In this document: positions 1-64,000 of the stretch, in pieces
How positions within the stretch are numbered: position 1 is the first letter of the stretch
How the letters are laid out: the number at the start of each line of letters is the position of its first letter
From: Sphingomonadaceae bacterium
GTDB lineage: Bacteria; Pseudomonadota; Alphaproteobacteria; Sphingomonadales; Sphingomonadaceae
DNA length: 64,000 bases
Assembly (NCBI GenBank): GCA_029268145.1
Contig: JAJUHA010000010.1
Location: forward strand, 2,055 to 66,054
Direction of reading: 5' to 3'
Notes under the pieces: model-generated
Told to the model about the DNA's origin: nothing
What the model saw: only the letters and a program-made list of their open reading frames with translations
Database searches by the model: none
Made by a program: the position numbers and the translations under genes

Positions 1-158
1 TCGGCCTCATCGCCATCGGCTTTGCAACCGCCTTCCTCGCCGCGCTGCTGGTGGTCCGCTCCCTGGTCGCCTTCGTCAGCCGGCACGGCTTCGCGCCCTT
101 CGCCTGGTACCGGATCGCGCTCGGAACCGTCGCGCTCGCCTGGCTCTGGGCCAGATAG
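1..158 (+). CDS. uppP: undecaprenyl-diphosphate phosphatase (UppP/BacA), C-terminal fragment; 5' end outside window
   Basis: Own translation of frame 3: ...[51 protein letters not shown], stop TAG 156-158. Hydrophobic TM tail with the FAxYRIxLG ending typical of UppP. Confidence 0.7.
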
Positions 159-306
159 TCCCGGTGCGGAACCAGATTTTCGCCCCAGCTCCCTCTCCCT
201 TTCACCCTCGCGAAGCCGGCAGCCCAATTAAGGTCAGTAATCCTGTCGTTTCAGGTGGAGGTGCGCGCCATTTGCTGTTAGGGCACCTGCGAAAGGTTTC
301 CCGCCC

Positions 307-1758
307 ATGGCCGAATCGCCGATGCTTGCCTTCGTCCACCGCCCCCAGGCCTTCCCGGCCAAGCGCCCGGCGCGTGCGCGCACCCGCGACTTCGCCGAGA
401 TCAGCGGCCCCTGGCCCGCGCCCGAGGCCGAAGCGCAGGCGGCGCGCTGCTCGCAGTGCGGCGTCCCCTTCTGCCAGGTCCATTGCCCGCTCCACAACAA
501 CATCCCCGACTGGCTGATGCTCGCCGCCGAAGGCCGGCTTCAGGAGGCCTACGAGCTCTCCGCCGCCACCTCGACCATGCCCGAGGTCTGTGGCCGCATC
601 TGCCCGCAGGACCGGCTGTGCGAGGGGAGCTGCGTCATCGAGCAGTCCGGCCACGGCGCCGTCACGATCGGCGCGGTCGAGAAGTTCCTGACCGACACGG
701 CGTGGGAGAAGGGCTGGGTCGCGCCCCTCGTGCCGGGGCCGGCCACCGGCCAGTCGGTCGGCATCATCGGCGCGGGTCCGGCCGGCCTCACGGCGGCCGA
801 GCTGCTCCGCCGTGAGGGCCACGAGATCCATGTCTATGACCGGCACGACCGCGCCGGCGGCCTCCTCACCTACGGAATCCCCGGCTTCAAGCTGGAGAAG
901 GAGGTCGTCCTGCGCCGGGTCGCCCGGCTCGAGGCCGGCGGCGTCCGCTTCCACCTCGGAACCGAGGTTGGGCGCGACATCGGCTTCGACACGCTGCGTG
1001 CCCGCCACGATGCCGTCTTCATCGCCACCGGCGTCTACCGCGCGCGCGCGGCCGGCGTGCCCGGCGCCGGCCGGCCGGGGGTGGTGAAGGCGCTCGACTA
1101 TCTCATCGCCTCCAACCGCAAGGGGCTGGGCGATGCCGTGCCCCGCTTCGATTCGGGCGAGCTCGACGCGGCCGGCCGGCGGGTCGTGGTGGTGGGCGGC
1201 GGCGACACCGCGATGGACTGCGTGCGGACCGCGGTGCGCCAGGGCGCGGCCTCGGTCACCTGCCTCTACCGGCGGGACCGGGCGAACATGCCCGGCTCGG
1301 CGCGCGAGGTGGCCCATGCCGAGGAGGAAGGCGTGGTGTTCGAGTGGCTCGCCGCGCCCCTGGCCTTCGCCGGGCCGGGCGCGGACGGCCCGGTCGAGGC
1401 CGTCCTTGCCCAGCGGATGCGGCTCGGCGCCGCCGACGCCTCGGGCCGGCGGGTCCCCGAGCCCGAGGAGGGGGCCAGCTTCACCCTGCCCGCCGACCTC
1501 GTGATCGAGGCGCTCGGCTTCGACGCCGAGGATCTGCCCACGGCCTTCGCCGCCCCCGATCTCGCCGTCACCCGCTGGGGCACCATCCGCACTTCCGGCG
1601 GCTTCGCCACCAGCCTGCCCGGCGTGTTCGCGGCCGGAGACATCGTGCGCGGCGCCAGCCTCGTCGTCTGGGCGATGCGCGAAGCGCGTGACGCCGCGGC
1701 CGAAATCCACCACTATCTCCTCTCCGCCGCATCCCGCGGCGCGAAGGAAGCTGCCTGA
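307..1758 (+). CDS. gltD: glutamate synthase (NADPH) small subunit
   Basis: 483-aa ORF. N-terminal Fe-S motif CSQCGVPFCQVHCP; two dinucleotide-binding motifs (GIIGAGPAG, VVVGGGDTAMD); lies next to gltB. Confidence 0.95.
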   Translation: MAESPMLAFVHRPQAFPAKRPARARTRDFAEISGPWPAPEAEAQAARCSQCGVPFCQVHCPLHNNIPDWLMLAAEGRLQEAYELSAATSTMPEVCGRICPQDRLCEGSCVIEQSGHGAVTIGAVEKFLTDTAWEKGWVAPLVPGPATGQSVGIIGAGPAGLTAAELLRREGHEIHVYDRHDRAGGLLTYGIPGFKLEKEVVLRRVARLEAGGVRFHLGTEVGRDIGFDTLRARHDAVFIATGVYRARAAGVPGAGRPGVVKALDYLIASNRKGLGDAVPRFDSGELDAAGRRVVVVGGGDTAMDCVRTAVRQGAASVTCLYRRDRANMPGSAREVAHAEEEGVVFEWLAAPLAFAGPGADGPVEAVLAQRMRLGAADASGRRVPEPEEGASFTLPADLVIEALGFDAEDLPTAFAAPDLAVTRWGTIRTSGGFATSLPGVFAAGDIVRGASLVVWAMREARDAAAEIHHYLLSAASRGAKEAA

Positions 1759-2345
1759 TGTCCTCGCGAAGCCTTCTTGCCGCGGCGCTTGCCGCAACCC
1801 TCGTCGCGCCTCTTGCCGCGCCCGCCCCCGCCGCCGCCCAGGATGCGACCGCTGCTGCAACCGCGCTCGTCGACCTCATCGCCCCGCTCCCGGCCGCGCA
1901 GAGGCAGCTCGAGGCCCAGCTGGCCGAGATGCGCAAGGGCGCGGCGGTGCGCGCCATGCTCGCCGGCAATCCGCGCTACCAGATGGAGGCGGCCAAGAAC
2001 CAGCCGGCCTTCAACCAGGGCATCGCCCGGATCGGCGCGATGCAGGCCGACGCCGTCGGCCCCATCATGCGCGAGATGGTGCCGGCCACCCGCAAGGCGA
2101 CGATCGCGGCCTATGCCGCGGCCTTCACCCCGGCCGAGCTCGCCGCCATCACCGCCTTCTACCGGACGCCCGCGGGCCAGAAGCTCATCCGCCAGCAGGC
2201 CGAGCTCCAGGGCCGGGTGAACCAGCAGATGGCCCAGCAGTATGCGCCGAAGATGGCGGCGGCCCAGAAGGCGCTGGCGCCGAAGATCGATGCCGAGCTC
2301 CGCAAGCTCTTTCCGCCCCAGCCGGGGGCAGGCGCACCCAAGTGA
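1758..2345 (+). CDS. DUF2059-like secreted protein
   Basis: 195-aa ORF whose ATG overlaps the gltD stop (TGATG). Signal-peptide-like N-terminus (...LAAPAPAAAQD). FYRTPAGQKL motif that I associate with DUF2059. Confidence 0.7.
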   Translation: MSSRSLLAAALAATLVAPLAAPAPAAAQDATAAATALVDLIAPLPAAQRQLEAQLAEMRKGAAVRAMLAGNPRYQMEAAKNQPAFNQGIARIGAMQADAVGPIMREMVPATRKATIAAYAAAFTPAELAAITAFYRTPAGQKLIRQQAELQGRVNQQMAQQYAPKMAAAQKALAPKIDAELRKLFPPQPGAGAPK

Positions 2346-2388
2346 GGCCCGCCGCCCGCCCCGCCGTGACCCTGTGAAGGCCCCGCCC

Positions 2389-6917
<4,529 letters not shown>

Positions 6918-6921
<4 letters not shown>

Positions 6922-7283
6922 CCGATCTGGTCGCGCTCGAGGCCGACTGCCTCGCCCGGGCGCTGGCGCTTCCCGAAGCGCATGAGGATTTCCCCTGGGG
7001 CGAGCGCGTCGTGAAGGTGCGGGGCCGCATCTTCCTCTTCCTCTGGCGCGTCGACGGGCATCTGCGCCTGTCGGTCAAGCTCCCCGCCTCCCACCCCATG
7101 GCGCTCCTGCTCGAGGGCTGCGCGCCCACGCCCTACGGCCTCGGCCGCCACGGCTGGGTGACCGCGCGGCTGGCAGCCGACGGCCATGGGCCCGACCCGG
7201 ACCTCCTCCCCGGCTGGATTGTCGAGAGCTACCGTGCCGTCGCGCCGAAGCGGCTGGCCCGGGCGCTCAGCCCGCCGAGCTGA
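6918..7283 (+). CDS. MmcQ/YjbR family DNA-binding protein (putative)
   Basis: GTG 6918 overlaps the gltB stop (GTGA). 121 aa; the ...FPWGERVVKVRGRIFLFL... pattern resembles the MmcQ/YjbR family. Confidence 0.55.
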
Positions 7284-7614
7284 ACCGCGCGGTCGCCACC
7301 CCGTCCGGCCCATAGACCGGCTCGCTGAGGTCGAACCGGAATTTCCGGGTCACGGCGTGGGCGATCCCGATGCCCGACAGATGCTTCAGCATCCCGAAAT
7401 AGGAGGGCGCGACGAGATGGGCGGCAAGGGTCGCCTCGTCCTCCCACTCCTCGAACACGTGGATCCGGTCGGGAAGGAAGGGATCCGCGGCCCAGCTGTA
7501 GTGGCGGCAGCCCGGCTCGGCGAGCGCCTCCTCGATGAGCGGCTTGGCCCCCGCCAGCGCGGCCTCGCGCGTGCCCGGCACCATGTCGATCTCGCCCGTG
7601 ATCAGGATTCCCAT
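7267..7614 (-). CDS. antibiotic-biosynthesis-monooxygenase (ABM)-like small protein
   Basis: 115 aa starting at ATG 7614 (MGILITGEIDMVPG...), with a ferredoxin-like ABM pattern (HVFEEWEDEATLAAH). The start overlaps the end of the upstream thioesterase gene. Confidence 0.6.
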   Translation of the reverse strand: MGILITGEIDMVPGTREAALAGAKPLIEEALAEPGCRHYSWAADPFLPDRIHVFEEWEDEATLAAHLVAPSYFGMLKHLSGIGIAHAVTRKFRFDLSEPVYGPDGVATARFSSAG

Positions 7615-8042
7615 CCGCTCCTCCCCGCGATTGCCCGCGCCGCAAGCGCGGCGCGCATCTCCTCCGGCATGCCGTCCCGGTGGACCATCACGCAGCTGGC
7701 AACGGCCATCGCCCGCCCGCCCTGGAACAGGCCGATGGCAAGGCGATAGCTGCGGTTTCCGAGGGTCTCGACGCCCACGCCCGCCTCGACGTCGCCGGGA
7801 TAGCTGCCCTCGGCGAGATAATCGATGGCGATGTGGGCGATCATCACGCCGGAAGGGTCGATGGCCGAGGCGGCCGCGCGCGCCGCCATGTGGAAGCGCA
7901 GGCGCGCTTCCTCGAACAGCCGGGCGATCGCGACATTGTTGAGGTGCGCGTTCGCATCCATGTCGCCATAGCGGGTCTGGAGCGCGGCGCAAAACGGGTA
8001 GGAGGCCGGCTCGCGGCGCCAGGCCTCGTCCTTCAGGCCCAC
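7602..8042 (-). CDS. hotdog-fold acyl-CoA thioesterase (4HBT-like)
   Basis: 146 aa; RYGDMDANAHLNNVAIARLFEEAR is the typical 4HBT/YbgC N-terminal motif. The GTG start overlaps the P450 3' end. Confidence 0.75.
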   Translation of the reverse strand: MGLKDEAWRREPASYPFCAALQTRYGDMDANAHLNNVAIARLFEEARLRFHMAARAAASAIDPSGVMIAHIAIDYLAEGSYPGDVEAGVGVETLGNRSYRLAIGLFQGGRAMAVASCVMVHRDGMPEEMRAALAARAIAGRSGWES

Positions 8043-9358
8043 CTGACCCTGACCGGCAACGTCTTCAGACCGCTCACGAAATTGGCGATGGAGAGCTTCG
8101 GTTCGCCATTGAGCTCGAGGCCGGCGAGCCGCGGCAGCAGCTCCTCCCAGAGGATCCGCATCTCGAGCCGGGCGAGGTGCATGCCGAGGCAGATGTGGAC
8201 GCCATGGCCGAAGGCGATGTGCGGGTTGGGGTCGCGGTCGGCGCGGAAGACCATCGGGTCGGGAAAGACCGTCTCGTCGCGGTTGCCTGACCAGTAGAAC
8301 ATGGCAAGGCTTTCGCCCTTGCGGATGGTGGTGCCACCCAGGTCGGTGTCCGCCGTGCAGGTGCGCATGAAGTGCTTGACCGGCGTGGTCCAGCGGATGC
8401 TTTCCTCGACGAACAGGGGGATGAGGCCGGGATTATCGCGCACCTTGCGGAACTCGGCGGGGTTCCGCGCCAGCTCGCAGAAGCCGCCCGCAGTCGACGA
8501 GCTCGTCGTGTCGTGGCCGGCGGTCGCGGTGATGACATAGTAGGAAAGCGCCTCGCGCTCGGGGATGGGCGCGCCGTCGATGCGGCCGTTGGCAATCACG
8601 CTCGCCACGTCGTCGCGGGGGTTCTTCCGCCGGTCGGCGAGCACCTTGCCGAAATAGTCGAAGAAGATGGCGGCGATCTTGAAGAGATCGACCTGCGGGT
8701 TGCCCGAGCCGCCCCAGTAGCCGGCCGCCTCGGTGATGTTGCGCGAGCGGGCCACCACATCGGGGTCGATGGCGCCGAACAGCTCCTGCGTCAGCTTCAG
8801 CATCAGCGGCTCGTCCTCGCGCGGCACGCCGAGGATCATCATGATGACGCGCAGCGGGTAGAAGAGGGCCACTTCGTTGACGAAGTCGAGCTCCGCGCCC
8901 TTCTCCTGCATGAGCGCGACATGCTCGCGGGCGATCTCCCGGATCTTCCCCTCGAGGTTCTGGCGCACCGCGCCGGGCTGGAACCAGGCGTGAGTGATCT
9001 GGCGGAGCTTCCTGTGCTCGGGGTCGTCGAGGTCGACGAGGGTGCGGAAGAGGTGCGTGTCGCCCGAGACCTGGAGCGTCCACTGCTCGCCCTCCACGGG
9101 GGAGAGGTAGGTGCGCTCGCGGTTGATGAAGCGGTCGTTCGCCTTGGAGACGGCGACGATGTCGGCATGGCGGACGATCGCCCAGAAGGGCCGGTAGCCG
9201 CGCGGGGCGGCGAAGTGGAGGCCCGGCCGGCGCCGGAGCTCGGCATAGTCGGCGAAGAGCTGCTCCGGCTCGGCGTAGAGGTGGGGGTTCACGATCCGGT
9301 CGTCGATCGTCTCCGTCGTCCAGCCGGGGAATTTCTCGATCTCGGCCACGCTCGCCAT
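8033..9358 (-). CDS. cytochrome P450
   Basis: Heme-binding loop FGHGVHICLGMHLA and an AGHDTT I-helix motif. Start ATG 9358 is preceded by GGAGGGA; the track ORF begins at an upstream TTG (9373). Confidence 0.9.
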   Translation of the reverse strand: MASVAEIEKFPGWTTETIDDRIVNPHLYAEPEQLFADYAELRRRPGLHFAAPRGYRPFWAIVRHADIVAVSKANDRFINRERTYLSPVEGEQWTLQVSGDTHLFRTLVDLDDPEHRKLRQITHAWFQPGAVRQNLEGKIREIAREHVALMQEKGAELDFVNEVALFYPLRVIMMILGVPREDEPLMLKLTQELFGAIDPDVVARSRNITEAAGYWGGSGNPQVDLFKIAAIFFDYFGKVLADRRKNPRDDVASVIANGRIDGAPIPEREALSYYVITATAGHDTTSSSTAGGFCELARNPAEFRKVRDNPGLIPLFVEESIRWTTPVKHFMRTCTADTDLGGTTIRKGESLAMFYWSGNRDETVFPDPMVFRADRDPNPHIAFGHGVHICLGMHLARLEMRILWEELLPRLAGLELNGEPKLSIANFVSGLKTLPVRVRWA

Positions 9359-9420
9359 CGCATCCCTCCGCAATCTTCCCTATGGCCCGCTGGCCCTTCC
9401 TTCCAGCCGGAGCCCGCCCC

Positions 9421-10119
9421 ATGCCCGAACCGCGCTACGACCTCCACTACTGGCCAACCCCCAATGGCCACAAGGTGACGCTGTTCCTCGAGGAGCTTGC
9501 GCTTCCCTACCGGCTCGTGCCCGTCAACATCCGCGCCGGGGACCAGTTTCGCCCCGAATTCCTGAAGATCGCGCCCAACAACCGCATGCCCGCCCTCGTC
9601 GACCGCGAGACCGGCATCCACCTCTTCGAATCGGGGGCCATCCTCCTGTGGCTGGCCGAGACCCACGGGGCCTTCCTGCCTGCCTCGGGACAGCGGCGCG
9701 CCGAGGTGCTGCAATGGCTGTTCTGACAGATGGCGGGCCTGGGGCCGATGATGGGCCAGGCCGGCCACTTCCGCAACTACGCGCCCGAGCCCGTGCCCTA
9801 TGCCCTCGAGCGCTACACCAACGAATCCCTGCGGCTTCTGAAGGTGATGGACAAGCGGCTGGAGGATCGCGCCTTCCTTGCCGGGGACGCCTATTCGATC
9901 GCCGACATGGCCGCCTATCCCTGGGCGATGCTCGGCCACAGGATCGTCGCCGATGGCCCGGAGATGCCGCATCTCGCGCGCTGGATCGCCGAGATCCAGG
10001 CCCGCCCGGCCACCGCGCGCGCCTTTGCGAAGGCCGAGGACCCGATGTTCGCGACCGGCGAGATGACGGACGAACAGAAGGCGATGCTGTTCCGCCAGTC
10101 GGCCGCGACCGTGCGCTAG
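9421..10119 (+). pseudogene. Nu-class glutathione S-transferase (YfcG/YghU-like) interrupted by an in-frame TGA at 9724-9726
   Basis: ORFs 9382-9726 and 9730-10119 are in the same frame. The joined product reads ...AEVLQWLF*QMAGLGPMMGQAGHF, and from memory E. coli YfcG has LQWLFWQVGGLGPMLGQ, so TGA sits where the conserved Trp (TGG) belongs. Probable start ATG 9421 (MPEPRYDLHYWPTPNGHKV). Confidence 0.8.
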
Positions 10120-10132
10120 GCTGCCGGGACAC

Positions 10133-10148
10133 TGTTCCACGTGGAACA
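10133..10148. promoter_or_regulatory. perfect 16-bp palindrome TGTTCCACGTGGAACA between convergent genes
   Basis: Read directly from the sequence. Lies between the GST stop (10119) and the thioesterase stop (10161). Could be a short bidirectional terminator stem or a protein-binding site. Confidence 0.3.
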
Positions 10149-10160
10149 TTCTCCAACAGC

Positions 10161-10958
10161 CTAGTCCCACAGGCGGAGGATGAGCGACTGGCTGGCGGTT
10201 GCGATGAGCTCGCCGGTCTCGGCGAAGATGTGCATCCGGCCATGGGCGAAGCCGTTGGCGACGCCGTGGATCTTGACGTCGCACAGGAGCCAGCGGGTCT
10301 CGGTCCAGCGGTGGAAGCGGATCGAATTGTCGAGGCTGTTGCCGCCGGCATCGCGCCCGAGCGCCGGGCCAACCCCGCTCGGCACATAGTCGGCGACCAC
10401 GCAGACGAAGGCGGTGTCGATGGGCCCCGCGCCCGGCGCCGGCCGGGCCCAGAGCAGGATGTTCCCGTCCTCCACCCGGGCTGCGCCGGCGCGGGGCCCA
10501 TGCATGGCGCCGCGGGCGATGCGGAAGTCGAGGCGGGCGTGGATGTCGTCCGGGTGGCGGCCGGGCCACAGCGCGCGGGGCGGGCAGTCGTCGGGCGGGG
10601 GAACGCGCGGCGCGAGCGTCCACTGGCCGCGCTCGGGGAGATCGCGCCGGCCGAGCGCGGCGACGACCGTCAGGATCTCGCGGTCTCCCACAGTCGCGGT
10701 CACCCGGGCCTGGCTCACCTGCTTCCCCCGCACCCGTTCGGAGACCGCGAAGCGGACCGTCTCGCCCGGCCGGGCATAGCTTTCATACTGGGCGGTCGCC
10801 CAGACGGCAGGGCGGCCGGTGACGGTCTCGAGCGCGCGCAGGCTGGCGCCAAGGCCCACCCCGCCGAACATGAAGAGCTTGTCGGGCGGGCCGACGCAGA
10901 CCGGCGGGGAGAGCAGGAGGTCGAAGGCGGCGGGGCCGGCGGGCTCAAGGTCGATCAT
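10161..10958 (-). CDS. acyl-CoA thioesterase II-like (double hotdog)
   Basis: 265 aa from ATG 10958 (MIDLEPAG...). FGGVGLGASLRA and later segments resemble the TesB family. Confidence 0.7.
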   Translation of the reverse strand: MIDLEPAGPAAFDLLLSPPVCVGPPDKLFMFGGVGLGASLRALETVTGRPAVWATAQYESYARPGETVRFAVSERVRGKQVSQARVTATVGDREILTVVAALGRRDLPERGQWTLAPRVPPPDDCPPRALWPGRHPDDIHARLDFRIARGAMHGPRAGAARVEDGNILLWARPAPGAGPIDTAFVCVVADYVPSGVGPALGRDAGGNSLDNSIRFHRWTETRWLLCDVKIHGVANGFAHGRMHIFAETGELIATASQSLILRLWD

Positions 10959-11007
10959 GCCCCGGCTTTCGCCCGCCGGCGCAGGCCCGGGCAACTCCCG
11001 CTTCTCG

Positions 11008-11793
11008 TCAGGCGAGGAGCTTCTCCCAGGTTCTGGGGCCGACGATCCCGTCGGGCACCAGGCCGTTCGCGCGCTGGAAGGCGCGCACGCGCGCCTCGGT
11101 CATGGGCCCGAACACGCCATCGACATTCTCGCCGCTGATGCCGAGCAGGCGCTGCAGTTCCTTCACGACGAAGGGTGGGTTGCGCGGATTGCTGCGGCGC
11201 AGCGTCGGCCGGCCCTCGGCCGTGGTGCGGGGGATGAGGGGCGGGGGCGCGACAGCGCCGGCCATGATGGCCGCCACCTCGGCGCGGAAGGCGTCCATGT
11301 CAATCGAATGCGGGTCGGGCTTGCGGCCCCTGGGCAGCGCCCATTCCTTGTGGCCGACGCACATGTCGGCCGGCGCGCCCATGTGCCCGAGGAGGGCAGC
11401 GCAGCCGCGCCGGTAGGCGTCGAGCTGAACGGCGGGCCAGGGCTCGGTGCCGCTGTTCTCCGCCTCGATCCCGATGAAGGTCGAGTTGCCGGCAGTGATG
11501 CCGCGCCATTCGCCGCGCCCGGCATGGTTAGCGCGGCCGGCGGCGATGATGAACCAGGTGCCGTCCCGCCCGAGACCGAGCTGCGACAGCGGCCCGGGAA
11601 GCCCCGGCCGGCCGTTGGTGATGACGTTGAGGCTGGGCATGTTGCCGTTGGGGCTGCCGGCGGTGTGGTGGCACATCACGCCCCTGGCACCCGCCATGCT
11701 GCCGAGCCCGCGGTTCACCCAGCCGGGCTGCTCGGCCACCTTGAGACCGGCCCGGACGAGGACGGCCGGGAGCCAGGTGAGCTCGAAGGCCAT
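11008..11793 (-). CDS. N-acetylmuramoyl-L-alanine amidase (Amidase_2/PGRP-type) with C-terminal peptidoglycan-binding domain; phage-endolysin-like
   Basis: 261 aa. The N-terminal part (VMCHHTAGSPNG...NHAGRGEWRG...IGIEAEN) fits a zinc amidase. The C-terminal part (LQRLLGISGENVDGVFGPMTEARVRAFQRANGLVPDGIVGPRTWEKL) is a PG_binding_1 repeat. Confidence 0.85.
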   Translation of the reverse strand: MAFELTWLPAVLVRAGLKVAEQPGWVNRGLGSMAGARGVMCHHTAGSPNGNMPSLNVITNGRPGLPGPLSQLGLGRDGTWFIIAAGRANHAGRGEWRGITAGNSTFIGIEAENSGTEPWPAVQLDAYRRGCAALLGHMGAPADMCVGHKEWALPRGRKPDPHSIDMDAFRAEVAAIMAGAVAPPPLIPRTTAEGRPTLRRSNPRNPPFVVKELQRLLGISGENVDGVFGPMTEARVRAFQRANGLVPDGIVGPRTWEKLLA

Positions 11794-11957
11794 TATTCGA
11801 CCCCGCCGTAGGAGGCGGGCAGATCCTCGTCAGGCGTTTCGGGATCGTCCCTGTGGTCGACGCAGCCTTCCGCCGACTCGTCCTCGTCTTCCGGCCCCAT
11901 GCTCACCGCTCCCCCACCACGCCGTTAACCCTAGGCTTCGGTCAGCAAGCTGGCAAG

Positions 11958-12617
11958 TCAGGGGCTCCAGCGATCGGTGACCAGGGCGACCAGCCTCGGC
12001 TGCCCGTCGACCTCGCGGAAGACGAGACGCAGCGCCAGGCGGCGGAACTCCGCATCTTCGGTGCCCGGCGGCGGCTCGACCAGATACTCGACAACGCGCG
12101 CGCCGGGATAGGCTTCGGCGATGTTGCTGACCGTGTTGCTGCGGAAGGCGCTGCCATCGAGCGTGACCCGGCCCTGCGTCCGTGCCTCTGCCGCGGGCAC
12201 ATGCTGCGCAACATAGGCCGCGCCGGAGAGTGCGATCGGCTCGCCCGATCCCTCGGCGAACCCCCAGCGCAGCACCGTCCGGTCGGTGAAGAGGCGGGCG
12301 AGATCGGCGGGGCGGAGCAGCCGGTCGGCCTCCCGATCGACGAAGGCGGAAGGCGATACCCGCACGCCCTCGGGCGCCGCGACGGCCGCAAGCGCCGGCC
12401 CGTCCCGCCGGACCAGCGCGTCCAGCACCGAATCGGCCGCCCGGCGCAGCGCGGCATCGGCCGATTCGGCAGCAGGCGGCGCCGGGGCAGCGGCAAGGAC
12501 AGCAGCAGTCATCTCGGCCTCGGCCGCGACATCCTCGGGCTCCGGCCGGTTGAGGAGGAGCGCGGCGGCCGTGCCGGCGAGCAGCAGGAGGGCGGCGACG
12601 GCAAGGGCGCGGGGCAT
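11958..12617 (-). CDS. hypothetical exported/membrane-anchored protein
   Basis: 219-aa ORF with an N-terminal hydrophobic anchor (MPRALAVAALLLLAGTAAALLL). No family recognised. Confidence 0.5.
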   Translation of the reverse strand: MPRALAVAALLLLAGTAAALLLNRPEPEDVAAEAEMTAAVLAAAPAPPAAESADAALRRAADSVLDALVRRDGPALAAVAAPEGVRVSPSAFVDREADRLLRPADLARLFTDRTVLRWGFAEGSGEPIALSGAAYVAQHVPAAEARTQGRVTLDGSAFRSNTVSNIAEAYPGARVVEYLVEPPPGTEDAEFRRLALRLVFREVDGQPRLVALVTDRWSP

Positions 12618-12625
12618 GGGGCCTT

Positions 12626-13444
12626 CTAGCGCAGCGCGCCGGCAGAGTCAGGCGCGGCGGGCGCCTGCCAGCGCAGCGCCTCGTAGAGGAGGAGGGCGCC
12701 GGCGATGGCGACATTGAGGCTGTCGGCCCGGCCGAGCATGGGGATGGCCGCGAGCTGGTCGCAGGCGGCGAGGAGCGGCGGCGGGAGGCCTTCGGACTCG
12801 TTGCCAAGGAGGAGGAGGGCCGGGCTTCCCCAGGAAAGCGCGCGATAGTCGAGGGCGGATGGGTGCAGCGCCGCGCCGGTCAGGGTGGCGCCGTGGCGCG
12901 CCTTCCAGGCGAGCAGCTCGTCTGGCGTCGCGTGGGCGACGGGGACGGTGAAGATGGCGCCCATGGAGGCGCGCACCGCCTCGACCGAGAAGGGGTCGGT
13001 GCAGTCCCCGAGGAGGACCATGCCCGAGGCGCCCGCCCCGTCGGCGGCGCGCAGGAGCGTGCCGAGGTTGCCGGGGTCGCGCAGCCGCTCGGCGGCGAGC
13101 AGGCGTTTGCCTGGGAGGAGGTCGGCGAGGGTGCGCGAGGGGATGGGAAAGGCGGCGACCACGGCCTGGGGATTGTCCTTGCCGGAGAGGGTGGCGAGCA
13201 CGGCCGGCGTGCAGGGCAGCACGTCGCCCCGGCAGGCGCGCAGCAGGCGGCGGACGAGCGGATGGTCCTCGCGCTCCGCGGCATAGGCGACCGCCTGCGG
13301 CTCCCAGCCCGAATCGAGCGCCTCGATCCCGATCCGCAGCCCTTCGGCGAGGAACAGGCCCTCGGCGCGGCGATGCTTCTTCTCGCGCAGCGCGCGCAGC
13401 CGCTTCACCCGCGCGTTCGCGGCCGAGACGATGAGATCAGCCAT
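12626..13444 (-). CDS. TrmH/SpoU family RNA 2'-O-methyltransferase
   Basis: 272 aa. SpoU motifs LLLGNESEGL and IPMLGRADSLNVAIAGALLLYE. Confidence 0.85.
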   Translation of the reverse strand: MADLIVSAANARVKRLRALREKKHRRAEGLFLAEGLRIGIEALDSGWEPQAVAYAAEREDHPLVRRLLRACRGDVLPCTPAVLATLSGKDNPQAVVAAFPIPSRTLADLLPGKRLLAAERLRDPGNLGTLLRAADGAGASGMVLLGDCTDPFSVEAVRASMGAIFTVPVAHATPDELLAWKARHGATLTGAALHPSALDYRALSWGSPALLLLGNESEGLPPPLLAACDQLAAIPMLGRADSLNVAIAGALLLYEALRWQAPAAPDSAGALR

Positions 13445-13453
13445 GGCGCCCGG

Positions 13454-14080
13454 TCAGACCGGCGGCGCGCTGTAACAGTGCCACAGCAGGATGGCGGCGG
13501 CGCCCCGGTGCGGGCGCCAGGGTTCGGCCCGCGCCCGCAGCGCCTTCTCGGTGGGGCGGGTGCCGGCGTGGAACAGCCGCCCGGCCTCGATCTGGAGGGC
13601 GAGATCGCCGGCCGGGAAGGCGTCGCTCCGCCCTTCGGCGAAGAGGAGGTAGATTTCCGCCGACCAGCGGCCGAGCCCGCGGACCGCGGAGAGAAGCGCA
13701 ATCGCCTCCTCGTCGTCCTCGGGAAGCGCGTCGAGCGGGAGGCGCCCCTCGGCCACGTGGCAGGCGAGGCTCTGGGCATAGCCGGCCTTCTGGCGGGAGA
13801 GGCCGGCCGCGCGCAGCGCCTCGGGCGAGGCGGCGGCGATGGTGGCGGGATCCTCGAGGGGGCCGAAGGCGGCTTCGAGCCGGTTCCAGATGGCCGTGGC
13901 AGCCGCGGTCGAGACCTGCTGGGCGACGATGGCGCGCAGCAGCGTGCCATAGCCGCGCGGGCGGATCCGCGGCGCCGGCATGCCATGGCGGGCGAGCGCG
14001 GCTGCAAAGGCCGGCTCGGCGCGGGCGAGCGCCAGGACGCCTTCCTCCAGTCGTGCAGCGTCGAGCCCCATCCTCTCCAT
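13454..14080 (-). CDS. DNA-3-methyladenine glycosylase II (AlkA-like, HhH-GPD)
   Basis: 208 aa. HhH-GPD hallmarks LRAAGLSRQKAGY, GLGRWSAEIYLLF and FPAGDLAL. Confidence 0.8.
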   Translation of the reverse strand: MERMGLDAARLEEGVLALARAEPAFAAALARHGMPAPRIRPRGYGTLLRAIVAQQVSTAAATAIWNRLEAAFGPLEDPATIAAASPEALRAAGLSRQKAGYAQSLACHVAEGRLPLDALPEDDEEAIALLSAVRGLGRWSAEIYLLFAEGRSDAFPAGDLALQIEAGRLFHAGTRPTEKALRARAEPWRPHRGAAAILLWHCYSAPPV

Positions 14081-14148
14081 CCTCGGCAGCTTGCGCGGCG
14101 GCGCCGCATCGCTATGGACCGCGCCACCCGCCTTTCCAAGGAGTGCCC

Positions 14149-14466
14149 ATGCCGACCCTGATCGTTGTCGACCGCAAGGGGAACGAGCGCGCCGTCAGCG
14201 GCGATGCCGGCCTTTCGGTCATGGAGGTGATCCGCGACAACGGGTTCGACGAGCTGCTCGCGCTGTGCGGCGGCTCGTGCAGCTGCGCGACCTGCCATGT
14301 GCATGTCGACCCCGAATGGATGGCGAAGGTGGGCGGGCCGCACGCCGACGAGGCCGACCTGCTCGACAGCTCGGACCACCGCAACGAGCGGTCGCGGCTG
14401 TCGTGCCAGATCAAGTTCTCGAACGAGCTCGACGGCCTCAAGGTGACGATCGCCCCGGAAGACTGA
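14149..14466 (+). CDS. 2Fe-2S ferredoxin, adrenodoxin/putidaredoxin type
   Basis: 105 aa from ATG 14149 (MPTLIVVDRKG...). Cluster ligand motif CGGSCSCATCHV plus a distal Cys (LSCQI). Confidence 0.9.
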   Translation: MPTLIVVDRKGNERAVSGDAGLSVMEVIRDNGFDELLALCGGSCSCATCHVHVDPEWMAKVGGPHADEADLLDSSDHRNERSRLSCQIKFSNELDGLKVTIAPED

Positions 14467-14727
14467 AGGCGCGCGGCGCCAGCGCGAAGCGCTGGCCGCC
14501 GGGACGCCGGAAGTCCGGCCGGCGGGCCCGCTTCGCGGGCTTGGCCCGCGAACGCGCGGCCCGACCGACGGCGCGGAAGCCCGGGGCGGCCGGCGCGAAG
14601 CGGAGCTTCGCTGCCGGACTCGCCGAAGGCCCGGCCGGCGGGGCAGGCCGCTCCGGCGGCTCTGCCGCCGGATGGCCTGAACCCGACCGACGGCGTGCAG
14701 CAGCCGAGTGTGAAGTCGCCCCTTCCG

Positions 14728-15117
14728 TCAGGCCGGCTCGCCTGCGGCCGGCTCCATCACGAAGGCGTTCAGCTTGTTGCCGTCGAGATCGCGGAAATAG
14801 CCGGCGTAGAAGCCGTTGCCGCGCGGCCCCGGAGGCCCCTCGCAGCTGCCGCCCCTGGCAAGCGCAATGGCGTGGAGGCGATCGACCTGGGCGCGGTCCT
14901 TCGCCTCGAGCGCGACCATGACGCCGTTGCCGACGCTTGCCGGCCTGCCGTCGAAGGGGCGGGTGATGCCGAGGCCGGCGCCGCTGCCGGGCGTGCCCCA
15001 GGCGATCGCGCCATCCCATTCCATCATGCGGCCGATGCCGAGCTCGGCGGCGATGGCGTCGTAGAAGGACGCGGCCCGCTCCAGGTCATTGGTGCCAAGG
15101 GTGACGTAGCCGATCAT
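14728..15117 (-). CDS. VOC (glyoxalase/bleomycin-resistance/dioxygenase) family protein
   Basis: 129 aa. MIGYVTLGTNDLERAASFY... and FRDLDGNKL are typical VOC ends. Confidence 0.8.
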   Translation of the reverse strand: MIGYVTLGTNDLERAASFYDAIAAELGIGRMMEWDGAIAWGTPGSGAGLGITRPFDGRPASVGNGVMVALEAKDRAQVDRLHAIALARGGSCEGPPGPRGNGFYAGYFRDLDGNKLNAFVMEPAAGEPA

Positions 15118-15198
15118 CGATTCGCTCCTCCAGACTTCCTCTCAACACTCCCTCTCGCTGAGAACGTATAGGGAACATCCGGGGATGGCAAGCCGGCC

Positions 15199-15681
15199 CT
15201 AGAACTGGCCGAATCCCTCGAAGCCGGGATCGGACTGCCGGTGCAGGCGTTCGGCCGCCGTGCGGGCCAGCGCGAGCGTGACCGCGCGCCGCCGGGCGGG
15301 TGCGAGCAGGCGGGCGACCGGCGGCCGCACCAGTTCGGCGCCATGGGCATCGGCGACCACCAGCCCGGCCTCGGCCGGCGCGAAGGCCGGCGCATCGAGG
15401 AGCGGCGCGAGCGCCTCGGGCACCGCCCAGAGGAAGGCATCGCAGTGCTGCCGATAGTCCGGCCACTTGCGGTCCCCGAGGAGATCGCTGCGCGTGAGCT
15501 TGACCTCGGCCAGCCAGACGAGGCCGCGGGCATTGACGCCGACGAGATCGGCGCGGCGGCCGTCGGCCAAGCGGACCTCGCCAACCGGCGCGAAGCCGTG
15601 TAGCCAGAAGAGCCGGCAGAGACCGCGGGTGAGGAGGGCCGTGGTCAGCGCCGGTTCGGAACCATGCGGGGGTGTCGGCAA
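15199..15681 (-). CDS. MmcB-family / PD-(D/E)XK-like DNA repair protein (putative); start uncertain
   Basis: C-terminal part of track ORF 15199-16074. The nuclease-like motif RADLVGV...VWLAEVK fits D...E-x-K. There is no in-frame ATG; the candidate start is TTG 15681. Confidence 0.55.
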   Translation of the reverse strand: MPTPPHGSEPALTTALLTRGLCRLFWLHGFAPVGEVRLADGRRADLVGVNARGLVWLAEVKLTRSDLLGDRKWPDYRQHCDAFLWAVPEALAPLLDAPAFAPAEAGLVVADAHGAELVRPPVARLLAPARRRAVTLALARTAAERLHRQSDPGFEGFGQF

Positions 15682-16379
15682 TGCGGGTTCTCTTCCTTCT
15701 CTATCCCGATGTGACCCAGCTCGACCTGACCGGGCCGGCGCAGGTGCTGGCGCGGATGCCCGATGCGCGGGTCGATTTCGCCTGGAAGCGGATCGAGCCG
15801 GTGATGTCGGACTGCAACCTGGCGCTGATGCCGAGCGTGACGCTCGCCGAGGCGCCGCAGGCCGACATCCTGTGCGTGCCGGGCGGCTATGGCTGCACCG
15901 ACATGATGCACGATGCCGACGTGCTCGGCTGGCTGCGGGCGCAGGCGGACGGGGCGCGATGGGTGACGAGCGTGTGCACGGGCTCGCTGGTGCTGGCGGC
16001 GGCCGGGCTGCTCCGCGGCGTGCGCGCCGGCTGCCACTGGGCCTGGGGGCAGCATCTCGACAAGTTCGGCGCAACCTTCGTGGCCGAGCGCTGCGTTATC
16101 GACGGGCGGTTCGTGACCGCGGGCGGCGTGACCTCGGGCATCGACTTCGGCTTCCGGCTGATCCGCGAGATCCACGGCACCGAAGTGGCCGAGGCGATCC
16201 AGCTCGCCCTCGAATATGATCCCGAGCCGATCGGCGGGGGCACGCCGGCATCGGCGAGGCCCGAGGTGAAGGCGATGCTCGAGACGGCGATGGCGCCGCG
16301 GATCGCGGCGCGGGTGGCGGCGATCGACGCCGCAGCAGCAGCGCTGAAGGCCGGGCCCGCTCACGCCGCGCGCGCCTGA
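15681..16379 (+). CDS. DJ-1/PfpI family protein
   Basis: MRVLFLLYPDVTQLDLTGP... with nucleophile elbow VTSVCTGSLVLA. The track ORF begins at GTG 15672; ATG 15681 is preferred. Confidence 0.85.
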   Translation: MRVLFLLYPDVTQLDLTGPAQVLARMPDARVDFAWKRIEPVMSDCNLALMPSVTLAEAPQADILCVPGGYGCTDMMHDADVLGWLRAQADGARWVTSVCTGSLVLAAAGLLRGVRAGCHWAWGQHLDKFGATFVAERCVIDGRFVTAGGVTSGIDFGFRLIREIHGTEVAEAIQLALEYDPEPIGGGTPASARPEVKAMLETAMAPRIAARVAAIDAAAAALKAGPAHAARA

Positions 16380-17734
16380 GCCAGGGCCCGGGCGGCGCGG
16401 AGGTCCTCGACGAAGCGGGCGCGCTCGGCCGCGGCGGCCTCGGGGCTGTCGAGCCGCAGCAGGTAGCTCGGGTGGACGGTGAGGAGGCCGGTGCGGCCGT
16501 CGGGCAGGGCCAGCGGGCGGCCGCGCTCGCGCCCGACGGTGACGGGGCGGCCGAGGAGGGCGCGCCCGGCCGAGGCGCCGAGCATCACGACGAGCGCGGG
16601 GCGGACGAGGGCGAGCTCCTGGTCGAGCCACCAGCGGCAGGCTTCGATGTGGGACGCATCTGGGGACTGGTGGATGCGCCTGCGGGGGGTTGCGACGAAG
16701 CGGAAATGCTTGACGGCGTTCGTCACGTAGCAGCGGGCGCGGTCGATCCCGGCGTCGGCCAGGCACTGGTCGAGGAGCTGGCCGGCGGGTCCGACGAAGG
16801 GGCGGCCGGCCATGTCCTCCTGGTCGCCGGGCTGCTCGCCGACCAGCATGAGCCGGGCATCGGCCGGGCCCTCGCCGAAGACGGTGCGGGTGGCGGCGGC
16901 GTGGAGCGGGCAGCGGGTGCAGGTGGCGGCTGCGGCGGCAAGCCCGGCGAGGTCGGCGGGCTTCCCCGCCGCAAGCATGGCAGACGTGCGGGCCGCGGCG
17001 CCGGCGACGAGCGAGGGGATGGCGGCGGCCTCGGGCAGGTTCTTCCAGTATTTCTTCGGCATCTCGCGCGCCATGGCGGCGGGCTTGAGGCGGGCCGGGT
17101 TGAAGATGGCGCGGTAGTAGCTGGTCCACAGCGCTTCGAGCGGATCGTCCCCGGGCGCAGCGGCCCTGGTGGCGCCGGGGAGGATGTGGAGGGCGGCGCC
17201 GTCCCAGTGGGCCGAGGCCTCGGGGGTGAGGATGGTCCAGCGCATGTTGGCGAAGCGGCGGATGAAGAAGCCGCAGTTGGCGCGCAGGATGTGGTGCTCG
17301 GGCTCGAACCAGGCGATGAAGTGCGGGCCATCGGGGTCGGCGACCTCGCGGAAGCGGACGAAGGCGCGCATCTTGTGGAGGTCGCGGCCGACCGACGTCT
17401 CGAGCGCGAGCAGGCGGTCGGTGAGGGGGTCGGCGCGGTCGTCGAGGAGGCGGCGGCTGTTGCGCAGGCGGAGCGCGGCCTCGTGCAGCAGGGCGAAGCG
17501 GGCGGGATCGGAATGGCAGACCACCTTTTCGGCGAGCTCGGCGAAGCGGCGGGGCACGGCGAGCGGCGGCGCGGAGGCAGGCGGCGCGGCGGGCGGGTCG
17601 GCGAGGGGAAGGCCGCCTTCGCCGGACACCTCCCACAGCACCCCGGCGGGCGGGACCCCCTCGGCGACGAGGGCGCGAAGGGCAAGGCGGAAGCCGTCGA
17701 GATCGGCCGGGTGGGCGAGGACGGCGCGGCGCAC
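16361..17734 (-). CDS. DUF4130 domain fused to a UdgX-type family-4 uracil-DNA glycosylase-like protein
   Basis: 457 aa. The C-terminal half has UDG family-4 motif A (LVGEQPGDQED), the UdgX-specific insertion loop (ATPRRRIHQSP) and motif B (VHPSYLLRL). The N-terminal ~220 aa matches the partner domain usually found with the radical-SAM gene. GTG start lies 6 nt after the upstream stop. Confidence 0.8.
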   Translation of the reverse strand: MRRAVLAHPADLDGFRLALRALVAEGVPPAGVLWEVSGEGGLPLADPPAAPPASAPPLAVPRRFAELAEKVVCHSDPARFALLHEAALRLRNSRRLLDDRADPLTDRLLALETSVGRDLHKMRAFVRFREVADPDGPHFIAWFEPEHHILRANCGFFIRRFANMRWTILTPEASAHWDGAALHILPGATRAAAPGDDPLEALWTSYYRAIFNPARLKPAAMAREMPKKYWKNLPEAAAIPSLVAGAAARTSAMLAAGKPADLAGLAAAAATCTRCPLHAAATRTVFGEGPADARLMLVGEQPGDQEDMAGRPFVGPAGQLLDQCLADAGIDRARCYVTNAVKHFRFVATPRRRIHQSPDASHIEACRWWLDQELALVRPALVVMLGASAGRALLGRPVTVGRERGRPLALPDGRTGLLTVHPSYLLRLDSPEAAAAERARFVEDLRAARALAQARAA

Positions 17735-17739
17735 GCGCC

Positions 17740-18966
17740 TCAGCCGAAGAGCGCGAGCTGGCGGGGGCGCGCCAGGGGGTCGACCGAATCGAGGAGCGCG
17801 GTCGGCCGCCAGTCGGGCGTGGTGACGAAGGGCTTCACCCTGGCCGGCGAGGCGAGGAGGCGGGCGAGGTCGGCGAAGCGGAGGGTGCGGTGGCGGCGGC
17901 TGGCGAGGATGCGGGCCACGACCTTCGGCCCGAGGCCGGGGACCCGGAGCAGAAGCTCGCGCGGGGCGCGGTTGACATCGACCGGGAAGGCGGCGCGGTT
18001 GGCAAGGGCCCAGGCGAGCTTGGGGTCCTGATCGAGCGGGAGCCGGCCGGCGGGGGCGGCGGAGGCGAGCTCGGACAGGGTGAAGCCGTAGAAACGGAGC
18101 ATCCAGTCGGCCTGGTAGAGCCGGTGCTCGCGCACGAGCGGGGGCGGCGCGGGCGGCAGGCGGCTGCTGGAGTCGGGGATCGGGCTATAGGCGGAGTAAT
18201 AGACCCGGCGCATGCCGTGGCGGCGGTAGAGGCCGTCGGCGGTGGCGAGGATGGAAAGATCGTCGGCCGCGTCGGCGCCGACGATCATCTGGGTCGACTG
18301 GCCGGCGGGGGCGAAGCGCGGCGCGCTGCGGAAGCGGCGGCGGGCGTCCTTCGCCTCGGCGATGTCGGCGTGGAGGCGGGCCATGCTGGCCTCGATCCGG
18401 CCGGCATCCTTCTCGGGCGCGAGCGTCGCGAGCGATTCGGGCCTGGGCAGCTCGATGTTGATCGACAGGCGGTCAGCGTAGCGGCCGGCCTCGTGCACCA
18501 GCTCGGGCGATGCGTCGGGGATGGTCTTCAGGTGGATGTAGCCGCGGAAGTCATGATCCTCCCGCAGGGTGCGGGCGACGCGGACGAGCTGCTCCATGGT
18601 GTAGTCGGGGGAGCGGATGATGCCCGAGGAGAGGAACAGGCCCTCGATGCAGTTGCGGGCGTAGAAGCCGAGGGTGAGGCGGACCACCTCGTCGACGGTG
18701 AAGCGGGCGCGGCGGACGCTGCTCGAGCGGCGGTTGATGCAGAAGGCGCAGTCGAGGATGCAGCTGTTGGTGAGGAGGATCTTGAGCAGCGAGATGCAGC
18801 GGCCGTCGGGCGCGTAGCTGTGGCAGATGCCCATGCCCTCGGTAGAGCCCATGCCGCCTGTGCCGAGCGCGTGGCGCCGGCTGGTGCCGGACGACGCGCA
18901 GGAGGCGTCATACTTGGCCGCGTCGGCGAGGATCTCGAGCTTCTGGCGGAGCGTGAGCGCGGGCAT
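17740..18966 (-). CDS. putative DNA modification/repair radical SAM protein
   Basis: 408 aa from ATG 18966 (MPALTLRQKLEILADAAKYDASC...). Radical-SAM cluster motif CILDCAFCINR; C-terminal helix-hairpin-helix-like LLRVPGLGPKVVARIL. Confidence 0.85.
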   Translation of the reverse strand: MPALTLRQKLEILADAAKYDASCASSGTSRRHALGTGGMGSTEGMGICHSYAPDGRCISLLKILLTNSCILDCAFCINRRSSSVRRARFTVDEVVRLTLGFYARNCIEGLFLSSGIIRSPDYTMEQLVRVARTLREDHDFRGYIHLKTIPDASPELVHEAGRYADRLSINIELPRPESLATLAPEKDAGRIEASMARLHADIAEAKDARRRFRSAPRFAPAGQSTQMIVGADAADDLSILATADGLYRRHGMRRVYYSAYSPIPDSSSRLPPAPPPLVREHRLYQADWMLRFYGFTLSELASAAPAGRLPLDQDPKLAWALANRAAFPVDVNRAPRELLLRVPGLGPKVVARILASRRHRTLRFADLARLLASPARVKPFVTTPDWRPTALLDSVDPLARPRQLALFG

Positions 18967-18979
18967 GGGTCTTGACCGC

Positions 18980-18994
18980 GTTCCTTCTATGTTC
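18980..18994. promoter_or_regulatory. alphaproteobacterial LexA (SOS) box GTTC-N7-GTTC
   Basis: GTTCCTTCTATGTTC read at 18980-18994, 14 nt upstream of the radical-SAM ATG. On the coding strand it reads GAACATAGAAGGAAC. Confidence 0.7.
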
Positions 18995-19085
18995 CATGCG
19001 CGAGGCGCGCAAGGCGGGACGCTGCCGCAGGCCCGAGCCGGCGGAGGAGGCCGGGAGGCGCGCCGGGATGACGGGGATGGGCAGG

Positions 19086-19172
19086 TGGTGCGGTCGAGAA
19101 GACTCGAACTTCCACGGCCTTTCGGCCACAGCGACCTCAACGCTGCGCGTCTACCAGTTCCGCCACGACCGC
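19086..19172 (-). tRNA. tRNA-Leu (anticodon GAG)
   Basis: The reverse complement folds by eye as a class II tRNA: acceptor GCGGTCG/CGACCGC, D-arm GGCGGAACTGGTAGACGC, anticodon stem-loop CAGCG-TTGAGGT-CGCTG, long variable arm GTGGCCGAAAGGCCGT, T-arm GGAAGTTCGAGTCTTCT, encoded CCA. Confidence 0.9.
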
Positions 19173-19212
19173 ACGCCAGGGGAGCGCGGGGAAGCCCCGC
19201 CTCGGGTAGAGC

Positions 19213-19232
19213 GGCGCGCCTAGCAGCGCGCC
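19213..19232 (-). terminator. GC hairpin downstream of the KAS III gene (possible terminator, no U-tract)
   Basis: GGCGCGC-ctagca-GCGCGCC lies 10 nt after the stop at 19242. Confidence 0.3.
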
Positions 19233-19241
19233 AGCGCCAGT

Positions 19242-20366
19242 TCAAGCCTTGCGGCTGCGGCGGAGCAGGACCGAGCCGGCGGAATAGCCGGCGCCGAAGG
19301 AGCACAGCAGCCCCAGGTCTCCGGGCGCGAGATCGGCGTGGTGGAGGTGGAAGGCGATGATCGAGCCGGCCGAGGAGGTGTTGGCGTAGCGGTCGAGCAC
19401 GGTCGGGCTCTGGTCGTCGTTCGCCGCGTGGCCGAGGACGCGCTCGGCGATGAGGCGGTTCATGTTGGCATTGGCCTGGTGGAGCCACAGCCGCCGCAGC
19501 CGGGCCGGGGACACCCCGAGGTCGGCAAGGTGGCCGAGGATCAGCTCGGCGACCATCGGCACCACGTCCTTGAAGACCTTGCGCCCTTCCTGGACGAACA
19601 GCTTGTCGGGCTTGCCGATTCCCTCGGGCGCGGCACGGTTCAGGAAGCCGAAGTTGTTGCGGATGCTGTTCGAGAAGCGGGTCTGGAGGCGGGTGCCGAG
19701 GATCTCCCAGTGGTCCGCGGGCGCCGCGTCCCGGTCCTCGACGAGGAGGGCGGTTGCGACGTCGCCGAATATGAAGTGGCTGTCGCGGTCGCGCCAGTTG
19801 AGGTGGCCGGAGCAGATCTCGGGGTTGACGACGAGGACCCGCCGGGCCGAACCGGAGCGCAGCATGTCGGCCGCGGTCTGGAGGCCGAAGGTGGCCGACG
19901 AGCAGGCGACGTTCATGTCGAAGGCGAAGCCGAGCGCGCCGAGCGCATTCTGCACCTCGATCGCGATCGCCGGATAGGGGCGCTGGAGGTTGGAGCAGGC
20001 GCAGATGACGGCATCGACCTCCCGGCCCTCCCGCCCGGCGCGGGCCAGCGCGTCGGTGGCGGCGGCAACGGCGATCTCGGCGAGGATGGAGATGTCCTCG
20101 TTGGGCCGCTCGGGGATGCGCGGCGCCATGATCTCGGGGTCGAGGATGGGCGCCTTGGACATGACGAAGCGGCTGCGGATCCCGCTTGCCTTCTCGATGA
20201 ACGCGACCGAGGAGGGCTGGAGGGGCGCGACCGTGCCGGCCGCGATCGCTTCGGCATGGGCGGCGTTCCACCGCGCGACATGGGTGTTGAAGCTCTCGAC
20301 CAGCTCGGCGTTGGAGATGCTCTCGGCGGGGGTGAAGAGGCCGGTTGCGGAAAGGACGGGGACCAA
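19242..20366 (-). CDS. beta-ketoacyl-ACP synthase III family protein (long alphaproteobacterial form)
   Basis: 374 aa. Active-site Cys context DMNVACSSATFG, plus WLHQANANM and SFGAGYSAG. TTG start at 20366 is preceded by AGGAG. Confidence 0.85.
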   Translation of the reverse strand: MVPVLSATGLFTPAESISNAELVESFNTHVARWNAAHAEAIAAGTVAPLQPSSVAFIEKASGIRSRFVMSKAPILDPEIMAPRIPERPNEDISILAEIAVAAATDALARAGREGREVDAVICACSNLQRPYPAIAIEVQNALGALGFAFDMNVACSSATFGLQTAADMLRSGSARRVLVVNPEICSGHLNWRDRDSHFIFGDVATALLVEDRDAAPADHWEILGTRLQTRFSNSIRNNFGFLNRAAPEGIGKPDKLFVQEGRKVFKDVVPMVAELILGHLADLGVSPARLRRLWLHQANANMNRLIAERVLGHAANDDQSPTVLDRYANTSSAGSIIAFHLHHADLAPGDLGLLCSFGAGYSAGSVLLRRSRKA

Positions 20367-20415
20367 GGGGCGCGCTCCTGTTTTTTCCCGCCTTTAGGCC
20401 GCTGTCATCGCCGCG

Positions 20416-20994
20416 TCATCCTGTCATCGTCATGTCCTCGTCCGGCCAGGGGCGCTGGAGCGCGCGGGCATCGGCGCCGGCGAGCCACTGGTCGGCCGAG
20501 GGGCCGGCGAGCAGCACCGGCATCGCCCTGGGGTGGACGGCGGCGACGGTCGCGTTGGGCTGGCAGGTGAGGAAGGCGAAGCGGGGGCCATCCGCGCTGG
20601 TGCGCCACAGCCCGGCGAAGGCGAAGACGGGGGTGGAGCGGAGCGCGAACCAGCGCTTCGCCTTGCGGCCCGTGGCGGGGTCGGGCGCCGCGCTCCATTC
20701 GGCAAACGCGCTGGCCGGGACGAGGCAGCGGTGCGCGCCGCCAAGGAGCGGCCGCCAGAAGGGGCTCGAAAGGTTGCGGATGTTGGTGACGGGCCGGGCG
20801 ACGCCCGGGGGCGGCGGGATGCCCCAGACCATCCGGGCGAGCGCGCGGCCGGTGGCGGTGGCGAGGATGACGGGTGCCGCGCGATCGGGATAGTGCTCGG
20901 ACTGCGGGGGCAGGTTGGGGAACTCGCCCTCCAGGGCCCGGAACAGGTTGCGGATCGCCTCGGTGGTTGTCGTGAGCCGGTAGAGGTTGCACAT
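20416..20994 (-). CDS. SOS response-associated peptidase (SRAP/YedK-type abasic-site sensor)
   Basis: 192 aa starting MCNLYRL (catalytic Cys2). FAFAGLW and HPRMPV-like (HPRAMPVLL) motifs. Confidence 0.85.
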   Translation of the reverse strand: MCNLYRLTTTTEAIRNLFRALEGEFPNLPPQSEHYPDRAAPVILATATGRALARMVWGIPPPPGVARPVTNIRNLSSPFWRPLLGGAHRCLVPASAFAEWSAAPDPATGRKAKRWFALRSTPVFAFAGLWRTSADGPRFAFLTCQPNATVAAVHPRAMPVLLAGPSADQWLAGADARALQRPWPDEDMTMTG

Positions 20995-21016
20995 GGGCGC
21001 GACATGGCCGGGCAGG

Positions 21017-21032
21017 GCTTGCCCGGGCAAGC
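21017..21032. promoter_or_regulatory. perfect 16-bp palindrome GCTTGCCCGGGCAAGC in a 51-bp divergent intergenic region
   Basis: Read directly from the sequence. Lies between the SRAP start (20994, minus) and the DPP-IV start (21046, plus). Confidence 0.35.
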
Positions 21033-21045
21033 GGAAAGGCCTTGG

Positions 21046-23235
21046 ATGCGGCGGTTGCTGGGGGCGATGGCGGGGATGCTGATGGCGGCGGGAGCGGACG
21101 CGGCGGAGCTGCCGATCGAGCGGGTCTTCGCCAGCCCGGCGCTGTCCGGCTCGGTGCCGCGGGCGCTCACCCTTTCGCCCGACGGGCAGCACATCGCCTA
21201 TCTGAAGCCGCGGGCAGACGATGCGCTGCGCACCGACCTCTGGGTCGAGCCGGTAGGCGGCGGGGCCGCGCGGATGGCGGCCGACAGCCTTGCCATGGGC
21301 GGCGGCGCGCTGACCGAGGCCGAGCTGCAGCGGCGCGAGCGGGCGCGGATCGCGAGTGCGCGCGGGATCGTCGAATATCGGTGGACGGCCGACGGGCGCG
21401 GCTTCCTGGTGCCGGTGGATGGCGACCTGTGGCTGCAGCCGCTCGACGGGCCGGCGCGGCGGCTGACGCAGTCGGCCGAGAGCGAGGTGGATGCGAAGCT
21501 TTCGCCCGACGGCCGGTTCGTCTCGTTCGTGCGCGGCGCCAACCTCTGGCTGTTCGACCTCGCGGCGGGGGCGGAGCGGCCGGTCACCACCGAGGGCGGC
21601 GGTGCGCTGAGCTATGGCCAGGCCGAGTTCGTGGCGCAGGAGGAAATGAAGCGGATGACGGGGCAGTGGTGGTCCCCGGATTCGCGCCGGATCGCCCTCA
21701 CCCGGGTGGACGAGAGCGGCGTGCGCGTGGCCGTGCGCGCGGCGATCGGCTCGGACGGGACGCGGGTGACCGAGCAGCGCTACCCCTTCGCCGGCACGCC
21801 CAATGCCGTGGTCGCCCTCGAGATCCGCGCGGTCGACGGCGGTGCGCCGGTGGCCGTCGATCTCGGCCCCGACACCGACATCTATCTCGCCCGCGTCGAC
21901 TGGCTGGCGGCCGACCGGCTGGTGGTGCAGCGGCAGAGCCGCGACCAGAAGCGCCTCGACCTGCTCGAGGTGGACGCAGCGACCGGCCGGTCGCGGCTGC
22001 TGTTCGCCGAGACCTCCGGAACCTGGGTCAATCTCCATGACAATCTGAAGCCGCTGGCCGATGGCCGGCGCTTCCTGTGGACCAGCGAGCGCAGCGGCGT
22101 GTCGCAGCTGATGCTGTGGGACGGCGCGCGGCTGCGCGCGCTGACCGGGCGGGACGTGCTGGTCGACGAGGTGGTCGCGCTCGACGAGGCGGCCGGCCTC
22201 GTCTTCTTCACCGGCGTCGTCGGAACGCCGCTCGAGCGGGGGCTCTATCGGGCCCGACTCGACGGGCGCGGCGCGCCGGTCAGGCTGACCGAAGGTGGCG
22301 GCTGGGCCGAGGCGGTGATGGACGCGAAGGGCGAGGTGGCGCTGGTGACCTGGTCATCGCCGGCGCAGCCGCCGCAGGTCAGCCTCGTCTCGCGCGAGGG
22401 GGAGCGGATCCGCTTCGTGATCGAGAACCGGCTGGAGGAGACGCCCTATGCGCCCTTCGCGGCCGGGCATGTGCTGCCCCGCTTCGGGACGCTGACGGCA
22501 GCCGACGGGCAGGCGCTGCACTGGATGATGCTGGTGCCGCCGGGGCTTGCCGAAGGCGCGCGGGCGCCGGTTGTCTTCGAGGTCTATGGCGGGCCGGGCG
22601 TGCAGCGGGTGCGCAGGGCCTGGGGAAGCCTGGTGCACCAGCATCTGGTGCGCCGCGGCCATGTGGTGTTCGTGCTCGACAACCGGGGGAGCGCCAATCG
22701 CGGCGTGCGGTTCGAGGCCCCGCTTCATCGCGCGCTCGGAACCGTCGAGGTGGAGGACCAGCTGAAGGCGCTCGACTTCGTGAAGTCGCAGCCCTTCGTC
22801 GACCCGGAGCGGGTGGCCCTCTACGGCTGGTCCTACGGGGGCTACATGGTGCTGCGCCTGCTGACCAGGGCGCCCGAGGCCTTCGCCGCCGGCGTGGCCG
22901 GCGCGCCCGTCACCGACTGGCGGCTCTACGACACCCACTATACCGAGCGCTATCTCGGCAACCCGGCCGAGGACGATGCGCCCTATGCCGCCGCCGACGT
23001 GACGGTCGATGCCGGAAGGCTCGCGCGGCCGCTGCTCCTCATCCACGGGCTCGCCGACGACAATGTCGTCTTCGACCACAGCGCGAAGATGATGGCGGCG
23101 CTGCAGATGGCGGGCCGGCCGTTCGAGACCATGGTCTATCCCGGCCAGGCCCACGGCATCCGCGAGCCGGCCCTTGCCGTCCACATGTGGCGGACGATCC
23201 TCGCCTTCCTCGACCGGTCGGTCGGCGCGCCGTGA
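21046..23235 (+). CDS. S9 family serine peptidase, dipeptidyl-peptidase IV-like (beta-propeller plus alpha/beta hydrolase)
   Basis: 729 aa from ATG 21046. Signal peptide MRRLLGAMAGMLMAAGADA; nucleophile motif YGWSYGGYM; C-terminal D and H regions (HGLADDNV, GQAHG). Confidence 0.9.
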   Translation: MRRLLGAMAGMLMAAGADAAELPIERVFASPALSGSVPRALTLSPDGQHIAYLKPRADDALRTDLWVEPVGGGAARMAADSLAMGGGALTEAELQRRERARIASARGIVEYRWTADGRGFLVPVDGDLWLQPLDGPARRLTQSAESEVDAKLSPDGRFVSFVRGANLWLFDLAAGAERPVTTEGGGALSYGQAEFVAQEEMKRMTGQWWSPDSRRIALTRVDESGVRVAVRAAIGSDGTRVTEQRYPFAGTPNAVVALEIRAVDGGAPVAVDLGPDTDIYLARVDWLAADRLVVQRQSRDQKRLDLLEVDAATGRSRLLFAETSGTWVNLHDNLKPLADGRRFLWTSERSGVSQLMLWDGARLRALTGRDVLVDEVVALDEAAGLVFFTGVVGTPLERGLYRARLDGRGAPVRLTEGGGWAEAVMDAKGEVALVTWSSPAQPPQVSLVSREGERIRFVIENRLEETPYAPFAAGHVLPRFGTLTAADGQALHWMMLVPPGLAEGARAPVVFEVYGGPGVQRVRRAWGSLVHQHLVRRGHVVFVLDNRGSANRGVRFEAPLHRALGTVEVEDQLKALDFVKSQPFVDPERVALYGWSYGGYMVLRLLTRAPEAFAAGVAGAPVTDWRLYDTHYTERYLGNPAEDDAPYAAADVTVDAGRLARPLLLIHGLADDNVVFDHSAKMMAALQMAGRPFETMVYPGQAHGIREPALAVHMWRTILAFLDRSVGAP

Positions 23236-23315
23236 CGCGGGCGGGCCTTGCGTCCGTCGCGATTCGGGCCACATGAAGGGGCGAGAGGCGGTGCCCGGCG
23301 CAGGGGAGTGAAGGA

Positions 23316-24503
23316 ATGGCAACGACGACCACGGCACCCGGGACCCTGACGCTGGAAGCGCCTGCCCCCGTGCAGGCGGTCGCCCCCGAGAAGGCGGCCG
23401 GCCTCGTCCCGCTCTCGGAGGCCGAGCGGTCGAAGCTCGAGGAGAAGGTCGACGCCTTCATCGCCGACCTCGTCGCGCAGGATGCCAACAGCCCCGAGTT
23501 CGGCAAGCGCGTGGATGCGCTCGCCGGGCTGGGCCGGGCGCAGATCGCCGAGGCGGCGAGCCAGTCGAACCGGTTCCTGGACCGGCCGGTCCGGGCGATG
23601 GACCGGGAGACGGGGATCGGCGCCGACCTGACCGAGCTCAGGCGCACCGTCGAGGACCTCGACCCCTCGAAGCGGGGTTTGCTCCTCGCGCCGCGCAAGC
23701 TGTTCGGGATCATCCCGATGGGGAGCAGGGCGCGGGCCTATTTCGACAGCTACAAGTCGGCCCAGAGCCACATCGCGACCATCCTCGACCGGCTGGCCGG
23801 CGGCAAGGACGAGCTGCTGCGGGACAATGCCGCCATCGATGTGGAGCGGCGCAAGCTGTGGGAGGCGATGGGCAAGCTCGAGCAGATGATCCATGTGTCG
23901 AAGACGCTGGATGCGCGGCTCGAGGCCAAGGCGATCGAGCTCGAGGCGACCGATCCGGACAAGGCCCGGGCGATCAGGGAGACGGCGCTCTTCTACACCC
24001 GCCAGCGCACCACCGACCTTCTGACCCAGATGGCCGTCTCGGTGCAGGGCTATCTCGCGCTCGACCTCGTCAAGAAGAACAACCAGGAGCTGGTGAAGGG
24101 CGTGGACCGCGCCTCGACGACGACGGTTGCGGCGCTGCGCACCGCCGTCACCGTCGCCCAGGCGCTCACCAACCAGAAGCTGGTGCTGGACCAGATCACG
24201 GCGCTCAACACCACGACCGCGAGCGTCATCGACGCGACCGGCACGATGCTGCGCACCCAGACGGGGGAGATCCACAAGCAGGCCGCAGCCTCCACCATTC
24301 CGCTCGAGACGCTGAAGCAGGCCTTCGCCAACATCTATGCGACGATGGATTCGATCGACCAGTTCAAGACCCAGGCGCTCAGCTCGATGAAGCAGACGGT
24401 GGACGCACTGACCGACGAGGTCGAGAAGTCGCGCGGCTACATCGCCCGCGCCGAGGGCGCAGCCCAGGGCGCCGAGTCGCCCTTCGAGCCGCTGAAGGGC
24501 TGA
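23316..24503 (+). CDS. toxic anion resistance protein (TelA family)
   Basis: 395 aa, all-helical. TelA-like segments (FGKRVDALAGLG, RFLDRPVRAM, DNAAIDVERRKLWE). Confidence 0.8.
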   Translation: MATTTTAPGTLTLEAPAPVQAVAPEKAAGLVPLSEAERSKLEEKVDAFIADLVAQDANSPEFGKRVDALAGLGRAQIAEAASQSNRFLDRPVRAMDRETGIGADLTELRRTVEDLDPSKRGLLLAPRKLFGIIPMGSRARAYFDSYKSAQSHIATILDRLAGGKDELLRDNAAIDVERRKLWEAMGKLEQMIHVSKTLDARLEAKAIELEATDPDKARAIRETALFYTRQRTTDLLTQMAVSVQGYLALDLVKKNNQELVKGVDRASTTTVAALRTAVTVAQALTNQKLVLDQITALNTTTASVIDATGTMLRTQTGEIHKQAAASTIPLETLKQAFANIYATMDSIDQFKTQALSSMKQTVDALTDEVEKSRGYIARAEGAAQGAESPFEPLKG

Positions 24504-24504
24504 G

Positions 24505-25242
24505 ATGCCCGGCCGGCCCCCTGCCACCGTCCGCGAGTCGCAGCAGGCGCTCCTCAAGGCGGAACTCCTGCTCGAGCGGGTGCGCGCGCGTTCGGAATCG
24601 CGCGAGGCCCGCCGCCTGCGCCGGCGGCGGACGCTGCGCCGCATCGTCAACCGGCTCCTCTGGGTGGTGGGGAGCTGGGTCGCCATCGTCATCGGCGCCT
24701 TCGCCTTCTCGGGCCTGGTCATGCCGCTCGGCTTCTGGGGCCTTCTCCTCGTGCCCCTCCTGATGCTGTTCGCTGCCCTCGTCGTCGCCCGCCTGCCGGC
24801 GGGAGGCGGCAGCCCCGTGAGGCCGCGCTTCGAGGGCGTTGCCGTCGGCGAGATCGCGCCCCGGCTCGACCAGTGGCTCGACAGCAAGCGGCCGCTCCTG
24901 CCGGCGCCGGCGCGCAGCGAAGTGGACCGGATCCTCCACCAGCTCGACACGCTCACCCCCGAGATGGCGAAGCTGCCCGCCGGAAGCCCCGAGGCGGCAG
25001 AGGCGCGGCGGCTGATGGCCGATCACCTGCCCCGCCTCGTCGAGACCTGGGAGGCCGTGCCGGAGGGCGTGCGCACCCGCGACCCCGAAGCCGCCGAGCA
25101 TCTGCGCGAGGGGCTGCGGCTCGTCGGTGGCGAGCTCGAGCGCCTCAACCGGAGGCTTGCCGAGCAGCGGCTCGAGGCGCTCGAAGTGGAGGGCCGCTTC
25201 CTCGAGAACCGCTACGCCGGCCCGCCGCGGCCCGAAGCCTGA
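24505..25242 (+). CDS. membrane protein co-transcribed with telA-like gene (function unknown)
   Basis: 245 aa; ATG lies 1 nt after the TelA stop. Basic N-terminus, then 2-3 TM segments (LLWVVGSWVAIVIGAFAFSGLVMPLGFWGLLLVPLLMLFAALVV), then a helical cytoplasmic tail. Confidence 0.6.
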   Translation: MPGRPPATVRESQQALLKAELLLERVRARSESREARRLRRRRTLRRIVNRLLWVVGSWVAIVIGAFAFSGLVMPLGFWGLLLVPLLMLFAALVVARLPAGGGSPVRPRFEGVAVGEIAPRLDQWLDSKRPLLPAPARSEVDRILHQLDTLTPEMAKLPAGSPEAAEARRLMADHLPRLVETWEAVPEGVRTRDPEAAEHLREGLRLVGGELERLNRRLAEQRLEALEVEGRFLENRYAGPPRPEA

Positions 25243-25273
25243 CACCCCGAGACCTCCGCCGGAGACCATCCCG

Positions 25274-28144
25274 ATGATCCGCCCCGCCCTGCCTGCCAGG
25301 CCCTTTGCTGCATTCCTTGCTGCGCTCCTTGCCGCGCCCCTTGCTGCACTTCTCGCCTTCGAACCCGTCGCCGCCGCGCAGGCACGATCGCCCGCCGCAG
25401 CGCCGGAACCGGCGCCGCTCGCCGAGCTTGTCGGCCGCGTCGCCATCCCCCATGAGCAGTTCACCCTGCCGAACGGGCTGCGCGTCATCGTCCACACCGA
25501 CCGCAAGACGCCGATGGTGGCGGTCTCGGTCTGGTATGGGGTGGGCTCGGCCGACGAGCCCAGGGGCAAGACGGGTTTTGCCCATCTGTTCGAGCATCTC
25601 ATGTTCAACGGCTCGGGCGGCTATGACGGGGAGTTCTTCGAGCCACTCGAGGATGTCGGCGCGACCGACTTCAACGGCACGACCTGGTACGACCGGACCA
25701 ACTATTTCCAGAATGTCCCGACCGGCGCGCTCGATCTCGCGCTCTTCCTCGAGGCCGACCGGATGGGCAATCTCCTGCCCGCGGTGACCACGGCCAAGCT
25801 CGACAACCAGCGGGGTGTCGTCCAGAACGAGAAGCGGCAGGGCGACAACCAGCCCTATGGCCTGACCTTCTACGCGCTCGGCGAGGGCCTGTTCCCGCCC
25901 GGCCACCCCTATCGCCATTCGACCATCGGCGCGATGGCCGATCTCGACGCCGCCAGCCTCGACGATGTCCGCAGCTGGTTCCGCCAGCACTATGGCCCGA
26001 ACAACGCGGTGCTCGTGCTTGCCGGCGACATCGACATCGCAACCGCCAGGGAGAAGGTGACCCGCTGGTTCGGCGCAATCCCGCGGGGCCCGGAACCCGT
26101 GCGGCCGTCGGCGCCGCTCCCGGCGCCCTCCGCAGGGCGGGACGTGATCCGGGACGCCGTTCCCAACGCGCGGCTCACCTTCGCCTGGGCGGTGCCGGGC
26201 CTTCTCGACCCGGTCTCGACCGATCTCTCGATCGCTGCCGCAGTGCTCGCCGGCGGACAATCCTCCCGCCTCTACAACGACCTGGTGCGGGATCGGCAGC
26301 TCGCCGTCGGCGTCTCGGGCGTCGTGCTCCCGTTCCGCCTCGCCTCCATCCTGCTCATCAGCGTTGACGTGAAGCCGGGGGTGGACCCGGCGGCTGTCGA
26401 GGCGCGGGTGGACGAGCTTCTCGCCGCCTTCCGGGCGGAGGGGCCGACGCGGGATGAAGTGCAGCGGGTGGCAACGGTCGCCGTCGGCAGCCGGATCCGC
26501 GGGCTGGAAGAGATCGGCGGCTTCGGCGGGAAGGCCGTCGCGCTGGCCGAAGGCGCGCTCTACGCCGACAATCCGGATTTCTACCGCAAGCGCCTCGCCC
26601 AGCTGGCGCAGGCAACGCCGGAGCGGGTGCGGGCGGCGAGCCGGGCGCACATGGCCTCGGCCGGCTTTCGCCTGGCGACGCTTCCCGGCGCGCGCGGCGC
26701 GCGCGAGCTGGCACTGGTGGGGGAATCCGGGGTTCCGCCAGCCAAGGCGGATGCCGCGCGGGCGAGCAATGCCAAGCCGGACCGGTCGAAGCTTCCGCCG
26801 GTCGAGCGGGCGGAGGGGCTGGCGTTCCCCGCGATCGAGCGGGCGCGGCTGTCGAACGGCATCCCGGTGCTGTTCGCCCGGCGTGCCGCGGTTCCCGTCA
26901 TCGAGGTGATGGCAAGTTTCGACGCCGGCATCGCCGCGGACCGGCCCGACCGGCCCGGGACCAACGGGCTGATGCTCGCCCTCCTGCGCGAGGGCACCAC
27001 CACGCGCAGCGGCCGGCAGATCGTCGAGGAGCAGGAGCGCCTCGGCGCCCTGCTCGGGGTGTCAGCCGGCCTCGACCGGACGCGCGTGACCCTGTCGGCG
27101 CTCGGACCCAATCTCGCGCCTTCGCTCGCCCTGATGGCGGACGTGATCAGGAACCCGGCCTTCCAGCCGACCGAAGTGGAACGGCTGCGGGCGATCCGGC
27201 TGGCCGCGCTTGCCCAGGAGGAGGCCAGCCCCGCGTCGCTGGCGAGCCGGGAACTGGCGCCGCGGATCTTCGGAGCAGGGCACCCCTATGCCTTTCCCGC
27301 CTCGGCCCTGGGGACGGCCGAGGGCCTGAAGGCCGCCACGCGCGACGACGTGGTGGACGCCCATGCCCGCTGGATCCGGCCCGAGAATCTGGTGCTGGTC
27401 GCCGTGGGGGACACGACCCTCGATACAATCCTGCCCCAGCTCGAGCGCGCCTTCGGGGACTGGCAGCCCCCGGCAGTGGCCCGCGGCACGAAGCGGGCGG
27501 CCACGGCCGTCGCGCCATCCGCCCCGCGCATCCTCCTCATTGATCGGCCCGATTCCCCGCAGTCCTTCATCGCCGCCGGCCACCCGCTGGCCGTGACCGG
27601 GCGCGACGACCGGATCGATCTTGCGCTCGCGAACGAGACGCTCGGCGGGAGCTTCACCTCGCGGCTCAACATGGATCTCCGGGAAGCGAAGGGCTGGTCC
27701 TACGGGGTGCGGTCCATCGCGGCCCCAGCGGTCGGGCAGATGGCGTTCCGCATCCTCGCGCCGGTCCAGCGGGATCGGACCGGCGATGCCATGGCGGCCC
27801 TCATGGCCAACGTGCGCGCCTTCTCCGGGCCGGAACCGGTGAGCGAGGCGGATCTGGGGCGGGCGATCAACTCGAACATCTATGCGCTCCCCGGCGAGTT
27901 CGAGACCTCGGCCGCCGTGCTCGGCGCGATCGAGACCAACCATGTCCTCGGCCGCCCGGATGACTATCATGCGCGGCTTCCGGCCCGCTTCCGGGGGCTG
28001 GACCAGCAGCAGGTCACCCGCGCGGCAGCGACGCTCCTCGATCCCGACCGGCTCCAGTGGGTGGTCGTCGGCGACGCCGGCAAGGTCGAGCCGCAGCTGC
28101 GTGCCCTCGGGCTTCCGGTGGAGGTGCGCAGGAACCGCCCCTGA
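25274..28144 (+). CDS. M16 family zinc metallopeptidase (two fused pitrilysin-like halves), secreted
   Basis: 956 aa from ATG 25274. Signal peptide; inverted zinc motif HLFEHLMFNG; a second, non-catalytic M16 half. Confidence 0.9.
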   Translation: MIRPALPARPFAAFLAALLAAPLAALLAFEPVAAAQARSPAAAPEPAPLAELVGRVAIPHEQFTLPNGLRVIVHTDRKTPMVAVSVWYGVGSADEPRGKTGFAHLFEHLMFNGSGGYDGEFFEPLEDVGATDFNGTTWYDRTNYFQNVPTGALDLALFLEADRMGNLLPAVTTAKLDNQRGVVQNEKRQGDNQPYGLTFYALGEGLFPPGHPYRHSTIGAMADLDAASLDDVRSWFRQHYGPNNAVLVLAGDIDIATAREKVTRWFGAIPRGPEPVRPSAPLPAPSAGRDVIRDAVPNARLTFAWAVPGLLDPVSTDLSIAAAVLAGGQSSRLYNDLVRDRQLAVGVSGVVLPFRLASILLISVDVKPGVDPAAVEARVDELLAAFRAEGPTRDEVQRVATVAVGSRIRGLEEIGGFGGKAVALAEGALYADNPDFYRKRLAQLAQATPERVRAASRAHMASAGFRLATLPGARGARELALVGESGVPPAKADAARASNAKPDRSKLPPVERAEGLAFPAIERARLSNGIPVLFARRAAVPVIEVMASFDAGIAADRPDRPGTNGLMLALLREGTTTRSGRQIVEEQERLGALLGVSAGLDRTRVTLSALGPNLAPSLALMADVIRNPAFQPTEVERLRAIRLAALAQEEASPASLASRELAPRIFGAGHPYAFPASALGTAEGLKAATRDDVVDAHARWIRPENLVLVAVGDTTLDTILPQLERAFGDWQPPAVARGTKRAATAVAPSAPRILLIDRPDSPQSFIAAGHPLAVTGRDDRIDLALANETLGGSFTSRLNMDLREAKGWSYGVRSIAAPAVGQMAFRILAPVQRDRTGDAMAALMANVRAFSGPEPVSEADLGRAINSNIYALPGEFETSAAVLGAIETNHVLGRPDDYHARLPARFRGLDQQQVTRAAATLLDPDRLQWVVVGDAGKVEPQLRALGLPVEVRRNRP

Positions 28145-28249
28145 TGGCGGCGGACCGGCCGGCGCCGCCAGCCGGCACCGCGCGTGACGCCGGTGCGGTC
28201 GGCTTGGGAGGAATCGCCGCGCGGCGCAGGACGGTGCCCGCCTGAAGGG

Positions 28250-28846
28250 TCATTCCGCTGCGAGCGGCGCCTCGCTCCGCAGGTAGATGCTGCGCCTGGG
28301 AAACTCGAACATCCGCATCACCATCGGTGCGAAGAAGTCGAGCGGGGCGGTGTCATAGGCCGGATCGAAGGCCGTCTGGTCATATTTCTCGCAGAATTCG
28401 GCGCAGGCCTCGAAATGGGGGTGGCCCCGGAACTGCTCGCGCATGTCGCGGTCGAGCCCGAGGTGCTCGAAGAAAAAATAGCCCTGGAAGATTCCATGCT
28501 TCTCGCAGATCCAGTGGAGCTCCTCGGAAACGAAGGGCTTGAGGATGGCAGCGGCAATGTCGGGGTGATTGTAGGCCCCCAGCGTGTCACCGATGTCGTG
28601 CAGCAGCGCCATCACCACATAATCCTCGGGGCGGCCGTCGCGGTGGGCGCGGGTTGCGGTCTGGAGGCAGTGGGTGAGCCGGTCGACGGGAAATCCGCCA
28701 TGATCGTCCTTGAGCAGCAGCAGGTGATCGAGCACGCGCTTGCCGCCTTGCCTGTTGAAGGGAATGGCATGGGAGGCGATGATCGCCCAATCTTCTGCGG
28801 TTCCCTCGGTCATGGCGCGAAACCGGGCACGGCTGTCCTGGTCCAT
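28250..28846 (-). CDS. HD-domain protein (PhnZ/MIOX-like mixed-valent diiron oxygenase family candidate)
   Basis: 198 aa from ATG 28846, preceded by AGGAGGGA. HD motif ALLHDIGD and additional His ligand contexts (LTHCLQTA, HPDIAA, CEKHG). Confidence 0.7.
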   Translation of the reverse strand: MDQDSRARFRAMTEGTAEDWAIIASHAIPFNRQGGKRVLDHLLLLKDDHGGFPVDRLTHCLQTATRAHRDGRPEDYVVMALLHDIGDTLGAYNHPDIAAAILKPFVSEELHWICEKHGIFQGYFFFEHLGLDRDMREQFRGHPHFEACAEFCEKYDQTAFDPAYDTAPLDFFAPMVMRMFEFPRRSIYLRSEAPLAAE

Positions 28847-28993
28847 CGGATCCCTCCTTTGCGGATCCAGTCTAGACCTGGCCGGCATGACGCGCCAGAC
28901 CATTCCAGACGGGCCGGGAAGGATTGCGCGGAGCTGCCGGCGCTGGGCGCTCGTCCGGGCAGAGGTCGCGCGGCTTCCGGAGCACGCCCGGGG

Positions 28994-29962
28994 ATGAGGG
29001 GGCCGCAACGAGCCCGTCTCGAGGCGAGACGGATCCGTGCCCTGGCGCTGGTGGCGCTGGCCATCGGGGCGGCAGGGTGCGAGGCGGGCCAGGCTGTGCC
29101 CATCGGGGAGGGGCGCAGCCTCTACTTCTCCTGCTCGGGGGTCGGATCGCCTACCGTAGTCCTCGAGGCGGGCTGGGCTGCCGACCATGTGGCCTGGGCT
29201 GGGGTTCAGCCCGAGCTCGCCGCGGTCACGCGGACCTGCAGCTACGACCGCGCCGGAACGGGGCGGAGTCCGCCGGGGCCGCTTCCCCGCACTCCGGCTG
29301 CCGTTGCGACCGACCTGCTCCGCGCCCTCGACTCGCAAGGGATTGCCGGGAACCTCGTCCTGGTCGGCCACTCGATCGGTGCCATCCATGCGCGCCAGGT
29401 GGAGCTGCAGGCGCCCGCTCGGGTCGTCGGCCTGGTCCTCGTGGATCCCACCGTCGAGGCGATGGCCGGGCCGGGGCTTTCCGCCTTCATCGCCAGTGCC
29501 GAGGCGTGCCTCGCCGCGGTCTCGGAGAACCGGCCCCTCCCGGCCGAGGGGCCGCTTGCGCGCTGCCGGGTCCGACCCACCGAGCAGCCGGTGCCGACCT
29601 GGACCCATCGGGTCTCCGAGCTTCGGGATCTGTTCCCGGCAGGGCCCGCCCGCAGCAGCGCCGACGCGATACGGCCGGCGCCCGCCATCGTGCTGAGTGC
29701 GGGGCAGGGCGCGGATTCCCCGGCCGGGCAATGGCGGATCCTCGCGCATCAGGCGCTTGCTCGGCGCTTTGCCGGGGGCCGGCACGAGATCGTGCCGGAA
29801 AGCGGACACATGATGATGCGGGATGCTCCCGAGGCCATCGTCAGGGCTACGGCAGAACTTGTGCTGGCGGCACGGGCAAGGGGCGGCGGAAACGCACCCG
29901 GGAAGGCAATGGGGCGGGAGGATGTCCCCGTGCGCGGAAAAGGAAAGGGCCCGGCGGATTGA
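28994..29962 (+). CDS. alpha/beta hydrolase, probable lipoprotein
   Basis: 322 aa from ATG 28994. Lipobox-like LAIGAAGC; nucleophile elbow LVGHSIGA; C-terminal His context (ESGHMMM). Confidence 0.75.
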   Translation: MRGPQRARLEARRIRALALVALAIGAAGCEAGQAVPIGEGRSLYFSCSGVGSPTVVLEAGWAADHVAWAGVQPELAAVTRTCSYDRAGTGRSPPGPLPRTPAAVATDLLRALDSQGIAGNLVLVGHSIGAIHARQVELQAPARVVGLVLVDPTVEAMAGPGLSAFIASAEACLAAVSENRPLPAEGPLARCRVRPTEQPVPTWTHRVSELRDLFPAGPARSSADAIRPAPAIVLSAGQGADSPAGQWRILAHQALARRFAGGRHEIVPESGHMMMRDAPEAIVRATAELVLAARARGGGNAPGKAMGREDVPVRGKGKGPAD

Positions 29963-30022
29963 CCGCCGGGCCCGAACCCTTCCACCCTGGACACCGCCTG
30001 GGCGATGTCCGGTGGGCGCCTG

Positions 30023-31195
30023 CTACATGCGCCCGCCGAAGGTGATCTCCACGCGCCGGTTCTGCGGCTCGCGGATATTGTCCATGGTCTCGACGAGAAG
30101 ACGCTCCTCGCCGAAGGCCTGGGTCGTCATCTGGCTTTCCGGAATGCCCTTGCCGGCCATGTAGGCCTTTACGGCATCCGCCCGACGCTGGGACAGGCCC
30201 ATGTTGTAGGACGCCGAACCCGAGGTGTCGGTGTGGCCCGCAAGCACGACCGAGGACTGGCCGGTCTGCATGTAGGCTTCCGCCGCCCGATCGAGGATGG
30301 CAGCCGCTTCCGGCGTGATGTCGTACCGGTCCCAGTCGAAGAAGACCAGGAACGGCCCGGGCGTCACCGCCGGGGGCGGCGGCGGGGGCGGAGGCGGCGG
30401 GGGCGGCGGGGGCGGCGGCGGGGGCGGCGGGGGCGGCGGCGGCTCGAACAGGTTGAAGGTGATCCCGGCGAGCAGGCTGTGGCTGCGGAACTTGCCCGCG
30501 AGATCGAGCCCGTTGGCGGTCTGCAGATCGACCGAATTGACGTTGAAGTAGCGATACTTCAGCCCGAGGTCGACCTTGTCGCTCAGCGCATAGCGGATGC
30601 CCGCGAGGCCCTGCCAGGCAAAGCCGGTGTCGCTGTCGTCGGCGAACGCGGTCCCGAACTTGGCCAGCTGCCAGATATGGGCCTGGGTGCGGGCGATGCC
30701 GGCACCGCCGCCGACGAAGGCGCCGAAGCGGCTTTCGTCGTTCCCGCCGAAATCGAGCAGGAAGTTCATCATGAACGAGAGGACGCGGGCGTTGCCGTCG
30801 GCGCTGTCATACGCCCCGGCGACGGGGGCACCCGTCACGCCGCAGCCCGGACCTCGCCCGGCGAGACCGCAACCCCCGCCGGGAATCGCGGGGATCGCGC
30901 CATTCACCGTGATGGCGTCGAGGTTGGCGTCCTTGTAGGCCACTTCGAACTCGGCACGAAGACCGCCGAAGTCATAGCCCATGACACCGCCGACGTCGTA
31001 GCCGACCTCATACTTGTTGCGCAGCGCATTCTCCGTCGTCCGCGGAGTCGCGCCGGTCGTGGTCAGATCGAAGCTCTCGGCCTGGGCGATCATGCCACCG
31101 CCCTCGAGACCAATATACCAGGACTTGTCCCGAGCCTGCGCAGCACCCGCCAGCGCAGTCGACGCGAGCGCCACGCCAATGGCGAACCTCTTCAT
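30023..31195 (-). CDS. OmpA family outer-membrane protein (beta-barrel, poly-Pro hinge, OmpA_C peptidoglycan-binding domain)
   Basis: 390 aa from ATG 31195 (MKRFAIGVALASTALAGAAQA). The barrel has alternating aromatic strands and ends in LFE, followed by a run of about 24 Pro. The C-terminal domain has OmpA_C-like segments GHTDTSGSASYN, LSQRRADAV and NRRVEI. Confidence 0.9.
   Translation of the reverse strand: MKRFAIGVALASTALAGAAQARDKSWYIGLEGGGMIAQAESFDLTTTGATPRTTENALRNKYEVGYDVGGVMGYDFGGLRAEFEVAYKDANLDAITVNGAIPAIPGGGCGLAGRGPGCGVTGAPVAGAYDSADGNARVLSFMMNFLLDFGGNDESRFGAFVGGGAGIARTQAHIWQLAKFGTAFADDSDTGFAWQGLAGIRYALSDKVDLGLKYRYFNVNSVDLQTANGLDLAGKFRSHSLLAGITFNLFEPPPPPPPPPPPPPPPPPPPPPPPPAVTPGPFLVFFDWDRYDITPEAAAILDRAAEAYMQTGQSSVVLAGHTDTSGSASYNMGLSQRRADAVKAYMAGKGIPESQMTTQAFGEERLLVETMDNIREPQNRRVEITFGGRM
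30371..30442 (-). repeat. about 72-nt homopolymeric proline-codon tract (CCN)n inside ompA
   Basis: The plus strand reads (GGN)n, cgggggcggcggcggggg... It encodes the uninterrupted poly-Pro hinge. Confidence 0.9.
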
Positions 31196-31324
31196 GTTGA
31201 TCCCCTTCCGACGCACCTGTCGAACGCAGTGCGACGCCATTTAGCCGACGGGAGTCGACAATGGCAAGCGCGAACAGGGGACAAGCTGTGACACCCGGGC
31301 AACAGGGACAAGTAGTTGTCGAGC

Positions 31325-31789
31325 CTAGCTTCCGGCAAAGACGCCGAGCTCGATCAGGCGTGTCACGATTGCGGCGAGTGCAGCACGCGCCTCGGCATCG
31401 ACCGTCGTTCCGCCGGAAACCGAGGGCGCAGCAGGCACGGCAAGCGCCGGTTTCGGGTCAAGACGCCAGTTCATCCCGTCGAACCTCTGGCACCTTCCGA
31501 TCGCCGCGTTCCACAGCGCAAGGCCCGTGGCGGGCGGGAAGAACCGCCAGCCGGCGGCCGACAGATGGGCAATCTGGCCGTCCCGGCCCGACCATTCGGC
31601 CTCCGCGGGTGTCCCCACCAGCCAGGCCGCGCCAACCGCCGCTCCTGCCGGCGGGCGCAGCAGTCCGGCACTCTCGATCTGGCCGTGCAGAAGGACATCG
31701 ATCCCGGCGATCGCCTCGTTGTGCGTCACATCCTTCTGCCCCTGCCCATGAACCAGCAGGGGCAGGCCGAAACGTTGCGTGCTTTCCAT
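31325..31789 (-). CDS. DUF2793 domain protein (GTA-associated tail-fibre-like)
   Basis: 154 aa. N-terminal RFGLPLLVHGQGQKDVTHNEAIAGIDVLL is the DUF2793 signature. Follows g15, as in many alphaproteobacterial GTA loci. Confidence 0.75.
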   Translation of the reverse strand: MESTQRFGLPLLVHGQGQKDVTHNEAIAGIDVLLHGQIESAGLLRPPAGAAVGAAWLVGTPAEAEWSGRDGQIAHLSAAGWRFFPPATGLALWNAAIGRCQRFDGMNWRLDPKPALAVPAAPSVSGGTTVDAEARAALAAIVTRLIELGVFAGS

Positions 31790-31822
31790 CGCCTGTCTCC
31801 TCGGAAACGCTTCCCAGCCGCG

Positions 31823-33994
31823 TCAGACCGCAAGCATCCGCTCGCCGCTCGAGCGGACGGTGACCGGTCCGTCGCCCTCGGCGATGACCTCGCACCAGAG
31901 CTGGCCGGACCCGGCCGTCCTCGCCTCGGCAACCGCCTCCTCGGGAAGGACGACCTCCTCGCCGAACACCGGCAGCGCGAGCGTCCGTTGCCCCGTCGCG
32001 CCAGTCCACCGCAGCTGGACGCGGTACCATCGCTCCGGCGCCTCGGCAGCGCCGTTCCAGTCGAGGCATGCGCGGTCGCGCCCGGTCCAGGCGAGGGCGA
32101 GGCGATCCGGCCCGGAGGGCAGGATCCGCAGATGGCAGGGCCCGAGCGGCGCCGTCGCCGCCCCCGTCACCCCATGCTCCCGCAGCGTCCCCCCGGCCGG
32201 GTCGCCAGCGCCGGACGCCTGGAACAGCAGCGTCCTTCCGGCCCAGTCCGGCCGCAGGGCAAGCCCCTGGGCTGCCCAGAAAACCACCTCGTGCCAGGGC
32301 GTCCCCGCGAGGTGGAGCCGGGGGGTGGTGCCCAGCCGGCCGCGCAGCAGGCCGGAGAGGATGAGCCTGCCCTCACCGAGCACCGACGCCGACCGGAACT
32401 GGATCAGCTCGTCCCCCACGCACAGGAGACTGGCGCCGTCGAGCACGGCGCGCATGGAACGGGAGAGGATGCGCTCGTCCCCGGCATCGCACCCGATCAC
32501 CAGCCGGTTCGCCTCGTCCCACAGGGTCGAAGGCGCCTCGCCGAGGGGCTCGAGCAGGCTCCCGTTCGCCATGCCCACCCGCAGCGCTCCGAGCGGAGCA
32601 AACATGTCCTCGCCCGCTGCCGCCCACCCCAGGTTCGCGCTGGTCCACCCGTCGGCTGCCAGCGCGAAGATCCGGAGCGCGGGCGGCTCCTCCCCAGACC
32701 AGCCGGTCGGGGCCTCGACGAGGGCAAGCCGGGTCGGCACGAGCCGGTCGGCAGGCGCGGGAAGCACCCGCCCATGGTCGCCGGGCAGATTGGCCTCGCC
32801 ATGCTCGGAAACGGCCTCGCATCTCAGCCGAACCAGACCGGCCTCGACCAGCTTCTCGACCACGCGCCACAGCCGGTGATCGCCCGCCAGGCGAAGCCGG
32901 TCGTTGGGCGCAATCCCCAGCCACTCCCACGAGAGCGCGAGCTCGAGCCGCTCGATGGCAGCGCGGGCATCGAGGAACAGGGTGCGCGCGCTGCGCAGCG
33001 CCTCGGCCGCGCGTGCCGAGAAGGGACCCGAGACGTCGAGCACCCGCGCACCGGCGCGTTCGCCATAGTGCTGCGCGCCGCGCTGGAAGTCCCGTTCGGG
33101 ATCGAGATAGCCGACCCGCGCTCCCGAGACCCGGTCGGCGAGCGCCGCGGTCGTGGGTCGGGGCCCCGCGTCGGGGTCGTCCGCCGGCCTTCGCGCGCCC
33201 AGCTCCTCCTCGGGAATGTTCCACTCCCGGCCCAGCCGCTCGATGCGCACGCCGTCCCGGTCGAGGACGGGTCGCACCGCGAGGAAGTCGCTCAGCGCTT
33301 CCGCGTCCTCGCGCGCCGTCGGTCCCAGCGCCGCATAGCCGCCAAGCCCCGCCGCGGCGATGCAGCGCGCGCCGCCGAGGCCGGACCGGCCCAGATGCTC
33401 GGCGAGCCAGTCCGCCGCCGCGGATCCCTCTTGGTCGGCATGTACCTCGAAGCTGAGCGCGGGGATCCGGTTGCCGAAGGCGGCCAGCGGGAAATCCTCG
33501 AACACGACATGGGCGAGCTGGCGATAGGCCGGGCAGGTGCCAGGCCCTTCGGCGGCAGCGATCAGGGGGTCGAGCGCCTGCTCCGCCACCCCGCGATGGA
33601 CGCGCATGGTGCAGGCGATGCCGAGGGTGCCGTCGGCGTCGCGGATCAGCCGTCCGTCCGCCCAGATGCGCCCGATCCGGGCGATCCGCCGGGACGAGAC
33701 GGCAATGGCAAAGGAGGCCGTGTAGGCCGACCGGTCCGACGTTCCGCCCTTGGCCTCGCCCGATCGGGCGAATGGCAGCGCCCAGATGAGGACCCCGGAC
33801 ACGCGCGAGACGCCATAGACCTCGGGAACCGGGTCGCCATAGGCCGAGGTCGGCGCGCGGAACTCGGGCACCCGGCCGCGGCGGCCGCGCCCGGCCAGCG
33901 CGGCGTCGAGCGCCGAGCCCGCCATCGCCGCCGCGGCCCCGCCCAGCGGCCCGGCCACTGCCTGGCCAATGGTCGAGAAGATGACCGAACCCAT
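31823..33994 (-). CDS. GTA g15-like host-specificity / baseplate protein (short form)
   Basis: 723 aa from ATG 33994, preceded by GAGGAGG. Gly/Ala-rich N-terminus MGSVIFSTIGQAVAGPLGG..., then YGVSRVSGVLIWA and GNRIPALSFEV motifs typical of g15/phage-tail_3 proteins. Confidence 0.75.
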   Translation of the reverse strand: MGSVIFSTIGQAVAGPLGGAAAAMAGSALDAALAGRGRRGRVPEFRAPTSAYGDPVPEVYGVSRVSGVLIWALPFARSGEAKGGTSDRSAYTASFAIAVSSRRIARIGRIWADGRLIRDADGTLGIACTMRVHRGVAEQALDPLIAAAEGPGTCPAYRQLAHVVFEDFPLAAFGNRIPALSFEVHADQEGSAAADWLAEHLGRSGLGGARCIAAAGLGGYAALGPTAREDAEALSDFLAVRPVLDRDGVRIERLGREWNIPEEELGARRPADDPDAGPRPTTAALADRVSGARVGYLDPERDFQRGAQHYGERAGARVLDVSGPFSARAAEALRSARTLFLDARAAIERLELALSWEWLGIAPNDRLRLAGDHRLWRVVEKLVEAGLVRLRCEAVSEHGEANLPGDHGRVLPAPADRLVPTRLALVEAPTGWSGEEPPALRIFALAADGWTSANLGWAAAGEDMFAPLGALRVGMANGSLLEPLGEAPSTLWDEANRLVIGCDAGDERILSRSMRAVLDGASLLCVGDELIQFRSASVLGEGRLILSGLLRGRLGTTPRLHLAGTPWHEVVFWAAQGLALRPDWAGRTLLFQASGAGDPAGGTLREHGVTGAATAPLGPCHLRILPSGPDRLALAWTGRDRACLDWNGAAEAPERWYRVQLRWTGATGQRTLALPVFGEEVVLPEEAVAEARTAGSGQLWCEVIAEGDGPVTVRSSGERMLAV

Positions 33995-34004
33995 TCCCGC
34001 CTCC

Positions 34005-34424
34005 TCAACCCGCCCGCCACACCGAGCGGATCCGCTCGTCCGGGCGCCACGGCCGTTCGACCACCCGGCGCAGCCCGGCATGGGCCTCGATCACGCCGGC
34101 GGCCGTCGCGATGGCGAAATGCAGCTGCCCCGGCGCCGGCTCGCACAGGATGATGTCGCCCGGCTGCCGCCCGGCCGGCGCCACCGCGCGCAGGCCGAGG
34201 CGCCTCAGCCTGACTTCCGCGGCCTCCGGGGCCTGGAACCGCATGCCATGGGTCGGCTCGAACGGAACGCCGAGCCCCGCCCCCTCGAGCGCGAGGAACA
34301 CGAGGCCGACGCAGTCGACGCCCGCCGCCGAACAGCCCTGGGGGCGGAACCGGGTTCCAAGCAGCGCGCGGGCGGCCTCGACGATGCGCTCGCCCGGCCG
34401 CGTCTCCCGCTCAGTCGACACCAT
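34005..34424 (-). CDS. GTA g14-like NlpC/P60 cell-wall peptidase
   Basis: 139 aa. Catalytic Cys context GVDCVGLV and downstream HFAIAT/IEAH. The start overlaps the g13 end. Confidence 0.8.
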   Translation of the reverse strand: MVSTERETRPGERIVEAARALLGTRFRPQGCSAAGVDCVGLVFLALEGAGLGVPFEPTHGMRFQAPEAAEVRLRRLGLRAVAPAGRQPGDIILCEPAPGQLHFAIATAAGVIEAHAGLRRVVERPWRPDERIRSVWRAG

Positions 34425-35241
34425 AGCGCACCAGCGCATCATTGCCCGGAAGGTGCGGCTCGCCGGCAAAGGCCGGTCCGTTCCCGAACCGGCTGCAGCA
34501 GGTCGCGAAGGTCCGGTCGCAGCCCTCCCGGAGCCGCAGCCGCAGCTGCTCTCCGGCCGCGAACTCGGCGCCGATGCCGAGCGTCACGACCGCCCCGTCG
34601 ACGGCGAGCACCGTCCCGTCGAGGCCCGTGAACCGCCCGGAAAGCAGGCGCGCGCGGCCATGCAGGAACCGCGCCCCATCCTCGAGCGGGCTCGCCGCCT
34701 CGACCGCGCGGGGGCCAAGCGCCACGGCATGGATGTCGACGGACCGGCCCGCCATGTCGATTCCGCACACCAGGTCGCCGAGTTCGGCCCGGCAGGTCGG
34801 GGACACTTCGAGCACCCGCCGCCGCGCCAGCGCGGCCAGCGGCGAGAGAAGCTCCATCCGGAACTGCCCGCCGGGCCCCAGCCCCAGGCGGCGGACATCC
34901 CCGATCGTCCCCTCGGTCAGGAAGGTGTCGGGCTGCTCCGGGCGGCGCCAGTCGCAGGCAAAGACCTGCAGCGTCGCGCCCTCCCACCGCCCGGACCGCA
35001 GGTCGTCCTCGCTGATGCGCTCCGAGTCGAGGAACCCCTCGATCGCCATGCTGTCCACGTCGTAGCTGGCCGATGTCAGGATGGCGGAGGGCGTCATGCC
35101 CGCGTTGGGCTCGTAGGTCAGGCCGTCCCGCACCAGCGGGCGGTCGTGGCTGGTGAAGCCGAGCACCAGCCCGTCGGGCCGCATGATCTTCCAGCAGATG
35201 CAGATGCTGCCGAGACCGTCTTGAAACAGCGTCCCGCTCAC
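34411..35241 (-). CDS. GTA g13-like hub protein (DUF2163 / phage BR0599 family)
   Basis: 276 aa from GTG 35241, which overlaps the g12 stop (GTGA). CICWKIMRPDGLVLGFTSHDRPL and the C-terminal CDRTFATCCSRFGN are family hallmarks. Confidence 0.85.
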   Translation of the reverse strand: MSGTLFQDGLGSICICWKIMRPDGLVLGFTSHDRPLVRDGLTYEPNAGMTPSAILTSASYDVDSMAIEGFLDSERISEDDLRSGRWEGATLQVFACDWRRPEQPDTFLTEGTIGDVRRLGLGPGGQFRMELLSPLAALARRRVLEVSPTCRAELGDLVCGIDMAGRSVDIHAVALGPRAVEAASPLEDGARFLHGRARLLSGRFTGLDGTVLAVDGAVVTLGIGAEFAAGEQLRLRLREGCDRTFATCCSRFGNGPAFAGEPHLPGNDALVRYGVD

Positions 35242-35873
35242 GCGAACGCCTCCCGGATCTCGACCAGCGGCACCGAGGGAACCTCGCCCGAGCGGAACCC
35301 CGACATGGAGATCTCCAGCCGGTCGACGGCAAAGCGCACCGGCACGTCGAACCGGTAGCCGCACCGCACCTCGGCCCCGGCGGGCGGCGGCGCGGCGAAG
35401 ACGAGGATTCCGCCGGTCTCGAGCGTCCACCCCGTCTCCTGCACCACGCCGCCCACCGCCACGAGGAACCCGTCCGCAACGGGCCGGGTGATCCGCCGCG
35501 CAAGGCCGGCGAACGCCGGGTCATAGGTCTTCACGACCGGAAAGCGGATCCGCACCCCGTCTCCCACGCCCAGCAGCTGGTCGAACGGGCCGGGGGGCCC
35601 GCCGTCGAGGGCCGAGCTGTTGTCGAGCGGATCCTCGAAGCGGAAGCCGAAGGCCTGGCCGTGGCGGGCCCGGAAGAAGCGGACCAGCGTCCGCAGATCC
35701 TCCTCCGAGCGGACTCCGAGCCCGGCGTCGAACCGCATCAGCGGCTGCTGCCACAGGATGTTCCGCCGCTCGAAGCCGGAGGCGAGCACGGCCACCTCGG
35801 TCAGGAACTCGGGGCCGCCGACGGCGTCGAACCCGATCGCCAGGGGAAAGCGGACGTCGTGAAACGCCTCCAT
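35238..35873 (-). CDS. possible stand-alone g12 (DUF2460) from an internal in-frame start
   Basis: ATG 35873 sits exactly at the canonical g12 N-terminus and is preceded by GAGGAG (…ttcGAGGAGcagtccATG). Confidence 0.45.
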   Translation of the reverse strand: MEAFHDVRFPLAIGFDAVGGPEFLTEVAVLASGFERRNILWQQPLMRFDAGLGVRSEEDLRTLVRFFRARHGQAFGFRFEDPLDNSSALDGGPPGPFDQLLGVGDGVRIRFPVVKTYDPAFAGLARRITRPVADGFLVAVGGVVQETGWTLETGGILVFAAPPPAGAEVRCGYRFDVPVRFAVDRLEISMSGFRSGEVPSVPLVEIREAFA

Positions 35874-37583
35874 GGACTGCTCCTCGAACTGGCCGTGAAC
35901 GACGAGGCCGTCGCGGCGCACCTGCGGCCACGCCCACACGAAGACCTCGGCCGCCCCGCGCCGCGCCGCATCCGCCGCTGCCGCCATGATCCGCGGCCAG
36001 GCCGTGCCGGCATCCTCGGGCCGCAGCACGAACCCCGCGAAATAGTGCATCCCGGCCACCGGATAGCCGAGGCGCGCGGCCACCTCGTCCCAGCCCCGCG
36101 CGCGCCGGTGCTCGTCGCCCGCCGTCACCAGGTCATAGTCCTCGAGCTGGAGGACATCGAAGGCCGGGCGCGCCCAGCCGACGGGCATGTTGGCGCGGAT
36201 GAGCTCGGGGTCGTCGGGGTCGAGCACCTGCGGCGAATAGAACAGCAGATGGCTCCGGAACCCCTCGCCGGCCGCCGCCCTCGCGGCGTCGACCAGCGCG
36301 GCCGTCGAGGCCGCAAGGCGCGCGCCCAGCCAGTCGAGGAAGGCGATCTCCGCCGGGGACTTCGGTCCGCGGATGTCGTCGATCGCCGGCGGCGGGCCGC
36401 CCCGATCGGCCACATGGGCGGCAACCGTCGCCGCGTCGTAGAAGCAGGGGCGATGGTCGGGCCCGACCCACCACCAGGGCTCGCCGACCTGGAACTGCGG
36501 CTGCAGCCCCGCCGCCGCCGCGATCGAGACGAACTCCGCCGCCACCCGGCCGAGCCAGGCCATGGCCTCCGCATGCGTCGGCGACAGCAGCGCCGAGGGC
36601 GGAGTCCATCCGGTCAGCCCGCGCTCGCCATTCGCCTTGCGCTGGACCCAGGCCGAAGGCGCATAGGCGTCGAACAGCTCGTAGGAGAGGGAGAGGATGA
36701 GCGCGTAGCCCTGCGCGGCGAGCGCGGACGCCAGCGCGCGATGCCAGGCCCGCGCCGGCCCGTTCAGCTCGCCTGCGGGCGGGACGGTATAGCGTTCCCC
36801 GTCCCAGGCCAGCGCCGGGTAGTGGCTCATCCCGACATAGTGGGTCACCGTCCCCCGGTAACCGAGCGCCAGCCACTGCTCGACCAGCCGTTCCGGCGCC
36901 TGGTTGTAGCTGTCGTCATAGCCGCTCGCCAGCCGCAGCGGGTGCTCGGGCAGGAAGGCGTCATTGACCGGGATCGACGCATGCGCCCCCGTCACCTCGA
37001 TGTTCCGCAGCTCGACCCAGGTCTCGACCGGCGCCGGCAGCGGGCCCTCCGCGTCGGCGTGCCCGTCGGGCATCAGCGAGATGAACATCCGGTCGATGTC
37101 GTGCGGATGCACCGGGTCGGCCTCGGCCGGCAGCAGGAACCCGCCTTCGAGCGCGCCGAGATCGAGCCGGATGCGCGCCTCGGTCGGCGTCCCCTCGGCA
37201 TAGTTCCACAGCCGGACATACCAGGTCCGCGGGTTCCCGGCCGCATCCCGCCCCTCGATGGTGAGCGTCGGGCCATTGACGGCGTCGAGCGGGCGCAGGC
37301 CCGGCCCCGCCACCCAGTCGAAGGCGAGCGTGCAGCCGGCATAGTCGCGGATGGTGCGGTAGGCGCACCGCGGGTGGGACCAGCGGTCCTCGGATTCCCA
37401 GATGAGCCCGGCCAGGTCCCGGCGGGCGAGGAAGGCAAGGTCCACCCGGAGCAGCCGCGGCGCCGGGTTGGTGAGGGCGGCCATCATCGGCCGCGGGAAA
37501 TCGACCGTCCACAGCCGCGGCGCGAACCGCCTCACCGCGTCCTGGCGAACCGGGTCGCCCGGCCCTGCGAAATGGTGCAGCAC
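35238..37583 (-). CDS. 781-aa fusion: unknown 570-aa N-terminal module plus GTA g12 distal tail protein (DUF2460)
   Basis: Uninterrupted ORF. GTG 37583 lies 4 nt after the tape-measure stop. The last 211 aa (MEAFHDVRFPLAIGFDAVGGPEF...SGFERRN...) are a complete DUF2460/g12. The N-terminal part has no counterpart in reference g12. Confidence 0.7.
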   Translation of the reverse strand: MLHHFAGPGDPVRQDAVRRFAPRLWTVDFPRPMMAALTNPAPRLLRVDLAFLARRDLAGLIWESEDRWSHPRCAYRTIRDYAGCTLAFDWVAGPGLRPLDAVNGPTLTIEGRDAAGNPRTWYVRLWNYAEGTPTEARIRLDLGALEGGFLLPAEADPVHPHDIDRMFISLMPDGHADAEGPLPAPVETWVELRNIEVTGAHASIPVNDAFLPEHPLRLASGYDDSYNQAPERLVEQWLALGYRGTVTHYVGMSHYPALAWDGERYTVPPAGELNGPARAWHRALASALAAQGYALILSLSYELFDAYAPSAWVQRKANGERGLTGWTPPSALLSPTHAEAMAWLGRVAAEFVSIAAAAGLQPQFQVGEPWWWVGPDHRPCFYDAATVAAHVADRGGPPPAIDDIRGPKSPAEIAFLDWLGARLAASTAALVDAARAAAGEGFRSHLLFYSPQVLDPDDPELIRANMPVGWARPAFDVLQLEDYDLVTAGDEHRRARGWDEVAARLGYPVAGMHYFAGFVLRPEDAGTAWPRIMAAAADAARRGAAEVFVWAWPQVRRDGLVVHGQFEEQSMEAFHDVRFPLAIGFDAVGGPEFLTEVAVLASGFERRNILWQQPLMRFDAGLGVRSEEDLRTLVRFFRARHGQAFGFRFEDPLDNSSALDGGPPGPFDQLLGVGDGVRIRFPVVKTYDPAFAGLARRITRPVADGFLVAVGGVVQETGWTLETGGILVFAAPPPAGAEVRCGYRFDVPVRFAVDRLEISMSGFRSGEVPSVPLVEIREAFA

Positions 37584-37587
37584 GGTC

Positions 37588-38148
37588 TCACGGCTCCGCG
37601 CGCTGGAGCGCGCGCCTGACGGCGCGTGCCACCTGGTTTCCGGTCTGCGCCATGAAGGCCGGGCGCGTGCGCGTCGCCGGGCCGAGGTTCACGGCCAGGT
37701 TCACGACCTGCATGCCCCGCCCGCGGCCGGGCTCCACCCGCCCGCTCGCCGTCGGCACGAACAGCTCGGGCCCCTGCTCGCCCACCACATAGGCCCGCCC
37801 GGGCGCGACCGGCCCGCCGGTCGCGCGGCCGGGCAGCCCCGCGGCACCGGCAAGCCCGGCAAGCCCGGCGAGGAGGCCGCCGGGCCCTCCCGCCCCGCCG
37901 AACTCGATCCTGAGCGCAGCCGCCGCAATCTCGCCCAGCGCCCGTGCGGCCACCCGGGCGAGATCCTCGAACTCCACCCGTCCGCTCCGCGCGGCCCTGG
38001 CCAGCGCCGACTCGATCCCGCGCCCGGCCGCCTCGGCCCCGGCACCAAGGCCGGCCTCGAGCGACTGGCGCATCTCGGCGATGTCGCGCTGGAACGCCTC
38101 CATGTCGGCGCGCACGGCAACCGAAACCTCGTCAAACCCGTCAGCCAT
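37588..38148 (-). CDS. GTA g11-like short tail tape measure protein
   Basis: 186 aa, Ala/Gly-rich helical. The C-terminal YVVGEQGPELFVP motif is typical of tape-measure proteins. Position between chaperones and g12. Confidence 0.75.
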   Translation of the reverse strand: MADGFDEVSVAVRADMEAFQRDIAEMRQSLEAGLGAGAEAAGRGIESALARAARSGRVEFEDLARVAARALGEIAAAALRIEFGGAGGPGGLLAGLAGLAGAAGLPGRATGGPVAPGRAYVVGEQGPELFVPTASGRVEPGRGRGMQVVNLAVNLGPATRTRPAFMAQTGNQVARAVRRALQRAEP

Positions 38149-38335
38149 CGGGAAACTCCCGCATCAGTCGCTCGAGATCGGCTGCGACACCGACGGCCGG
38201 GGTGGTCCCGAACCGTCCCTCGATCGCCAGCCGCAGCTCGGCGAGCGTCGCGTTCCAGAAGGTGTCGGGCGTCCATCCGAGCACGCCCGTCGCAACCCGC
38301 GCGGCCAGCCGCGCGAAGACGAGATAGCTCGTCAT
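38141..38335 (-). CDS. GTA g10.1-like small tail assembly protein
   Basis: 64 aa; ATG overlaps the g10 stop (ATGA). LGWTPDTFWNATLAEL motif. Confidence 0.65.
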   Translation of the reverse strand: MTSYLVFARLAARVATGVLGWTPDTFWNATLAELRLAIEGRFGTTPAVGVAADLERLMREFPDG

Positions 38336-38652
38336 GTGCCGGTGAAGATCGCAGCGAGCAGCGCCCGGTAGGCCGCGAGCACCGGCTGCAGCCCGGCCCT
38401 CGCCAGCGCCTCCTCGAACGCGGCGCGCTCCATCGCCTCGCCATCCGCCCGCCGGCAGTGCCAGAACAGCGCGGCGGCATCGGCCAGTCGGACATCGCCT
38501 TGCGCGGCCCGCTCGATGAGCTGCGGCAGGCTGCCAAGCTCGGCTTCGGCGTGCACCAGCGCAGCGAAGCTGGGGCGCAGGCACAGGGCGCGGTCGCCCA
38601 GCCGCAGCGCCACCTCGCCGCGCACCGGGTTGGCCTCGCCGGCGGCAGTCAC
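38332..38652 (-). CDS. GTA g10-like tail assembly chaperone (gene transfer agent family protein)
   Basis: 106 aa; ANPVRGEVALRLGDRALCLRPSFAALVHAEAELG pattern. The start overlaps the g9 stop. Confidence 0.75.
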   Translation of the reverse strand: MTAAGEANPVRGEVALRLGDRALCLRPSFAALVHAEAELGSLPQLIERAAQGDVRLADAAALFWHCRRADGEAMERAAFEEALARAGLQPVLAAYRALLAAIFTGT

Positions 38653-39056
38653 AGCGCCTCCACCGGGCCCGAGCTCTCGAGCGCCAGGGTGTAGGTCCGC
38701 TCGCCATTGAAGTCCCCGGCATAGTCGAGCCGTGTCACCTGGAAGGTCCCGCGCAGCCGCTCGCCGCCCTCGAAGCTCACCTCATAGCGGTCGAGCGCGC
38801 CCGAAAGCGCGCGCGACTTCAGCTGCATTTCCGCCGCCGACCCGGTGAACACGCCCGCCCCCGAGATCGAGACCGAGCGCACCCCGGCCCCGCCGAGCAG
38901 ATCCCGCCACCCTGCCGAGCCCTTGTGCGTCACCACCACCTGCTGGGCCGCAATGCTGAGCTGGGTCGTCCGCAGGCCGGCGACGGTGCGATACTGCTCC
39001 GGCTCGCCATTGTCCGACAGCTTCAGAAGAAACGCGGCGCCGCTCTCGACTGCCAT
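38649..39056 (-). CDS. GTA g9-like major tail (tube) protein, TP901-1 family
   Basis: 135 aa; FLLKLSDNG...YRTVAGLRTT...ISGAGVF... pattern. Confidence 0.8.
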   Translation of the reverse strand: MAVESGAAFLLKLSDNGEPEQYRTVAGLRTTQLSIAAQQVVVTHKGSAGWRDLLGGAGVRSVSISGAGVFTGSAAEMQLKSRALSGALDRYEVSFEGGERLRGTFQVTRLDYAGDFNGERTYTLALESSGPVEAL

Positions 39057-39060
39057 GGCC

Positions 39061-39456
39061 TCACTCCTTGATGGTTCGCGCGATGAATTCGAGCCGGCCC
39101 TCGGTCCAGCTCTTCGGGTTGCGCCGCACCTGGGCGCGCGCCAGCCGCAGGCCGACGATCCGCAGCCCCTCGCCCGCGCGGGGCATGCCGAGCACGGCCG
39201 CCTCGATGCGCGCCATCAGCGCCTTGGCGCCTGCCATGCCGTCGCGGCCGAGCCAGGCGGAGATGGTGAGCCGATGCTCGTCGCCCCCGCCATCCTTCCA
39301 CCGCCACGGCACCATCGCGTCGGGCCCCAGCCCGATGAAGGGCGGGCGCGCGTCCGCCGGCGGGCCGTCGTGCACGGCCACGCCCGCCGCGGCGAGCTCC
39401 GGATCGGCCGCAAGCGCCGCCACGATCAGGCGCTGCAGCCTCAGGCTTGCGTCCAT
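39061..39456 (-). CDS. GTA g8-like tail terminator (DUF3168)
   Basis: 131 aa from ATG 39456 (MDASLRLQRLIVAALAADPEL...). Assigned by position and pattern. Confidence 0.7.
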   Translation of the reverse strand: MDASLRLQRLIVAALAADPELAAAGVAVHDGPPADARPPFIGLGPDAMVPWRWKDGGGDEHRLTISAWLGRDGMAGAKALMARIEAAVLGMPRAGEGLRIVGLRLARAQVRRNPKSWTEGRLEFIARTIKE

Positions 39457-39484
39457 GTCCCGTCTCCCGCGTGAAGGGGCGCGG

Positions 39485-39820
39485 TCAGGCGCCGAACTCC
39501 TCGGCGACGACCGAAAGCCGGTCCGGAAGCTGCGGATCCCGGTCGATCCCGGTGACCCGCAGGTCGAGCCCACGCCAGCTCAGGCGCATCCCCAGCGCCA
39601 CCTCGATCCCCGCGCGCATCAGCACCCGCCACCGCCGCGCCGTCACGCGCGTGTCGGCCACCACGGCCGACATGTTGAGCGTGTCGACGGGGCGCATCTC
39701 GGCCCAGTGCTCGCCTACGGTCCGCCAGATCTCGTGCGAGCCGCCGGCGCCATCGGGCGCATGCACCCGCTCCTCCACACGCACCCGCTGCTTCAGCCGC
39801 CCGGCAATTTCCCCGCTCAT
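39485..39820 (-). CDS. GTA g7-like head-tail adaptor / head closure protein
   Basis: 111 aa; LKQRVRVEERV...WAEMRPV... is typical of the phage head-closure (SPP1 gp16-like) family. Confidence 0.75.
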   Translation of the reverse strand: MSGEIAGRLKQRVRVEERVHAPDGAGGSHEIWRTVGEHWAEMRPVDTLNMSAVVADTRVTARRWRVLMRAGIEVALGMRLSWRGLDLRVTGIDRDPQLPDRLSVVAEEFGA

Positions 39821-39838
39821 GTCCCGCCTTTCCCCGCG

Positions 39839-40372
39839 TCAGTTGAGGCGCAGCCGGCGCCAGGGCGCCAGCAGCTGACGCACCGCCCCGGGCAGCCCCG
39901 CATCCTCGGCGGCGTCGCGGTGGGCGTGCAGATGTCCGGCCGCGCGCATCACCGCCAGCCGCAGCTCCTCGGGAAGCCCGTTCCAGTCCGCCGCCATGCC
40001 GGCGCGGTAGGTGACGCGCACTTCGCCCTCCACGCCGCGCAGCAGCTGGATCTCGGCCGCGCCGTCGCGCCGCTGCACCAGCCGCCAGTCGGCCTCGGCC
40101 AGCGGCGCCGGCTCCCCGCCCGGCGGCGTCAGGGTCACCGCGCTCACGGCCGCCACCGGCCCGGCCGTCAGCCGCAGCGTCTCGCCCGGGTCGGCGAACC
40201 GCTCGGTTGCGGTCCGCTCGAGGAGAAGCCGGCCCAGCCAGGTCTCGACCTGGCTCGCCGCGGCGCGGATGAGCCCGGCAAGAAGCGCATCCTCGGCGTC
40301 GGTCTCGATCCGAAGATAGGTCCGCAGTTCCACGATCGGCACCGGCAGGACCGCCGTCTCCAGCGTCAGCAT
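39839..40372 (-). CDS. GTA g6-like head-tail connector (phage gp6-like)
   Basis: 177 aa from ATG 40372 (MLTLETAVLPVPIVELRTYLRIETDAEDALLAGLIRAA...). This is only the C-terminal part of track ORF 39839-43162. The start overlaps the upstream stop (TGATG). Confidence 0.8.
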   Translation of the reverse strand: MLTLETAVLPVPIVELRTYLRIETDAEDALLAGLIRAAASQVETWLGRLLLERTATERFADPGETLRLTAGPVAAVSAVTLTPPGGEPAPLAEADWRLVQRRDGAAEIQLLRGVEGEVRVTYRAGMAADWNGLPEELRLAVMRAAGHLHAHRDAAEDAGLPGAVRQLLAPWRRLRLN

Positions 40373-40647
40373 CAGCGTTGCTCCACCCGGAAGACGAGCG
40401 AACGCTCGTCGATCTGGCCATCGGAAAGGGTGATCCGGTTGCGGACGGCATAGACGCGCCCCGCCGTCCCGCCGGACAGCCAGACGACCGTCTCGGCCCC
40501 GTCGATCGCCGATGTCTCGATGGCCGGGGCGCCCGCGCCCTCCGGCTCGACCGACCAGCTGCTGGCCACCAGCACGAGCCCGCCGGCCAGCCGCTCGGAC
40601 CAGTCGAAGCGATAGTCCAGCCGGGCGTCCGGATCCTTCAGGAACAT
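40372..40647 (-). CDS. small phage-like protein (possible fibre/tail adaptor-like), inserted module gene 3
   Basis: 91 aa from ATG 40647, preceded by GGGAGAG (the track starts at GTG 40662). MFLKDPDARLDYRFDWS...VWLSGGTAGRVYAVRNRITLSDG...ERSL. Confidence 0.6.
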   Translation of the reverse strand: MFLKDPDARLDYRFDWSERLAGGLVLVASSWSVEPEGAGAPAIETSAIDGAETVVWLSGGTAGRVYAVRNRITLSDGQIDERSLVFRVEQR

Positions 40648-40683
40648 CTCGGTCTCTCCCACTTCGAAAGGCGCCGGCAGCGG

Positions 40684-41052
40684 TCAGACCGGGTCGCCGA
40701 TCTCGACGCTCCAGCTCGCGATGCTGACGGTCCCGCCGGGCACCAGCGCCTGGTCCGGGCAGGTCGTGACATAGAGGAGCGCGGAGTTCGCCGCCGACAG
40801 CAGCGCGACGTGCGAGGCGGTGCCGGCCGCCAGAACCGCAAGCCCGCTCTTTGCGGCAACCGCCACCTTCCGGCCCGAGACGTCGCCGGGCCCGATGGAG
40901 AAGTCCGCCGGCGCGACCGTCGCCTCGGCCAGCCGTCCGGCCATCGCCTCGGCATAGGTCGCCGGCTGGGCGGCCAGCGCCACAATGCGGTCGGCCGATG
41001 CCACCACGGCAAGCGCGGCATCGAGAACGGTCGGGGAAACCCACTTGGCCAT
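40684..41052 (-). CDS. hypothetical protein, inserted module gene 2
   Basis: 122 aa; ATG 41052 is preceded by GGAGAGGA. No family recognised. Confidence 0.6.
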   Translation of the reverse strand: MAKWVSPTVLDAALAVVASADRIVALAAQPATYAEAMAGRLAEATVAPADFSIGPGDVSGRKVAVAAKSGLAVLAAGTASHVALLSAANSALLYVTTCPDQALVPGGTVSIASWSVEIGDPV

Positions 41053-41073
41053 GATGTCCTCTCCATGCTTGGG

Positions 41074-41094
41074 CCGGCGCCGCAGGGGCGCCGG
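41074..41094 (-). terminator. GC hairpin CCGGCGCC-gcagg-GGCGCCGG immediately after the 957-aa gene
   Basis: 8-bp perfect stem read from the sequence. No U-tract. Confidence 0.35.
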
Positions 41095-41109
41095 GTCGGG
41101 CGCGGCGTC

Positions 41110-43983
41110 TCAGTCCAGCGGCGGCCGCGCCCGGCGCTCCTCCGCCGGCACGCGGCGGGTCCGGGGAGCTGCCCCGGTCGGGCTCCCGCCGGGCGTGAAC
41201 CCCAGGGCGGCGGCAAGGCCGCGCACGGCCTGCCGCGCGGCATCCGCCACCACCGAGAGCAGCAGCCCCACGCCGGCGGCGCCTGCACCATGGGCATGGC
41301 GGGCCCCCGCCGGGTCGAGCATGGCCGCCGGCGGCGCAACCGGCTCGCCCTCGAGCGCGCCTGCCGCCCAGCTCGCGCCGGTCCTCAGGTTGCCGGCCAG
41401 GTCGGCGTCGATCTGGGCCGTGGTCGCGCGATCGAGCAGCGGGCTCCCCGCCATGGGCCGATAGTTGCCGAAGCCGGCACCGCCGTCCGCCACTGCGGCA
41501 GGCGCAGTGAAGCCGGGCCAGGCGATGCCCTCTGGCGTCGGAGTGCCGAGGTTCGGGTAGGGCGAGACGATGGACCTCAGACCCCAGTTCTCCGGCACGC
41601 AGCCGTTGAGCGAGCCGATGTAGGTCCGCCAGCCCTCGACATTGCCCTCGTTGAGGTGGCCGAAGTAGATCTGCCAGCCCTGCACCTGGTGGCCGCGATA
41701 GCCCCGGGTCGAGGCCGGTTCGCCCATCGCGGCCCGCGCCGTCGAAGTGTTCGAATCGAACATGGCCTCGTGCTTCGAGACCAGCTTGTCGAAATAGTTG
41801 TTGGCCACCCGGCAGTGCGCGTAGCTGTTGAACCGCGTGAAGCTGCCCGCCTGGTCGATCGGGTTCGGCTGGTTGTAGCAGTGGTTCGCCCGGTCGCCGA
41901 CGATGGTGTTGTGCTCGATGATGAGGCCGCGCACGTCGAGCTCGGGGTTGTTGATCTCGCCAATGGCATAGGCCGGAGCCGAGCCGCCGCCCGACTTCTC
42001 CAGGATGTTCCCGATGACATTCTGCCGAACGATCTTCAGCCGCCCGTCTGCCGCCGCCGTGTAGGTCACGGGGAAGAAGGCCCAGCCGGATACGGCATGC
42101 GTCCCCCGGCAGTCGTTGAACCACCAGTGGATGTCGTGGCGGCTCTCCTCGGTCGAGCCCGCAGGGATCGCGGGGTTGCCAAGCGGAAGCAGGGTCGTCC
42201 CTGCGCCCGTCTTGACGCAGTTGACCACCGTCGGGCTCGCGAAGCCCTTGCGGCTCCGCACCGACCGCAGCAGCAGGGCGGCGCCGGATGCGCTGTGCCA
42301 CCCGGTCGAGACGAGATCCTCCTCGATGTTGGTCGCGAAGATCCGCATCGTGCTGGCCGCCGGCGGTGACGAGCCGAACCCGGAAAGCGGGCTCCCGGGG
42401 TTGTCGTCCTCGATGCGGACCCCCTGGTCGAACCAGAGGATCCCGGAGCTCCCGGCGACCGGGAAGGCGACGGCGCGCATCCGGAAGCGGATTCCCGACA
42501 TCCGCACGCGCCACGCGCCGCCGAAACTGTGCGAGCCCGAGGCCGCGCCGACGAGATGGGTGCGGTCGATGCCCTCGCCCCGCACGTTGAGATAGGTTTC
42601 GGTCGAGGTCGCCCCCGAAAGGACGGAGAGCGTGCTCCAGGCATGCGCCACGGGCGTCGCCCCGCCCAGCAGGAAGATCTCGAACCCGTCGTGCGCGCTG
42701 GTCTTGGTCGCGGTGAAGCCATTGGCATTGTCGAGCCCGCGCGCCAGCCGGGTCAGCATCGCGCCGGCCACGGTCAGGTTGGCGCAGCGGTCGGCAACCG
42801 GCACCGCCAGCGCCCTGGCGCGCGCCTCCTCGGGGGTGTTGCCAAGGCCCACCACCTGCTCGGCGACGTTCCGCGACGGGGCGAAGCTGTTGTCGGTCCG
42901 CCCGCCCGCCGGGTCCACCACCACGCAGGCGTAGCGGTAATAGGTCGAGGGCGCATGCCCGAGCGGGTTGGTGCCACCGCCCGGGTTCGCCTGCGTCGTG
43001 TAGCCGTAGCGCGCCCCCGTCCGGTCGAGCGCCAGCATGAGCGGCTGCTCGGCCTCGATGCGGACCGACTGCTGCCCGGCATTGGCGCCCGGGTGCAGCA
43101 GCGCGGGCGAGGCCGTGGCCGGGTCGTTCGCGCTGCTGGTGTGGCGCGGCGCCCCGAACCACGGATAGACAGTCGCGTGCAGCGCGATGAGCCCGTCGGT
43201 CAGATAGGTCCCCGGCGCGCCCTCCACCTCGAAGCTGACGCTGCCCGTCCAGCAGCGCACGCTGTCGCCGTAGCGGGTCGAGGTGCCGATGGAGAGCCAG
43301 GATGCCACCGAGCGATTGGTGCCGTCGGTCGCGATGATGCGGATGCCCGCCACGCCCGAGGCGCCCTCGGGAAGCACATGGGAAGCCAGCATGTCCACCG
43401 TGGTGCTGTTCGCAGGCGCGCCCGGCGTGCCGCGGATGGCCTCGTAGGGCACGGTGATCCAGCGGAACGACGGCACTTCCAGCGCCACGGCCGAACTGTT
43501 GGTCGCGCTCACCACCTGGTCGGCGGCGGCGTCGGGCCGCCAGCCCGCCCTGAACAGCACGGTGACCGTCTCGCCCGGCGCCACCGGCTTGTGTAGCATC
43601 AGGCGGATGCTGCGCTGGCCGCCGCCCTCGTCCACTTCGCCGAGCGGGCGGTTGAGCGGCCGGAAGGTCGGCGCATCAGCAAAGGGGCCGGGCTGGAGCG
43701 AGGTCGGCTGGCCCGGCGCCCAGTCCGGGTAGCGGTCGGGGCGCACCTCGTGCGCCACCACCTCACGCGAGCGGGAAGCCCCGACAGCCTGCGCGCCCGA
43801 GCGGCTGAAGCCCGGGCCCGACACCGTCGCCACCACCCGCGCGCCCGCCTCGGTCTGGGTCTCCGGGCCGCCGGCACCGGCGAACAGGGCGAAGTCGGCC
43901 CGCACCGAGGGCGCGGCAGCAGCGTAGGTGACCCTGAGCGTCCAGCCGTCCGCCTCCACCACCGCTGCTGAGACGACCGTCAT
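41110..43983 (-). CDS. 957-aa right-handed parallel beta-helix (spike/depolymerase-like) protein, inserted module gene 1
   Basis: ATG 43983 starts a long ORF on the cluster strand. Beta-helix-like rungs (IIEHNTIVGDRANHCYN, CRVANNYFD). The family-typical C-terminal motif YRPMAGSPLLDRATTAQIDADLAGNLR...AAGALE is followed by an Ala/Gly-rich tail. Confidence 0.7.
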   Translation of the reverse strand: MTVVSAAVVEADGWTLRVTYAAAAPSVRADFALFAGAGGPETQTEAGARVVATVSGPGFSRSGAQAVGASRSREVVAHEVRPDRYPDWAPGQPTSLQPGPFADAPTFRPLNRPLGEVDEGGGQRSIRLMLHKPVAPGETVTVLFRAGWRPDAAADQVVSATNSSAVALEVPSFRWITVPYEAIRGTPGAPANSTTVDMLASHVLPEGASGVAGIRIIATDGTNRSVASWLSIGTSTRYGDSVRCWTGSVSFEVEGAPGTYLTDGLIALHATVYPWFGAPRHTSSANDPATASPALLHPGANAGQQSVRIEAEQPLMLALDRTGARYGYTTQANPGGGTNPLGHAPSTYYRYACVVVDPAGGRTDNSFAPSRNVAEQVVGLGNTPEEARARALAVPVADRCANLTVAGAMLTRLARGLDNANGFTATKTSAHDGFEIFLLGGATPVAHAWSTLSVLSGATSTETYLNVRGEGIDRTHLVGAASGSHSFGGAWRVRMSGIRFRMRAVAFPVAGSSGILWFDQGVRIEDDNPGSPLSGFGSSPPAASTMRIFATNIEEDLVSTGWHSASGAALLLRSVRSRKGFASPTVVNCVKTGAGTTLLPLGNPAIPAGSTEESRHDIHWWFNDCRGTHAVSGWAFFPVTYTAAADGRLKIVRQNVIGNILEKSGGGSAPAYAIGEINNPELDVRGLIIEHNTIVGDRANHCYNQPNPIDQAGSFTRFNSYAHCRVANNYFDKLVSKHEAMFDSNTSTARAAMGEPASTRGYRGHQVQGWQIYFGHLNEGNVEGWRTYIGSLNGCVPENWGLRSIVSPYPNLGTPTPEGIAWPGFTAPAAVADGGAGFGNYRPMAGSPLLDRATTAQIDADLAGNLRTGASWAAGALEGEPVAPPAAMLDPAGARHAHGAGAAGVGLLLSVVADAARQAVRGLAAALGFTPGGSPTGAAPRTRRVPAEERRARPPLD

Positions 43984-44008
43984 GGGGACATCCTGTCGAA
44001 GGAGGGGC

Positions 44009-44035
44009 GGGGGCCACCGCGGCGCGGTGGCCCCC
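44009..44035 (-). terminator. 27-nt near-perfect palindrome (13-bp arms) just downstream of the capsid gene
   Basis: GGGGGCCACCGCG-g-CGCGGTGGCCCCC read at 44009-44035. Lies between the capsid stop (44062) and the next start (43983). No U-tract. Confidence 0.45.
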
Positions 44036-44061
44036 CGGAGTGCGGGTGCAGCAAGGCCTGC

Positions 44062-45234
44062 TCAGCTTGCCGAGAAGCGCATCAGCTTGATCGCCTCGCT
44101 GTTCACCAGCGCCCCGCCCACGCGCCGCGTCGCGTAGAAGTGGACGAACGGCTTGTTCGAGAAGGGGTCGCGCAGCACTGCGGTCTCGGTCCGCTCGGCG
44201 ATCGTGTAGGCCGAGCCGAACTGGCCGAAGGCGATCGCCAGCGCGTTGGCGGCAATGTCGGGCATCGCGTCGGCCTCAATCACCGGGTAGCCGAGCAGCG
44301 TCGCCGGCTGGTCGGCGGCAAGCGCCGGCTGCCAGATGAACTGGCCGGCCGAGTCCTTGAACTTGCGGATGACAGACAGCGTGTTGCTGTTCATCACCCA
44401 CACCGCGCCCTGGCGATAGGGGGTGCGCAGCGCATGGACGAGGTCGATCAGCCGGTCGGCGGGGTTCGCCGCCGGGAAGGCGCCCGCCGCCCCCGAGGGC
44501 AGATACTGCACCGTCCCGAACGGCCGGGCCTGGTCGGCGGTGGTCGCGACCGGATAGGTCAGGAAGCCCTTGGGCTGGTCGGTCCCGCTCCCGGTCACGA
44601 AGGCGATGCTCTCGGCCCGGGCGAAGTCGAGCGCGATCTCGTTGGCCAGCCAGGTCTCGATGTCGAACATCGCATCGTCGAGCATCGCCTGGGTCGCGGC
44701 CGGGTTGGCATAGAGTTCGCCCATCGGGATCGCGACTTCCTGGAAGGTCGGAGTCCCCGTCTCCGGCCGCCCCGCCGCCTCGCTCACCCAGCCGCTGGCG
44801 AAGCCGCCCGTCGAAACCAGACGGCGATAGCTGCTGCTCCCCACCTTCACCACATTGGCAACCGTCCGGATGGGGGAGATCGACCGCAGGGTCGATTCGA
44901 TCAGCTGGTCGAGCTCGCGCGGCACGGCGACGCCGCCGTCGCCGGGCACCGTGCCCTGGAAGCGCTTCAGCTCGAAGCCGCCCTCGATCCCCTTGCGCAG
45001 ATACAGGTCGGCGAAGGCCGCGCGCTCCCCGTCGCGGGCGGCTGCCGCGCCGGCAAGCGCCGGGCGGGCCCGCTCCACCGCCTGGCGCCGCAGGGCCGCC
45101 AGCTCGGACTTGATCGCCTCGACCGAGGCCCGCATCGTCGCCAGCTCGGCCGGGTCGGTCTCGCTCGTCACATAGGCAGGCGCGCTCGCCATGTCCGCCG
45201 GCGCAACCGCGTCGGCCTTGGTCTCGTAGGTCAT
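44062..45234 (-). CDS. GTA g5-like major capsid protein (HK97 fold)
   Basis: 390 aa from ATG 45234 (MTYETKADA...). N-terminal coiled delta-like region, then VPRELDQLIESTLRSISPIR, FQEVAIPMGELYA and PYRQGAVWVMN, all typical of HK97-family capsids. Confidence 0.9.
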   Translation of the reverse strand: MTYETKADAVAPADMASAPAYVTSETDPAELATMRASVEAIKSELAALRRQAVERARPALAGAAAARDGERAAFADLYLRKGIEGGFELKRFQGTVPGDGGVAVPRELDQLIESTLRSISPIRTVANVVKVGSSSYRRLVSTGGFASGWVSEAAGRPETGTPTFQEVAIPMGELYANPAATQAMLDDAMFDIETWLANEIALDFARAESIAFVTGSGTDQPKGFLTYPVATTADQARPFGTVQYLPSGAAGAFPAANPADRLIDLVHALRTPYRQGAVWVMNSNTLSVIRKFKDSAGQFIWQPALAADQPATLLGYPVIEADAMPDIAANALAIAFGQFGSAYTIAERTETAVLRDPFSNKPFVHFYATRRVGGALVNSEAIKLMRFSAS

Positions 45235-45259
45235 CGCTTCGTCTCCATGCTGCAGGGAA

Positions 45260-45275
45260 GGGGGCGCGCGCCCCC
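45260..45275 (-). promoter_or_regulatory. perfect 16-bp GC palindrome GGGGGCGCGCGCCCCC between protease and capsid genes
   Basis: Read directly in the 55-nt g4-g5 spacer. Confidence 0.35.
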
Positions 45276-45289
45276 GGGTGCCACCGCCC

Positions 45290-45694
45290 TCAGGGCAGGA
45301 TGGCGGTGACACGCGCGTGCGCGTGCATCGGCAGGGTCACCACCGAACATTCGAGAAGCTCGAGCTTCAGGAGCTCGCGCCCGCCGCCCGGAACCGGGCG
45401 GGCCTGCTTCACCCGGTAGCCGAACGAGAGCCCGTCCACCGCGCCGGCGCGCAGAAGCGCCAGCGCATCGCGGCCGTCGCGGCAATCCGGGCTGATCCGC
45501 GCCTCCATCCGGAGGCCCGCGGCATCCTCGACCAGGCTCAGCACCCGGCCGATCGGCCGCTCCACGTCATGCTGCCACAGGAGGGGCACGTCGGCCCGGC
45601 TGCCGGCGAAGGCGCCGCGGCGCACCAGGTCGCCCGACCGGTCGGGCGTGTCGAACCGGCTCACGTAGCCGCGCACCAGCACGCCGTCGCTCAT
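45290..45694 (-). CDS. GTA g4-like prohead protease (HK97/S78 family)
   Basis: 134 aa from ATG 45694, which overlaps the portal stop (ATGA). GYVSRFDTPDRSGDLVRRGAF...WQHD...GLSFGY...ECSVVTLP. Confidence 0.8.
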   Translation of the reverse strand: MSDGVLVRGYVSRFDTPDRSGDLVRRGAFAGSRADVPLLWQHDVERPIGRVLSLVEDAAGLRMEARISPDCRDGRDALALLRAGAVDGLSFGYRVKQARPVPGGGRELLKLELLECSVVTLPMHAHARVTAILP

Positions 45695-46824
45695 GCCGCC
45701 TCTCCGCCTGCCACGGCGCCCGCCCGCGGGCCCCAGCCGAGCAGCTCGCGCTTCTCGTCCACCGTCAGGAAGTCGGCCGCCGCCACGTGCCGCCACAGCG
45801 CCTCCCGGTCCGACCACAGCGCCGGGATGGCATCGAGGTCGGGCTCGATCCGCACCCCCGGCCACCAGCGGCCGAGATGGCGGGAGAAGCCCTCGGTGAT
45901 CCGGCCGAGCAGCGGCAGGACGGTCAGCCGCCACAGCGCGACATTGGCCTGGGCATAGTTGGCGTAGGTCGCGTCGCCCGGAAGCCCGAGCAGCATGGGC
46001 GGGACGCCGAACGCCAGCGCCACTTCCCGCGCCGCGGCCTCGCGGGCGCGGCCGAAGTCGAGCTCGGCCGGCGTCAGCGCCAGCGACTGCCACCTGAGCC
46101 CGCCCTCGAGCAGCATGGGCCGGCCGGCATTGACCGCGCCCTGGAAGGCGCTCTCCACCTCCTCGCGCAGCCGCTCGAACTGCTCGGCCGAAAGCGGCGC
46201 CCCGTCCTTCGTCTCGTGCACCAGCGCGCCCGAGGGCCGCGCCGCATTGGCGATGAGCGATCGGTTCCACCGCGCCGCCGCGTTGAGCAGCGCCACGGCG
46301 TCGGCGGCCGCGCACAGGCAGCCCTGGCCGAGATGGTCGTCGAGCGGGTTGACCAGCTTCAGGTGCAGCAGCGGCGGCCGCTCGCCATCCCACTCGGCGG
46401 GGAAGCGCTGGGTGCGGGTTCCGGCCCGGTGCAGGTAGGCGCGGGGCCAGCCGTCCGCGTCGAGCTCGATCTGGACCCGCTCGGGGCGGAGCGCCCAGGC
46501 CTCGGCGGGCTGGCCGAGATGGTCAAGCCCGAGGCCCACATAGGCATTGCCGTGGAGCAGCAGATGGGTGGCGATCGTCTCCCTGAGGCCGGGCGTCAGC
46601 AGCGCGGCGGCCGGATGCTCGCGCCCCGCCACCAGGAGCGGGGCGTGGCCCAGGCTCTCCGCCACCAGCCGCACGGCGCGCTGGGCGATCGCGTTGCGGC
46701 CATAGGCCTCGTCCACCCGCGCCTCGTAGGAGGCCGGCGGCTCGGTCGCGCCGCTGCGCAGCCCGGCGGCGGCCGGGCGCGGCAGGCCCATCGCCTTCCT
46801 GGCCATGAAGGGCCAGCGCATCAC
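45691..46824 (-). CDS. GTA g3-like portal protein (HK97 family)
   Basis: About 377 aa; GTG 46824 or ATG 46821. YGRNAIAQRAVRLVAES, LLHGNAYV and the later REVALAFGVPPMLLG are typical portal motifs. Confidence 0.9.
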   Translation of the reverse strand: MMRWPFMARKAMGLPRPAAAGLRSGATEPPASYEARVDEAYGRNAIAQRAVRLVAESLGHAPLLVAGREHPAAALLTPGLRETIATHLLLHGNAYVGLGLDHLGQPAEAWALRPERVQIELDADGWPRAYLHRAGTRTQRFPAEWDGERPPLLHLKLVNPLDDHLGQGCLCAAADAVALLNAAARWNRSLIANAARPSGALVHETKDGAPLSAEQFERLREEVESAFQGAVNAGRPMLLEGGLRWQSLALTPAELDFGRAREAAAREVALAFGVPPMLLGLPGDATYANYAQANVALWRLTVLPLLGRITEGFSRHLGRWWPGVRIEPDLDAIPALWSDREALWRHVAAADFLTVDEKRELLGWGPRAGAVAGGEAA

Positions 46825-47021
46825 CGCTGCTCCGGCCTGGCCGGCGGAGCAGGCGTGGGCCCGGTCGCGATCAGGCCACCGCCCACGATGAAGGAAATGG
46901 CCTGGGCAAGGCTCATCGCCTGCATCGGGTCGCTTCCCACCGCCACCGCGATCATGGCGAGCCCCACCCAGGTCGAGCTCTCGCGCGCCCGCTGGCGCAG
47001 CCAGCAGAGAAATCGTGCCAT
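46821..47021 (-). CDS. small 2-TM membrane protein between terminase and portal genes
   Basis: 66 aa; ATG 47021 is preceded by AAGGA. Two hydrophobic segments (TWVGLAMIAVAVG, AISFIVGGGLIATG) and a charged C-terminus. The stop overlaps the portal start. Confidence 0.5.
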   Translation of the reverse strand: MARFLCWLRQRARESSTWVGLAMIAVAVGSDPMQAMSLAQAISFIVGGGLIATGPTPAPPARPEQR

Positions 47022-47041
47022 GGCCTGTCCTTCGCTTGGCT

Positions 47042-47118
47042 GCGGCGCCGGCCGGCGCCGCCTCGAATTGGCTCGTCGGCGCCCGGGGGCGCCGTTTCCC
47101 GGCCGCTTCCCCGGCCGG
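47042..47118 (-). promoter_or_regulatory. three consecutive GC hairpins/palindromes in the terminase-to-small-ORF spacer
   Basis: 47042-47061 is the perfect 20-bp palindrome GCGGCGCCGGCCGGCGCCGC. 47078-47093 is GGCGCCC-gg-GGGCGCC. 47099-47118 is CCGGCCG-cttccc-CGGCCGG. Confidence 0.45.
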
Positions 47119-47127
47119 TTGTCAGTG

Positions 47128-48534
47128 TCAGATGGCGCGCAGCGCCGGGGCGGCCTGTTCGGGCGCCAGCATCAGCTCGGTCAGCGCCCACACCAGCGCA
47201 TCGGCCCGGTCGGGCGAGCTGCCGGGGCCGCGATAGGCCCCGCCGGTGATGAGCCCGCACAGCTGGTCCTCGAGCTCGGGGAAGGGCCGGGCATGGGCCA
47301 CCAGCCCGCGGGCATAGAGGGTGGCCACAGGTTCGGCGCGCGCCACCTTGCCGACGCTTGCGCGCACCGGCTTCAGCGGCAGCCTGCGGTGGCCTCCGGC
47401 CTCGAGCACGCTCTCGACCATCCGGCCGCCCTGGTTCACTTCCACGACGATGCAGTCGGCACGGTGCTGGGCATGGGCGTCGACCACCGCCTTCGCCCAG
47501 TCGTCGGGCGTCGCGTCGGGCACGCTCCGGTCCGAGAGCACATAGGCCCTGCCGCGCGTGTCGAGCCCGGCGACGATGATGCCGCAGGTGCCCGGGCCGG
47601 CCGGCGGGTCGACTCCCACCACCACCCGCGCCAGCTCGCCCTCGGGCGCCATCCGGCAGCGCTCGAGCGCGTCCCGGCTCCACAGCGCGCCCTCGATCCG
47701 CTCGAGCAGCTCGCCGGCAAGCTCCTGCCGGCCAAGCGCCGTGCCGCCATAGCCCGCCTCCATGTCGGCGAGGTAGGAGGCGGGCAGGTTGATCCGGTTG
47801 TCGAAGGTCGAGCCGCGGGTGAGCACGACTCCCTCCATCCGGGTCAGGCTCCGCAGGAAGGCGGTCGGGCGCGGCGTCGTCGTCACCACCACCCGCGGCC
47901 GCACGCCCAGCCTCAGGCACATCCGCAGATTGTCCCAGGCCTCGCGCGGCCGGCTCCAGGCGGCGATCTCGTCGCACCAGGCGGCATGGAACTGCGGCCC
48001 CCGCAGCGCGTCGGCTTCGCCGGCCGAGAACAGCGTCGCCATCGCGCCATTGGGCCAGTGCAGCTCGCGCTTGGAGCGCAGGAACAGCGGCCGGTTGCCC
48101 TCGACCGCCGTGCCGAGGATCCCGGATTCGCCGCGCACCATCACCGCCTCGGCGTCATGGAGGGTCGTCCCCACCAGCGCAATCCGGCAGCCGGGCGTGG
48201 TCAGCGCCTGCCGGTTCACCCACTCGGCACCGGCGCGCGTCTTGCCGAAGCCGCGCCCGGCGAGGATGAGCCACACCGCCCAGTCGCCGGCGGGCGCCAG
48301 CTGTGCCGGGCGCGCCCGGAACCGCCAGTCGTTCAGAAGCCGCCACTGGTCCTCCAGCGGCACGTCGGCAAGGCACGCCGCGCGCGCCTCGCGCGGCAGG
48401 AGCGCCAGGCGCTCGATGAGCGAAAGCCCCGAGCGCGCGCCACCCGCCGCCACGTCCCCATCGCCCACAGGCCGTTCTCCGCCGCGACCCCGCCGGCTCC
48501 CCACCGGATCCGAAAAGGGCGCCGCCGCGGACAT
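47128..48534 (-). CDS. GTA g2-like terminase large subunit
   Basis: 468 aa from ATG 48534. Walker A LILAGRGFGKTRAG; nuclease-half motifs VGVDPP...IIVAG. The track ORF starts at TTG 48672, but that leader has poor GC3 and a W/R-rich sequence. Confidence 0.9.
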   Translation of the reverse strand: MSAAAPFSDPVGSRRGRGGERPVGDGDVAAGGARSGLSLIERLALLPREARAACLADVPLEDQWRLLNDWRFRARPAQLAPAGDWAVWLILAGRGFGKTRAGAEWVNRQALTTPGCRIALVGTTLHDAEAVMVRGESGILGTAVEGNRPLFLRSKRELHWPNGAMATLFSAGEADALRGPQFHAAWCDEIAAWSRPREAWDNLRMCLRLGVRPRVVVTTTPRPTAFLRSLTRMEGVVLTRGSTFDNRINLPASYLADMEAGYGGTALGRQELAGELLERIEGALWSRDALERCRMAPEGELARVVVGVDPPAGPGTCGIIVAGLDTRGRAYVLSDRSVPDATPDDWAKAVVDAHAQHRADCIVVEVNQGGRMVESVLEAGGHRRLPLKPVRASVGKVARAEPVATLYARGLVAHARPFPELEDQLCGLITGGAYRGPGSSPDRADALVWALTELMLAPEQAAPALRAI

Positions 48535-48668
48535 CGGCTGACATCCGCGGCGGCGACAGGAGCCCCGGCCGGTCCGGATTCCAGACGGGCCAGGGCGTTC
48601 GGGAGGGGAGGCGCTCCAGACCCAATTCCGGAGCGTGGCCGAATCTCTATACCATACCGTCACGCTTG

Positions 48669-49172
48669 TCAAGCATAGATTTGACCATTTTGGTTCTCAT
48701 AATGCGCCGCAAGCCGATCCAGCGCCAGCCCCAGCACCAGCTTGCCCGATCGCACCGGCCAGCCGAGGCCGCGTTCCGCCGCCTCCAGCCCCTCGCCGGC
48801 GCACACCACGCGCCACAGGATGTCGGACAGCCCGGGCCCCACGGCATCCATCGCGGCGTGAAACCGTGACCGCGCCGCCGCGCTCCCCAGGGCCTGGGCT
48901 TCGGCGCCCCGGCCGCAGCCGCGGTCGCGCGGCGCCGCCAGATCCCAGCGCATGGTCACCCGCGCCCCCAGCTGCGCGGCGTGGTGGTCCCGCCGCAGCC
49001 GCTCGCCCGCCGCGACCTGGCGCCCGTCCAGAAGCCTGCGCCGGAACAGCCAGTCGAGCGGCGATTCGTCGAGGTTCACATGCACCAGCTGCCGGTCCAC
49101 CGCGTCCGCCGGCGCCAGCCGACGCCTGCCGATGGTCCGATTCGGATACGCCTTCGGGTCGATCACCTGCAT
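48669..49172 (-). CDS. hypothetical protein at the g1 (small-terminase/regulator) position of the GTA cluster
   Basis: 167 aa; ATG 49172 is preceded by GAGAGGAG. The AGERLRRDHHAAQLGARVTMRWD motif and a C-terminal HTH-like segment (GWPVRSGKLVLGLALDRLAAHY) possibly indicate a DUF6456-type protein (from memory, unverified). Confidence 0.55.
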   Translation of the reverse strand: MQVIDPKAYPNRTIGRRRLAPADAVDRQLVHVNLDESPLDWLFRRRLLDGRQVAAGERLRRDHHAAQLGARVTMRWDLAAPRDRGCGRGAEAQALGSAAARSRFHAAMDAVGPGLSDILWRVVCAGEGLEAAERGLGWPVRSGKLVLGLALDRLAAHYENQNGQIYA

Positions 49173-49198
49173 CTCCTCTCGACAGTCCCGCAGTCATG

Positions 49199-49248
49199 TG
49201 CCACATTGGCAAAACTGTAGGAAATAGCCTACCCAGTTTCACAGTTTC
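49199..49248. promoter_or_regulatory. low-GC divergent promoter/operator region with repeated motifs
   Basis: TGCCA-cat-TGGCA inverted repeat (49199-49211). AAACTG (49212-49217) faces two direct CAGTTTC copies (49234-49240, 49242-49248). About 47% G+C over 49191-49250 by my count. Confidence 0.5.
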
Positions 49249-49299
49249 GGGGACGGCGAGGCCGGGCGGGCAAGCGGGGGATCAGGGAGGCGGAGGATC

Positions 49300-49863
49300 A
49301 TGACGTCACGTCTGCGCGAGCTTCGCAAGGCCCGTGGCCTCACGCTCGCCGAACTCGCTGCCCGCTGCGATCCGCCGACCACTGCAGTCACCATCGGCCG
49401 CCTCGAGACCGGGATGCGCCAGCTGTCGCTGCCCTGGATGGAGCGGATCGCCGCCGCGCTCGGGATCGCCCCGGCGGACCTGCTGCCGTCGCAGTCGGCC
49501 TCCAGCCTCCCGGTCGCCGCCGTCCTCGGCCGCGACGGCCCGGTCGCGCCTTCCGCCCCGCAGACGGCGCCGGTCCCGGTCCCGGTCGCCGGCGCCATCG
49601 CGCTCCTCGTCCAGGCCTCCGCCGGCGACTATCGCGCCGGCGACACGCTGTGGCTCGAGCAGCTCCCGCCCGAACGTTTCGCCGAGGCGGTCAACACCGA
49701 CGTGCTCGCCCCCCGGCCGGTCGGCCGCTTCGCCTTCGGCCGGCTGGCCGCGGTCGAGGGCACGCGGCTCCAGATCCTGCCGCCCGCGCCGGGCAGCCGC
49801 CAGCTCATCGTCGCCGACCCGCCCTGGCTCGGCCGCGCCATCACCCTCGTCCGCCGCCTCTGA
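49300..49863 (+). CDS. XRE/cI-type HTH transcriptional regulator with a LexA/S24-like (apparently non-catalytic) C-terminal domain
   Basis: 187 aa; ATG is preceded by GGAGG. N-terminal LRELRKARGLTLAELAARCD...IGRLETGMRQLSLPWMERIAAALGI is a Cro/C1 HTH. The C-terminal part (GDYRAGDTLWLE...FAFGRL...LQILP) is beta-rich, and no GDSM motif was seen. Confidence 0.75.
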   Translation: MTSRLRELRKARGLTLAELAARCDPPTTAVTIGRLETGMRQLSLPWMERIAAALGIAPADLLPSQSASSLPVAAVLGRDGPVAPSAPQTAPVPVPVAGAIALLVQASAGDYRAGDTLWLEQLPPERFAEAVNTDVLAPRPVGRFAFGRLAAVEGTRLQILPPAPGSRQLIVADPPWLGRAITLVRRL

Positions 49864-49896
49864 TCCCCCCGCCCCCCGGGGCCGCCGCCGGGCCGC

Positions 49897-50451
49897 CTAC
49901 AGCCGCGGCAGGGTCACGCCGCGCTGGCCCTGGTACTTCCCGGCCCGGTCGGCATAGCTCGTCTCGCACAGCCCCTCGCCCTTCAGGAACAGGAACTGGC
50001 AGGCGCCCTCGTTGGCATAGATCTTCGCCGGCAGCGGCGTCGTGTTCGAGAATTCGAGCGTCACATGCCCCTCCCACTCGGGCTCCAGCGGCGTCACGTT
50101 CACGATGATTCCGCACCGGGCATAGGTGCTCTTGCCGAGGCAGATGACCAGCACGTCGCGCGGAATCCGGAAATACTCGACGGTCCGCGCCAGCACGAAG
50201 GAATTGGGCGGAATCACGCACACGTCCTGCCGCCGGTCGACGAAGCTCGCCGCCGAGAAGGCCTTGGGGTCCACCAGCGCATTGTCCACATTGGTGAAGA
50301 TCTTGAACTCGTCGGCCACGCGCGCGTCATAGCCGTAGGAGGAAAGCCCGAAGGAGATGCAGCCCTCGCGCCGCTGCGCCTCGACGAAGGGCTCGATCAT
50401 CCCCCGCGTCAGCGCCTGGGTGCGGATCCAGCTGTCCGGCATCACGCCCAT
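49897..50451 (-). CDS. dcd: dCTP deaminase
   Basis: 184 aa; [37 protein letters not shown] and [14 protein letters not shown] are classic Dcd motifs. Confidence 0.95.
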
Positions 50452-50473
50452 GCCCGTCCCCTTCCCTCGCCGC

Positions 50474-50950
50474 TCACTGGCGGATGTGCAGCACGCAGAT
50501 CAGCGTGAACAGCCGCCGCGCCGTGTCGAAATCCATCTCCACCCTGCCCTCGAGCCGCTCGAGCAGCAGGGTCGCCGCATCGTTGTGGATTGCCCGCCGC
50601 GCCATGTCGATCGTCTCGATGGCGCTCGGGCTCGCGTTGCGGATGGCCTTGTAGTAGCTGTCGCAGATCGCGAAATACTCCCGCACGGTCCGGCGGAAGG
50701 GGGCAAGCCCCAGCTGCACCGAACCCAGCGGCTCCTTCGCCTCGTCGGCGAGATCCATCACCAGCCGCCCCTCCTCCACCCGCAGGAGCAGCCGGTAGGG
50801 CCCGTCGTGCGCGATCCCGAGCGGCCGGAAGCAGTTGCCCTCGAGCAGGTCGAAGATCGCCACCCGCCGTTCCTGCTCGACATCGGCGTTCCGCCAGATG
50901 ACGGTGCGCTCGTCGAGCTCGATCGCGATGATCCGGTGGCTGTCCAGCAA
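50474..50950 (-). CDS. UPF0262 family protein
   Basis: 158 aa, TTG start. [19 protein letters not shown] is the UPF0262 signature. Confidence 0.8.
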
Positions 50951-51040
50951 GGCCCGCTGCTTCCGTGTCCCCGTCCTGCCTAGGGGCTTGGCCCGGGCTC
51001 GTGCAAGCGATGGCGCCCCGGCGTGCCCGCCGCTGCGGCC

Positions 51041-51775
51041 TCAGAAGGCGGGCTCGCTCCCCGGCGGCGCGTGGATGCCGCATTCGGTCTTGTCCCAGCC
51101 GCGCCAGCGGCCGGCGCGCGGGTCCTCGCCGGGCTGCACCTTCGTCGTGCAGGGCTGGCAGCCGATCGAGGGATAGCCTTCCGCCACCAGCGGGTGCGGC
51201 GGCAGCCGCCGCTCGGCCGCCCGCGCGGCGAGCATCGCGGCCGACCAGTCGGCCAGCGGGTTCACCTTGAGGCGCACGCCGTCGGCCTCCACCTTGGCGA
51301 GGCGGGCGCGCGTGTCCGCCTGGAACCGCTTGCGCCCCGAGATCCAGCTGTCGAACGCCTGAAGCGCCCCGGCCAGCGGCAGCACCTTGCGCACCTCGCA
51401 GCACCCGTCCGGGTCGTAGCTCCACCGAAGCCCCTTCCCGTCCACCCGGGCAAGCGCGTCGGGGTCGGGCGAGATCCAGCGCACGTCCCGAAGCCCGAGG
51501 TGCGCGGAAAGGTCCCGGGCATAGGCCAGCGTCTCGACGAACAGCCGCCCGGTGTCCACGAACAGCACCGGCACCGCCGGGTTCACTTCGGCCACCAGGT
51601 CGAGGAGCACGGCCGATTCCGCCCCGAAGGAGGAGACGACCGCCACCCGCCCCCAGGCCGCGTCGCCGAGCACGGCGGCGATCAGCGCCTCGGCCGACGC
51701 GTTGGCGGCGTGCGCGGCGAGCCAGCCGGCGTCCGCCGGTCCGTAGCGCTTTCCCTCAGCCCTTTGCGTGGCCAT
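51041..51775 (-). CDS. cysH: phosphoadenylyl-sulfate (PAPS/APS) reductase
   Basis: 244 aa; SFGAESAVLL, CCEVRKVLPL and the C-terminal GCQPCT. Confidence 0.9.
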   Translation of the reverse strand: MATQRAEGKRYGPADAGWLAAHAANASAEALIAAVLGDAAWGRVAVVSSFGAESAVLLDLVAEVNPAVPVLFVDTGRLFVETLAYARDLSAHLGLRDVRWISPDPDALARVDGKGLRWSYDPDGCCEVRKVLPLAGALQAFDSWISGRKRFQADTRARLAKVEADGVRLKVNPLADWSAAMLAARAAERRLPPHPLVAEGYPSIGCQPCTTKVQPGEDPRAGRWRGWDKTECGIHAPPGSEPAF

Positions 51776-52148
51776 GCCGCACGTCGAAGGCCGCGGCGCT
51801 GCCGTCGGCCCCCCGTTGGTAGAAGACGCGCCAGCGCGCCAGCGCGGCGCGGGCGGCCTCGGGGTCGATCGGCCGGTCGGGCGCCACCGAGGAGAAGCCG
51901 GCCCGCTTCAGGAAGACGAGCTGGTCGACCGTCACGTCGCCCACCGCGCGCAGGTCGCCGGCGAACCCCATCTCGCGCAGGATCCGCGCCGAGGAATAGC
52001 CCCGCCCCTCGCGGAAGCGCGGGAAGGCGACGCCGATGATGCCGAGGTTGTGCAGCCCGCCATGGGCGCGGACATCCTCGGCCGGCTCCACCACCAGCTC
52101 CGGCGCCCCGTCGCGCGCGCGCGCATCGAGCGCCAGCACCTCAGCCAT
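51756..52148 (-). CDS. DUF934 domain protein (sulfite-reductase-associated)
   Basis: 130 aa from ATG 52148. FPRFREGRGYSSARILRE motif. Overlaps the cysI stop and the cysH start. Confidence 0.75.
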   Translation of the reverse strand: MAEVLALDARARDGAPELVVEPAEDVRAHGGLHNLGIIGVAFPRFREGRGYSSARILREMGFAGDLRAVGDVTVDQLVFLKRAGFSSVAPDRPIDPEAARAALARWRVFYQRGADGSAAAFDVRHGHAKG

Positions 52149-53772
52149 AGACCGCCTCCTTGAACGGCTTCGCCCCGATCCGCCGGAAGGTGTCGAGGAA
52201 CCGCTCGCCCGCCTGCCGCTCGCGGAGGTAGACATCGGTCACGGTCGCAACGGCCGCGACCACCCCGTCCTCGGTGAAGCCCGGCCCCAGGATCTGTGCG
52301 ATGCTCGCATCCTCCGCCCCCGAGCCGCCGAGCAGCAGCTGGTAATTCTCCACGCCCTTCCGGTCGACGCCGAGGATCCCGATGTGCCCGGCATGGTGGT
52401 GGCCGCAGGCGTTGATGCAGCCCGAGACCTTGATCTTCAGCTCGCCGAGCTCCGCCTCCCGGTCGCGCAGCCGCTCCGCCACCTTCATCGCCACGGGGAT
52501 CGAGCGCGCGTTGGCCAGCGTGCAATAGTCGAGCCCGGGGCAGGAGATGACGTCGGTCGCAAGGTCGAGATTGGCCTCGGCCAGCCCGACCGCGGCAAGC
52601 CCGTCGAACACCGCGCGCAGATCCGCCGCCGGCACATGCGCCAGCACCAGGTTCTGCGCGTGCGTCACCCGCACCTCGTCGAAGCTGTGGCGCTCGGCAA
52701 GGTCGGCCACCGCCTCCATCTGCTCGGCGCTGGCATCGCCGGGAATGCCGCCCCGGGGCTTCAGGCTCACGTTGACGATCCGGTAGCCCGGCACCTTGTG
52801 CGGCTTCACCTGGCGGCGCAGCCAGCGCGAAAACGCCGGATCGCCGCCGTCGTCGACCGTGTCGGGCAGCCCGCCCGCGAACGGCGGGTCGGCGAAGAAG
52901 GCGGCAATCCGCGCCACTTCCGCCTCGGGCGCGTCGATCCCGAGCGTCCGCACATGGGCATGCTCGGCCTCGACCGCCCGCGCGAACTCCTCCGCGCCAA
53001 GATCGTGGACCAGGATCTTGATCCGCGCCTTGTAGATATTGTCCCGCCGGCCGAAGCGGTTGTAGACCCTGAGGATGGCCTCGCAGTAGGAGAGGAACTC
53101 GGCCGCCGGCAGGAAGTCGCGGATCAGGGGGCCAACGAAGGGCGTGCGCCCCATCCCCCCGCCCACGAACACGCGAAAGCCGAGCGCCCCGCCGCCGTCG
53201 CGCACCAGCTGCAGGCCGATGTCGTGGAAGCGGATTGCCGCCCGGTCGGTCGCGCTTCCCGTCACCGCGATCTTGAACTTGCGCGGCAGGTAGCTGAACT
53301 CGGGGTGGAAGCTCGACCACTGCCGCAGCAGCTCGGCCCAGGGCCGGGGGTCGGCCACCTCGTCGGCGGCCGCGCCGGCATACTGGTCGGCCGAGATGTT
53401 CCTGATGCAGTTGCCGCTCGTCTGGATGGCGTGCATCTCGACCGAGGCGAGGTCGGCCAGAAGGTCGGGCGCCTCCTCGAGCCGGATCCAGTTGTACTGG
53501 ATGTTCTGCCGGGTCGTGAAATGGCCATAGCCCCGGTCGTAGCGCCGGGCCACATGGGCCAGCATCCGCAGCTGCCGCGACGAGAGCATCCCATAGGGAA
53601 TGGCCACGCGCAGCATGTAGGCATGGAGCTGGAGATAGAGCCCGTTCTTGAGCCGGAGCGGCTTGAAATGCTCCTCGTCGAGCGCCCCGGAAAGCCGCCG
53701 CTCCACCTGGTCGCGGAACTCGGCCACCCGCGCCTCGACGATGGCCCGGTCGATCGCGTCATAGCGGTACAT
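52141..53772 (-). CDS. cysI: sulfite reductase hemoprotein (nitrite/sulfite reductase family)
   Basis: 543 aa from ATG 53772. Siroheme/4Fe-4S motifs SCPGLDYCTLA and VSGCINACGHHH. Confidence 0.9.
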   Translation of the reverse strand: MYRYDAIDRAIVEARVAEFRDQVERRLSGALDEEHFKPLRLKNGLYLQLHAYMLRVAIPYGMLSSRQLRMLAHVARRYDRGYGHFTTRQNIQYNWIRLEEAPDLLADLASVEMHAIQTSGNCIRNISADQYAGAAADEVADPRPWAELLRQWSSFHPEFSYLPRKFKIAVTGSATDRAAIRFHDIGLQLVRDGGGALGFRVFVGGGMGRTPFVGPLIRDFLPAAEFLSYCEAILRVYNRFGRRDNIYKARIKILVHDLGAEEFARAVEAEHAHVRTLGIDAPEAEVARIAAFFADPPFAGGLPDTVDDGGDPAFSRWLRRQVKPHKVPGYRIVNVSLKPRGGIPGDASAEQMEAVADLAERHSFDEVRVTHAQNLVLAHVPAADLRAVFDGLAAVGLAEANLDLATDVISCPGLDYCTLANARSIPVAMKVAERLRDREAELGELKIKVSGCINACGHHHAGHIGILGVDRKGVENYQLLLGGSGAEDASIAQILGPGFTEDGVVAAVATVTDVYLRERQAGERFLDTFRRIGAKPFKEAVYG

Positions 53773-54056
53773 CAGCGCCAGTCCCTTCCCGCCCGGCCCA
53801 GATCGGGCCTGACCGTAGGGCCGAAGGCGCGGATCCGCTCGCGCACATGAAGCGGCCGCGGCCGCCCGTCCGGCCCGGGCTCGGCGTCCACCAGGGCGAG
53901 GTCGTTGACCTGCTCGGCCACCGCCTCGCGCGCCAGCAGCGCCTCGCCCTCCGCCGGCGCAAGCAGCACCGCCTCGGCCACGTCCGGGCTCCAGCGGTCG
54001 CCCGCCCACCAGATCACCTCGCCCGTGCGCGCGACATTGCCGGTTGCGAGCTTCAC
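53772..54056 (-). CDS. DUF2849 domain protein
   Basis: 94 aa from GTG 54056, which overlaps the cobA stop (GTGA). VKLATGNVARTGEVIWWAGDRWS pattern. Sits at the conserved position between cobA and cysI. Confidence 0.65.
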   Translation of the reverse strand: MKLATGNVARTGEVIWWAGDRWSPDVAEAVLLAPAEGEALLAREAVAEQVNDLALVDAEPGPDGRPRPLHVRERIRAFGPTVRPDLGRAGRDWR

Positions 54057-54898
54057 GCCGCCTGCTCCACTGCCGCCAGGGTCAGCCCGGCGAGGTCCAG
54101 CGCGGCAAGGCCCATCAGGTCCTCGGCATGGGCAAGGCCGGCCACCCGCCCCACCACGAGGAGCGCGGGGCTCGTCACGCCCGCGCGCACCACGGCATCG
54201 CCCAGGTCGGCCAGCAACGTCCTCAGCGCCCGGCTCCCGGGAAGCGTGCCGCGCTCGAGGATGGCAACCGGCATGTCGGGGGAAACCCCGTCCGCCATCA
54301 GCTTCTCGGCAATGGCGCCCGCCGTCGTCACGCCCATGTAGACGACGAGCGTCCGCCCCGGCCCGGCAAGCCCGCGCCAGTCCTGCTCGCGCAGGCCCTG
54401 GCACGTCCCGGCCACGAAGCTCACCGCCGAGGCATGGTCCCGGTGCGTCAGCGGCAGATGCACCTCCGCCGCGCAGCCGAGCGCTGCCGACACACCCGGC
54501 ACCACCTCGACCGGAACGCCGGCCGCCACACAGGCCGCCACCTCCTCGCCGCCGCGGCCGAAGACGAACGGGTCGCCCCCCTTGAGGCGCACCACCACCC
54601 GGCCCGCCCGCGCTTCCGCAACGAGGAGCGCGCAGATCGCCTCCTGCGGCACGCTGTGGCGGTCGCGCCGCTTGGCAACCGACACGCGCCGCGCCCCGGC
54701 CGGCGCAAAGTCCAGCACCCGCGCGTCGATGAGACCGTCGTGCACCACCACCTCGGCCCCGGCGAGCGCGCGCACGGCGCGCAGCGTGAGAAAATCGGGC
54801 GCACCCGGCCCGGCGCCCACCAGAATCACCCGGCCGGCAGGCCCCCGCGCCGGGGCCACCTGCTCCGCCTCCACCCGCGCTGCCGCTGGCTCGTCCAT
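54053..54898 (-). CDS. cobA: uroporphyrinogen-III C-methyltransferase (siroheme synthesis)
   Basis: 281 aa; VGAGPGAPDFLTLRA, LKGGDPFVFGRGGEE. Confidence 0.9.
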   Translation of the reverse strand: MDEPAAARVEAEQVAPARGPAGRVILVGAGPGAPDFLTLRAVRALAGAEVVVHDGLIDARVLDFAPAGARRVSVAKRRDRHSVPQEAICALLVAEARAGRVVVRLKGGDPFVFGRGGEEVAACVAAGVPVEVVPGVSAALGCAAEVHLPLTHRDHASAVSFVAGTCQGLREQDWRGLAGPGRTLVVYMGVTTAGAIAEKLMADGVSPDMPVAILERGTLPGSRALRTLLADLGDAVVRAGVTSPALLVVGRVAGLAHAEDLMGLAALDLAGLTLAAVEQAA

Positions 54899-55020
54899 GG
54901 CCGCCGCTTGCCCCGGAGACCCGGCTCCGCTCCAGCCAGACCATCTTGCCCCCCGCCAAGCCGGCCTACGCCAGCCGCCTCCCCTTGGCCTCGCGCCCCG
55001 GCGCGGAGTAAGGAGCCGCC

Positions 55021-57486
55021 ATGCACGCGCCCGATCCGGAGGCGCGGCCCGCCCGGGGCCGCTGGCTCGCCCGCCTTGCGACCGGCACCGCCGGCCTCCT
55101 CCTCGTCGCGCTGCTCGCCGCCGGCCTCCTCTGGGCCACCATCTTCCGCGACCTGCCCGATGCCGCGCGGCTCGCCGCCTACCAGCCGCCGCTTCCCGCC
55201 CAGGTCCGCAGCCGCACCGGCGAGCCGCTCTTCAGCTTCGCCCGCGAGCGCCGGATCTTCCTGCCCTACGAGGAGATCCCGCAGACCGTCATCGATGCCT
55301 TCCTCTCCGCCGAGGACCGGACCTTCTTCTCCCACGGCGGCCTCGACTTCCCCGGCATCGCCGCTGCCGTCGTCACCAACGTCCGCGGCCTCTTCACCGG
55401 GCAGGAGCGCCCGGTCGGCGCCTCCACCATCACCCAGCAGGTCGCCAAGAACCTGCTGCTTTCCAACGAGGTCACGCTGACCCGCAAGATCCGCGAGGCG
55501 ATCCTCGCCCGGCGGATCGAAGAGTTCCTCACGAAGGAACAGATCCTCGAACTCTACCTGAACGAGATCTTCCTCGGCCGCAACGCCTACGGGGTCGAGG
55601 CCGCCGCGCGCACCTGGTTCGGCAAGCCGGCCTCCGGACTCGCTCCGGAGGAGGCCGCCTTCCTCGCCAGCCTCCCCAAGGCCCCTTCCGCCTTCGATCC
55701 CCGCAGGAACTACGCGCGCGCGCTCGAGCGCCGCAACTGGGTGCTCGGCGAGATGGTCGCCAACGGCAAGCTCCCGCGGAGCCGGCTTTCCGCGCTGCAG
55801 GCGCGTCCCATCGCCGTCGTCGCCGAGCCGCGCGCCATCGCCAACGTGGCGCCCTACGGCGGCTTCTTCATGGAGGAGGTCCGCCGCCAGCTCATCGCCC
55901 GCTTCGGCGAGACCGCCGAGGATGGCCCCAACAGCCTCTACGCCGGCGGCCTGTGGGTCCGCACCACCATCGACCCCGTCATCCAGAAGGCCGCGGAAAA
56001 GGCCCTGCGCGACGGCCTCGTCCGCTACGACCGCGTCCGCGGCTGGCGCGGTCCGGCCGCCAGCATCGCGCTCGGCGAGGGCTGGCAGGCGCGGCTGCGT
56101 GCCCTCAACCTCCCCGTCGGCTACGAGAGCTGGCGCGCCGCCGTCATCCTCGCGGCCGAGCCAGGCCGCTTCCGCCTCGGCTTCACCGACGGCTCCACCG
56201 GCATCATGTATGCGGGCGATGCCGCCATGGCCCGCGGCGGCGTGCCGGCCCACCAGCAGCTCAAGCCCGGTGACGTCATCCCGGTCGCGCGCACGGGCGC
56301 GGGCAGCTGGGCCCTGCGGCAGATCCCCCTCATCTCCGGCGCCCTCGTCGTCCAGGAGGCCCACACGGGCCGGGTGCTCGCCATGGTCGGCGGCTTCGAT
56401 TCGCGCGGCTCCAGCTTCAACCGCGCCACCCAGGCCCAGCGCCAGCCGGGCTCCACCTTCAAGCCCTTCGTCTACGCCGCCGCGCTCGACAACGGCATGA
56501 CGCCAGCGAGCCTCGTCTCCGACGGCACCTTCTGCGTCTACCAGTCGGCGCGCCTGGGCCGCAAATGCTTCCGCAACTTCGGCGGCGGCTCGGCGGGTCT
56601 CCAGACGATGCGCTGGGGCCTCGAGCAGTCGCGCAACCTCATGACGGTCCGCATCGCCTCCCAGACCGGCATGGACAAGGTGGTCAAGACCGCGAAGGAT
56701 CTCGGCATCGGCGACTATCAGCCGGTGCTGGCCATCGCGCTCGGCGCCGGCGAGACGACGCCGATGAAGCTCGTCAACGCCTATGCGATCCTGGTCAATG
56801 GCGGAAAGGCGATCGAGCCCGTCCTGTTCGATCTCGTCCAGGACCGCAACGGCAGGCCCATCTTCCAGGCCGACACCCGCCGCTGCACTGACTGCCGCGC
56901 GCCCTGGAAGGGCCAGGCCATGCCGCGGCCGGTCGACACCCGCCGCCAGGTCATCGACGCCCGCACCGCCTACCAGGTCGTCCACATGCTCGAGGGCGTG
57001 GTCGAGCGCGGCACCGCCACCCGTCTCAACTCCCTCGGCGTTCCCCTCATGGGCAAGACCGGCACCACCACCGGCCCCAGGGACGTCTGGTTCGTCGGCG
57101 GCACGCCCGAGATCGTCGCCGGCCTCTACATGGGCTTCGACACGCCGCGGAACCTCGGCGGCTGGGTCCAGGGCGGCAATGTCGCCGTCCCCGTCTGGCG
57201 CGACTGGTACACCAGCGTCTGGCCGGCGGACCCGCGCGAAGACCGGCCCTTCCTCGCCCCGGCCGGCATCCGCATGGTCCGGATCGACCGCCGGTCGGGG
57301 CGCCGCGTCTTCGGCGCCTGGCCGTCCGACGCGCCCAGGGCCGCGGTCATCTGGGAAGCCTTCAAGCCCGAGACCGAACCGCGTCGCATCATCGCCCCGC
57401 CGCCGCCGCGCGACATCGCCTCCGGCGCCGGCCGCCGGATCCGCACCGACAGCGACTTCCTCGCCGAGCAGGGCGGGCTCTACTGA
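55021..57486 (+). CDS. mrcA: penicillin-binding protein 1A (bifunctional glycosyltransferase/transpeptidase)
   Basis: 821 aa. GT51 motifs EDRTFFSHGGLD and RKIREA; transpeptidase motifs STFKPF and KTGTT. Confidence 0.9.
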   Translation: MHAPDPEARPARGRWLARLATGTAGLLLVALLAAGLLWATIFRDLPDAARLAAYQPPLPAQVRSRTGEPLFSFARERRIFLPYEEIPQTVIDAFLSAEDRTFFSHGGLDFPGIAAAVVTNVRGLFTGQERPVGASTITQQVAKNLLLSNEVTLTRKIREAILARRIEEFLTKEQILELYLNEIFLGRNAYGVEAAARTWFGKPASGLAPEEAAFLASLPKAPSAFDPRRNYARALERRNWVLGEMVANGKLPRSRLSALQARPIAVVAEPRAIANVAPYGGFFMEEVRRQLIARFGETAEDGPNSLYAGGLWVRTTIDPVIQKAAEKALRDGLVRYDRVRGWRGPAASIALGEGWQARLRALNLPVGYESWRAAVILAAEPGRFRLGFTDGSTGIMYAGDAAMARGGVPAHQQLKPGDVIPVARTGAGSWALRQIPLISGALVVQEAHTGRVLAMVGGFDSRGSSFNRATQAQRQPGSTFKPFVYAAALDNGMTPASLVSDGTFCVYQSARLGRKCFRNFGGGSAGLQTMRWGLEQSRNLMTVRIASQTGMDKVVKTAKDLGIGDYQPVLAIALGAGETTPMKLVNAYAILVNGGKAIEPVLFDLVQDRNGRPIFQADTRRCTDCRAPWKGQAMPRPVDTRRQVIDARTAYQVVHMLEGVVERGTATRLNSLGVPLMGKTGTTTGPRDVWFVGGTPEIVAGLYMGFDTPRNLGGWVQGGNVAVPVWRDWYTSVWPADPREDRPFLAPAGIRMVRIDRRSGRRVFGAWPSDAPRAAVIWEAFKPETEPRRIIAPPPPRDIASGAGRRIRTDSDFLAEQGGLY

Positions 57487-57555
57487 ACCCCCGGCAACCC
57501 ATTCCCGCCAGGGCCGTTCTTCCGCCCGTCACCGGCATCCGCTAGGGACGTCGCG

Positions 57556-58311
57556 ATGTCCGCCGCCCTGCCCGCCCTCCTGCTTGCCGTGCTCGCGGCC
57601 GGCGCCGGCTGGTTCCTCGTCCCGCTCGCCGCCCGCCGCCTCGGCGAACGGCGGCTCGCCGCCCGCTGCCGGGCCGGGCGCGCCATCCTCCTCAGCTACG
57701 ACGACGGCCCCGGCGCCACCCTCACGCCCGCCCTCCTCGACCTTCTCGCCCGCCTCGGCGCGCGCGCCACCTTCTTCGTCCGCGGCGACCATGCCGAAGC
57801 CCATCCCGCCCTCGTCCGCCGGGCACTCGCCGAAGGCCATGCCGTCGGCCACCACAGCCACGCCCACAGCAACGCCTGGAAGACGCTCCCGCACCGCCAC
57901 GCCGCCGACATCGCCCGGGGCCGCGCCGTCGTCACGGCCCTCGGCGGAGATCCGCGCCTCCACCGCCCCACCTACGGCAAGCAGACGCTCGCCTCCTGGC
58001 TCGCCGCCCGCCTCGGCGGCGTCACCCTGTGCTGGTGGACGATCGACCCGCGGGACAGCTGGGCCCCGCGCCCCGTCGCCGACGTGCTGGCCGCGATCGA
58101 CCGGGCCGGTGGCGGCGCCGTCCTCCTCCATGATTTCGAGGACTATCCCCGCCTCGCCCCGGCCGACCGGGCCGGCCACCCGGCGCATGTGCTGGCGCTC
58201 ACCGAGGCGATCGTCGCCCACGCCCGCGCCAGGGGCTTCCGCCTCGTCACCTTCGCCGATCTCGCCGAAGCCCCCGCAGCCGCCGTCCGGCCGGCGGCCC
58301 GGCCGGCATGA
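57556..58311 (+). CDS. polysaccharide deacetylase (NodB homology) family protein
   Basis: 251 aa with an N-terminal TM segment. NodB motifs LSYDDGP and HAVGHHSHAH. Confidence 0.8.
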   Translation: MSAALPALLLAVLAAGAGWFLVPLAARRLGERRLAARCRAGRAILLSYDDGPGATLTPALLDLLARLGARATFFVRGDHAEAHPALVRRALAEGHAVGHHSHAHSNAWKTLPHRHAADIARGRAVVTALGGDPRLHRPTYGKQTLASWLAARLGGVTLCWWTIDPRDSWAPRPVADVLAAIDRAGGGAVLLHDFEDYPRLAPADRAGHPAHVLALTEAIVAHARARGFRLVTFADLAEAPAAAVRPAARPA

Positions 58312-58805
58312 GCCGCCGCCCCCGCGTCCTCGCCCTGTCGTCCACTGGCGGCCACTGGGTCCAGCTGCTCCGCCTCGCCCCCGCCTTCGACGGCTGCGAA
58401 CTCCACTATGCCACCACGGTCGCCGAAAGCCGCGACCAGGCGCTCGCCGCGGCGCGCGCGCGGAACCAGCCCGCGCCCGGCTTCCACCTCTTCACCGATG
58501 CCAACCGCTGGCAGAAGCTCCGCCTGCTGCGCCAGGCGCTCGAGCTTGCCGCCATCCTCCTGCGCGTCCGCCCCCACGTCCTCGTCACCACCGGCGCCGC
58601 CCCCGGCTATGTCGCCATCCGCCTCGGCCGCCTCCTCGGCGCACGCACGGTCTGGATCGACAGCGTCGCCAATGTCGAGGAGCTCTCGCTCACCGGCCAG
58701 CTCGCCGGCCCCCACGCCCATCTCTGGCTCACCCAGTGGCCCGAACTGGCGCGGCCCGGCGGGCCGCAGTTCCTCGGCAGCGTGCTCGGCGGTCCGGCGG
58801 CATGA
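58308..58805 (+). CDS. Alg14-like glycosyltransferase membrane-anchor subunit (PssD-like)
   Basis: 165 aa; SSTGGHWVQL and VLVTTGAAPG patterns. ATG overlaps the upstream stop. Confidence 0.7.
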   Translation: MSRRPRVLALSSTGGHWVQLLRLAPAFDGCELHYATTVAESRDQALAAARARNQPAPGFHLFTDANRWQKLRLLRQALELAAILLRVRPHVLVTTGAAPGYVAIRLGRLLGARTVWIDSVANVEELSLTGQLAGPHAHLWLTQWPELARPGGPQFLGSVLGGPAA

Positions 58806-59293
58806 TCTTCTTCACCATCGGCACCCACGAGCCCTTCGACCGCATGGTCCGGGCCGTGGACGCCTGGGCCGCAACCTCGGGCGCCGACGTCTTCGGCCAG
58901 ATCCCCGAGCCGGGCGCCTCCGGCTACCGCCCGCGCCACTTCCCCTTCGTGGCGCGGCTCGCGCCTGCCGCCTATGCCGCGAAGGTGGAGGCCGCCGACT
59001 TCCTCGTCGCCCACGCCGGCATGGGCTCGATCATCACCGCCCTCCAGCACGGCAAGCCGATCCTCGTCATGCCGCGGCGCGGCCACCTCAGGGAAACCCG
59101 CAACGACCACCAGTGGGCCACCGCCAGCCGCCTGCGCGCGGTGCCCGGAATCACCGTCGCCGCCGACGAGACCGAGCTTCCCCGCCTCCTCGACGACCTC
59201 GTCGCCCGGGGCGGCACGGCGCCTGCGCCGCTCTCGCCCTGGGCCGAGCCGCGCCTCCTCGAGGCGCTCGCCGCCTTCATCCACCAGCGCTGA
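58802..59293 (+). CDS. Alg13-like glycosyltransferase catalytic subunit (Glyco_tran_28_C, PssE-like)
   Basis: 163 aa from ATG 58802 (ATGA overlap). MIFFTIGTHEPFDRM...AHAGMGSIITAL...GKPILVMPR. Confidence 0.75.
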   Translation: MIFFTIGTHEPFDRMVRAVDAWAATSGADVFGQIPEPGASGYRPRHFPFVARLAPAAYAAKVEAADFLVAHAGMGSIITALQHGKPILVMPRRGHLRETRNDHQWATASRLRAVPGITVAADETELPRLLDDLVARGGTAPAPLSPWAEPRLLEALAAFIHQR

Positions 59294-59365
59294 CCGCCCC
59301 GCTCACGCCTCCGCTCAGGGCCCGCTCACCGCCCGGCGCACCGCCCGGCGCCCCCCAGCCCGGCC

Positions 59366-60709
59366 TCAGGCCTTGGTCACCCTGTCCATCGGCAGCCCGC
59401 GCCGGGCCATCGCGTTCCGGGTGTCGACGACGAGCCGTCCCGAGGCGGCGATCGCGGCATAGTCCACCGCGTCATGGTCGGTCGCGATCAGCACCAGGTC
59501 GCACCCGGCAAGCCCGTCGGCGAGCGGGACCGACTGCCGCCCGAAGAGCCCGGGATGCTCCCGCATCCGCGGGATCGCCGGCACATGCGGGTCATGATAG
59601 GCCACCTCGGCGCCCGCCTCGAGCAGCAGCTCCACCAGCCTCACCGAGGGGCTCTCGCGCATGTCGGGCACGTTCTTCTTGTAGGAGATCCCGATGATGA
59701 GGATCCGCGCGCCCGAAAGGCCCCGGCCAAGCGCCCGGTCCATCACGGTGCGCACCCGGTTCACCACGTGGCGCGGCATGCCCACGTTGATCTCTCCGGC
59801 CAGCTCGATGAAGCGGGTCGAGATCTCGTGCTCGCGCGCCTTCCAGGTCAGGTAGAAGGGGTCGATCGGGATGCAGTGGCCGCCCAGCCCGGGGCCGGGG
59901 TAGAAGGGCATGAAGCCGAACGGCTTGGTCGCCGCCCCGTCGATCACCTCCCACACGTCGATCCCCATGGCGTCGTAGATGAGCTTCAGCTCGTTGACGA
60001 GCGCGATGTTGACGGCGCGAAAGACGTTCTCGGTGATCTTCACCGCCTCCGCCGTCGCCGTCGAGGACACCGGCACCACCCGGTCCACCACCTGCGCGTA
60101 GAAGGCCTCGACCAGCGCGCCCGCCTCCGGCCCGTCGCCGGCCACGATCTTGGGGATGGTCGCGGTCCGATAGCGCGCGTTCCCCGGGTCCTCCCGCTCG
60201 GGCGAGAAGGCGACGAAGAAGTCGCGCCCCGCCGTCATCCCGCTCTCCTCCAGGATGGGCGTCATCACCTGCGAGGTCGTCCCCGGGAAGGTCGTCGACT
60301 CCAGCACGACGAGCGTGCCCGCGCGCATGTGCCGGGCGATGTCGCGCGCCGTGTTCTCCACATAGGAGAGGTCCGGCTCGCGGTGCCGCGTGAGCGGCGT
60401 CGGCACGCACACGATGATGACGTCGCACTCGCCGAGCCGGGCGAAATCGGTCGTCCAGGAGAAGCGCCCGGCCGCGTTCACCTCGCGCAGGGTCGCCGCC
60501 TCCACCGCCTCGATGTAGCTCGTCCCGGCATCGAGCAGCACCATCTTCTCGGGATCGATGTCGAAGCCGATGACCCGCCAGCCCCGCCCCGCCGCGGTCA
60601 CCGCCAGCGGCAGCCCCACATAGCCCAGCCCGATCACCCCGACGACTGCGGTCCGCTCGCCGATCCGCTCCCGAAGCGCCTCAAACGGCGTCGCATCCGA
60701 TCTCGCCAT
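59366..60709 (-). CDS. nucleotide-sugar dehydrogenase (UDP-glucose/GDP-mannose dehydrogenase family, UDP-N-acetyl-hexosamine type)
   Basis: 447 aa from ATG 60709. Rossmann GVIGLGYVGLP; catalytic region with GLGGHCIPIDP. Confidence 0.85.
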   Translation of the reverse strand: MARSDATPFEALRERIGERTAVVGVIGLGYVGLPLAVTAAGRGWRVIGFDIDPEKMVLLDAGTSYIEAVEAATLREVNAAGRFSWTTDFARLGECDVIIVCVPTPLTRHREPDLSYVENTARDIARHMRAGTLVVLESTTFPGTTSQVMTPILEESGMTAGRDFFVAFSPEREDPGNARYRTATIPKIVAGDGPEAGALVEAFYAQVVDRVVPVSSTATAEAVKITENVFRAVNIALVNELKLIYDAMGIDVWEVIDGAATKPFGFMPFYPGPGLGGHCIPIDPFYLTWKAREHEISTRFIELAGEINVGMPRHVVNRVRTVMDRALGRGLSGARILIIGISYKKNVPDMRESPSVRLVELLLEAGAEVAYHDPHVPAIPRMREHPGLFGRQSVPLADGLAGCDLVLIATDHDAVDYAAIAASGRLVVDTRNAMARRGLPMDRVTKA

Positions 60710-60841
60710 GTCCACCAGAACGCCTTCTCGCACCCAAGCTTGCGCCCGCATCCGCCAGACCTCGGGCTCCGAGGCCCGACTCGGCTGCGGCAGTGGCGCC
60801 CGTTGCACAGATGCGCGCGCCGCGCCACCGCGCATGGCGTC

Positions 60842-62347
60842 ATGCTCCTCCTCCCCGTCCTCGGCGACCAGCTCGGCACCGGCCTCGCCAGCCTCGAGGG
60901 CGCCGACCGGTCGCGCGCGGTCATCCTCATGGCCGAGGTGATGGAGGAAGCCCGCTACGTCCCCCACCACCGGCAGAAGCTCGCGCTCGTCTTCTCCGCC
61001 ATGCGCCACTTCGCCGAGGCGCTGCGGGCCGATGGCTGGCGGGTCGACTACCGCCGCCTCGACGCGGAGGGCAGCCTCGGCAGCCTCGACGCCGAGATCC
61101 GCGCTGCCGCCAGCCGCCACGGCGCCACCGCCATCCGCATGACGGAAGCCGGCGAGCACCGGGTGCGCGCCCTCCAGCGCGCCATCCCCGGCGCCGAGAT
61201 CCTTGAGGACGACCGCTTCCTCGTCAGCCTCCCCGCCTTCGCCGCCTGGCGCGCGGGCCGCCGCCGCCTGCGCCTCGAGGAGTTCTACCGCTGGCAGCGC
61301 CGCACCACCGGCATCCTCATGGAGGGCGATACCCCCGTCGGCGGCCAGTGGAACTATGACGCCGAGAACCGCAAGCCCCTGCCCCGGGGCCTCGTCCCGC
61401 CGCCTGCGCCCCGCTTCGCCCCGGATGCCGTCACCGCGCAGGTCCTCGCCATGGTCGAGGCCCGCTTCCCGGCCAACTTCGGCACGCTCCACCGCTTCCA
61501 CTGGCCCGTCACCCGCGCCCAGGCCCTCGACGCGCTCGCCGACTTCGTCATCCACCGCCTCCCCCGCTTCGGCGACCATCAGGATGCGCTCGCCCACGGC
61601 GAGGAGACGCTCTTCCACTCCCTCCTCTCGCCCGCCCTCAACCTCGGCCTCCTCGCGCCGCGCGAGCTCGTCGACTCGGCGCTTGCCGCCCACGCCGCCG
61701 GCCATGCGCCGCTCAACGCCGTCGAGGGCTTCGTCCGCCAGATCCTCGGCTGGCGCGAATATGTCCGGCTAATCTACCTCGCCGAGGGGCCGGACTATGT
61801 CCGCCGCAACGCCCTTGCCGCCACCCGCCCGCTGCCCGCCATCTACTGGCAGGGCAACAGCGGCATGGCCTGCTTCGACGCGGCCTTCGCCCAGACCCGC
61901 GATCTCGCCTACGCCCACCACATCCAGCGCCTCATGGTGCTCGGCAACTTCGCGCTGCTCGCCGGCGTCGATCCCTTCCAGGTCCACGAATGGTTCCTCA
62001 CCGTCTATGCCGACGCCTATGAATGGGTCGAGGCGCCCAACGTCATCGGCATGAGCCAGTGGGCCGATGGCGGCCTCCTCGGCTCCAAGCCCTACGCAGC
62101 CTCGGGCGCCTACATCCGCCGCATGGGGAACCACTGCCGCCACTGCCGCTTCGACGTGACCGCAAAGGCAGGCGCGGGCGCCTGCCCCTTCAACCGCCTC
62201 TACTGGGACTTCATCGCCCGCAACGAACCGCATTTCGCGCGGAACCAGCGCATGTGGCGCACGCTCGACACCTGGCGCCGCTTTCCGCCCGAGCGCCAGC
62301 AGGCCATCCGCGCCGACGCCGCCGCCGTCCTCGACACGATTTCCTGA
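60842..62347 (+). CDS. cryptochrome/photolyase family protein, FeS-BCP / prokaryotic (6-4) photolyase type
   Basis: 501 aa from ATG 60842. The Cys pattern MAC...HC-x2-C-x12-C (GNHCRHCRFDVTAKAGAGAC) matches the [4Fe-4S] ligand spacing of PhrB/CryB-type proteins. WREY and YAHHIQRLM motifs. Confidence 0.85.
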   Translation: MLLLPVLGDQLGTGLASLEGADRSRAVILMAEVMEEARYVPHHRQKLALVFSAMRHFAEALRADGWRVDYRRLDAEGSLGSLDAEIRAAASRHGATAIRMTEAGEHRVRALQRAIPGAEILEDDRFLVSLPAFAAWRAGRRRLRLEEFYRWQRRTTGILMEGDTPVGGQWNYDAENRKPLPRGLVPPPAPRFAPDAVTAQVLAMVEARFPANFGTLHRFHWPVTRAQALDALADFVIHRLPRFGDHQDALAHGEETLFHSLLSPALNLGLLAPRELVDSALAAHAAGHAPLNAVEGFVRQILGWREYVRLIYLAEGPDYVRRNALAATRPLPAIYWQGNSGMACFDAAFAQTRDLAYAHHIQRLMVLGNFALLAGVDPFQVHEWFLTVYADAYEWVEAPNVIGMSQWADGGLLGSKPYAASGAYIRRMGNHCRHCRFDVTAKAGAGACPFNRLYWDFIARNEPHFARNQRMWRTLDTWRRFPPERQQAIRADAAAVLDTIS

Positions 62348-62410
62348 CGGAATCCCGAGCGCCAAAGCCGCGGCCTGGCGCGCTACAGGCGGCCCCCGGG
62401 AGGTTCAGCC

Positions 62411-63949
62411 ATGGAGTTCGCCCGTCTCGCCGACCTGACGGCCCACTGGGCCACGGCCACGCCGCAGCGCACCGCCATCCTCTACGAGGACAGCGCCGAG
62501 ACCTGGGCCGGGCTCCACGCCCGCGTGCTGGCCGCCGTCGGCGCGCTCCGCCGGGCGGGCGTGAAGCCAGGCGACCGGGTCGGCCACATGGGCCTCAACC
62601 ACCCCGCCTACGTCGTCCTCATGTGCGCCTGCTTCCGGCTCGGCGCCATCATGACCCCCATCAACTGGCGCCTCGTCGCCGGCGAGGTCGCCTATGTCCT
62701 CAATGATGCGGGCATCGGCCTCCTGCTCGCCGACCGCGCCTTCGGCCCGGTCATCGCCGGCGCCGGCGTCGCCGGCCTCACCATCGTCTGGACCGACGAG
62801 TTCGACGCCTTCCTCGCCGATGCCGCGCCCGATGACGGGCTGGCCGAGACCGGCCCCGAAACCGTCGCCCTCCAGCTCTACACCTCCGGCACCACCGGCT
62901 TTCCCAAGGGCGCGCTCCTCACCAACCGGAACCTCCTCGGCACCATCGCCAAGGGCGCGCTCACCGGCGAATCCTGGTCGCTCTGGCGCGACGATGACGT
63001 CGCGCTCGTCGCCATGCCGCTCTTCCACATCGGCGGCACCGGCTGGGCGCTCCACGCGCTCCATGCCGGCGCCACCATGGTCATCCTGCCGAAGCCCGAG
63101 ATCCCGGCCATGGTCGCGGCCATCACCCGCCACCGCGTCACCCGCATGTTCGCGGTCCCGGCCGTCCTCAACATGATCCTCAACGACCCGTCCGCCCAAG
63201 GCGCCGACTTCGCGTCCGTCCGCGCCCTCCTCTACGGCGCCTCGCCCATCCCCCTGGATGTCCTCTCCCGCTCCATCGCCCGCTTCCCCAACGCCCGGTT
63301 CGTCCAGTGCTACGGCGCCACCGAAACCTCGGGCACCGTCGTCTACCTCCCGCCCGAGGACCACAGCGTCGAGGGCAACCCGCGCATGAAGGGCTGCGGC
63401 AAGCCCTTCCCCGGCAACGAGATCCGCATCGTCGATTCCGACATGCGCGAGCTGCCACGCGGCACCATCGGCGAGATCGCCATCCGCTCGGTCTCGGTCA
63501 TGGCCGGCTACCACGACAAGCCGGAGGCCACCGCGAAGGCGATCCGCGACGGCTGGTATCTCTCCGGCGACGCCGGCTCCATGGACGAGGACGGCTATCT
63601 CTACATCCAGGACCGGGTGAAGGACATGATCGTCTCCGGCGCGGAGAACATCTACCCGGCCGAGGTCGAGAACGCCCTCCACACCCATCCGGCCGTCCGC
63701 GACGCCGCCGTCATCGGCGTCCCCGACCCGAAGTGGGGCGAGGCGGTCAAGGCCATCCTCGTCCTGAAGGAGGGCATGCACGCCACCGCCGAGGAGATCA
63801 TCGCCCACTGCCGACCGCTCATTGCCGGCTACAAGATCCCGAAGTCGGTCGATTTCGTCGCCGAGCTGCCGCGCAATCCCTCGGGCAAGATCCTCAAGAA
63901 GGAGCTCCGCAGGCCCTACTGGGAGAGCATGGACCGCCAGGTCGCCTGA
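62411..63949 (+). CDS. AMP-dependent acyl-CoA synthetase/ligase (long-chain-fatty-acid-CoA ligase-like)
   Basis: 512 aa. AMP-binding motif YTSGTTGFPKGA; later GWYLSGD and the C-terminal PRNPSGKILK. Confidence 0.9.
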   Translation: MEFARLADLTAHWATATPQRTAILYEDSAETWAGLHARVLAAVGALRRAGVKPGDRVGHMGLNHPAYVVLMCACFRLGAIMTPINWRLVAGEVAYVLNDAGIGLLLADRAFGPVIAGAGVAGLTIVWTDEFDAFLADAAPDDGLAETGPETVALQLYTSGTTGFPKGALLTNRNLLGTIAKGALTGESWSLWRDDDVALVAMPLFHIGGTGWALHALHAGATMVILPKPEIPAMVAAITRHRVTRMFAVPAVLNMILNDPSAQGADFASVRALLYGASPIPLDVLSRSIARFPNARFVQCYGATETSGTVVYLPPEDHSVEGNPRMKGCGKPFPGNEIRIVDSDMRELPRGTIGEIAIRSVSVMAGYHDKPEATAKAIRDGWYLSGDAGSMDEDGYLYIQDRVKDMIVSGAENIYPAEVENALHTHPAVRDAAVIGVPDPKWGEAVKAILVLKEGMHATAEEIIAHCRPLIAGYKIPKSVDFVAELPRNPSGKILKKELRRPYWESMDRQVA

Positions 63950-64000
63950 GGGGTCGAGCGCCGCGCCATGGCCTTCACTGCCCGCCTCCTCCTCCTCGGC

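Follow-up and report, generated by a model that had tools for sequence, protein, structure and literature searches.

A probable gene transfer agent cluster with its own regulators and additional fibre modules in a Sphingosinicellaceae chromosome

Head and tail genes of the cluster

The DNA analysed (the window, 64,000 nt) contains a contiguous block of minus-strand genes at 31325-49172, as delimited by GC3 frame analysis and HMM searches. The block is tightly packed, as the first-pass annotation had reported: 96.5% is coding, seven start/stop junctions overlap by 1-14 nt (by 4 nt in five cases) and the other intergenic gaps are 4-215 nt. The GC content of the cluster (73.3%) shows no compositional anomaly against the flanks (71.6-72.4%). 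HMM and PDB searches place the genes in the g2-g15 order of the Rhodobacter capsulatus gene transfer agent (RcGTA). The HMM comparison proposed in the first pass gave matches above curated cutoffs to the RcGTA-specific families TIGR02215, TIGR02217, TIGR02218, PF11836 ('GTA-gp10') and PF23666 (Rcc01698_C). When the concatenated proteins were searched against the PDB, the RcGTA structures 6TBA/6TB9 were the top match for six of them: capsid (8e-90), portal (9.5e-78), hub (4e-35), megatron N-terminus (2.6e-31), tube (2.7e-24) and terminator (3.7e-7). Every family named in the first pass is present in the order given there, but several ORFs were omitted from its list: a 66-aa ORF between TerL and portal, three inserted genes, and an XRE-type gene between the block and dcd. 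The first ORF of the block is also not TerL, as had been stated, but a DUF6456 protein (48669-49172).

The large terminase TerL (g2; 47128..48534) matches PF03237 (1.4e-23) and PF17289 (8e-14) and carries the previously noted Walker A motif GRGFGKT. Its true start is probably the GTG at 48453, giving a protein of ~441 aa; TerL in relatives has 435-452 aa. TerS (g1) was not found in the cluster. A conserved 66-aa hydrophobic ORF (46821..47021) lies between TerL and portal and is 83-85% identical in the related loci L001 and L003 (dN/dS 0.16-0.26). It has no family match, its similarity to GTA_holin_3TM being sub-threshold (E 0.025). The portal (g3; 45691..46824; PF04860 4e-69; TIGR01537 156 bits, cutoff 112) has RcGTA Rcc01684 as its best PDB match. 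It is followed by a prohead serine protease of family S78 (g4; 45290..45694; PF04586 7.7e-29) and the HK97-fold major capsid protein (g5; 44062..45234; TIGR01554 362 bits; HK97 capsid family match 4e-86), for which the best PDB match is RcGTA Rcc01687. The nearest phage relatives of the capsid, in Pseudomonas and Salmonella phages, are ~50% identical, so a GTA cannot be recognised from its head genes only.

The tail genes begin with the head-tail adaptor (g6; 39839..40372; TIGR02215 98.7 bits, cutoff 39; PF05135) and the head completion or stopper protein (g7; 39485..39820; PF05521 9e-12). The tail terminator or completion protein (g8, formerly DUF3168; 39061..39456; PF11367 9e-22) and the tail tube protein (g9; 38649..39056; TP901/PF06199 1e-36) match Rcc01690 and Rcc01691 in the PDB. 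Two tail assembly chaperones, g10 (38332-38652; PF11836 1.5e-17) and g10.1 (38141-38335; PF09550 1e-14), come next, with a further match to the rcc01693 family TIGR02216 (1.3e-7). The short tape measure (g11; 37588..38148) has the 186 residues counted in the first pass; it matches phrog_30701 (7e-48) and also the C-terminal parts of tape measure PHROGs.

The next gene, listed earlier simply as DUF2460, encodes a 781-aa fusion (35238..37583; PF23844 2e-82, PF23845 3e-144, PF09343 3e-71; TIGR02217 205 bits). The DUF2460 domain is indeed there but occupies only residues about 573-777; this C-terminal third is the RcGTA distal tail protein g12 (Dit; PDB match Rcc01695, 8e-48). Residues 17-559 contain the NCTSP_N and TIM-barrel domains of a coliphage N4 sheath-like module, matching N4 gp64 (9lc0_M, 2e-50) and gp65 (3e-12) in the PDB. 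The baseplate hub follows (g13; PF09931, formerly DUF2163, plus BR0599; 34411..35241; TIGR02218 170 bits, cutoff 80.5; PDB match RcGTA 6tba_7A). The g14 product (34005..34424) is probably an NlpC/P60-type cell-wall peptidase, as annotated: its match to PF00877 (E 7.6e-4) is below the Pfam cutoff, its orthologue in L005 carries PF00877, and it also matches the minor tail protein family phrog_329 (1e-7). The supposed host-specificity protein is a megatron-like baseplate protein (g15; 31823..33994; PF13550, PF23666) of half the expected size, 723 aa. Its NF048004 score of 278 bits is far under the equivalog cutoff of 800 and covers model positions 1-205 of 1299 only; the PDB match to Rcc01698 (1304 aa) is confined to the N-terminal ~190 residues. 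The last gene encodes a 154-aa DUF2793 protein (31325..31789; PF10983 1e-22), which is probably a short tail fibre. It matches tail-fibre PHROGs and PDB 8gtc_S (4e-5); homologues of g12 (distal-tail protein) and g13 (hub) are also in entry 8GTC.

The three-gene insert and the linked regulators

A 3.6-kb insert of three minus-strand genes (40372-43983) occupies the interval between capsid and adaptor. The largest (41110..43983) encodes a 957-aa protein with no sequence match in Pfam, PHROG, NCBIfam or the PDB, nor any sequence relative in the phage records searched; its family comprises 297 representative clusters. It is 36-66% identical in L001/L008, L003, L005 and L009, with dN/dS of 0.28-0.46. 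The AF2 model (pLDDT 87.9, pTM 0.88) contains Ig-like β-sandwich domains (residues ~1-345), a helical linker and a β-helix-like, pectate-lyase-like body (~430-885). Foldseek with this model returned Ig-like matches in the PDB, and alginate/pectate-lyase and tail-fibre matches in BFVD. The model thus makes the protein a candidate fibre or spike. The second gene (40684..41052) encodes a 122-aa protein that has no match in the families searched; its relatives are 52-80% identical, and it co-occurs with the fibre module, being found in 26 of 89 loci and always with the third gene. This third gene (40372..40662; 96 aa here, about 91-96 aa in the family) encodes a Gp77-like fibre-to-tail adaptor (PF23148 1.4e-29, 102.8 bits, cutoff 27; PDB match 8jou_D, 1e-4) and immediately precedes the gene for the head-tail adaptor, with a TGATG overlap. 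In phage GP4, the fibres are anchored by 15 copies of gp77 that ring the head-tail adaptor (PMC11445570). The gene position here therefore fits a fibre-anchoring collar around the adaptor.

The DUF6456 protein that opens the block (48669..49172, minus strand; 165-167 aa; PF20057 2.7e-43) is encoded next to TerL in every relative examined. GafA homologues carry the annotation DUF6456 (PMC9638019, PMC9765227), and those outside Rhodobacterales correspond to the last ~18 kDa of GafA. We assign the protein by homology to the GafA C-terminal/GafZ-type GTA transcription activators or anti-terminators, not to the structural proteins. Divergent from the cluster, between the block and dcd, is a gene for a 187-aa XRE/Cro-CI-type HTH regulator (49300..49863, plus strand; PF13560 1.7e-11, PF01381 1e-9; PHROG 'transcriptional repressor' 1e-11; dN/dS 0.07). 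It occupies the same position in L001, L003, L005 and L009. In L090, which has other host genes next to the cluster, it occurs as well, and the HTH and DUF6456 genes remain joined to TerL even with a differing host flank; the HTH gene travels with the cluster and is part of the unit. By analogy with RogA, its product is a candidate repressor of the activator gene. To say that regulatory genes are missing beside the block would, given these two assignments, not be quite accurate. We note that regulators physically within the locus are a GTA-like trait (compare RogA and GafYZ of Caulobacter).

Two non-coding elements accompany these genes. The intergenic region between HTH and activator genes contains a palindrome, TGCCAATGTGGCA (49199..49211, minus strand), that is conserved in four of four aligned relatives and occurs once in the window against 0.11 expected by chance; it is a candidate operator. 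A conserved leader (48601..48672, minus strand) comprises a TTGACA that overlaps the stop codon of the DUF6456 gene, then 15 nt of spacer, TGgTATAGA, a hairpin CGCTCCGGA-N6-TCTGGAGCG and a CCTCCCCTCCC tract. In alignments with relatives (A4, A5 and L009) its conservation is well above that of the surrounding sequence; one compensatory base-pair change is observed, and the leader is one of just three AT-rich spots in the block. We consider it a candidate cluster promoter and 5′ element.

Chromosomal setting, selection and distribution

Among the scanned ORFs of the 64-kb window there is no integrase, replication gene or lysis cassette, in agreement with the first pass; an integrase, att sites or a replication module beside the block were specifically sought and not found. 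The scanned ORFs outside the block (in flanks of 31 kb and 15 kb) are housekeeping genes, syntenic with relatives, and a few ORFs without a Pfam match. No flanking att-like direct repeats were detected, and the sole tRNA in the window is 12 kb from the block. The order sulfite reductase-DUF934-PAPS reductase-UPF0262-dcd-HTH-DUF6456-cluster-OmpA is shared with Thermaurantiacus tibetensis (L001/L008), L003, L005 and L009, so that the synteny check suggested earlier finds the same chromosomal position in T. tibetensis and in more distant relatives. The same host-gene neighbours are kept down to 36-42% identity, and this constancy fits a GTA better than a prophage. The cluster is, as judged from these comparisons, chromosomal and vertically inherited.

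The functional unit probably extends from the divergent XRE gene (49863) through DUF2793 (31325). Membership of the OmpA-family outer-membrane protein gene (30023..31240, minus strand; PF00691 and PF13505) is uncertain. The gene follows the cluster on the same strand after 84 nt and is conserved as a neighbour; in 22 related loci an OmpA-like gene lies 94-219 nt past DUF2793, some only 35-47% identical.

All 21 genes are intact, with no internal stops, in at least six diverged genomes. Purifying selection acts on every one (dN/dS 0.06-0.28 against L003 and <0.56 in every comparison), the figures being approximate because the genome is rich in GC3 and dS approaches saturation. Constraint is among the strongest in TerL, portal and capsid (0.10-0.16), and the recognition proteins evolve fast.

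IMG/VR holds at least 596 relatives of the fusion gene, 80 of them on contigs of ≤26 kb, mostly 13-19 kb. None of these contigs is of phage-genome size; they end at about the size of the cluster, 13-19 kb. The fused g12 is absent from 50,697 phage records, bar one 5-kb fragment.

Nature of the element

We put at roughly 80% the probability that the block is an RcGTA-like GTA head-tail cluster that has become a fixed part of the chromosome in a Thermaurantiacus-like member of the Sphingosinicellaceae (Sphingomonadales). The first pass likewise favoured a GTA over a prophage, and every computational test applied here agrees: the RcGTA-specific homologues stand in RcGTA order, integration, replication and lysis genes are absent, GC is host-like, the genes are under purifying selection and the position is fixed. 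The element is of a known kind, a domesticated phage, with its own regulators and with extra fibre or receptor-binding modules missing from RcGTA. Analogy with RcGTA and the Caulobacter crescentus GTA (CcGTA) suggests that it may be active as a GTA. To our knowledge, no Sphingomonadales GTA has been experimentally proven to make particles or transfer DNA.

A decaying prophage remnant, its structural module left functionless after loss of integrase, replication and lysis genes, would account for the phage origin of the genes, for the absence of those functions, for the missing TerS and for the shortened megatron. We regard this as very improbable. The 21 of 21 ORFs intact in at least six diverged genomes (dN/dS 0.06-0.5, no internal stops), the identical position across genera, the 96% coding density with overlapping starts and stops, and the conserved regulatory DNA have all been kept at 36-60% protein divergence; none of them would outlast neutral decay. 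It is least likely of all that the block is the late (structural) region of a temperate phage, active or inducible, with early genes outside the window, or a phage-satellite-like element. The CI/Cro-type HTH gene at one end, the classification of many relatives as viral by IMG/VR, and N4-like and GP4-like modules typical of lytic phages would suit such an element. However, the 31-kb and 15-kb flanks consist of syntenic housekeeping genes apart from a few ORFs lacking a Pfam match, att repeats and an adjacent tRNA are lacking, composition is host-like, lineages whose synonymous divergence is saturated share one insertion site, and the IMG/VR relatives stop at cluster size.

A domesticated particle could also be maintained for a purpose other than generalized DNA transfer, for example bacteriocin-like killing, or surface-glycan degradation or adhesion through the β-helix and TIM-barrel modules. 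The purifying selection on the genes, the unusual investment in putative glycan-binding or -degrading modules (NCTSP TIM barrel, pectate-lyase-like β-helix) and the fast evolution of the recognition proteins favour it. Tailocins normally lose their head genes, whereas TerL, portal and capsid are here fully conserved and strongly constrained, which argues that DNA packaging is still needed; moreover, the cluster is accompanied by a linked regulator of the GafA family, which proven GTAs also have. We consider a non-transfer role unlikely.

Taking the block as a GTA cluster, the following scheme can be proposed. The XRE protein would bind the palindrome in the 127-bp intergenic region and silence the GafA C-terminal/GafZ-type gene beside it, in the way that RogA represses gafYZ in Caulobacter. 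On relief of repression, the GafZ-like protein would work at the promoter/leader beginning at its own stop codon, and drive or anti-terminate a single long transcript from g2 to DUF2793. TerL, portal, protease and HK97 capsid would make small heads and package host DNA by a headful mechanism; adaptor, stopper, terminator, tube, chaperones and the 186-aa tape measure would give a short non-contractile tail, its tip formed by Dit, hub, peptidase, half-size megatron and DUF2793 fibre. Two lineage-specific additions may change target-cell recognition. Each Dit subunit would bear an N-terminal 570-aa module homologous to the receptor-binding N4 sheath (gp64/gp65), and the Gp77-like adaptor, probably with the 122-aa protein, would anchor the 957-aa Ig and β-helix fibre at the neck. 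The window yielded no GafY/DnaA-like N-terminal partner, holin or endolysin; these essential parts must therefore be elsewhere or absent.

Comparison with known systems places the cluster closest to RcGTA (g1-g15; 6TBA/6TB9/6TE9). Shared features are the g2-g15 order, the short tape measure, the g10/g10.1 pair, a chromosomal location without integrase or replication genes, a GafA-family regulator, and best PDB matches for capsid, portal, terminator, tube, Dit, hub and megatron N-terminus. Unlike RcGTA, the cluster has no g1, and its GafA homologue is the C-terminal ~18-kDa part only, immediately upstream of g2 rather than elsewhere in the genome. An XRE gene is joined on in divergent orientation, three genes (3.6 kb) separate g5 from g6, g12 has a 570-aa N4 sheath-like extension, g15 has 723 rather than 1304 aa, and a DUF2793 fibre gene lies inside the cluster. 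CcGTA (PMC9632790, PMC11150451) also starts with a terminase gene and may be alike in having an HTH repressor upstream of a split-GafA activator and GafZ anti-termination at the promoter/leader. In Caulobacter, however, rogA and gafYZ lie away from the cluster and RogA has an S24-like C-terminal domain; here the regulators are linked, no such domain was detected in the XRE protein and no GafY-like gene adjoins the DUF6456 gene. The promoter-like element is near the sigma-70 consensus in contrast to the degenerate, activator-dependent -35 of Caulobacter, thus the regulatory model may be wrong in detail.

The added modules differ from their phage counterparts in setting. N4 gp64/gp65 (PDB 9LC0, 9YF4) assemble six-fold around the tail, gp65 being the receptor-binding protein (PMC13434306); they are separate proteins at a podovirus head-tail adaptor, whereas residues 17-559 of the fusion match the same NCTSP_N and TIM-barrel families in a single ~570-aa module covalently joined to the distal tail protein, a hexamer, in a tail of siphovirus type. 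Gp77 of the Ralstonia podophage GP4 (PDB 8JOU; PF23148) is likewise a small Ig-like protein (~93 aa); the context here is GTA-type and siphovirus-like, and the partner fibre (957 aa) has no sequence kin in the phage records searched. Predicted RcGTA-like clusters of the same bacterial order (Kogay et al. 2019, 2020, 2022; PMC6821227, PMC7360931, PMC9765227) represent the same kind of element, whose gene content is already recorded as variable, with 'additional genes of unknown function'; gafA homologues are reported for all GTA-bearing orders (PMC9765227). A canonical g7 is retained in the present lineage, as it was in just 7 of the 55 Sphingomonadales genomes surveyed there. Neither the Gp77-like/fibre module nor the N4-sheath-Dit fusion nor the HTH-gafZ linkage turned up in the literature searched. 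Among genomes of Sphingosinicellaceae and their relatives, the fusion and the regulator linkage are common. The description 'non-canonical' given in the first pass thus holds relative to RcGTA only, since this architecture is the norm for Sphingosinicellaceae.

Gene content and relationship to RcGTA

The window has a G+C content of 72% and, within 25 kb, holds 152 ORFs that are 60 aa or longer; at this composition raw ORF lists are useless. Genes were called by third-position GC (GC3) and each call was checked against HMM libraries. The block is contiguous on the minus strand from 49172 to 31325 (17,848 bp, 96.5% coding); seven of its start/stop junctions overlap by 1–14 nt (five of them by 4 nt) and the other gaps measure 4–215 nt. 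At its head sits a gene for a DUF6456 protein (48669–49172, −; PF20057), followed by TerL (g2; 47128–48534, −; probable true start 48453), which carries the Walker A motif GRGFGKT, and by a 66-aa hydrophobic ORF (46821–47021, −) between TerL and portal. The portal, S78 protease and HK97 capsid genes come next. Beyond the capsid lie genes for a 957-aa and a 122-aa protein, neither of which matches any family, and for a 96-aa Gp77-like protein (PF23148). HMM matches then identify the gp6/TIGR02215 adaptor, the head completion, tail completion (formerly DUF3168) and tube proteins, two chaperones (PF11836 'GTA-gp10' and PF09550) and a 186-aa tape measure. A 781-aa protein (35238–37583, −) with NCTSP_N, TIM-barrel_NCTSP and DUF2460 domains precedes the hub (TIGR02218), a weakly matching NlpC/P60 protein, a 723-aa megatron-like protein and DUF2793, the last gene of the block. 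An ORF at 34439–35524 was rejected as the hub gene because its frame disagrees with GC3; the hub is encoded instead by the ORF at 34411–35430. All families listed in the first-pass annotation were found, in the order it gave. It had omitted the leading DUF6456 gene, the 66-aa ORF and the three genes inserted between capsid and connector, and its DUF2460 entry corresponds to a domain that makes up just the final quarter of a far larger protein. We note that the 66-aa ORF is conserved at 64–72 aa in relatives and evolves under purifying selection; its similarity to GTA_holin_3TM is sub-threshold only (E 0.025).

HMM searches recovered homologues of RcGTA g2–g15 plus g10.1, all contiguous and in RcGTA order. 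When the concatenated cluster proteins were searched against all PDB sequences, the top match was the RcGTA structure (6TBA/6TB9) for the capsid (8e-90), portal (9.5e-78), hub (4e-35), megatron N-terminus (2.6e-31), tube (2.7e-24) and tail terminator (3.7e-7); in the PDB sequence search the DUF2460 domain matched Rcc01695 at 8e-48. Further significant matches to the GTA gene families are those to TIGR02215, TIGR02217, TIGR02218, PF11836 and PF23666, NCBIfam and Pfam models derived from RcGTA, each above its cutoff. RcGTA has TerS (g1) and a megatron of ~1300 aa, whereas the window cluster has neither. For the small terminase, neither an ORF nor a family match was found between the DUF6456 gene and TerL, an interval made up of conserved non-coding DNA; beyond Rhodobacterales, g1 reportedly is not widely detectable. 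The DUF6456 gene itself was considered as g1/TerS and dropped, DUF6456 being the annotation of GafA homologues (PMC9638019, PMC9765227). The megatron-like protein (g15) has 723 aa against 1304 aa in RcGTA, scores 278 bits with NF048004 against an 800-bit equivalog cutoff, and keeps only the N-terminal ~200 residues and the Phage-tail_3 and Rcc01698_C domains.

Gene transfer agent or prophage

In a prophage, the structural genes would be expected to adjoin an integrase, att sites and modules for replication and lysis. Pfam scans of the ORFs of the 64-kb window, a few of which were left without any match, detected no integrase, excisionase, recombinase, replication gene or lysis cassette in or near the block, no att-like repeat pair was found flanking it, and the sole tRNA of the window is 12 kb away. 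One XRE HTH gene, described below, is however attached to the cluster. The genes on either side are housekeeping genes. On the OmpA side they include those for glutamate synthase, P450, GST, thioesterases, rRNA methylase, DNA glycosylases, KAS III, DPP-IV, TelA, M16 peptidase, α/β-hydrolase and OmpA; on the other side dcd, UPF0262, PAPS reductase, sulfite reductase, PBP1 and sugar-nucleotide enzymes. The G+C content of the cluster is 73.3% versus 71.6% and 72.4% in its flanks. The order sulfite reductase–DUF934–PAPS reductase–UPF0262–dcd–HTH–DUF6456–cluster–OmpA is shared by four related lineages (loci L001/L008 of Thermaurantiacus tibetensis, L003/L004, L005 and L009), so that the ompA and dcd neighbours noticed at first pass recur in each; identity of the 957-aa protein across these lineages is 66%, 58%, 42% and 36%. 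The internal architecture of the cluster, with an OmpA gene downstream of it, is also found in Polymorphobacter fuscus and Sandaracinobacter neustonicus. All 21 genes are intact in every relative, and dN/dS (Nei–Gojobori) is 0.06–0.28 in the comparison with the nearest relative and stays under 0.56 in all others, values that are approximate since dS is near saturation.

Viral sequence collections were also searched. IMG/VR holds at least 596 relatives of the 781-aa protein (g12 fusion); the contigs of the 80 that were retrieved do not exceed 26 kb and mostly measure 13–19 kb, which is the size of the cluster, and none is phage-genome sized. Among 50,697 phage records the fused g12 was absent except from one 5-kb fragment, and the 957-aa protein was absent altogether. 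Gene order, the lack of phage lifestyle genes, host-like GC, synteny and selection thus bear out the earlier assignment to an RcGTA-type gene transfer agent rather than a prophage. We conclude, with a probability of about 0.95, that the cluster is homologous to RcGTA, vertically inherited and under selection. By analogy with RcGTA it probably also works as a DNA-transferring GTA. About half of Sphingomonadales genomes are predicted to carry an RcGTA-like cluster, none of which is known to work. The window encodes a single endolysin-like enzyme, an N-acetylmuramoyl-L-alanine amidase with Amidase_2 and PG_binding_1 domains (11008–11793, −), located among housekeeping genes 20 kb from the cluster.

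Proposed tail-tip and neck modules

Residues 17–559 of the 781-aa protein match PF23844 (2e-82, 275 bits) and PF23845 (3e-144, 481 bits), both with cutoffs of 27, and align with gp64 (2e-50) and gp65 (3e-12) of coliphage N4 (PDB 9LC0/9YF4). In N4, gp64 and gp65 build a non-contractile sheath of six-fold symmetry, in which receptor binding falls to gp65, the protein that recognises NfrA (PMC13434306). The N4 proteins form a separate heterodimer whose sheath is anchored at the head–tail adaptor, whereas in the window a single polypeptide is fused to the distal tail protein; no partner protein of gp65 length was found in the cluster. The distal tail protein being hexameric, six copies of the N4-like module should therefore ring the tail tip. 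With such an arrangement, a role of the module in receptor or glycan binding is plausible. The fusion is common: all of the best 120 of 4,900 homologues have the three-domain architecture, their sources being Thermaurantiacus, Sandaracinobacter, Sandarakinorhabdus, Polymorphobacter and unnamed Sphingomonadaceae.

The insert between capsid and adaptor is a second addition. Its 96-aa protein belongs to the GP4 gp77 family (PF23148; 102.8 bits versus a cutoff of 27; 8jou_D, 1e-4), and its gene overlaps the start of the head–tail adaptor gene. In podophage GP4, 15 copies of the 93-aa Ig-like gp77 encircle the head–tail adaptor and anchor fibres (PMC11445570). From the adjacency to g6 and the co-occurrence with a large fibre-like gene we infer that the Gp77-like protein would form a ring around the adaptor and anchor fibres. 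The 122-aa protein was compared with it as a possible paralogue and this was ruled out. The family of the 957-aa protein has no Pfam model and comprises 297 representative clusters. An AlphaFold model of this protein, built on an alignment of 74 diverse sequences from a HMMER search of the representatives, has a pLDDT of 87.9 and a pTM of 0.88. In it, β-sandwich domains extend to residue ~345; a helical linker then leads into a long series of short strands, which ends at ~885 and is followed by a disordered tail. Foldseek matched the model to Ig-like domains in the PDB and weakly, in BFVD, to a 946-aa protein of an uncultured phage, to alginate/pectate-lyase proteins and to tail fibres. Homologues often share just the N-terminal ~310 residues or just the C-terminal part, as expected of modular fibres, and the 957-aa protein and the megatron are the fastest-evolving proteins of the cluster. 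A profile search of genome contigs with a narrow alignment of the 957-aa protein returned only two loci; its taxonomic spread was taken from the homologue and locus comparisons, not from that search.

We compared the capsid–adaptor interval in the 57 fusion-bearing loci that have both genes. It ranges from 0.1 to 4.5 kb across relatives: intervals of 0.1–0.4 kb are without an insert, as in RcGTA; those of 1.5–2.4 kb often include a Gp77-like gene; those of 3.3–3.8 kb hold the module seen in the window; and those of about 4.4 kb hold another large gene together with the 122-aa and Gp77-like genes. Given this variation among the loci, the junction amounts to a variable cargo site for neck-fibre modules. 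A neck location of the insert proteins, suggested by homology and gene adjacency, is tentative.

Putative regulatory head of the cluster and implications

DUF6456 is the annotation given to GafA, which activates RcGTA directly, and to its homologues (PMC9638019; PMC9765227). Homologues of gafA are reported in all GTA-bearing orders (PMC9765227); beyond Rhodobacterales the similarity to GafA is limited to its C-terminal ~18 kDa, and in Caulobacter this part corresponds to GafZ, an anti-terminator acting only at the GTA cluster (PMC11150451). The window protein carries the DUF6456 domain (2.7e-43) and has only the C-terminal, GafZ-like part; its 167 aa are the size of that part of GafA, and the homologues returned by the search are all stand-alone proteins of ~165 aa. 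Its gene is directly upstream of TerL in all relatives examined. The protein belongs to the GafA family, and the size of the homologous GafA part and the published family assignments (PMC9638019, PMC9765227) point to a GafZ-like protein.

Divergent from this gene is an XRE/Cro-CI HTH gene (187 aa; 49300–49863, +). In one related locus (L090, HTH gene at 5348–5911) EamA, aldehyde dehydrogenase and TatABC genes replace dcd beyond the HTH gene, and the HTH–DUF6456–TerL arrangement is unchanged despite the different host neighbours. The HTH gene is kept with DUF6456 and TerL where the host flank differs, and therefore belongs to the GTA locus rather than to the dcd neighbourhood; the upper boundary of the GTA unit should shift to 49863. 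The 127-bp HTH/DUF6456 intergenic region contains the conserved palindrome TGCCAATGTGGCA. A second segment, between the DUF6456 stop and TerL (48601–48672, −), is conserved far above the surrounding sequence. This leader consists of TTGACA, overlapping the DUF6456 stop, 15 nt, TGgTATAGA, a hairpin CGCTCCGGA-N6-TCTGGAGCG and then a C-rich tract CCTCCCCTCCC; the hairpin has 9 bp and shows one compensatory change. TTGACA and the extended −10 form a near-consensus pair. Their 15-nt spacer is outside the 16–18 range of a consensus promoter/terminator scan, which gave nothing useful, and an Rfam gathering-threshold scan of the whole window, leader included, gave no matches. The palindrome region and the leader are two of just three AT-rich patches in the block. 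The third (41739–41809, below 52% GC over 60 nt) lies inside the 957-aa gene and is the sole coding-region case in the cluster.

By analogy with RogA and GafYZ of Caulobacter (PMC9632790), a repressor would control an activator/anti-terminator and this in turn the operon. A circuit of XRE repressor and GafZ-type anti-terminator is thus possible for the cluster, though we would not call it probable. It would differ from that of Caulobacter: no S24-like domain was detected in the HTH protein, no GafY-like gene adjoins the DUF6456 gene, and the −35 is near consensus.

DUF2793 is followed after 84 nt by an OmpA-family gene of the same strand (β-barrel plus OmpA domain; 30023–31240, −), and an OmpA-like gene follows DUF2793 by 94–219 nt in 22 related loci, including distant ones with 35–47% identity. 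This linkage seems deeper than ordinary local synteny, so a functional tie between the OmpA gene and the GTA locus is possible. A joint reading, which we consider doubtful as a whole, is of a self-contained GTA locus with an XRE repressor, a GafZ-type anti-terminator and a promoter/leader, together with two podovirus-derived recognition devices and a possible OmpA link. The devices would be an N4 sheath-like receptor-binding module on each distal tail protein subunit and a GP4-type neck collar with exchangeable Ig/β-helix fibres, encoded in the variable hot spot between capsid and adaptor; OmpA might act as receptor or in release. If true, the target range of Sphingomonadales GTAs would be set by modular, swappable fibres, and the whole switch could be tested by a one-gene deletion. 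Candidate repressor, GafZ-type activator, promoter/leader and structural operon all lie within 18.5 kb, and deletion of the XRE gene or overexpression of DUF6456 would be a simple handle to switch on a sphingomonad GTA.

RcGTA-like clusters of Sphingomonadales are well known from bioinformatics, and surveys describe variable gene content and unexplained extra genes (PMC6821227, PMC7360931, PMC9765227, PMC9836097). Canonical g7 is retained in only 7 of the 55 Sphingomonadales genomes of one published survey, whereas it is kept in the lineage of the window. No description of the specific additions of this cluster was found in the literature searched. In practical terms the value is moderate: elements of this type were known before, and the variant architecture is common in public genomes and typical of its bacterial family. 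These GTA particles would not be frozen copies of RcGTA, having a variable capsid–adaptor cargo site and a distal tail protein with a captured podovirus receptor-binding module, and both changes bear on who receives GTA-borne DNA.

Two further features lie outside the cluster. The tRNA is a tRNA-Leu(GAG) (19086–19172, −) called by ARAGORN; the Rfam gathering scan returned not even a tRNA-family match. A GST gene (9382–10119, +) is split by an in-frame TGA at 9724–9726 (…LQWLF*QMAGLGPMMGQ…), with GST_N ahead of the stop and GST_C behind it; the stop presumably sits in place of a Trp codon, and either a nonsense mutation or a sequencing error could account for it.

Follow-up and report, generated by a model that had tools for sequence, protein, structure and literature searches.

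The window, a 64,000-nt stretch of a Sphingomonadaceae contig, carries a gene cluster with terminase, portal, protease, capsid, adaptor, tube, g10, g11 and g12 to g15 genes. The cluster has the marks of an RcGTA-type gene transfer agent (GTA), i.e., a collinear g2–g15 set, a short tape measure and flanking host genes on both sides. Ten neighbouring ORFs were scanned and belong to housekeeping families or to no family, with no integrase and no replication protein among them, and no gp65-like gene was seen among the cluster genes scanned. The order g11, g12, g13, g14, g15, with g12 between the tape measure and the baseplate hub, was found in the window and in 50+ related loci. The genes of this part of the cluster, along with a regulatory gene, are as follows:

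37588..38148, minus strand: g11-position tape-measure-like gene, 186 aa, 45-72% identical to the same-position gene of 50+ related loci
35238..37583, minus strand: long g12 ORF, 781 aa, GTG start, encoding an NCTSP module, then an acidic linker, then Dit
34411..35241, minus strand: g13 baseplate hub (TIGR02218, 9.4e-50; Pfam PF09931 and PF09356)
34005..34469, minus strand: g14-position NlpC/P60-like peptidase (weak Pfam NLPC_P60 match, below the gathering cut-off; syntenic in related loci)
31823..34081, minus strand: short megatron g15, 752 aa, without the ~515-aa peripheral GTA_TIM domain of RcGTA-type megatrons
48669-49172: DUF6456 (GafA-type) gene, a GafA-like regulator of an RcGTA-type cluster

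The g11-position ORF retrieved no Pfam family in a profile search. The GTG start of g13 overlaps the stop codon of g12 (GTGA) and is preceded by a strong Shine-Dalgarno (SD) sequence, GGGAGG, with an energy of -10.3.

An earlier reading of the same DNA, made from the sequence only, had described an ORF of 781 codons beginning 4 nt past the tape-measure stop. Both the ORF and the 4-nt gap between the g11-position stop and the long g12 start are as claimed, with the correction that the gene lies on the minus strand. With a GC3 of 0.92 and domain E-values down to 1e-144, the 781-aa ORF is genuine coding sequence and not a chance high-GC frame. The locus is g12, the gene of the distal tail protein (Dit) in a Sphingomonadales GTA of the RcGTA type, and has the usual form of that lineage: a cassette of ~560-570 aa is fused to the N-terminus of a complete Dit via a short, acidic, disordered linker. 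The domains, and the invariant acidic residues in an alignment of 111 orthologues, are located as follows:

36972..37535, minus strand: NCTSP_N beta-sandwich domain, aa 17-204 (Pfam PF23844, 2.3e-82)
35907..36950, minus strand: TIM-barrel_NCTSP domain, aa 212-559 (Pfam PF23845, 3.2e-144)
36678-36680, minus strand: invariant acidic residue E302
36480-36482, minus strand: invariant acidic residue E368, in GEPWWW
36138-36143, minus strand: invariant acidic pair E481/D482, in LQLEDYD
35238..35873, minus strand: Dit (DUF2460/TIGR02217), residues 571-781, 211 aa, which is also the proposed short isoform if M571 is used

The last 211 aa had been taken for a complete DUF2460/g12, and the profile searches bear this out. 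Pfam DUF2460 covers residues 575-777 at 2.8e-71 (239.7 bits against a cut-off of 30.4), and TIGR02217 scores 205.2 bits, above its cut-off of 136.65. By phmmer, the Dit domain matches RcGTA Rcc01695 (6tba) at 7.6e-48 and the phage R4C Dit (8gtc) at 1.8e-35, and Foldseek aligns it to 8gtc_G with a target-normalised TM of 0.78 and 41% identity. The stand-alone g12 of Brucella and Ochrobactrum opens with the same MEAFHDVRFPL as the Dit read from M571. The gene itself does not have the stand-alone, single-domain form of ~210 aa: the ORF is 781 aa long, and a product of 211 aa would come about only through the putative internal start described below.

The N-terminal module, which had been called unknown, turned out to be a known Pfam cassette that by sequence comparison is homologous to the coliphage N4 sheath protein gp64. 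PF23844 and PF23845 match with 275.3 and 480.7 bits (gathering cut-off 27), in the order N-domain then TIM barrel, and with near-full profile coverage (positions 1-188 of 191 and 1-347 of 348); the N4 gp64/gp65 homologues have solved structures. The phmmer match to the N4 gp64 chain 9lc0_M is 2.3e-50 with the same motifs kept, and Foldseek retrieved the N4 structures 9yf5_SA (E 5e-25) and 9lc0_M (E 1e-22) at a target-normalised TM of 0.64-0.66. The AF2 model has a pLDDT of 91.4; the NCTSP_N region is predicted to be all-beta with pLDDT >90, and residues 212-560, likewise >90, are modelled as a (beta/alpha)8 barrel. The module is found in many other architectures as well.

The guess of a (beta/alpha)8 glycosidase-like fold thus held up, both in the Pfam TIM-barrel_NCTSP assignment and in the model. 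After N4 gp64/gp65 and the R4C Dit, the next Foldseek matches were CBM22-GH10, beta-amylase (GH14), GH31 and PgaB barrels, with E-values from 5e-11 to 1e-6. The three motifs singled out from the sequence, SLSYELFD, QVGEPWWW and LQLEDYD, are all present and contain the invariant E302, E368 and E481/D482, respectively. These residues are also conserved in N4 gp64, and the GEP around E368 may be compared with the NEP motif. In the AF2 model, E368 directly follows strand 363-367, E481 ends strand 477-481 and E302 lies just past strand 294-300. On this modelling, the TIM barrel resembles glycoside hydrolases, with these acidic residues as candidate catalytic carboxylates. No GH family of Pfam or NCBIfam matched the module at E <0.01, and we found no report in the literature of enzymatic activity for N4 gp64.

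The junction between the module and the Dit contains three further features:

35874..35906, minus strand: acidic inter-domain linker, aa 560-570, length-variable and predicted disordered, bearing a putative internal ribosome-binding site
35880..35885, minus strand: internal Shine-Dalgarno sequence GAGGAG, with a 6-nt spacer (CAGTCC) before ATG 35873
35871..35873, minus strand: internal start codon ATG, encoding M571, with which the Dit and the proposed short isoform begin

The ATG at 35873, with GAGGAG at canonical spacing, is therefore where the sequence-only reading had placed it. The anti-SD duplex energy of GAGGAG is -7.6 kcal/mol, similar to that of genuine starts in the same cluster. The start window has a GC content of 58.6% against 68.1% over the gene and is within the ~4% least-folded mRNA windows of the gene, and the AF2 pLDDT falls below 50 at residues 566-571. 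Acidic residues and glycine abound in the linker of every orthologue, and this composition partly confounds the SD-like purine runs.

A fusion of this kind had been seen as an unusual solution for a GTA. That view did not survive comparison: more than 110 full-length orthologues with the same three-domain architecture, 56-83% identical, were found in Sphingomonadales GTA clusters, and isolates among the carriers include Thermaurantiacus tibetensis, Sandaracinobacter, Polymorphobacter fuscus and Pacificimonas flava. As far as these sequences go, a large number of Sphingomonadales GTA clusters have the fusion as their standard architecture, and it is neither an error nor a rarity. It has already been deposited under the name DUF2460 or Rcc01695-family protein, and the length difference of g12 and g15 was mentioned in passing in a 2020 paper (PMC7360931). 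The fusion as such is therefore common and already annotated. This does not extend to the conserved internal start, which is apparently what is new here; a literature search retrieved no described internal-start isoforms for a Dit or a GTA, and no characterised Sphingomonadales GTA particle.

To compare the junctions, we used sequences that are phylogenetically related, were gathered by patterns anchored on WAWPQ and FHDV, and sample part of the clade. All 56 viral-contig matches to the patterns are in-frame fusions with no stop, as are 35 of the 40 metagenome matches, the other five being chance matches. No stop interrupts the frame at any of the junctions compared, and all 75 distinct junction DNAs are in frame. 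The spacer between the flanking motifs ranges from 54 to 72 nt among the orthologues and takes seven lengths, always a multiple of 3, and the linkers amount to 65 different peptides. In contrast to this free variation, the first Dit codon is ATG (49) or GTG (26) in 75 of 75 junctions, and never I, T, K, R or non-GTG Val. The exclusive use of GTG among the Val codons is a weaker argument than it looks, since the mutational path between M and V favours GTG in any M/V column. The same column in an alignment of 119 proteins holds M in 59, V in 48, L in 8 and I in none.

A GGAG/GAGG core lies 5-8 nt upstream of the junction start in 72 of the 75, and the SD duplex energy averages -8.65 kcal/mol at the junction, compared with -3.25 for the mean column. 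The SD of the long-ORF start has an energy of about -6 to -9.6, and the internal one is at least as strong on average. GGA, a rare codon, makes up 38% of the Gly codons in the seven codons upstream of the junction versus 8% gene-wide, a 4-5-fold enrichment. Across 770 alignment columns, the junction is the only internal column with both a conserved NTG and a strong SD; three other columns with a conserved Met have no SD. Taken together, the compared sequences place a conserved predicted translation initiation region, with ATG or GTG, an SD core and weak mRNA structure, exactly at the first Dit codon, and the conserved internal start signal probably lets the fusion gene also yield the plain ring protein. 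The suggestion of nested isoforms has thus gained strong support of a comparative kind, in the start codon, the SD, the weak mRNA structure and the unbroken frame over 75 junctions, and long and short Dit isoforms are most likely both made from one gene.

One could instead suppose that only the full-length 781-aa protein is made, so that all six Dit subunits carry the module and the junction ATG/GTG with its purine stretch is a by-product. The Met would then be retained from an ancestral stand-alone g12, and the GAG and GGA codons would encode a flexible acidic linker or cause an SD-like pause that aids co-translational folding. The acidic, glycine-rich linker of all orthologues fits such an account, as do the frame that is always open and the fact that M-to-V changes naturally pass via GTG. 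Nevertheless, we think it improbable. The linker varies freely in sequence and length, yet the start codon is held to ATG or GTG throughout; the SD-to-start spacing is fixed, the rare GGA is enriched, and mRNA structure is minimal exactly at the junction. A relic start would be expected to decay at 56% protein identity, and where the same module is fused to a trimeric hub (P0153, P0167, P0208 and others), the junction Met is not consistently kept.

We give about the same small chance to the possibility that both products are made, with the short Dit alone building the tail and the long form being minor or non-structural, e.g., an assembly intermediate, or a depolymerase that is free or only loosely bound. 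Such a division would agree with an internal SD as strong as or stronger than that of the long-ORF start, and with the RcGTA Dit, whose N-terminus is at a buried interface. Against it, all orthologues keep the module covalently joined, in frame, to a complete Dit, which would serve no purpose if that part of the long form stayed out of the ring, and the same clusters have lost the megatron peripheral domain, which points to a structural replacement at the baseplate. For a window apparently from a metagenome-type contig, it was conceivable a priori that faulty assembly or sequencing had made one 781-codon frame out of two genes, for instance by losing a stop or by a frameshift; this is effectively refuted by the same architecture in >110 independent assemblies, cultured isolates included, and by 75 of 75 distinct junctions in frame.

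The megatron gene of these clusters bears on what the module might do. The g15 product of the window has Phage-tail_3 and Rcc01698_C domains only, with no match to PF13547, and scores 277.8 bits against the NF048004 GTA_megatron model (cut-off 800), the best stretch being model positions 1-205. A full-length megatron measures ~1300 aa and includes the peripheral GTA_TIM domain. In all 29 fusion loci g15 is 706-815 aa long. In contrast, the g15 of Brucella, whose g12 is unfused, has 1268 aa with GTA_TIM at 407-703 (PF13547, 3e-134). In the clusters examined, g15 is short where g12 is fused and long, with GTA_TIM, where it is not, and the NCTSP module and GTA_TIM are mutually exclusive. The NCTSP module and GTA_TIM gave no BLASTP match and an hhalign probability of 1.4%; since no sequence homology was detected, it is the anticorrelation that argues for a "replacement" of GTA_TIM.

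Our preferred reading is a fused GTA Dit with two start sites, a mixed ring, and modules that replace the megatron peripheral domain, and we regard this explanation as a whole as likely. Ribosomes would initiate at two sites, producing a ~85-kDa long Dit with the module and a ~23-kDa plain Dit, and the hexameric ring would be assembled from both. In the RcGTA structure (PMC7296036), the Dit forms a hexamer with its N-terminal Ala2 at the hub/megatron interface and with odd subunits unlike even ones; the megatron peripheral domain comprises residues 230-744. Given these contacts of the N-terminus with hub and megatron, and the two kinds of subunit, an appendage may be tolerated at some positions only, plausibly at three of the six; co-assembly and a 3+3 stoichiometry are in this way extrapolated from the RcGTA structure. 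At the periphery of the baseplate, the long subunits would present modules that bind or cleave glycans; these may stand in for the missing megatron domain when the recipient's capsule or exopolysaccharide is recognised or penetrated. The most specific version, an alternating 3+3 hetero-hexamer of decorated and plain subunits that resolves the mismatch between a 6-fold tail and a 3-fold baseplate, with three glycosidase modules functionally replacing the lost megatron TIM barrel, is tentative, and we would rather bet against it than for it. If true, a receptor-processing domain would have found a new carrier among the baseplate proteins, and an internal ribosome-binding site would set the stoichiometry of the isoforms.

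Among known systems, RcGTA g12 (Rcc01695; PDB 6TBA/6TEB/6TEH) and the R4C Dit (8GTC) belong to a family of which the last 211 aa are a genuine member, and the gene occupies the same position as in RcGTA. RcGTA g12 stands alone at ~210 aa, whereas the gene described here adds a 570-aa N-terminal module and, from its sequence, apparently a second start site. To coliphage N4 gp64 (PDB 9LC0, 9YF4/5), ~290 residues of the module, itself a core member of both Pfam families, align at 31-32% identity by Foldseek, and GEPWWW and (L/I)EDYD are common to both. The N4 domains reside in separate proteins, gp64 and gp65, which form a sheath round the podovirus tail tube, gp65 binding NfrA. Unlike in N4, the module here hangs on a siphovirus-type Dit, and neither a gp65-like partner nor a sheath accompanies it. 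The siphovirus/GTA-type cluster (tube, tape measure, Dit and hub), with no gp65-like gene among those scanned, does not fit an N4-like role in a gp64-gp65 heterodimeric sheath. The same NCTSP cassette is fused N-terminally to hub-like proteins of other elements, such as LOKI_17 of the Acinetobacter phage Loki. The peripheral domain of the RcGTA megatron g15 (GTA_TIM, PF13547, 230-744) is also of TIM-barrel type and sits at the periphery of the same kind of baseplate, but it is an internal domain of a trimeric megatron, while the NCTSP module is an N-terminal appendage of a hexameric Dit.

The evolved Dits of Lactobacillus and Lactococcus siphophages carry small CBM insertions within the Dit fold, and every subunit is decorated. 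The idea of a core baseplate protein decorated with glycan-recognition modules is shared; the present Dit differs in having a large enzyme-like N-terminal module and a nested start that could supply undecorated subunits. In-frame internal initiation with co-assembling long and short isoforms is known for ClpB 95/80, IF2 alpha/beta, CheA L/S and T7 gp4A/4B, and the SPP1 tail tube is built of gp17.1 and gp17.1*, decorated and undecorated tail subunits that differ by a C-terminal extension arising from a +1 frameshift. In each of these, as proposed here, a single gene gives two proteins with a common core, C-terminal or N-terminal, and both enter the same oligomer; in contrast to gp17.1*, the extension of the Dit is N-terminal and the second product would arise from a putative SD-led internal start.

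The g12 ORF (35238..37583, minus strand) consists of 781 codons from a GTG start and begins 4 nt after the stop of the ORF in the g11 position (37588..38148, 186 aa). Codon 571 is an ATG (35873-35871, minus strand) with GAGGAG (35885-35880) located 6 nt upstream, and the sequence-only reading, which had described the uninterrupted frame, the internal ATG and its Shine-Dalgarno (SD) motif, was correct in all of its sequence-level statements. ORF length by itself is no proof of a gene in this window, whose GC content of 72% gives rise to very long spurious ORFs, such as one of 945 aa that runs opposite g15 on the plus strand (31316-34153) and one of 1107 aa on the minus strand (39839-43162). The GC3 of 0.92 for the g12 ORF, taken together with its domain matches, shows that it is real coding sequence and not a spurious high-GC frame. 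The ORF sits in the following cluster of head and tail genes:

47128-48672, minus strand, terminase
45691-46824, minus strand, portal
frame ending at 45290, minus strand, prohead protease
44062-45312, minus strand, capsid
40372-40662, minus strand, adaptor-like
39485-39820, minus strand, head completion
39061-39573, minus strand, tail completion
38649-39056, minus strand, tube
38332-38652, minus strand, g10
37588-38148, minus strand, g11
35238-37583, minus strand, g12
GTG at 35241, overlapping the g12 stop, minus strand, g13 hub
34005-34469, minus strand, g14
31823-34081, minus strand, g15 (megatron)

The assignment of this cluster to an RcGTA-type gene transfer agent (GTA) is well supported by its RcGTA-type head-tail genes, by the flanking ORFs and by a DUF6456 (GafA-type) gene directly upstream of the terminase (48669-49172, minus strand). 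Ten flanking ORFs were scanned, of which eight matched families (seven of the eight host-type) and two matched nothing; no integrase or replication protein was found among the ten. One of the eight is the DUF6456 gene, of the GafA-type GTA activator family, and the regulator is apparently linked to the head-tail cluster here. The prohead protease, suspected to be absent between portal and capsid, is present. Between the capsid and adaptor-like genes, where the RcGTA cluster is empty, lies a 957-aa ORF (41110-43983, minus strand, GC3 0.92), for which Pfam, PHROGs and a search of PDB sequences gave no match and which is kept at 26-37% identity in about 25 related Sphingomonadales GTA loci. It is probably an uncharacterised structural gene specific to this GTA lineage, which may encode a head or neck spike.

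Per Pfam, the g12 product contains NCTSP_N (aa 17-204, 2e-82), TIM-barrel_NCTSP (aa 212-559, 3e-144) and DUF2460 (aa 575-777, 3e-71), and NCBIfam names its C-terminus "phage distal tail protein, Rcc01695 family". In a PDB sequence search, aa 573-777 matched the distal tail protein (Dit) of RcGTA (6tba, 8e-48) and that of roseophage R4C (8gtc), while aa 272-561 matched coliphage N4 gp64 (9lc0_M, 2e-50) and, more weakly, the N4 "non-contractile tail sheath" gp65. The tail tube sheath of N4 is six-fold, with gp64 as the minor and gp65 as the major subunit, the latter being the NfrA-binding receptor-binding protein (PMC13434306). The N-terminal part of g12, which the sequence-only reading had regarded as an unknown module, is thus a member of a known family with solved relatives.

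An AlphaFold2 model built from 111 orthologues (mean pLDDT 91.4, pTM 0.86) has a beta-sandwich and an alpha/beta barrel, a linker predicted to be disordered (pLDDT <50 at 566-571) and a Dit fold. The top Foldseek matches in the PDB were N4 gp64 (E 5e-25, target-normalised TM 0.66) and gp65, followed by the R4C Dit (target-normalised TM 0.78), and then by a CBM22-GH10 xylanase, beta-amylases, GH31 enzymes and the PgaB C-terminal domain. The guess of a glycosidase-like barrel was therefore right as to fold, with catalysis putative, and the three motifs on which it had been based contain carboxylates that are invariant in the 111 orthologues and kept in N4 gp64: E302, E368 (in GEPWWW) and E481/D482 (in LQLEDYD). 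In the model, E368 and E481 lie at predicted strand ends and E302 just past a strand. The NCTSP module retrieved no match to a curated GH family. We lean towards a glycan-directed function, in which the module would bind or cleave a surface polysaccharide of the recipient cell, given its fold, the invariance of these carboxylates and the occurrence of relatives among tail fibres and proteins of depolymerase type.

The possibility that the fusion is a sequencing artefact, a lost stop codon or an assembly error is excluded by more than 110 orthologues, including isolates, that carry the fusion, and by junctions that are all in frame. A protein search with g12 gave 4900 matches, and among the best 120 almost all are about 780 aa long with the same three Pfam domains and 56-83% identity; these carriers include Thermaurantiacus, Sandaracinobacter, Sandarakinorhabdus, Polymorphobacter and other Sphingomonadaceae, several of them cultured isolates. 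Pacificimonas flava and Allosphingosinicella also have the fusion. Cultured strains that could serve for work on it are Polymorphobacter fuscus, Sandaracinobacter, Pacificimonas flava (JLT2015) and Thermaurantiacus tibetensis. We therefore regard the fusion as real and conserved with very little doubt. It is not the unusual solution that it had been taken for, being common among those 120 matches and already in the databases as "DUF2460 domain-containing protein" or "phage distal tail protein, Rcc01695 family". Brucella and Ochrobactrum encode a stand-alone g12 that begins MEAFHDVRFPL, identical to M571 onward. In the phages collection, a "Bacteriophage sp." record of 5.4 kb without annotation, derived from human faecal viromes (MT840053.1), also encodes an NCTSP module directly followed by a Dit (1875-3891, 45-54% identity); this phage entry is probably a piece of a GTA cluster of the Sphingomonadales type.

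In an alignment of 119 proteins, the sequence and the length of the linker that separates WAWPQVARDGF from FHDV are hypervariable; I, K and R are absent from the column of M571, which contains M (59), V (48) or L (8). The same position, preceded by an acidic stretch, is also M, V or L in more divergent Dit fusions among the 50%-identity representatives. To collect junction DNA without conditioning on a start codon, we used the pattern WAWPQ, gap, FHDV, which matched 56 IMG/VR loci and 40 metagenome loci; five of the latter (L074, L084, L095, L097 and L100) were discarded as chance matches, being out of frame or without a downstream Dit. There were 75 distinct junction sequences encoding 65 distinct linker peptides, with spacers of 54, 57, 60, 63, 66, 69 or 72 nt, all in frame and without a stop. 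A start codon is present in 75/75 (ATG in 49, GTG in 26), mostly three residues before the Phe of FHDV (two residues in 6/58 junctions of the first set), and 72/75 have an SD core, GGAG or GAGG, 5-8 nt upstream of it. The anti-SD duplex energy at the junctions (mean -8.65 kcal/mol) is as strong as at genuine starts of the cluster (tube -8.1, g10 -9.3 and g13 -10.3 kcal/mol), and among 51 non-redundant junctions of the first set the median falls in the top 2.8% of positions of its own gene.

Other features of the junction point the same way. GGA makes up 38% of Gly codons in the seven upstream codons versus 8% gene-wide, the reading register that encodes the SD differs between lineages, the 60-nt window at the start ranks within the least-folded ~4% of the gene, and GC content around the start is 58.6% versus 68.1% gene-wide. 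When all 770 alignment columns were scanned, only four had at least 85% NTG; three of these are structural Mets without an SD (mean energies -0.2 to -1.7 kcal/mol), and the fourth is the junction (-8.75 kcal/mol). The columns of the annotated long-ORF start also show frequent NTG (60-72%, blurred by alignment) and a strong SD.

Two of these signals are less decisive when taken singly. The invariant V-G-E-P stretch of GEPWWW (36474-36485, minus strand; columns 407-409 of the 51-sequence set) encodes a strong SD-like GGAG in all orthologues, with a mean of -9.4 kcal/mol but no start codon after it; this internal negative control indicates that an SD-like sequence alone may be a by-product of protein constraint. 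Exclusive use of GTG for Val, considered as decisive proof, was similarly weakened, as GTG is the sole codon in 2/64 Val-rich columns and M/V columns are biased towards it, so the weight rests on the features in combination. Judged by this combined pattern of conservation, purifying selection acts both on the uninterrupted frame and on a complete internal initiation region. The proposal of nested long and short isoforms gains strong support from the conserved start codon and SD, and production of two proteins from g12 is, in our estimation, quite probable.

The NCTSP module is itself a mobile cassette, placed by a full HMMER scan across 1.84 billion representatives in 581 clusters, at N-terminal, middle or C-terminal positions of proteins of 570-2950 aa. 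Phage carriers include rV5-like phages, phapecoctaviruses, N4-like phages and the siphophage Loki, and annotations in phages vary from lateral tail fibre to baseplate EPS depolymerase to non-contractile sheath. In Loki, the module forms the N-terminus of LOKI_17, a 900-aa protein encoded after the Dit (L071 5968-8670), and in eight proteins from other elements (P0153, P0167, P0171, P0182, P0208, P0219, P0243 and P0247) it is fused N-terminally to a g13-like hub. Judged by these varied occurrences, it is a general peripheral appendage of baseplates or tails. A nested start was also sought in LOKI_17 and at the NCTSP-hub junctions of representative proteins and was rejected, with no consistent Met or SD; the lack of a conserved one in fusions to the trimeric hub fits a need for plain subunits in the Dit ring.

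The megatron of the window is short. The RcGTA megatron has 1304 aa, with a "peripheral" domain at residues 230-744 (PMC7296036); g15 of the window has 752 aa, matches the GTA_megatron model in two stretches only (the best covering model positions 1-205) and lacks GTA_TIM, the domain model of that peripheral region. In all 29 fusion loci with a measurable g15, its length is 706-815 aa. Brucella pituitosa, with an unfused g12, has a g15 of 1268 aa with GTA_TIM at 407-703. The idea that the NCTSP module is the peripheral domain moved to g12 was rejected, as no homology was detected between the two: BLASTP found nothing, hhalign gave a probability of 1.4%, and neither HMM matches the other protein. 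The two TIM-barrel modules, which differ from each other and sit on separate baseplate proteins (NCTSP on the Dit, GTA_TIM on the megatron), thus anticorrelate, from which we infer that the NCTSP module functionally replaces the peripheral domain.

We propose that one gene would supply both a long and a short Dit, the short form being needed if not all ring positions can take an N-terminal appendage. The RcGTA Dit is a hexamer whose N-terminal Ala2 lies in the hub/megatron interface, with odd subunits contacting the trimeric hub and even subunits the trimeric megatron, in different conformations (PMC7296036). A ring of three long and three short subunits would place three modules at the periphery, where RcGTA has its three megatron peripheral domains; by this analogy, such co-assembly is conceivable, though we would sooner bet against this exact arrangement.

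In Alphaproteobacteria, GTAs are major candidates as agents of gene exchange, and RcGTA is, to our knowledge, the only GTA with a known baseplate structure. Here the baseplate has been rebuilt across a whole order, with a megatron without its peripheral TIM barrel and an N4-type glycosidase-like module on the Dit. Should g12 yield both isoforms, it would be a clean bacterial case of a symmetric virus-like machine whose stoichiometry is encoded through isoforms, and a handle for GTA re-targeting, and annotation pipelines calling a single 781-aa "DUF2460 protein" would be missing a product. This is not a new class of system; it offers GTA and phage structural biologists a clear hypothesis, in which two products are predicted from conserved sequence features.

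Our literature searches gave no account of a DUF2460 Dit in fused form or of internal initiation within a Dit gene, aside from a remark on the g12 and g15 length difference in the Methods of Kogay et al. (PMC7360931); that anomaly was noticed there and, as far as we could find, not interpreted. What appears to be undescribed is the conserved nested start, together with its coupling to a megatron that has lost the peripheral domain.

By its C-terminal part, g12 belongs to the Rcc01695 Dit family; its N-terminal part falls within the NCTSP Pfam families but does not act as an N4-type sheath. Evolved Dits with CBM insertions are the nearest precedent among Dits. In its proposed dual-isoform logic, g12 resembles the internal initiation that yields ClpB 95/80, IF2 alpha/beta, CheA L/S and T7 gp4A/4B, and among tails it resembles SPP1 gp17.1/gp17.1*, in which decorated and plain tail tube subunits are produced by frameshifting.

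Follow-up and report, generated by a model that had tools for sequence, protein, structure and literature searches.

Three structural genes located between the capsid gene g5 and the connector gene g6 of a GTA cluster, encoding proteins of 957, 122 and 91 amino acids, appear on balance to add a collar-and-appendage assembly at the particle neck. The cluster lies in the window, the single 64,000-nucleotide stretch of Sphingomonadaceae DNA analyzed here. On the best reading, the module forms a neck or collar appendage whose adhesin or enzyme can be exchanged, and not a spike on the capsid. Coordinates of all features are presented in Table 1.

Table 1. Position of the module, its flanking genes and its sub-features in the window
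Feature	Position	Strand	Evidence
g7, head completion (stopper) protein, context	39485-39820	-	PF05521 E 9e-12
g6, gp6-type head-tail connector/adaptor	39839-40372	-	TIGR02215 E 2e-28; phrog_442
91-aa Gp77-family protein (fiber-tail adaptor, Ig-like collar subunit)	40372-40647	-	PF23148 E 1.2e-29
122-aa protein p122, uncharacterized family	40684-41052	-	>250 homologs, 60-85% identity
Hairpin after 957-aa gene, 8-bp GC stem	41074-41094	-	fold z -1.1
957-aa large protein, uncharacterized family, proposed neck appendage	41110-43983	-	AF2 pLDDT 83.9, pTM 0.86
Ala/Gly-rich tail, predicted disordered, residues 884-957	41113-41334	-	pLDDT 30-44
RTRRVPAEERR, residues 941-951	41131-41163	-	instance of RTLRVxx[DE]xRT
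Strand-repeat region, residues 435-735	41779-42681	-	DSSP pattern of AF2 model
Tandem beta-sandwich (Ig-like) domains, residues 1-280	43144-43983	-	AF2 strands, pLDDT >90
Hairpin directly after capsid stop, 12-bp perfect GC stem, without U-tract	44009-44035	-	fold z -1.4
g5, HK97-type major capsid protein, 390 aa from ATG at 45234	44062-45234	-	Phage_capsid E 5e-86; TIGR01554 E 7e-108

The three ORFs had been called in a sequence-only reading of this DNA, and all were present on the minus strand with their coordinates, with the capsid gene upstream and the connector gene downstream as that reading had held; the sequence motifs which it quoted were found in the translated proteins. Each ORF is preceded by a Shine-Dalgarno (SD) sequence: AGGA before the ATG of the 957-aa gene, GGAGAGG before the 122-aa gene and GGGAGAG before the 91-aa gene, for which the ATG at 40647 agrees with the start in relatives (the mechanical ORF begins at a GTG at 40662). 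The three genes have a GC3 of 0.88-0.91, and pairwise dN/dS against three relatives was 0.16-0.47 overall (0.29-0.47 for the 957-aa gene, 0.18-0.24 for p122 and 0.16-0.33 for the 91-aa gene); the three are hence genuine genes evolving under purifying selection, and they lie within the head operon. The claim that they had been inserted into the same operon of an RcGTA-type cluster was borne out. The TGA of the 91-aa gene (40374-40372) and the ATG of g6 (40372-40370) have one A in common, an overlap by which the module appears translationally coupled to g6. Within the module, neither an intrinsic terminator nor a sigma-70 promoter pattern was detected. With respect to the strong GC hairpins said to bracket the 957-aa gene, both exist, but neither folds better than shuffled sequence in this 72% GC context. 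A perfect 11-14-bp GC hairpin after the capsid stop was kept in 6/6 relatives with differing stem sequences and is therefore probably functional; it would probably act as an mRNA 3' stabilizer or attenuator setting capsid versus downstream dosage. The module is probably expressed at a lower level than the capsid owing to this hairpin.

The surrounding cluster was of RcGTA type and complete by gene set and order, with a DUF6456 g1-like gene, TerL, portal, S78 protease, capsid, g6 and g7, followed by genes for a tail completion protein, tube, TAC, Rcc01695-type distal tail protein, hub, NlpC/P60 peptidase and a megatron-like protein (the order tested was g1-like, TerL, portal, protease, capsid, g6, g7, g8, tube, TACs, TMP, distal tail protein, hub, peptidase, megatron). 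The megatron homolog is short at 752 aa and scored 278 bits, where the equivalog cut-off is 800. The cluster lacks integrase and replication genes, and locus comparison placed it at a fixed chromosomal site, with the same host flanks (cysI, DUF934, PAPS reductase, UPF0262, dcd, HTH and DUF6456) in three further loci (L001, L003 and L005), whose proteins were 42-89% identical to those of the window; the g5 gene bordering the module was 85-86% identical to its counterparts in L001 and L003. The three genes have been inherited together with the cluster. An OmpA-like gene lies at the other cluster end (30023-31240), and cluster GC exceeds that of the host genome. The predicted particle would be a siphovirus-like GTA and not a podophage. 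An element reported in 2017 (PMC5381585) and reinterpreted as RcGTA-like by Kogay et al. 2019 (PMC6821227) is the same kind of locus, having in common with the window an OmpA-like gene at one end, vertical inheritance and a GC content above that of the host genome; in the text consulted, neither paper describes genes between capsid and connector.

Occurrence of the module was surveyed across 160 related loci from genomes and viral contigs, mostly of Sphingosinicellaceae and unclassified Sphingomonadales. Adjacency of p122, Gp77 and g6 was kept in 129 of the 133 loci in which Gp77 and g6 were detected (68/70 genome loci and 61/63 viral-contig loci), with a median capsid-to-p122 distance of 2.85 kb. 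The module is thus not the unusual accessory it had been taken for: it is the rule in GTA clusters of the Sphingosinicellaceae and many unnamed Sphingomonadales, and it is stable inside the head operon across this family-level clade. One half of a condition that the sequence-only reading had named for its own refutation is thereby borne out, the module being standard in the clusters of the clade; no paper giving a functional description of the g5-g6 module was found. In a bona fide phage record, Mae-JY22, p122-like and Gp77-like genes were located just upstream of a tailspike-like gene.

The firmest assignment among the three proteins was that of the smallest. The 91-aa protein matched Pfam PF23148 (Gp77) over its full length, profile positions 1-84 of 84, at 103.1 bits against a cut-off of 27; its residues 6-88 aligned by phmmer with residues 9-90 of PDB chain 8jou_D (E 5.6e-7), and it also matched phrog_4137. 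One of the three genes thus encodes, on profile evidence, a Gp77-family protein, and the suggestion that the small protein with MFLKDPDARLDYRFDWS is a fiber adaptor was upheld. To this family belongs gp77 of the Ralstonia podophage GP4, the fiber-tail adaptor, which comes with a 'rope' and Fiber-1 (Zheng et al. 2023, J Mol Biol 435:168258; PDB 8JOU; PF23148). According to PMC12609058, this adaptor forms a dodecameric, Ig-like collar at the interface of adaptor and head-completion protein and holds the fibers via the 'rope', and the myophage Bas63 has an Ig-like 12-fold collar at the same interface with appendages that may bind LPS.

With respect to the 122-aa protein, no Pfam or PDB match and no recognizable fold were found, and neither phmmer nor profile searches detected a relation to any chain of the GP4 structure. 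In distant loci p122 was nevertheless better conserved than the capsid protein (64-68% versus 56-60% identity), and in phage-like contigs it adjoined Gp77 and/or large-protein homologs. We propose that p122 is a structural or assembly partner in the module.

The 957-aa protein had no Pfam, PHROG or NCBIfam match and no sequence similarity to any PDB chain by phmmer or profiles, the GP4 'rope' and Fiber-1 included (profiles A1, A2, A3), and only 10 close homologs were found, yet profile search collected 305 clusters. Its AlphaFold2 (AF2) model, a confident one overall, contained N-terminal Ig-like domains, strand repeats and a disordered tail. Residues 1-280, among the best conserved parts of the family, gave Foldseek matches over approximately 300 columns to Fab, transglutaminase, SiiE and Ig-like proteins. 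Residues 435-735 were modeled by AF2 as roughly ten repeated units, each made up of two or three short strands (DSSP), and polar residues conserved family-wide lie in or near this region (R573, D617, R653, E662, E690, R698, N728 and K737). The sequence-only reading had proposed a right-handed parallel beta-helix for the central and C-terminal part. The modeled secondary-structure pattern is compatible with that fold, but its fold class was not confirmed by Foldseek, in which pectate-lyase, tailspike and endosialidase proteins scored no better than E 0.05-0.1, at low probability, and none of them was among the 50 best PDB matches listed. Nor did the beta-helix Pfam models (Beta_helix, Pectate_lyase_3, NosD, DUF1565 and similar) match the protein or nine relatives at E<=10, or beta-helix profiles match the homologous region of 40 family members at E<=0.01, and hhalign against a phage tailspike-like protein gave a probability of 4.5%. 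The Ala/Gly-rich tail is proposed to be a flexible tether, and the RTRRVPAEERR peptide within it a docking peptide.

Outside its closest clade the large protein was only 23-40% identical, and the slot after g5 sometimes holds unrelated large genes, one of them with a SASA carbohydrate-esterase domain. This alternative occupant makes plausible the earlier suggestion that the large protein binds or degrades a surface glycan. The motif RTLRVxx[DE]xRT was present in 88 of 114 non-redundant slot-protein tails (77%), as scored with a weight matrix trained on those same tails, against a background of 0-0.2% in interior windows and 0.4-0.8% in shuffled tails, and it recurred in slot proteins that BLAST does not relate to the 957-aa protein (e.g., L067 and L053); it could in part reflect retained recombination flanks. 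We infer from these patterns that the slot is a cassette whose content can be exchanged. In three phage-like contigs, L090 and the pair L091/L092, a large-protein homolog and a complete gp6-type adaptor make up a single in-frame fusion (adaptor domains at E 1e-9 and 4e-17, respectively), in the gene order capsid, p122 homolog, fusion gene, and separate g6 and Gp77 genes were absent. As identity between the two fusions is only 45%, the arrangement has been conserved, and in L090 and L091 an equivalent Ala-rich stretch joins the large protein to the adaptor domain.

Together with the collar position of Gp77 in GP4 and Bas63, these fusions to a gp6-type adaptor point to the neck rather than the capsid shell as the site of the module, and the 'head fiber' of the sequence-only reading is not supported. 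RcGTA head spikes bind capsule, and a large protein mounted like them on the capsid vertices, with Gp77 and p122 as its base, would have this functional precedent in GTAs; the module genes follow immediately after the capsid gene, and in L070, L079, L090 and L091 it is p122 that does so. We nevertheless regard such a vertex spike as unlikely, given that the Gp77 fold is that of a collar on the tail or adaptor rather than the capsid, that the fused partner is the adaptor, and that L112 and L126 (gene order capsid, g6, Gp77, p122) group Gp77 and p122 with the genes for head-tail joining. Equally improbable in our estimation is a tail-tip or baseplate fiber, in which the Gp77-like protein would anchor the large protein on the distal tail and the location of the genes would be an accident of history. 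In actinophages (mycobacteriophages and Gordonia phages) Gp77-family genes are found in the company of tail genes and carry the annotation 'minor tail protein', so the Gp77 fold is not restricted to the neck, and in the viral contig L170 the p122 homolog is located after a megatron-like tail gene. Against an accident of position stands the placement of Gp77 upstream of g6 with stop/start overlap, conserved in approximately 130 loci; moreover, the fusions join a head-tail adaptor and not a tail-tip protein, and relatives of the cluster have distal genes of their own, encoding a TIM-barrel distal tail protein, a megatron-like protein and a DUF2793 protein. That the module is a moron-like insert outside the particle, encoding an enzyme that is secreted or linked to lysis and acts on polysaccharide, plus two small accessory proteins, we consider very improbable: the two larger proteins are without homology to any structural family, the conserved polar residues suggest an enzyme and an alternative occupant of the slot is an esterase, but one of the three proteins belongs to a bona fide virion adaptor family, homologs are fused to the adaptor, and the module is coupled to g6 and stable in the head operon across the clade.

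In the preferred arrangement, a neck collar with an appendage, the Gp77-like protein would form an Ig-like ring around the junction of the g6 adaptor and g7 stopper, as do its relatives in GP4 and Bas63, with g6 as the platform for the collar and p122 as a conserved structural or assembly partner. The 957-aa protein would be the appendage, an adhesin and possibly a glycan-active enzyme, with Ig-like domains and a probable beta-helix body whose conserved polar residues may bind or cut surface polysaccharide. It would be tethered by the disordered Ala-rich tail and the conserved C-terminal peptide (RTRRVPAEERR), which would dock on the collar or adaptor. As the post-g5 slot seems exchangeable, the appendage would probably decide which cell surfaces the particles stick to.

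The likeness to GP4 lies in a full-length gp77 family member encoded next to a large fiber-like protein; the window particle would differ in being a siphovirus-like GTA, no separate homolog of the GP4 'rope' was identified in the module, and attachment seems, in contrast to GP4, to be through the fiber C-terminus. The collar-whisker complex of Bas63 (PMC12609058), and more loosely T4 wac, resemble the proposed neck collar with appendages, although Bas63 whiskers are small dimers on an N-terminal extension of the collar protein whereas the window has a 957-aa multidomain appendage and a collar without such an extension. The closest functional analogy to the proposed arrangement is gp12 of phage phi29, a podophage, to which no sequence relation would be expected. 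The gp12 protein of this Bacillus phage forms large neck appendages with a beta-helix body, acts enzymatically on a cell-wall polymer and is anchored on the collar below the head; in the window protein the beta-helix is putative. RcGTA reportedly carries both head spikes and tail fibers, and with these the module would share the role of a GTA accessory adhesin directed at surface polysaccharide in recipient recognition. In R. capsulatus, head spikes (rcc01079/rcc01080) and tail fibers are encoded away from the main cluster. They sit on capsid vertices or the tail, whereas the window module lies inside the cluster and is predicted at the neck.

To our knowledge, Rhodobacter capsulatus is the only species in which the determinants of GTA recipients have been worked out in detail. 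More tentatively, and with less confidence than we place in the neck assembly itself, Sphingosinicellaceae-type GTAs may carry a cassette (beta-helix-like, esterase or others) plugged via its C-terminal peptide onto a Gp77/p122/g6 collar, such that a one-gene swap would reprogram recipient range, and the large protein, which in some siphophage-like elements forms an N-terminal extension of the gp6-type adaptor, would there represent a neck-fiber design not described before. If the neck arrangement is correct, the collar principle of GP4 and Bas63 would extend to siphovirus-like particles, and two uncharacterized families, that of the 122-aa protein and that of the large proteins of approximately 900 aa, would gain a provisional role. 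A family-level clade would have a candidate adhesion device inside its GTA cluster, with constant small subunits and a fast-evolving, sometimes replaced large subunit, and recipient specificity could be approached by a simple, testable route, the deletion or swap of one gene, in an order without demonstrated GTA activity.

[quoted passage not shown] The sequence-only reading had placed three genes with Shine-Dalgarno sequences between the capsid gene g5 and the adaptor gene g6, and this was borne out by their coordinates and by the last of them, encoding a 91-aa protein, whose stop codon shares one base with the ATG of g6. GC3 of the three genes was 0.88-0.91. Pairwise dN/dS against three relatives was 0.29-0.47 for the 957-aa gene (the large protein), 0.18-0.24 for the 122-aa gene (p122) and 0.16-0.33 for the 91-aa gene, compared with 0.13-0.19 for capsid and 0.21-0.51 for g6 in the same pairs. 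The Shine-Dalgarno sequences, the overlap with g6, GC3 and dN/dS together indicate that these are real, functional genes.

Features of the window, of the large protein model (residues) and of the adaptor fusions found in viral contigs
Feature	Position	Strand	Remarks
XRE-type HTH gene, 187 aa	49300-49863	+	divergent from g1-like gene
DUF6456 (g1-like) gene	48669-49172	-	
Large terminase	47128-48672	-	
Portal	45691-46824	-	
S78 prohead protease		-	between portal and capsid in listed order
HK97-type capsid (g5)	44062-45234	-	
12-bp GC stem	44009-44035	-	3' of g5
Large protein, 957 aa	41110-43983	-	preceded by Shine-Dalgarno sequence
p122, 122 aa	40684-41052	-	preceded by Shine-Dalgarno sequence
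Gp77-family protein, 91 aa	40372-40647	-	preceded by Shine-Dalgarno sequence
gp6-type adaptor (g6)	39839-40372	-	
Head-completion (g7)	39485-39820	-	
Tail completion protein, tail tube, chaperones, short tape measure		-	after g7
781-aa protein	35238-37583	-	NCTSP_N, TIM barrel and Rcc01695-type distal tail domain
Hub		-	after 781-aa protein; followed in listed order by a weak NlpC/P60 match
Short megatron-like protein, 752 aa	31823-34081	-	
OmpA-family porin-like gene	30023-31240	-	cluster border
Beta-sandwich domains	residues 1-280		AlphaFold2 model
Alpha/beta region	up to residue ~420		AlphaFold2 model
About 10 repeats of two or three short strands	residues 435-735		AlphaFold2 model
Capping region	after the repeats		AlphaFold2 model; ends in motif quoted in sequence-only reading
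Disordered Ala/Gly-rich tail	residues 884-957		AlphaFold2 model
Large protein-adaptor fusion, 1085 aa	L090 3285-6542		
Large protein-adaptor fusion, 1617 aa	L091 4024-8877; L092 4598-9451		

Relatives of the 957-aa gene were found at the same place in the same cluster, with the same chromosomal flanks (sulfite reductase genes, UPF0262, dcd, an HTH regulator and DUF6456), which is consistent with a vertically inherited GTA locus. This kind of locus is known: PMC5381585 described it as the 'ancient prophage of Sphingomonadales', bordered on one side by an OmpA gene, and Kogay et al. (PMC6821227) later reclassified it as RcGTA-like. The OmpA gene of the window corresponds to what Viswanathan et al. 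2017 call the 'first ORF' of the conserved Sphingomonadales 'prophage'. The position of the XRE-type HTH gene is kept in four related loci (L001, L003, L004 and L005), so that it may be a cluster-specific regulator. Clusters of Polymorphobacter type have an additional DUF6127 gene between portal and protease (L006 3261-3584; L008 2591-2893) which is not in the window.

Scanning one genome per species with a p122 profile gave 107 matches, mainly in Thermaurantiacus, Polymorphobacter, Sandarakinorhabdus, Sandaracinobacter, Glacieibacterium, Sphingosinicella and unnamed Sphingomonadales MAGs, and IMG/VR gave 230 more. Among the 160 loci fetched, p122, the Gp77-family gene and g6 were adjacent in 68/70 genome loci and 61/63 viral-contig loci in which all three were detected. 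In the fetched loci, the capsid stop and the p122 start lie a median of 2.85 kb apart. This slot was filled by a relative of the 957-aa protein, usually just 23-40 % identical, in 73 loci, by a gene of similar size with no detectable similarity to it in 10, and by a shorter gene or no gene in 17. In some species unrelated genes of 340-920 aa fill the slot (L067 3612-5966; L070 6386-8737; also L077, L061 and L088), and the replacement in L067 has a SASA carbohydrate-esterase domain (E 2e-11), a type known from phage tailspikes. Sphingosinicella has its slot gene, of 783 aa, between p122 and Gp77 rather than between capsid and p122, giving the order capsid, p122, 783-aa gene, Gp77, g6. From the adjacency counts and gap contents, the module is a normal part of the clusters of this clade, and its slot is variable.

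The large protein had no match in Pfam, PHROGs or NCBIfam and nothing significant in PDB sequence and profile searches. A word-indexed search returned no more than 10 close homologues, among which the closest with a name is that of Thermaurantiacus tibetensis (58 % identity), and a profile search of 1.84 billion representatives returned 305 clusters at E<=0.001, 99 of them at E<=1e-30; a third search with a 40-sequence profile added no new proteins. These searches describe a family that is real but fast-evolving. The AlphaFold2 model built from a 40-sequence alignment is confident (pLDDT 83.9, pTM 0.86) and contains strand repeats which fit the beta-helix of the sequence-only reading, but the fold class was not confirmed. 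Foldseek, run on the whole chain so that the Ig-like N-terminus dominated, matched the PDB in that N-terminus only (Fabs, transglutaminase, SiiE); against a viral library it matched best to an uncharacterised Caudovirales protein (E 3e-5), and pectate-lyase-superfamily, tailspike and endosialidase proteins came in at E 0.05-0.1 only. Polar residues conserved across members about 25 % identical lie within the repeat region (R573, D617, R653, E662, E690, R698, N728, K737) and hint at a binding or catalytic site.

The 91-aa protein had been linked to small phage fibre or tail adaptors in the sequence-only reading, correctly as it proved, since it falls, over its full length, in Pfam family PF23148 (103 bits, cut-off 27), named 'Podophage GP4 fiber-tail adaptor protein gp77', and matches PDB 8JOU chain D (E 6e-7). 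In actinophages, genes of this family are annotated as minor tail proteins. The Bas63 paper (PMC12609058) describes the fibre-tail adaptor of GP4 and the collar protein of Bas63 both as Ig-like, and fibres or whiskers as held by these proteins via a 'rope' element.

The position of the large protein in a particle was approached through two family members with a gp6-like connector domain at the C-terminus, encoded by HK97/ClpP-type siphophage-like elements on contigs L090 and, from two samples, L091/L092. On these contigs the capsid gene is followed by a homologue of p122 (36 % identity) and then by one long gene that joins the large protein and an entire adaptor in a single reading frame; a head-completion gene comes next, and neither a separate adaptor gene nor a Gp77 gene was found. 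The fused adaptor parts are 30-31 % identical to g6 of the window (E 1e-9 and 4e-17), and the two fusion proteins are 45 % identical to each other, which argues for a conserved fusion and against an assembly error. Fusion to the adaptor puts the C-terminal end of the large protein on the adaptor ring and so at the neck, and suggests that Gp77 in the GTA does non-covalently what the fusion does covalently. An adaptor bearing a neck appendage of about 900-1400 aa seems not to have been described before.

Slot proteins, among them some without BLAST similarity to the 957-aa protein (L067, L053, L070), share a C-terminal motif, RTLRVxx[DE]xRT, which stands 6 residues (median; range 3-13) before the chain end; in the window it reads RTRRVPAEERR (residues 941-951). 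A weight matrix found it in 88/114 non-redundant slot-protein tails, an optimistic fraction because the matrix was trained on the same tails, compared with 0-0.2 % for interior windows and 0.4-0.8 % for shuffled tails, and the contrast is large. Several unrelated slot genes retain the peptide, and the fusion proteins of L090 and L091/L092 lack it. We infer a candidate docking peptide behind a flexible tether; a retained recombination flank is the alternative.

For p122 no family or solved relative was detected (Pfam, PHROGs, NCBIfam; PDB sequence and profile searches), and a single-sequence AlphaFold2 model reached a pLDDT of 42. It has >250 homologues at 60-85 % identity, and in distant loci is more conserved than the capsid protein (64-68 % versus 56-60 %). 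Paralogy with Gp77 was rejected because hhalign showed the two families to be unrelated (probability 1.6 %). A capsid decoration protein, considered as p122 adjoins the capsid gene in some loci, was given a low rank: in Mae-JY22, L112, L126 and L170, p122 lies apart from the capsid gene and in the company of Gp77 or fibre genes. L112 and L126 have the order capsid, g6, Gp77, p122. In 'Microcystis phage Mae-JY22' (L089, PP438414.1) a p122-like gene (49 %) and a Gp77-like gene (44 %) are neighbours, and a tailspike-like gene (phrog_2234) comes after them; with the product of that last gene the large family gave no significant hhalign match. The stated host of this phage looks doubtful, since the record has 66.9 % GC, the two proteins are 44-49 % identical to alphaproteobacterial GTA proteins, and Microcystis genomes have far lower GC.

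The GC hairpins said to bracket the 957-aa gene, a 12-bp stem after g5 and an 8-bp stem 3' of the 957-aa gene itself, are both present, but neither folds better than shuffles at this composition (z -1.4 and -1.1). A promoter and terminator scan of the module found no pattern. Only the post-g5 hairpin gained support, from its conserved position: a perfect 11-14-bp GC hairpin lies immediately 3' of the capsid stop in 6/6 relatives (L001, L003, L005, L006, L007, L010), with differing stem sequences. It is probably a conserved RNA element that lowers expression of the genes after the abundant capsid gene. In L006 the hairpin is followed by a U-rich run.

The best-supported model, to which we give slightly better than even odds, is a neck appendage, in which the Gp77-like protein would form a collar on the g6/g7 junction, the large protein would be an exchangeable adhesin or enzyme tethered at its C-terminus, and p122 would be a conserved partner. 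A tail-tip fibre is less likely; one context points to it, that of L170, where a p122 homologue follows a megatron-like tail protein. The capsid-vertex spike or head fibre proposed in the sequence-only reading is also less likely, as the fusions to the adaptor favour the neck. A non-virion enzyme is likewise less likely.

At the tail end of the cluster, the 781-aa protein has a distal tail protein (DUF2460, Rcc01695 family) as its C-terminal third, and the two thirds before it match Pfam 'non-contractile tail sheath' N-terminal (E 2e-82) and TIM-barrel (E 3e-144) domains. Every related locus looked at has this fusion (in L008 the gene calls split it in three), and it may represent another glycan-active device, at the tail tip. 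The megatron homologue reaches 278 bits where the NCBIfam equivalog model requires 800, and matches chiefly in the N-terminal ~200 residues and the Rcc01698_C domain.

Our literature search found nothing that describes this module or connects it with the GP4 collar. Collar-borne fibres are already known in phages, and the proposed appendage would be a variation on that arrangement.
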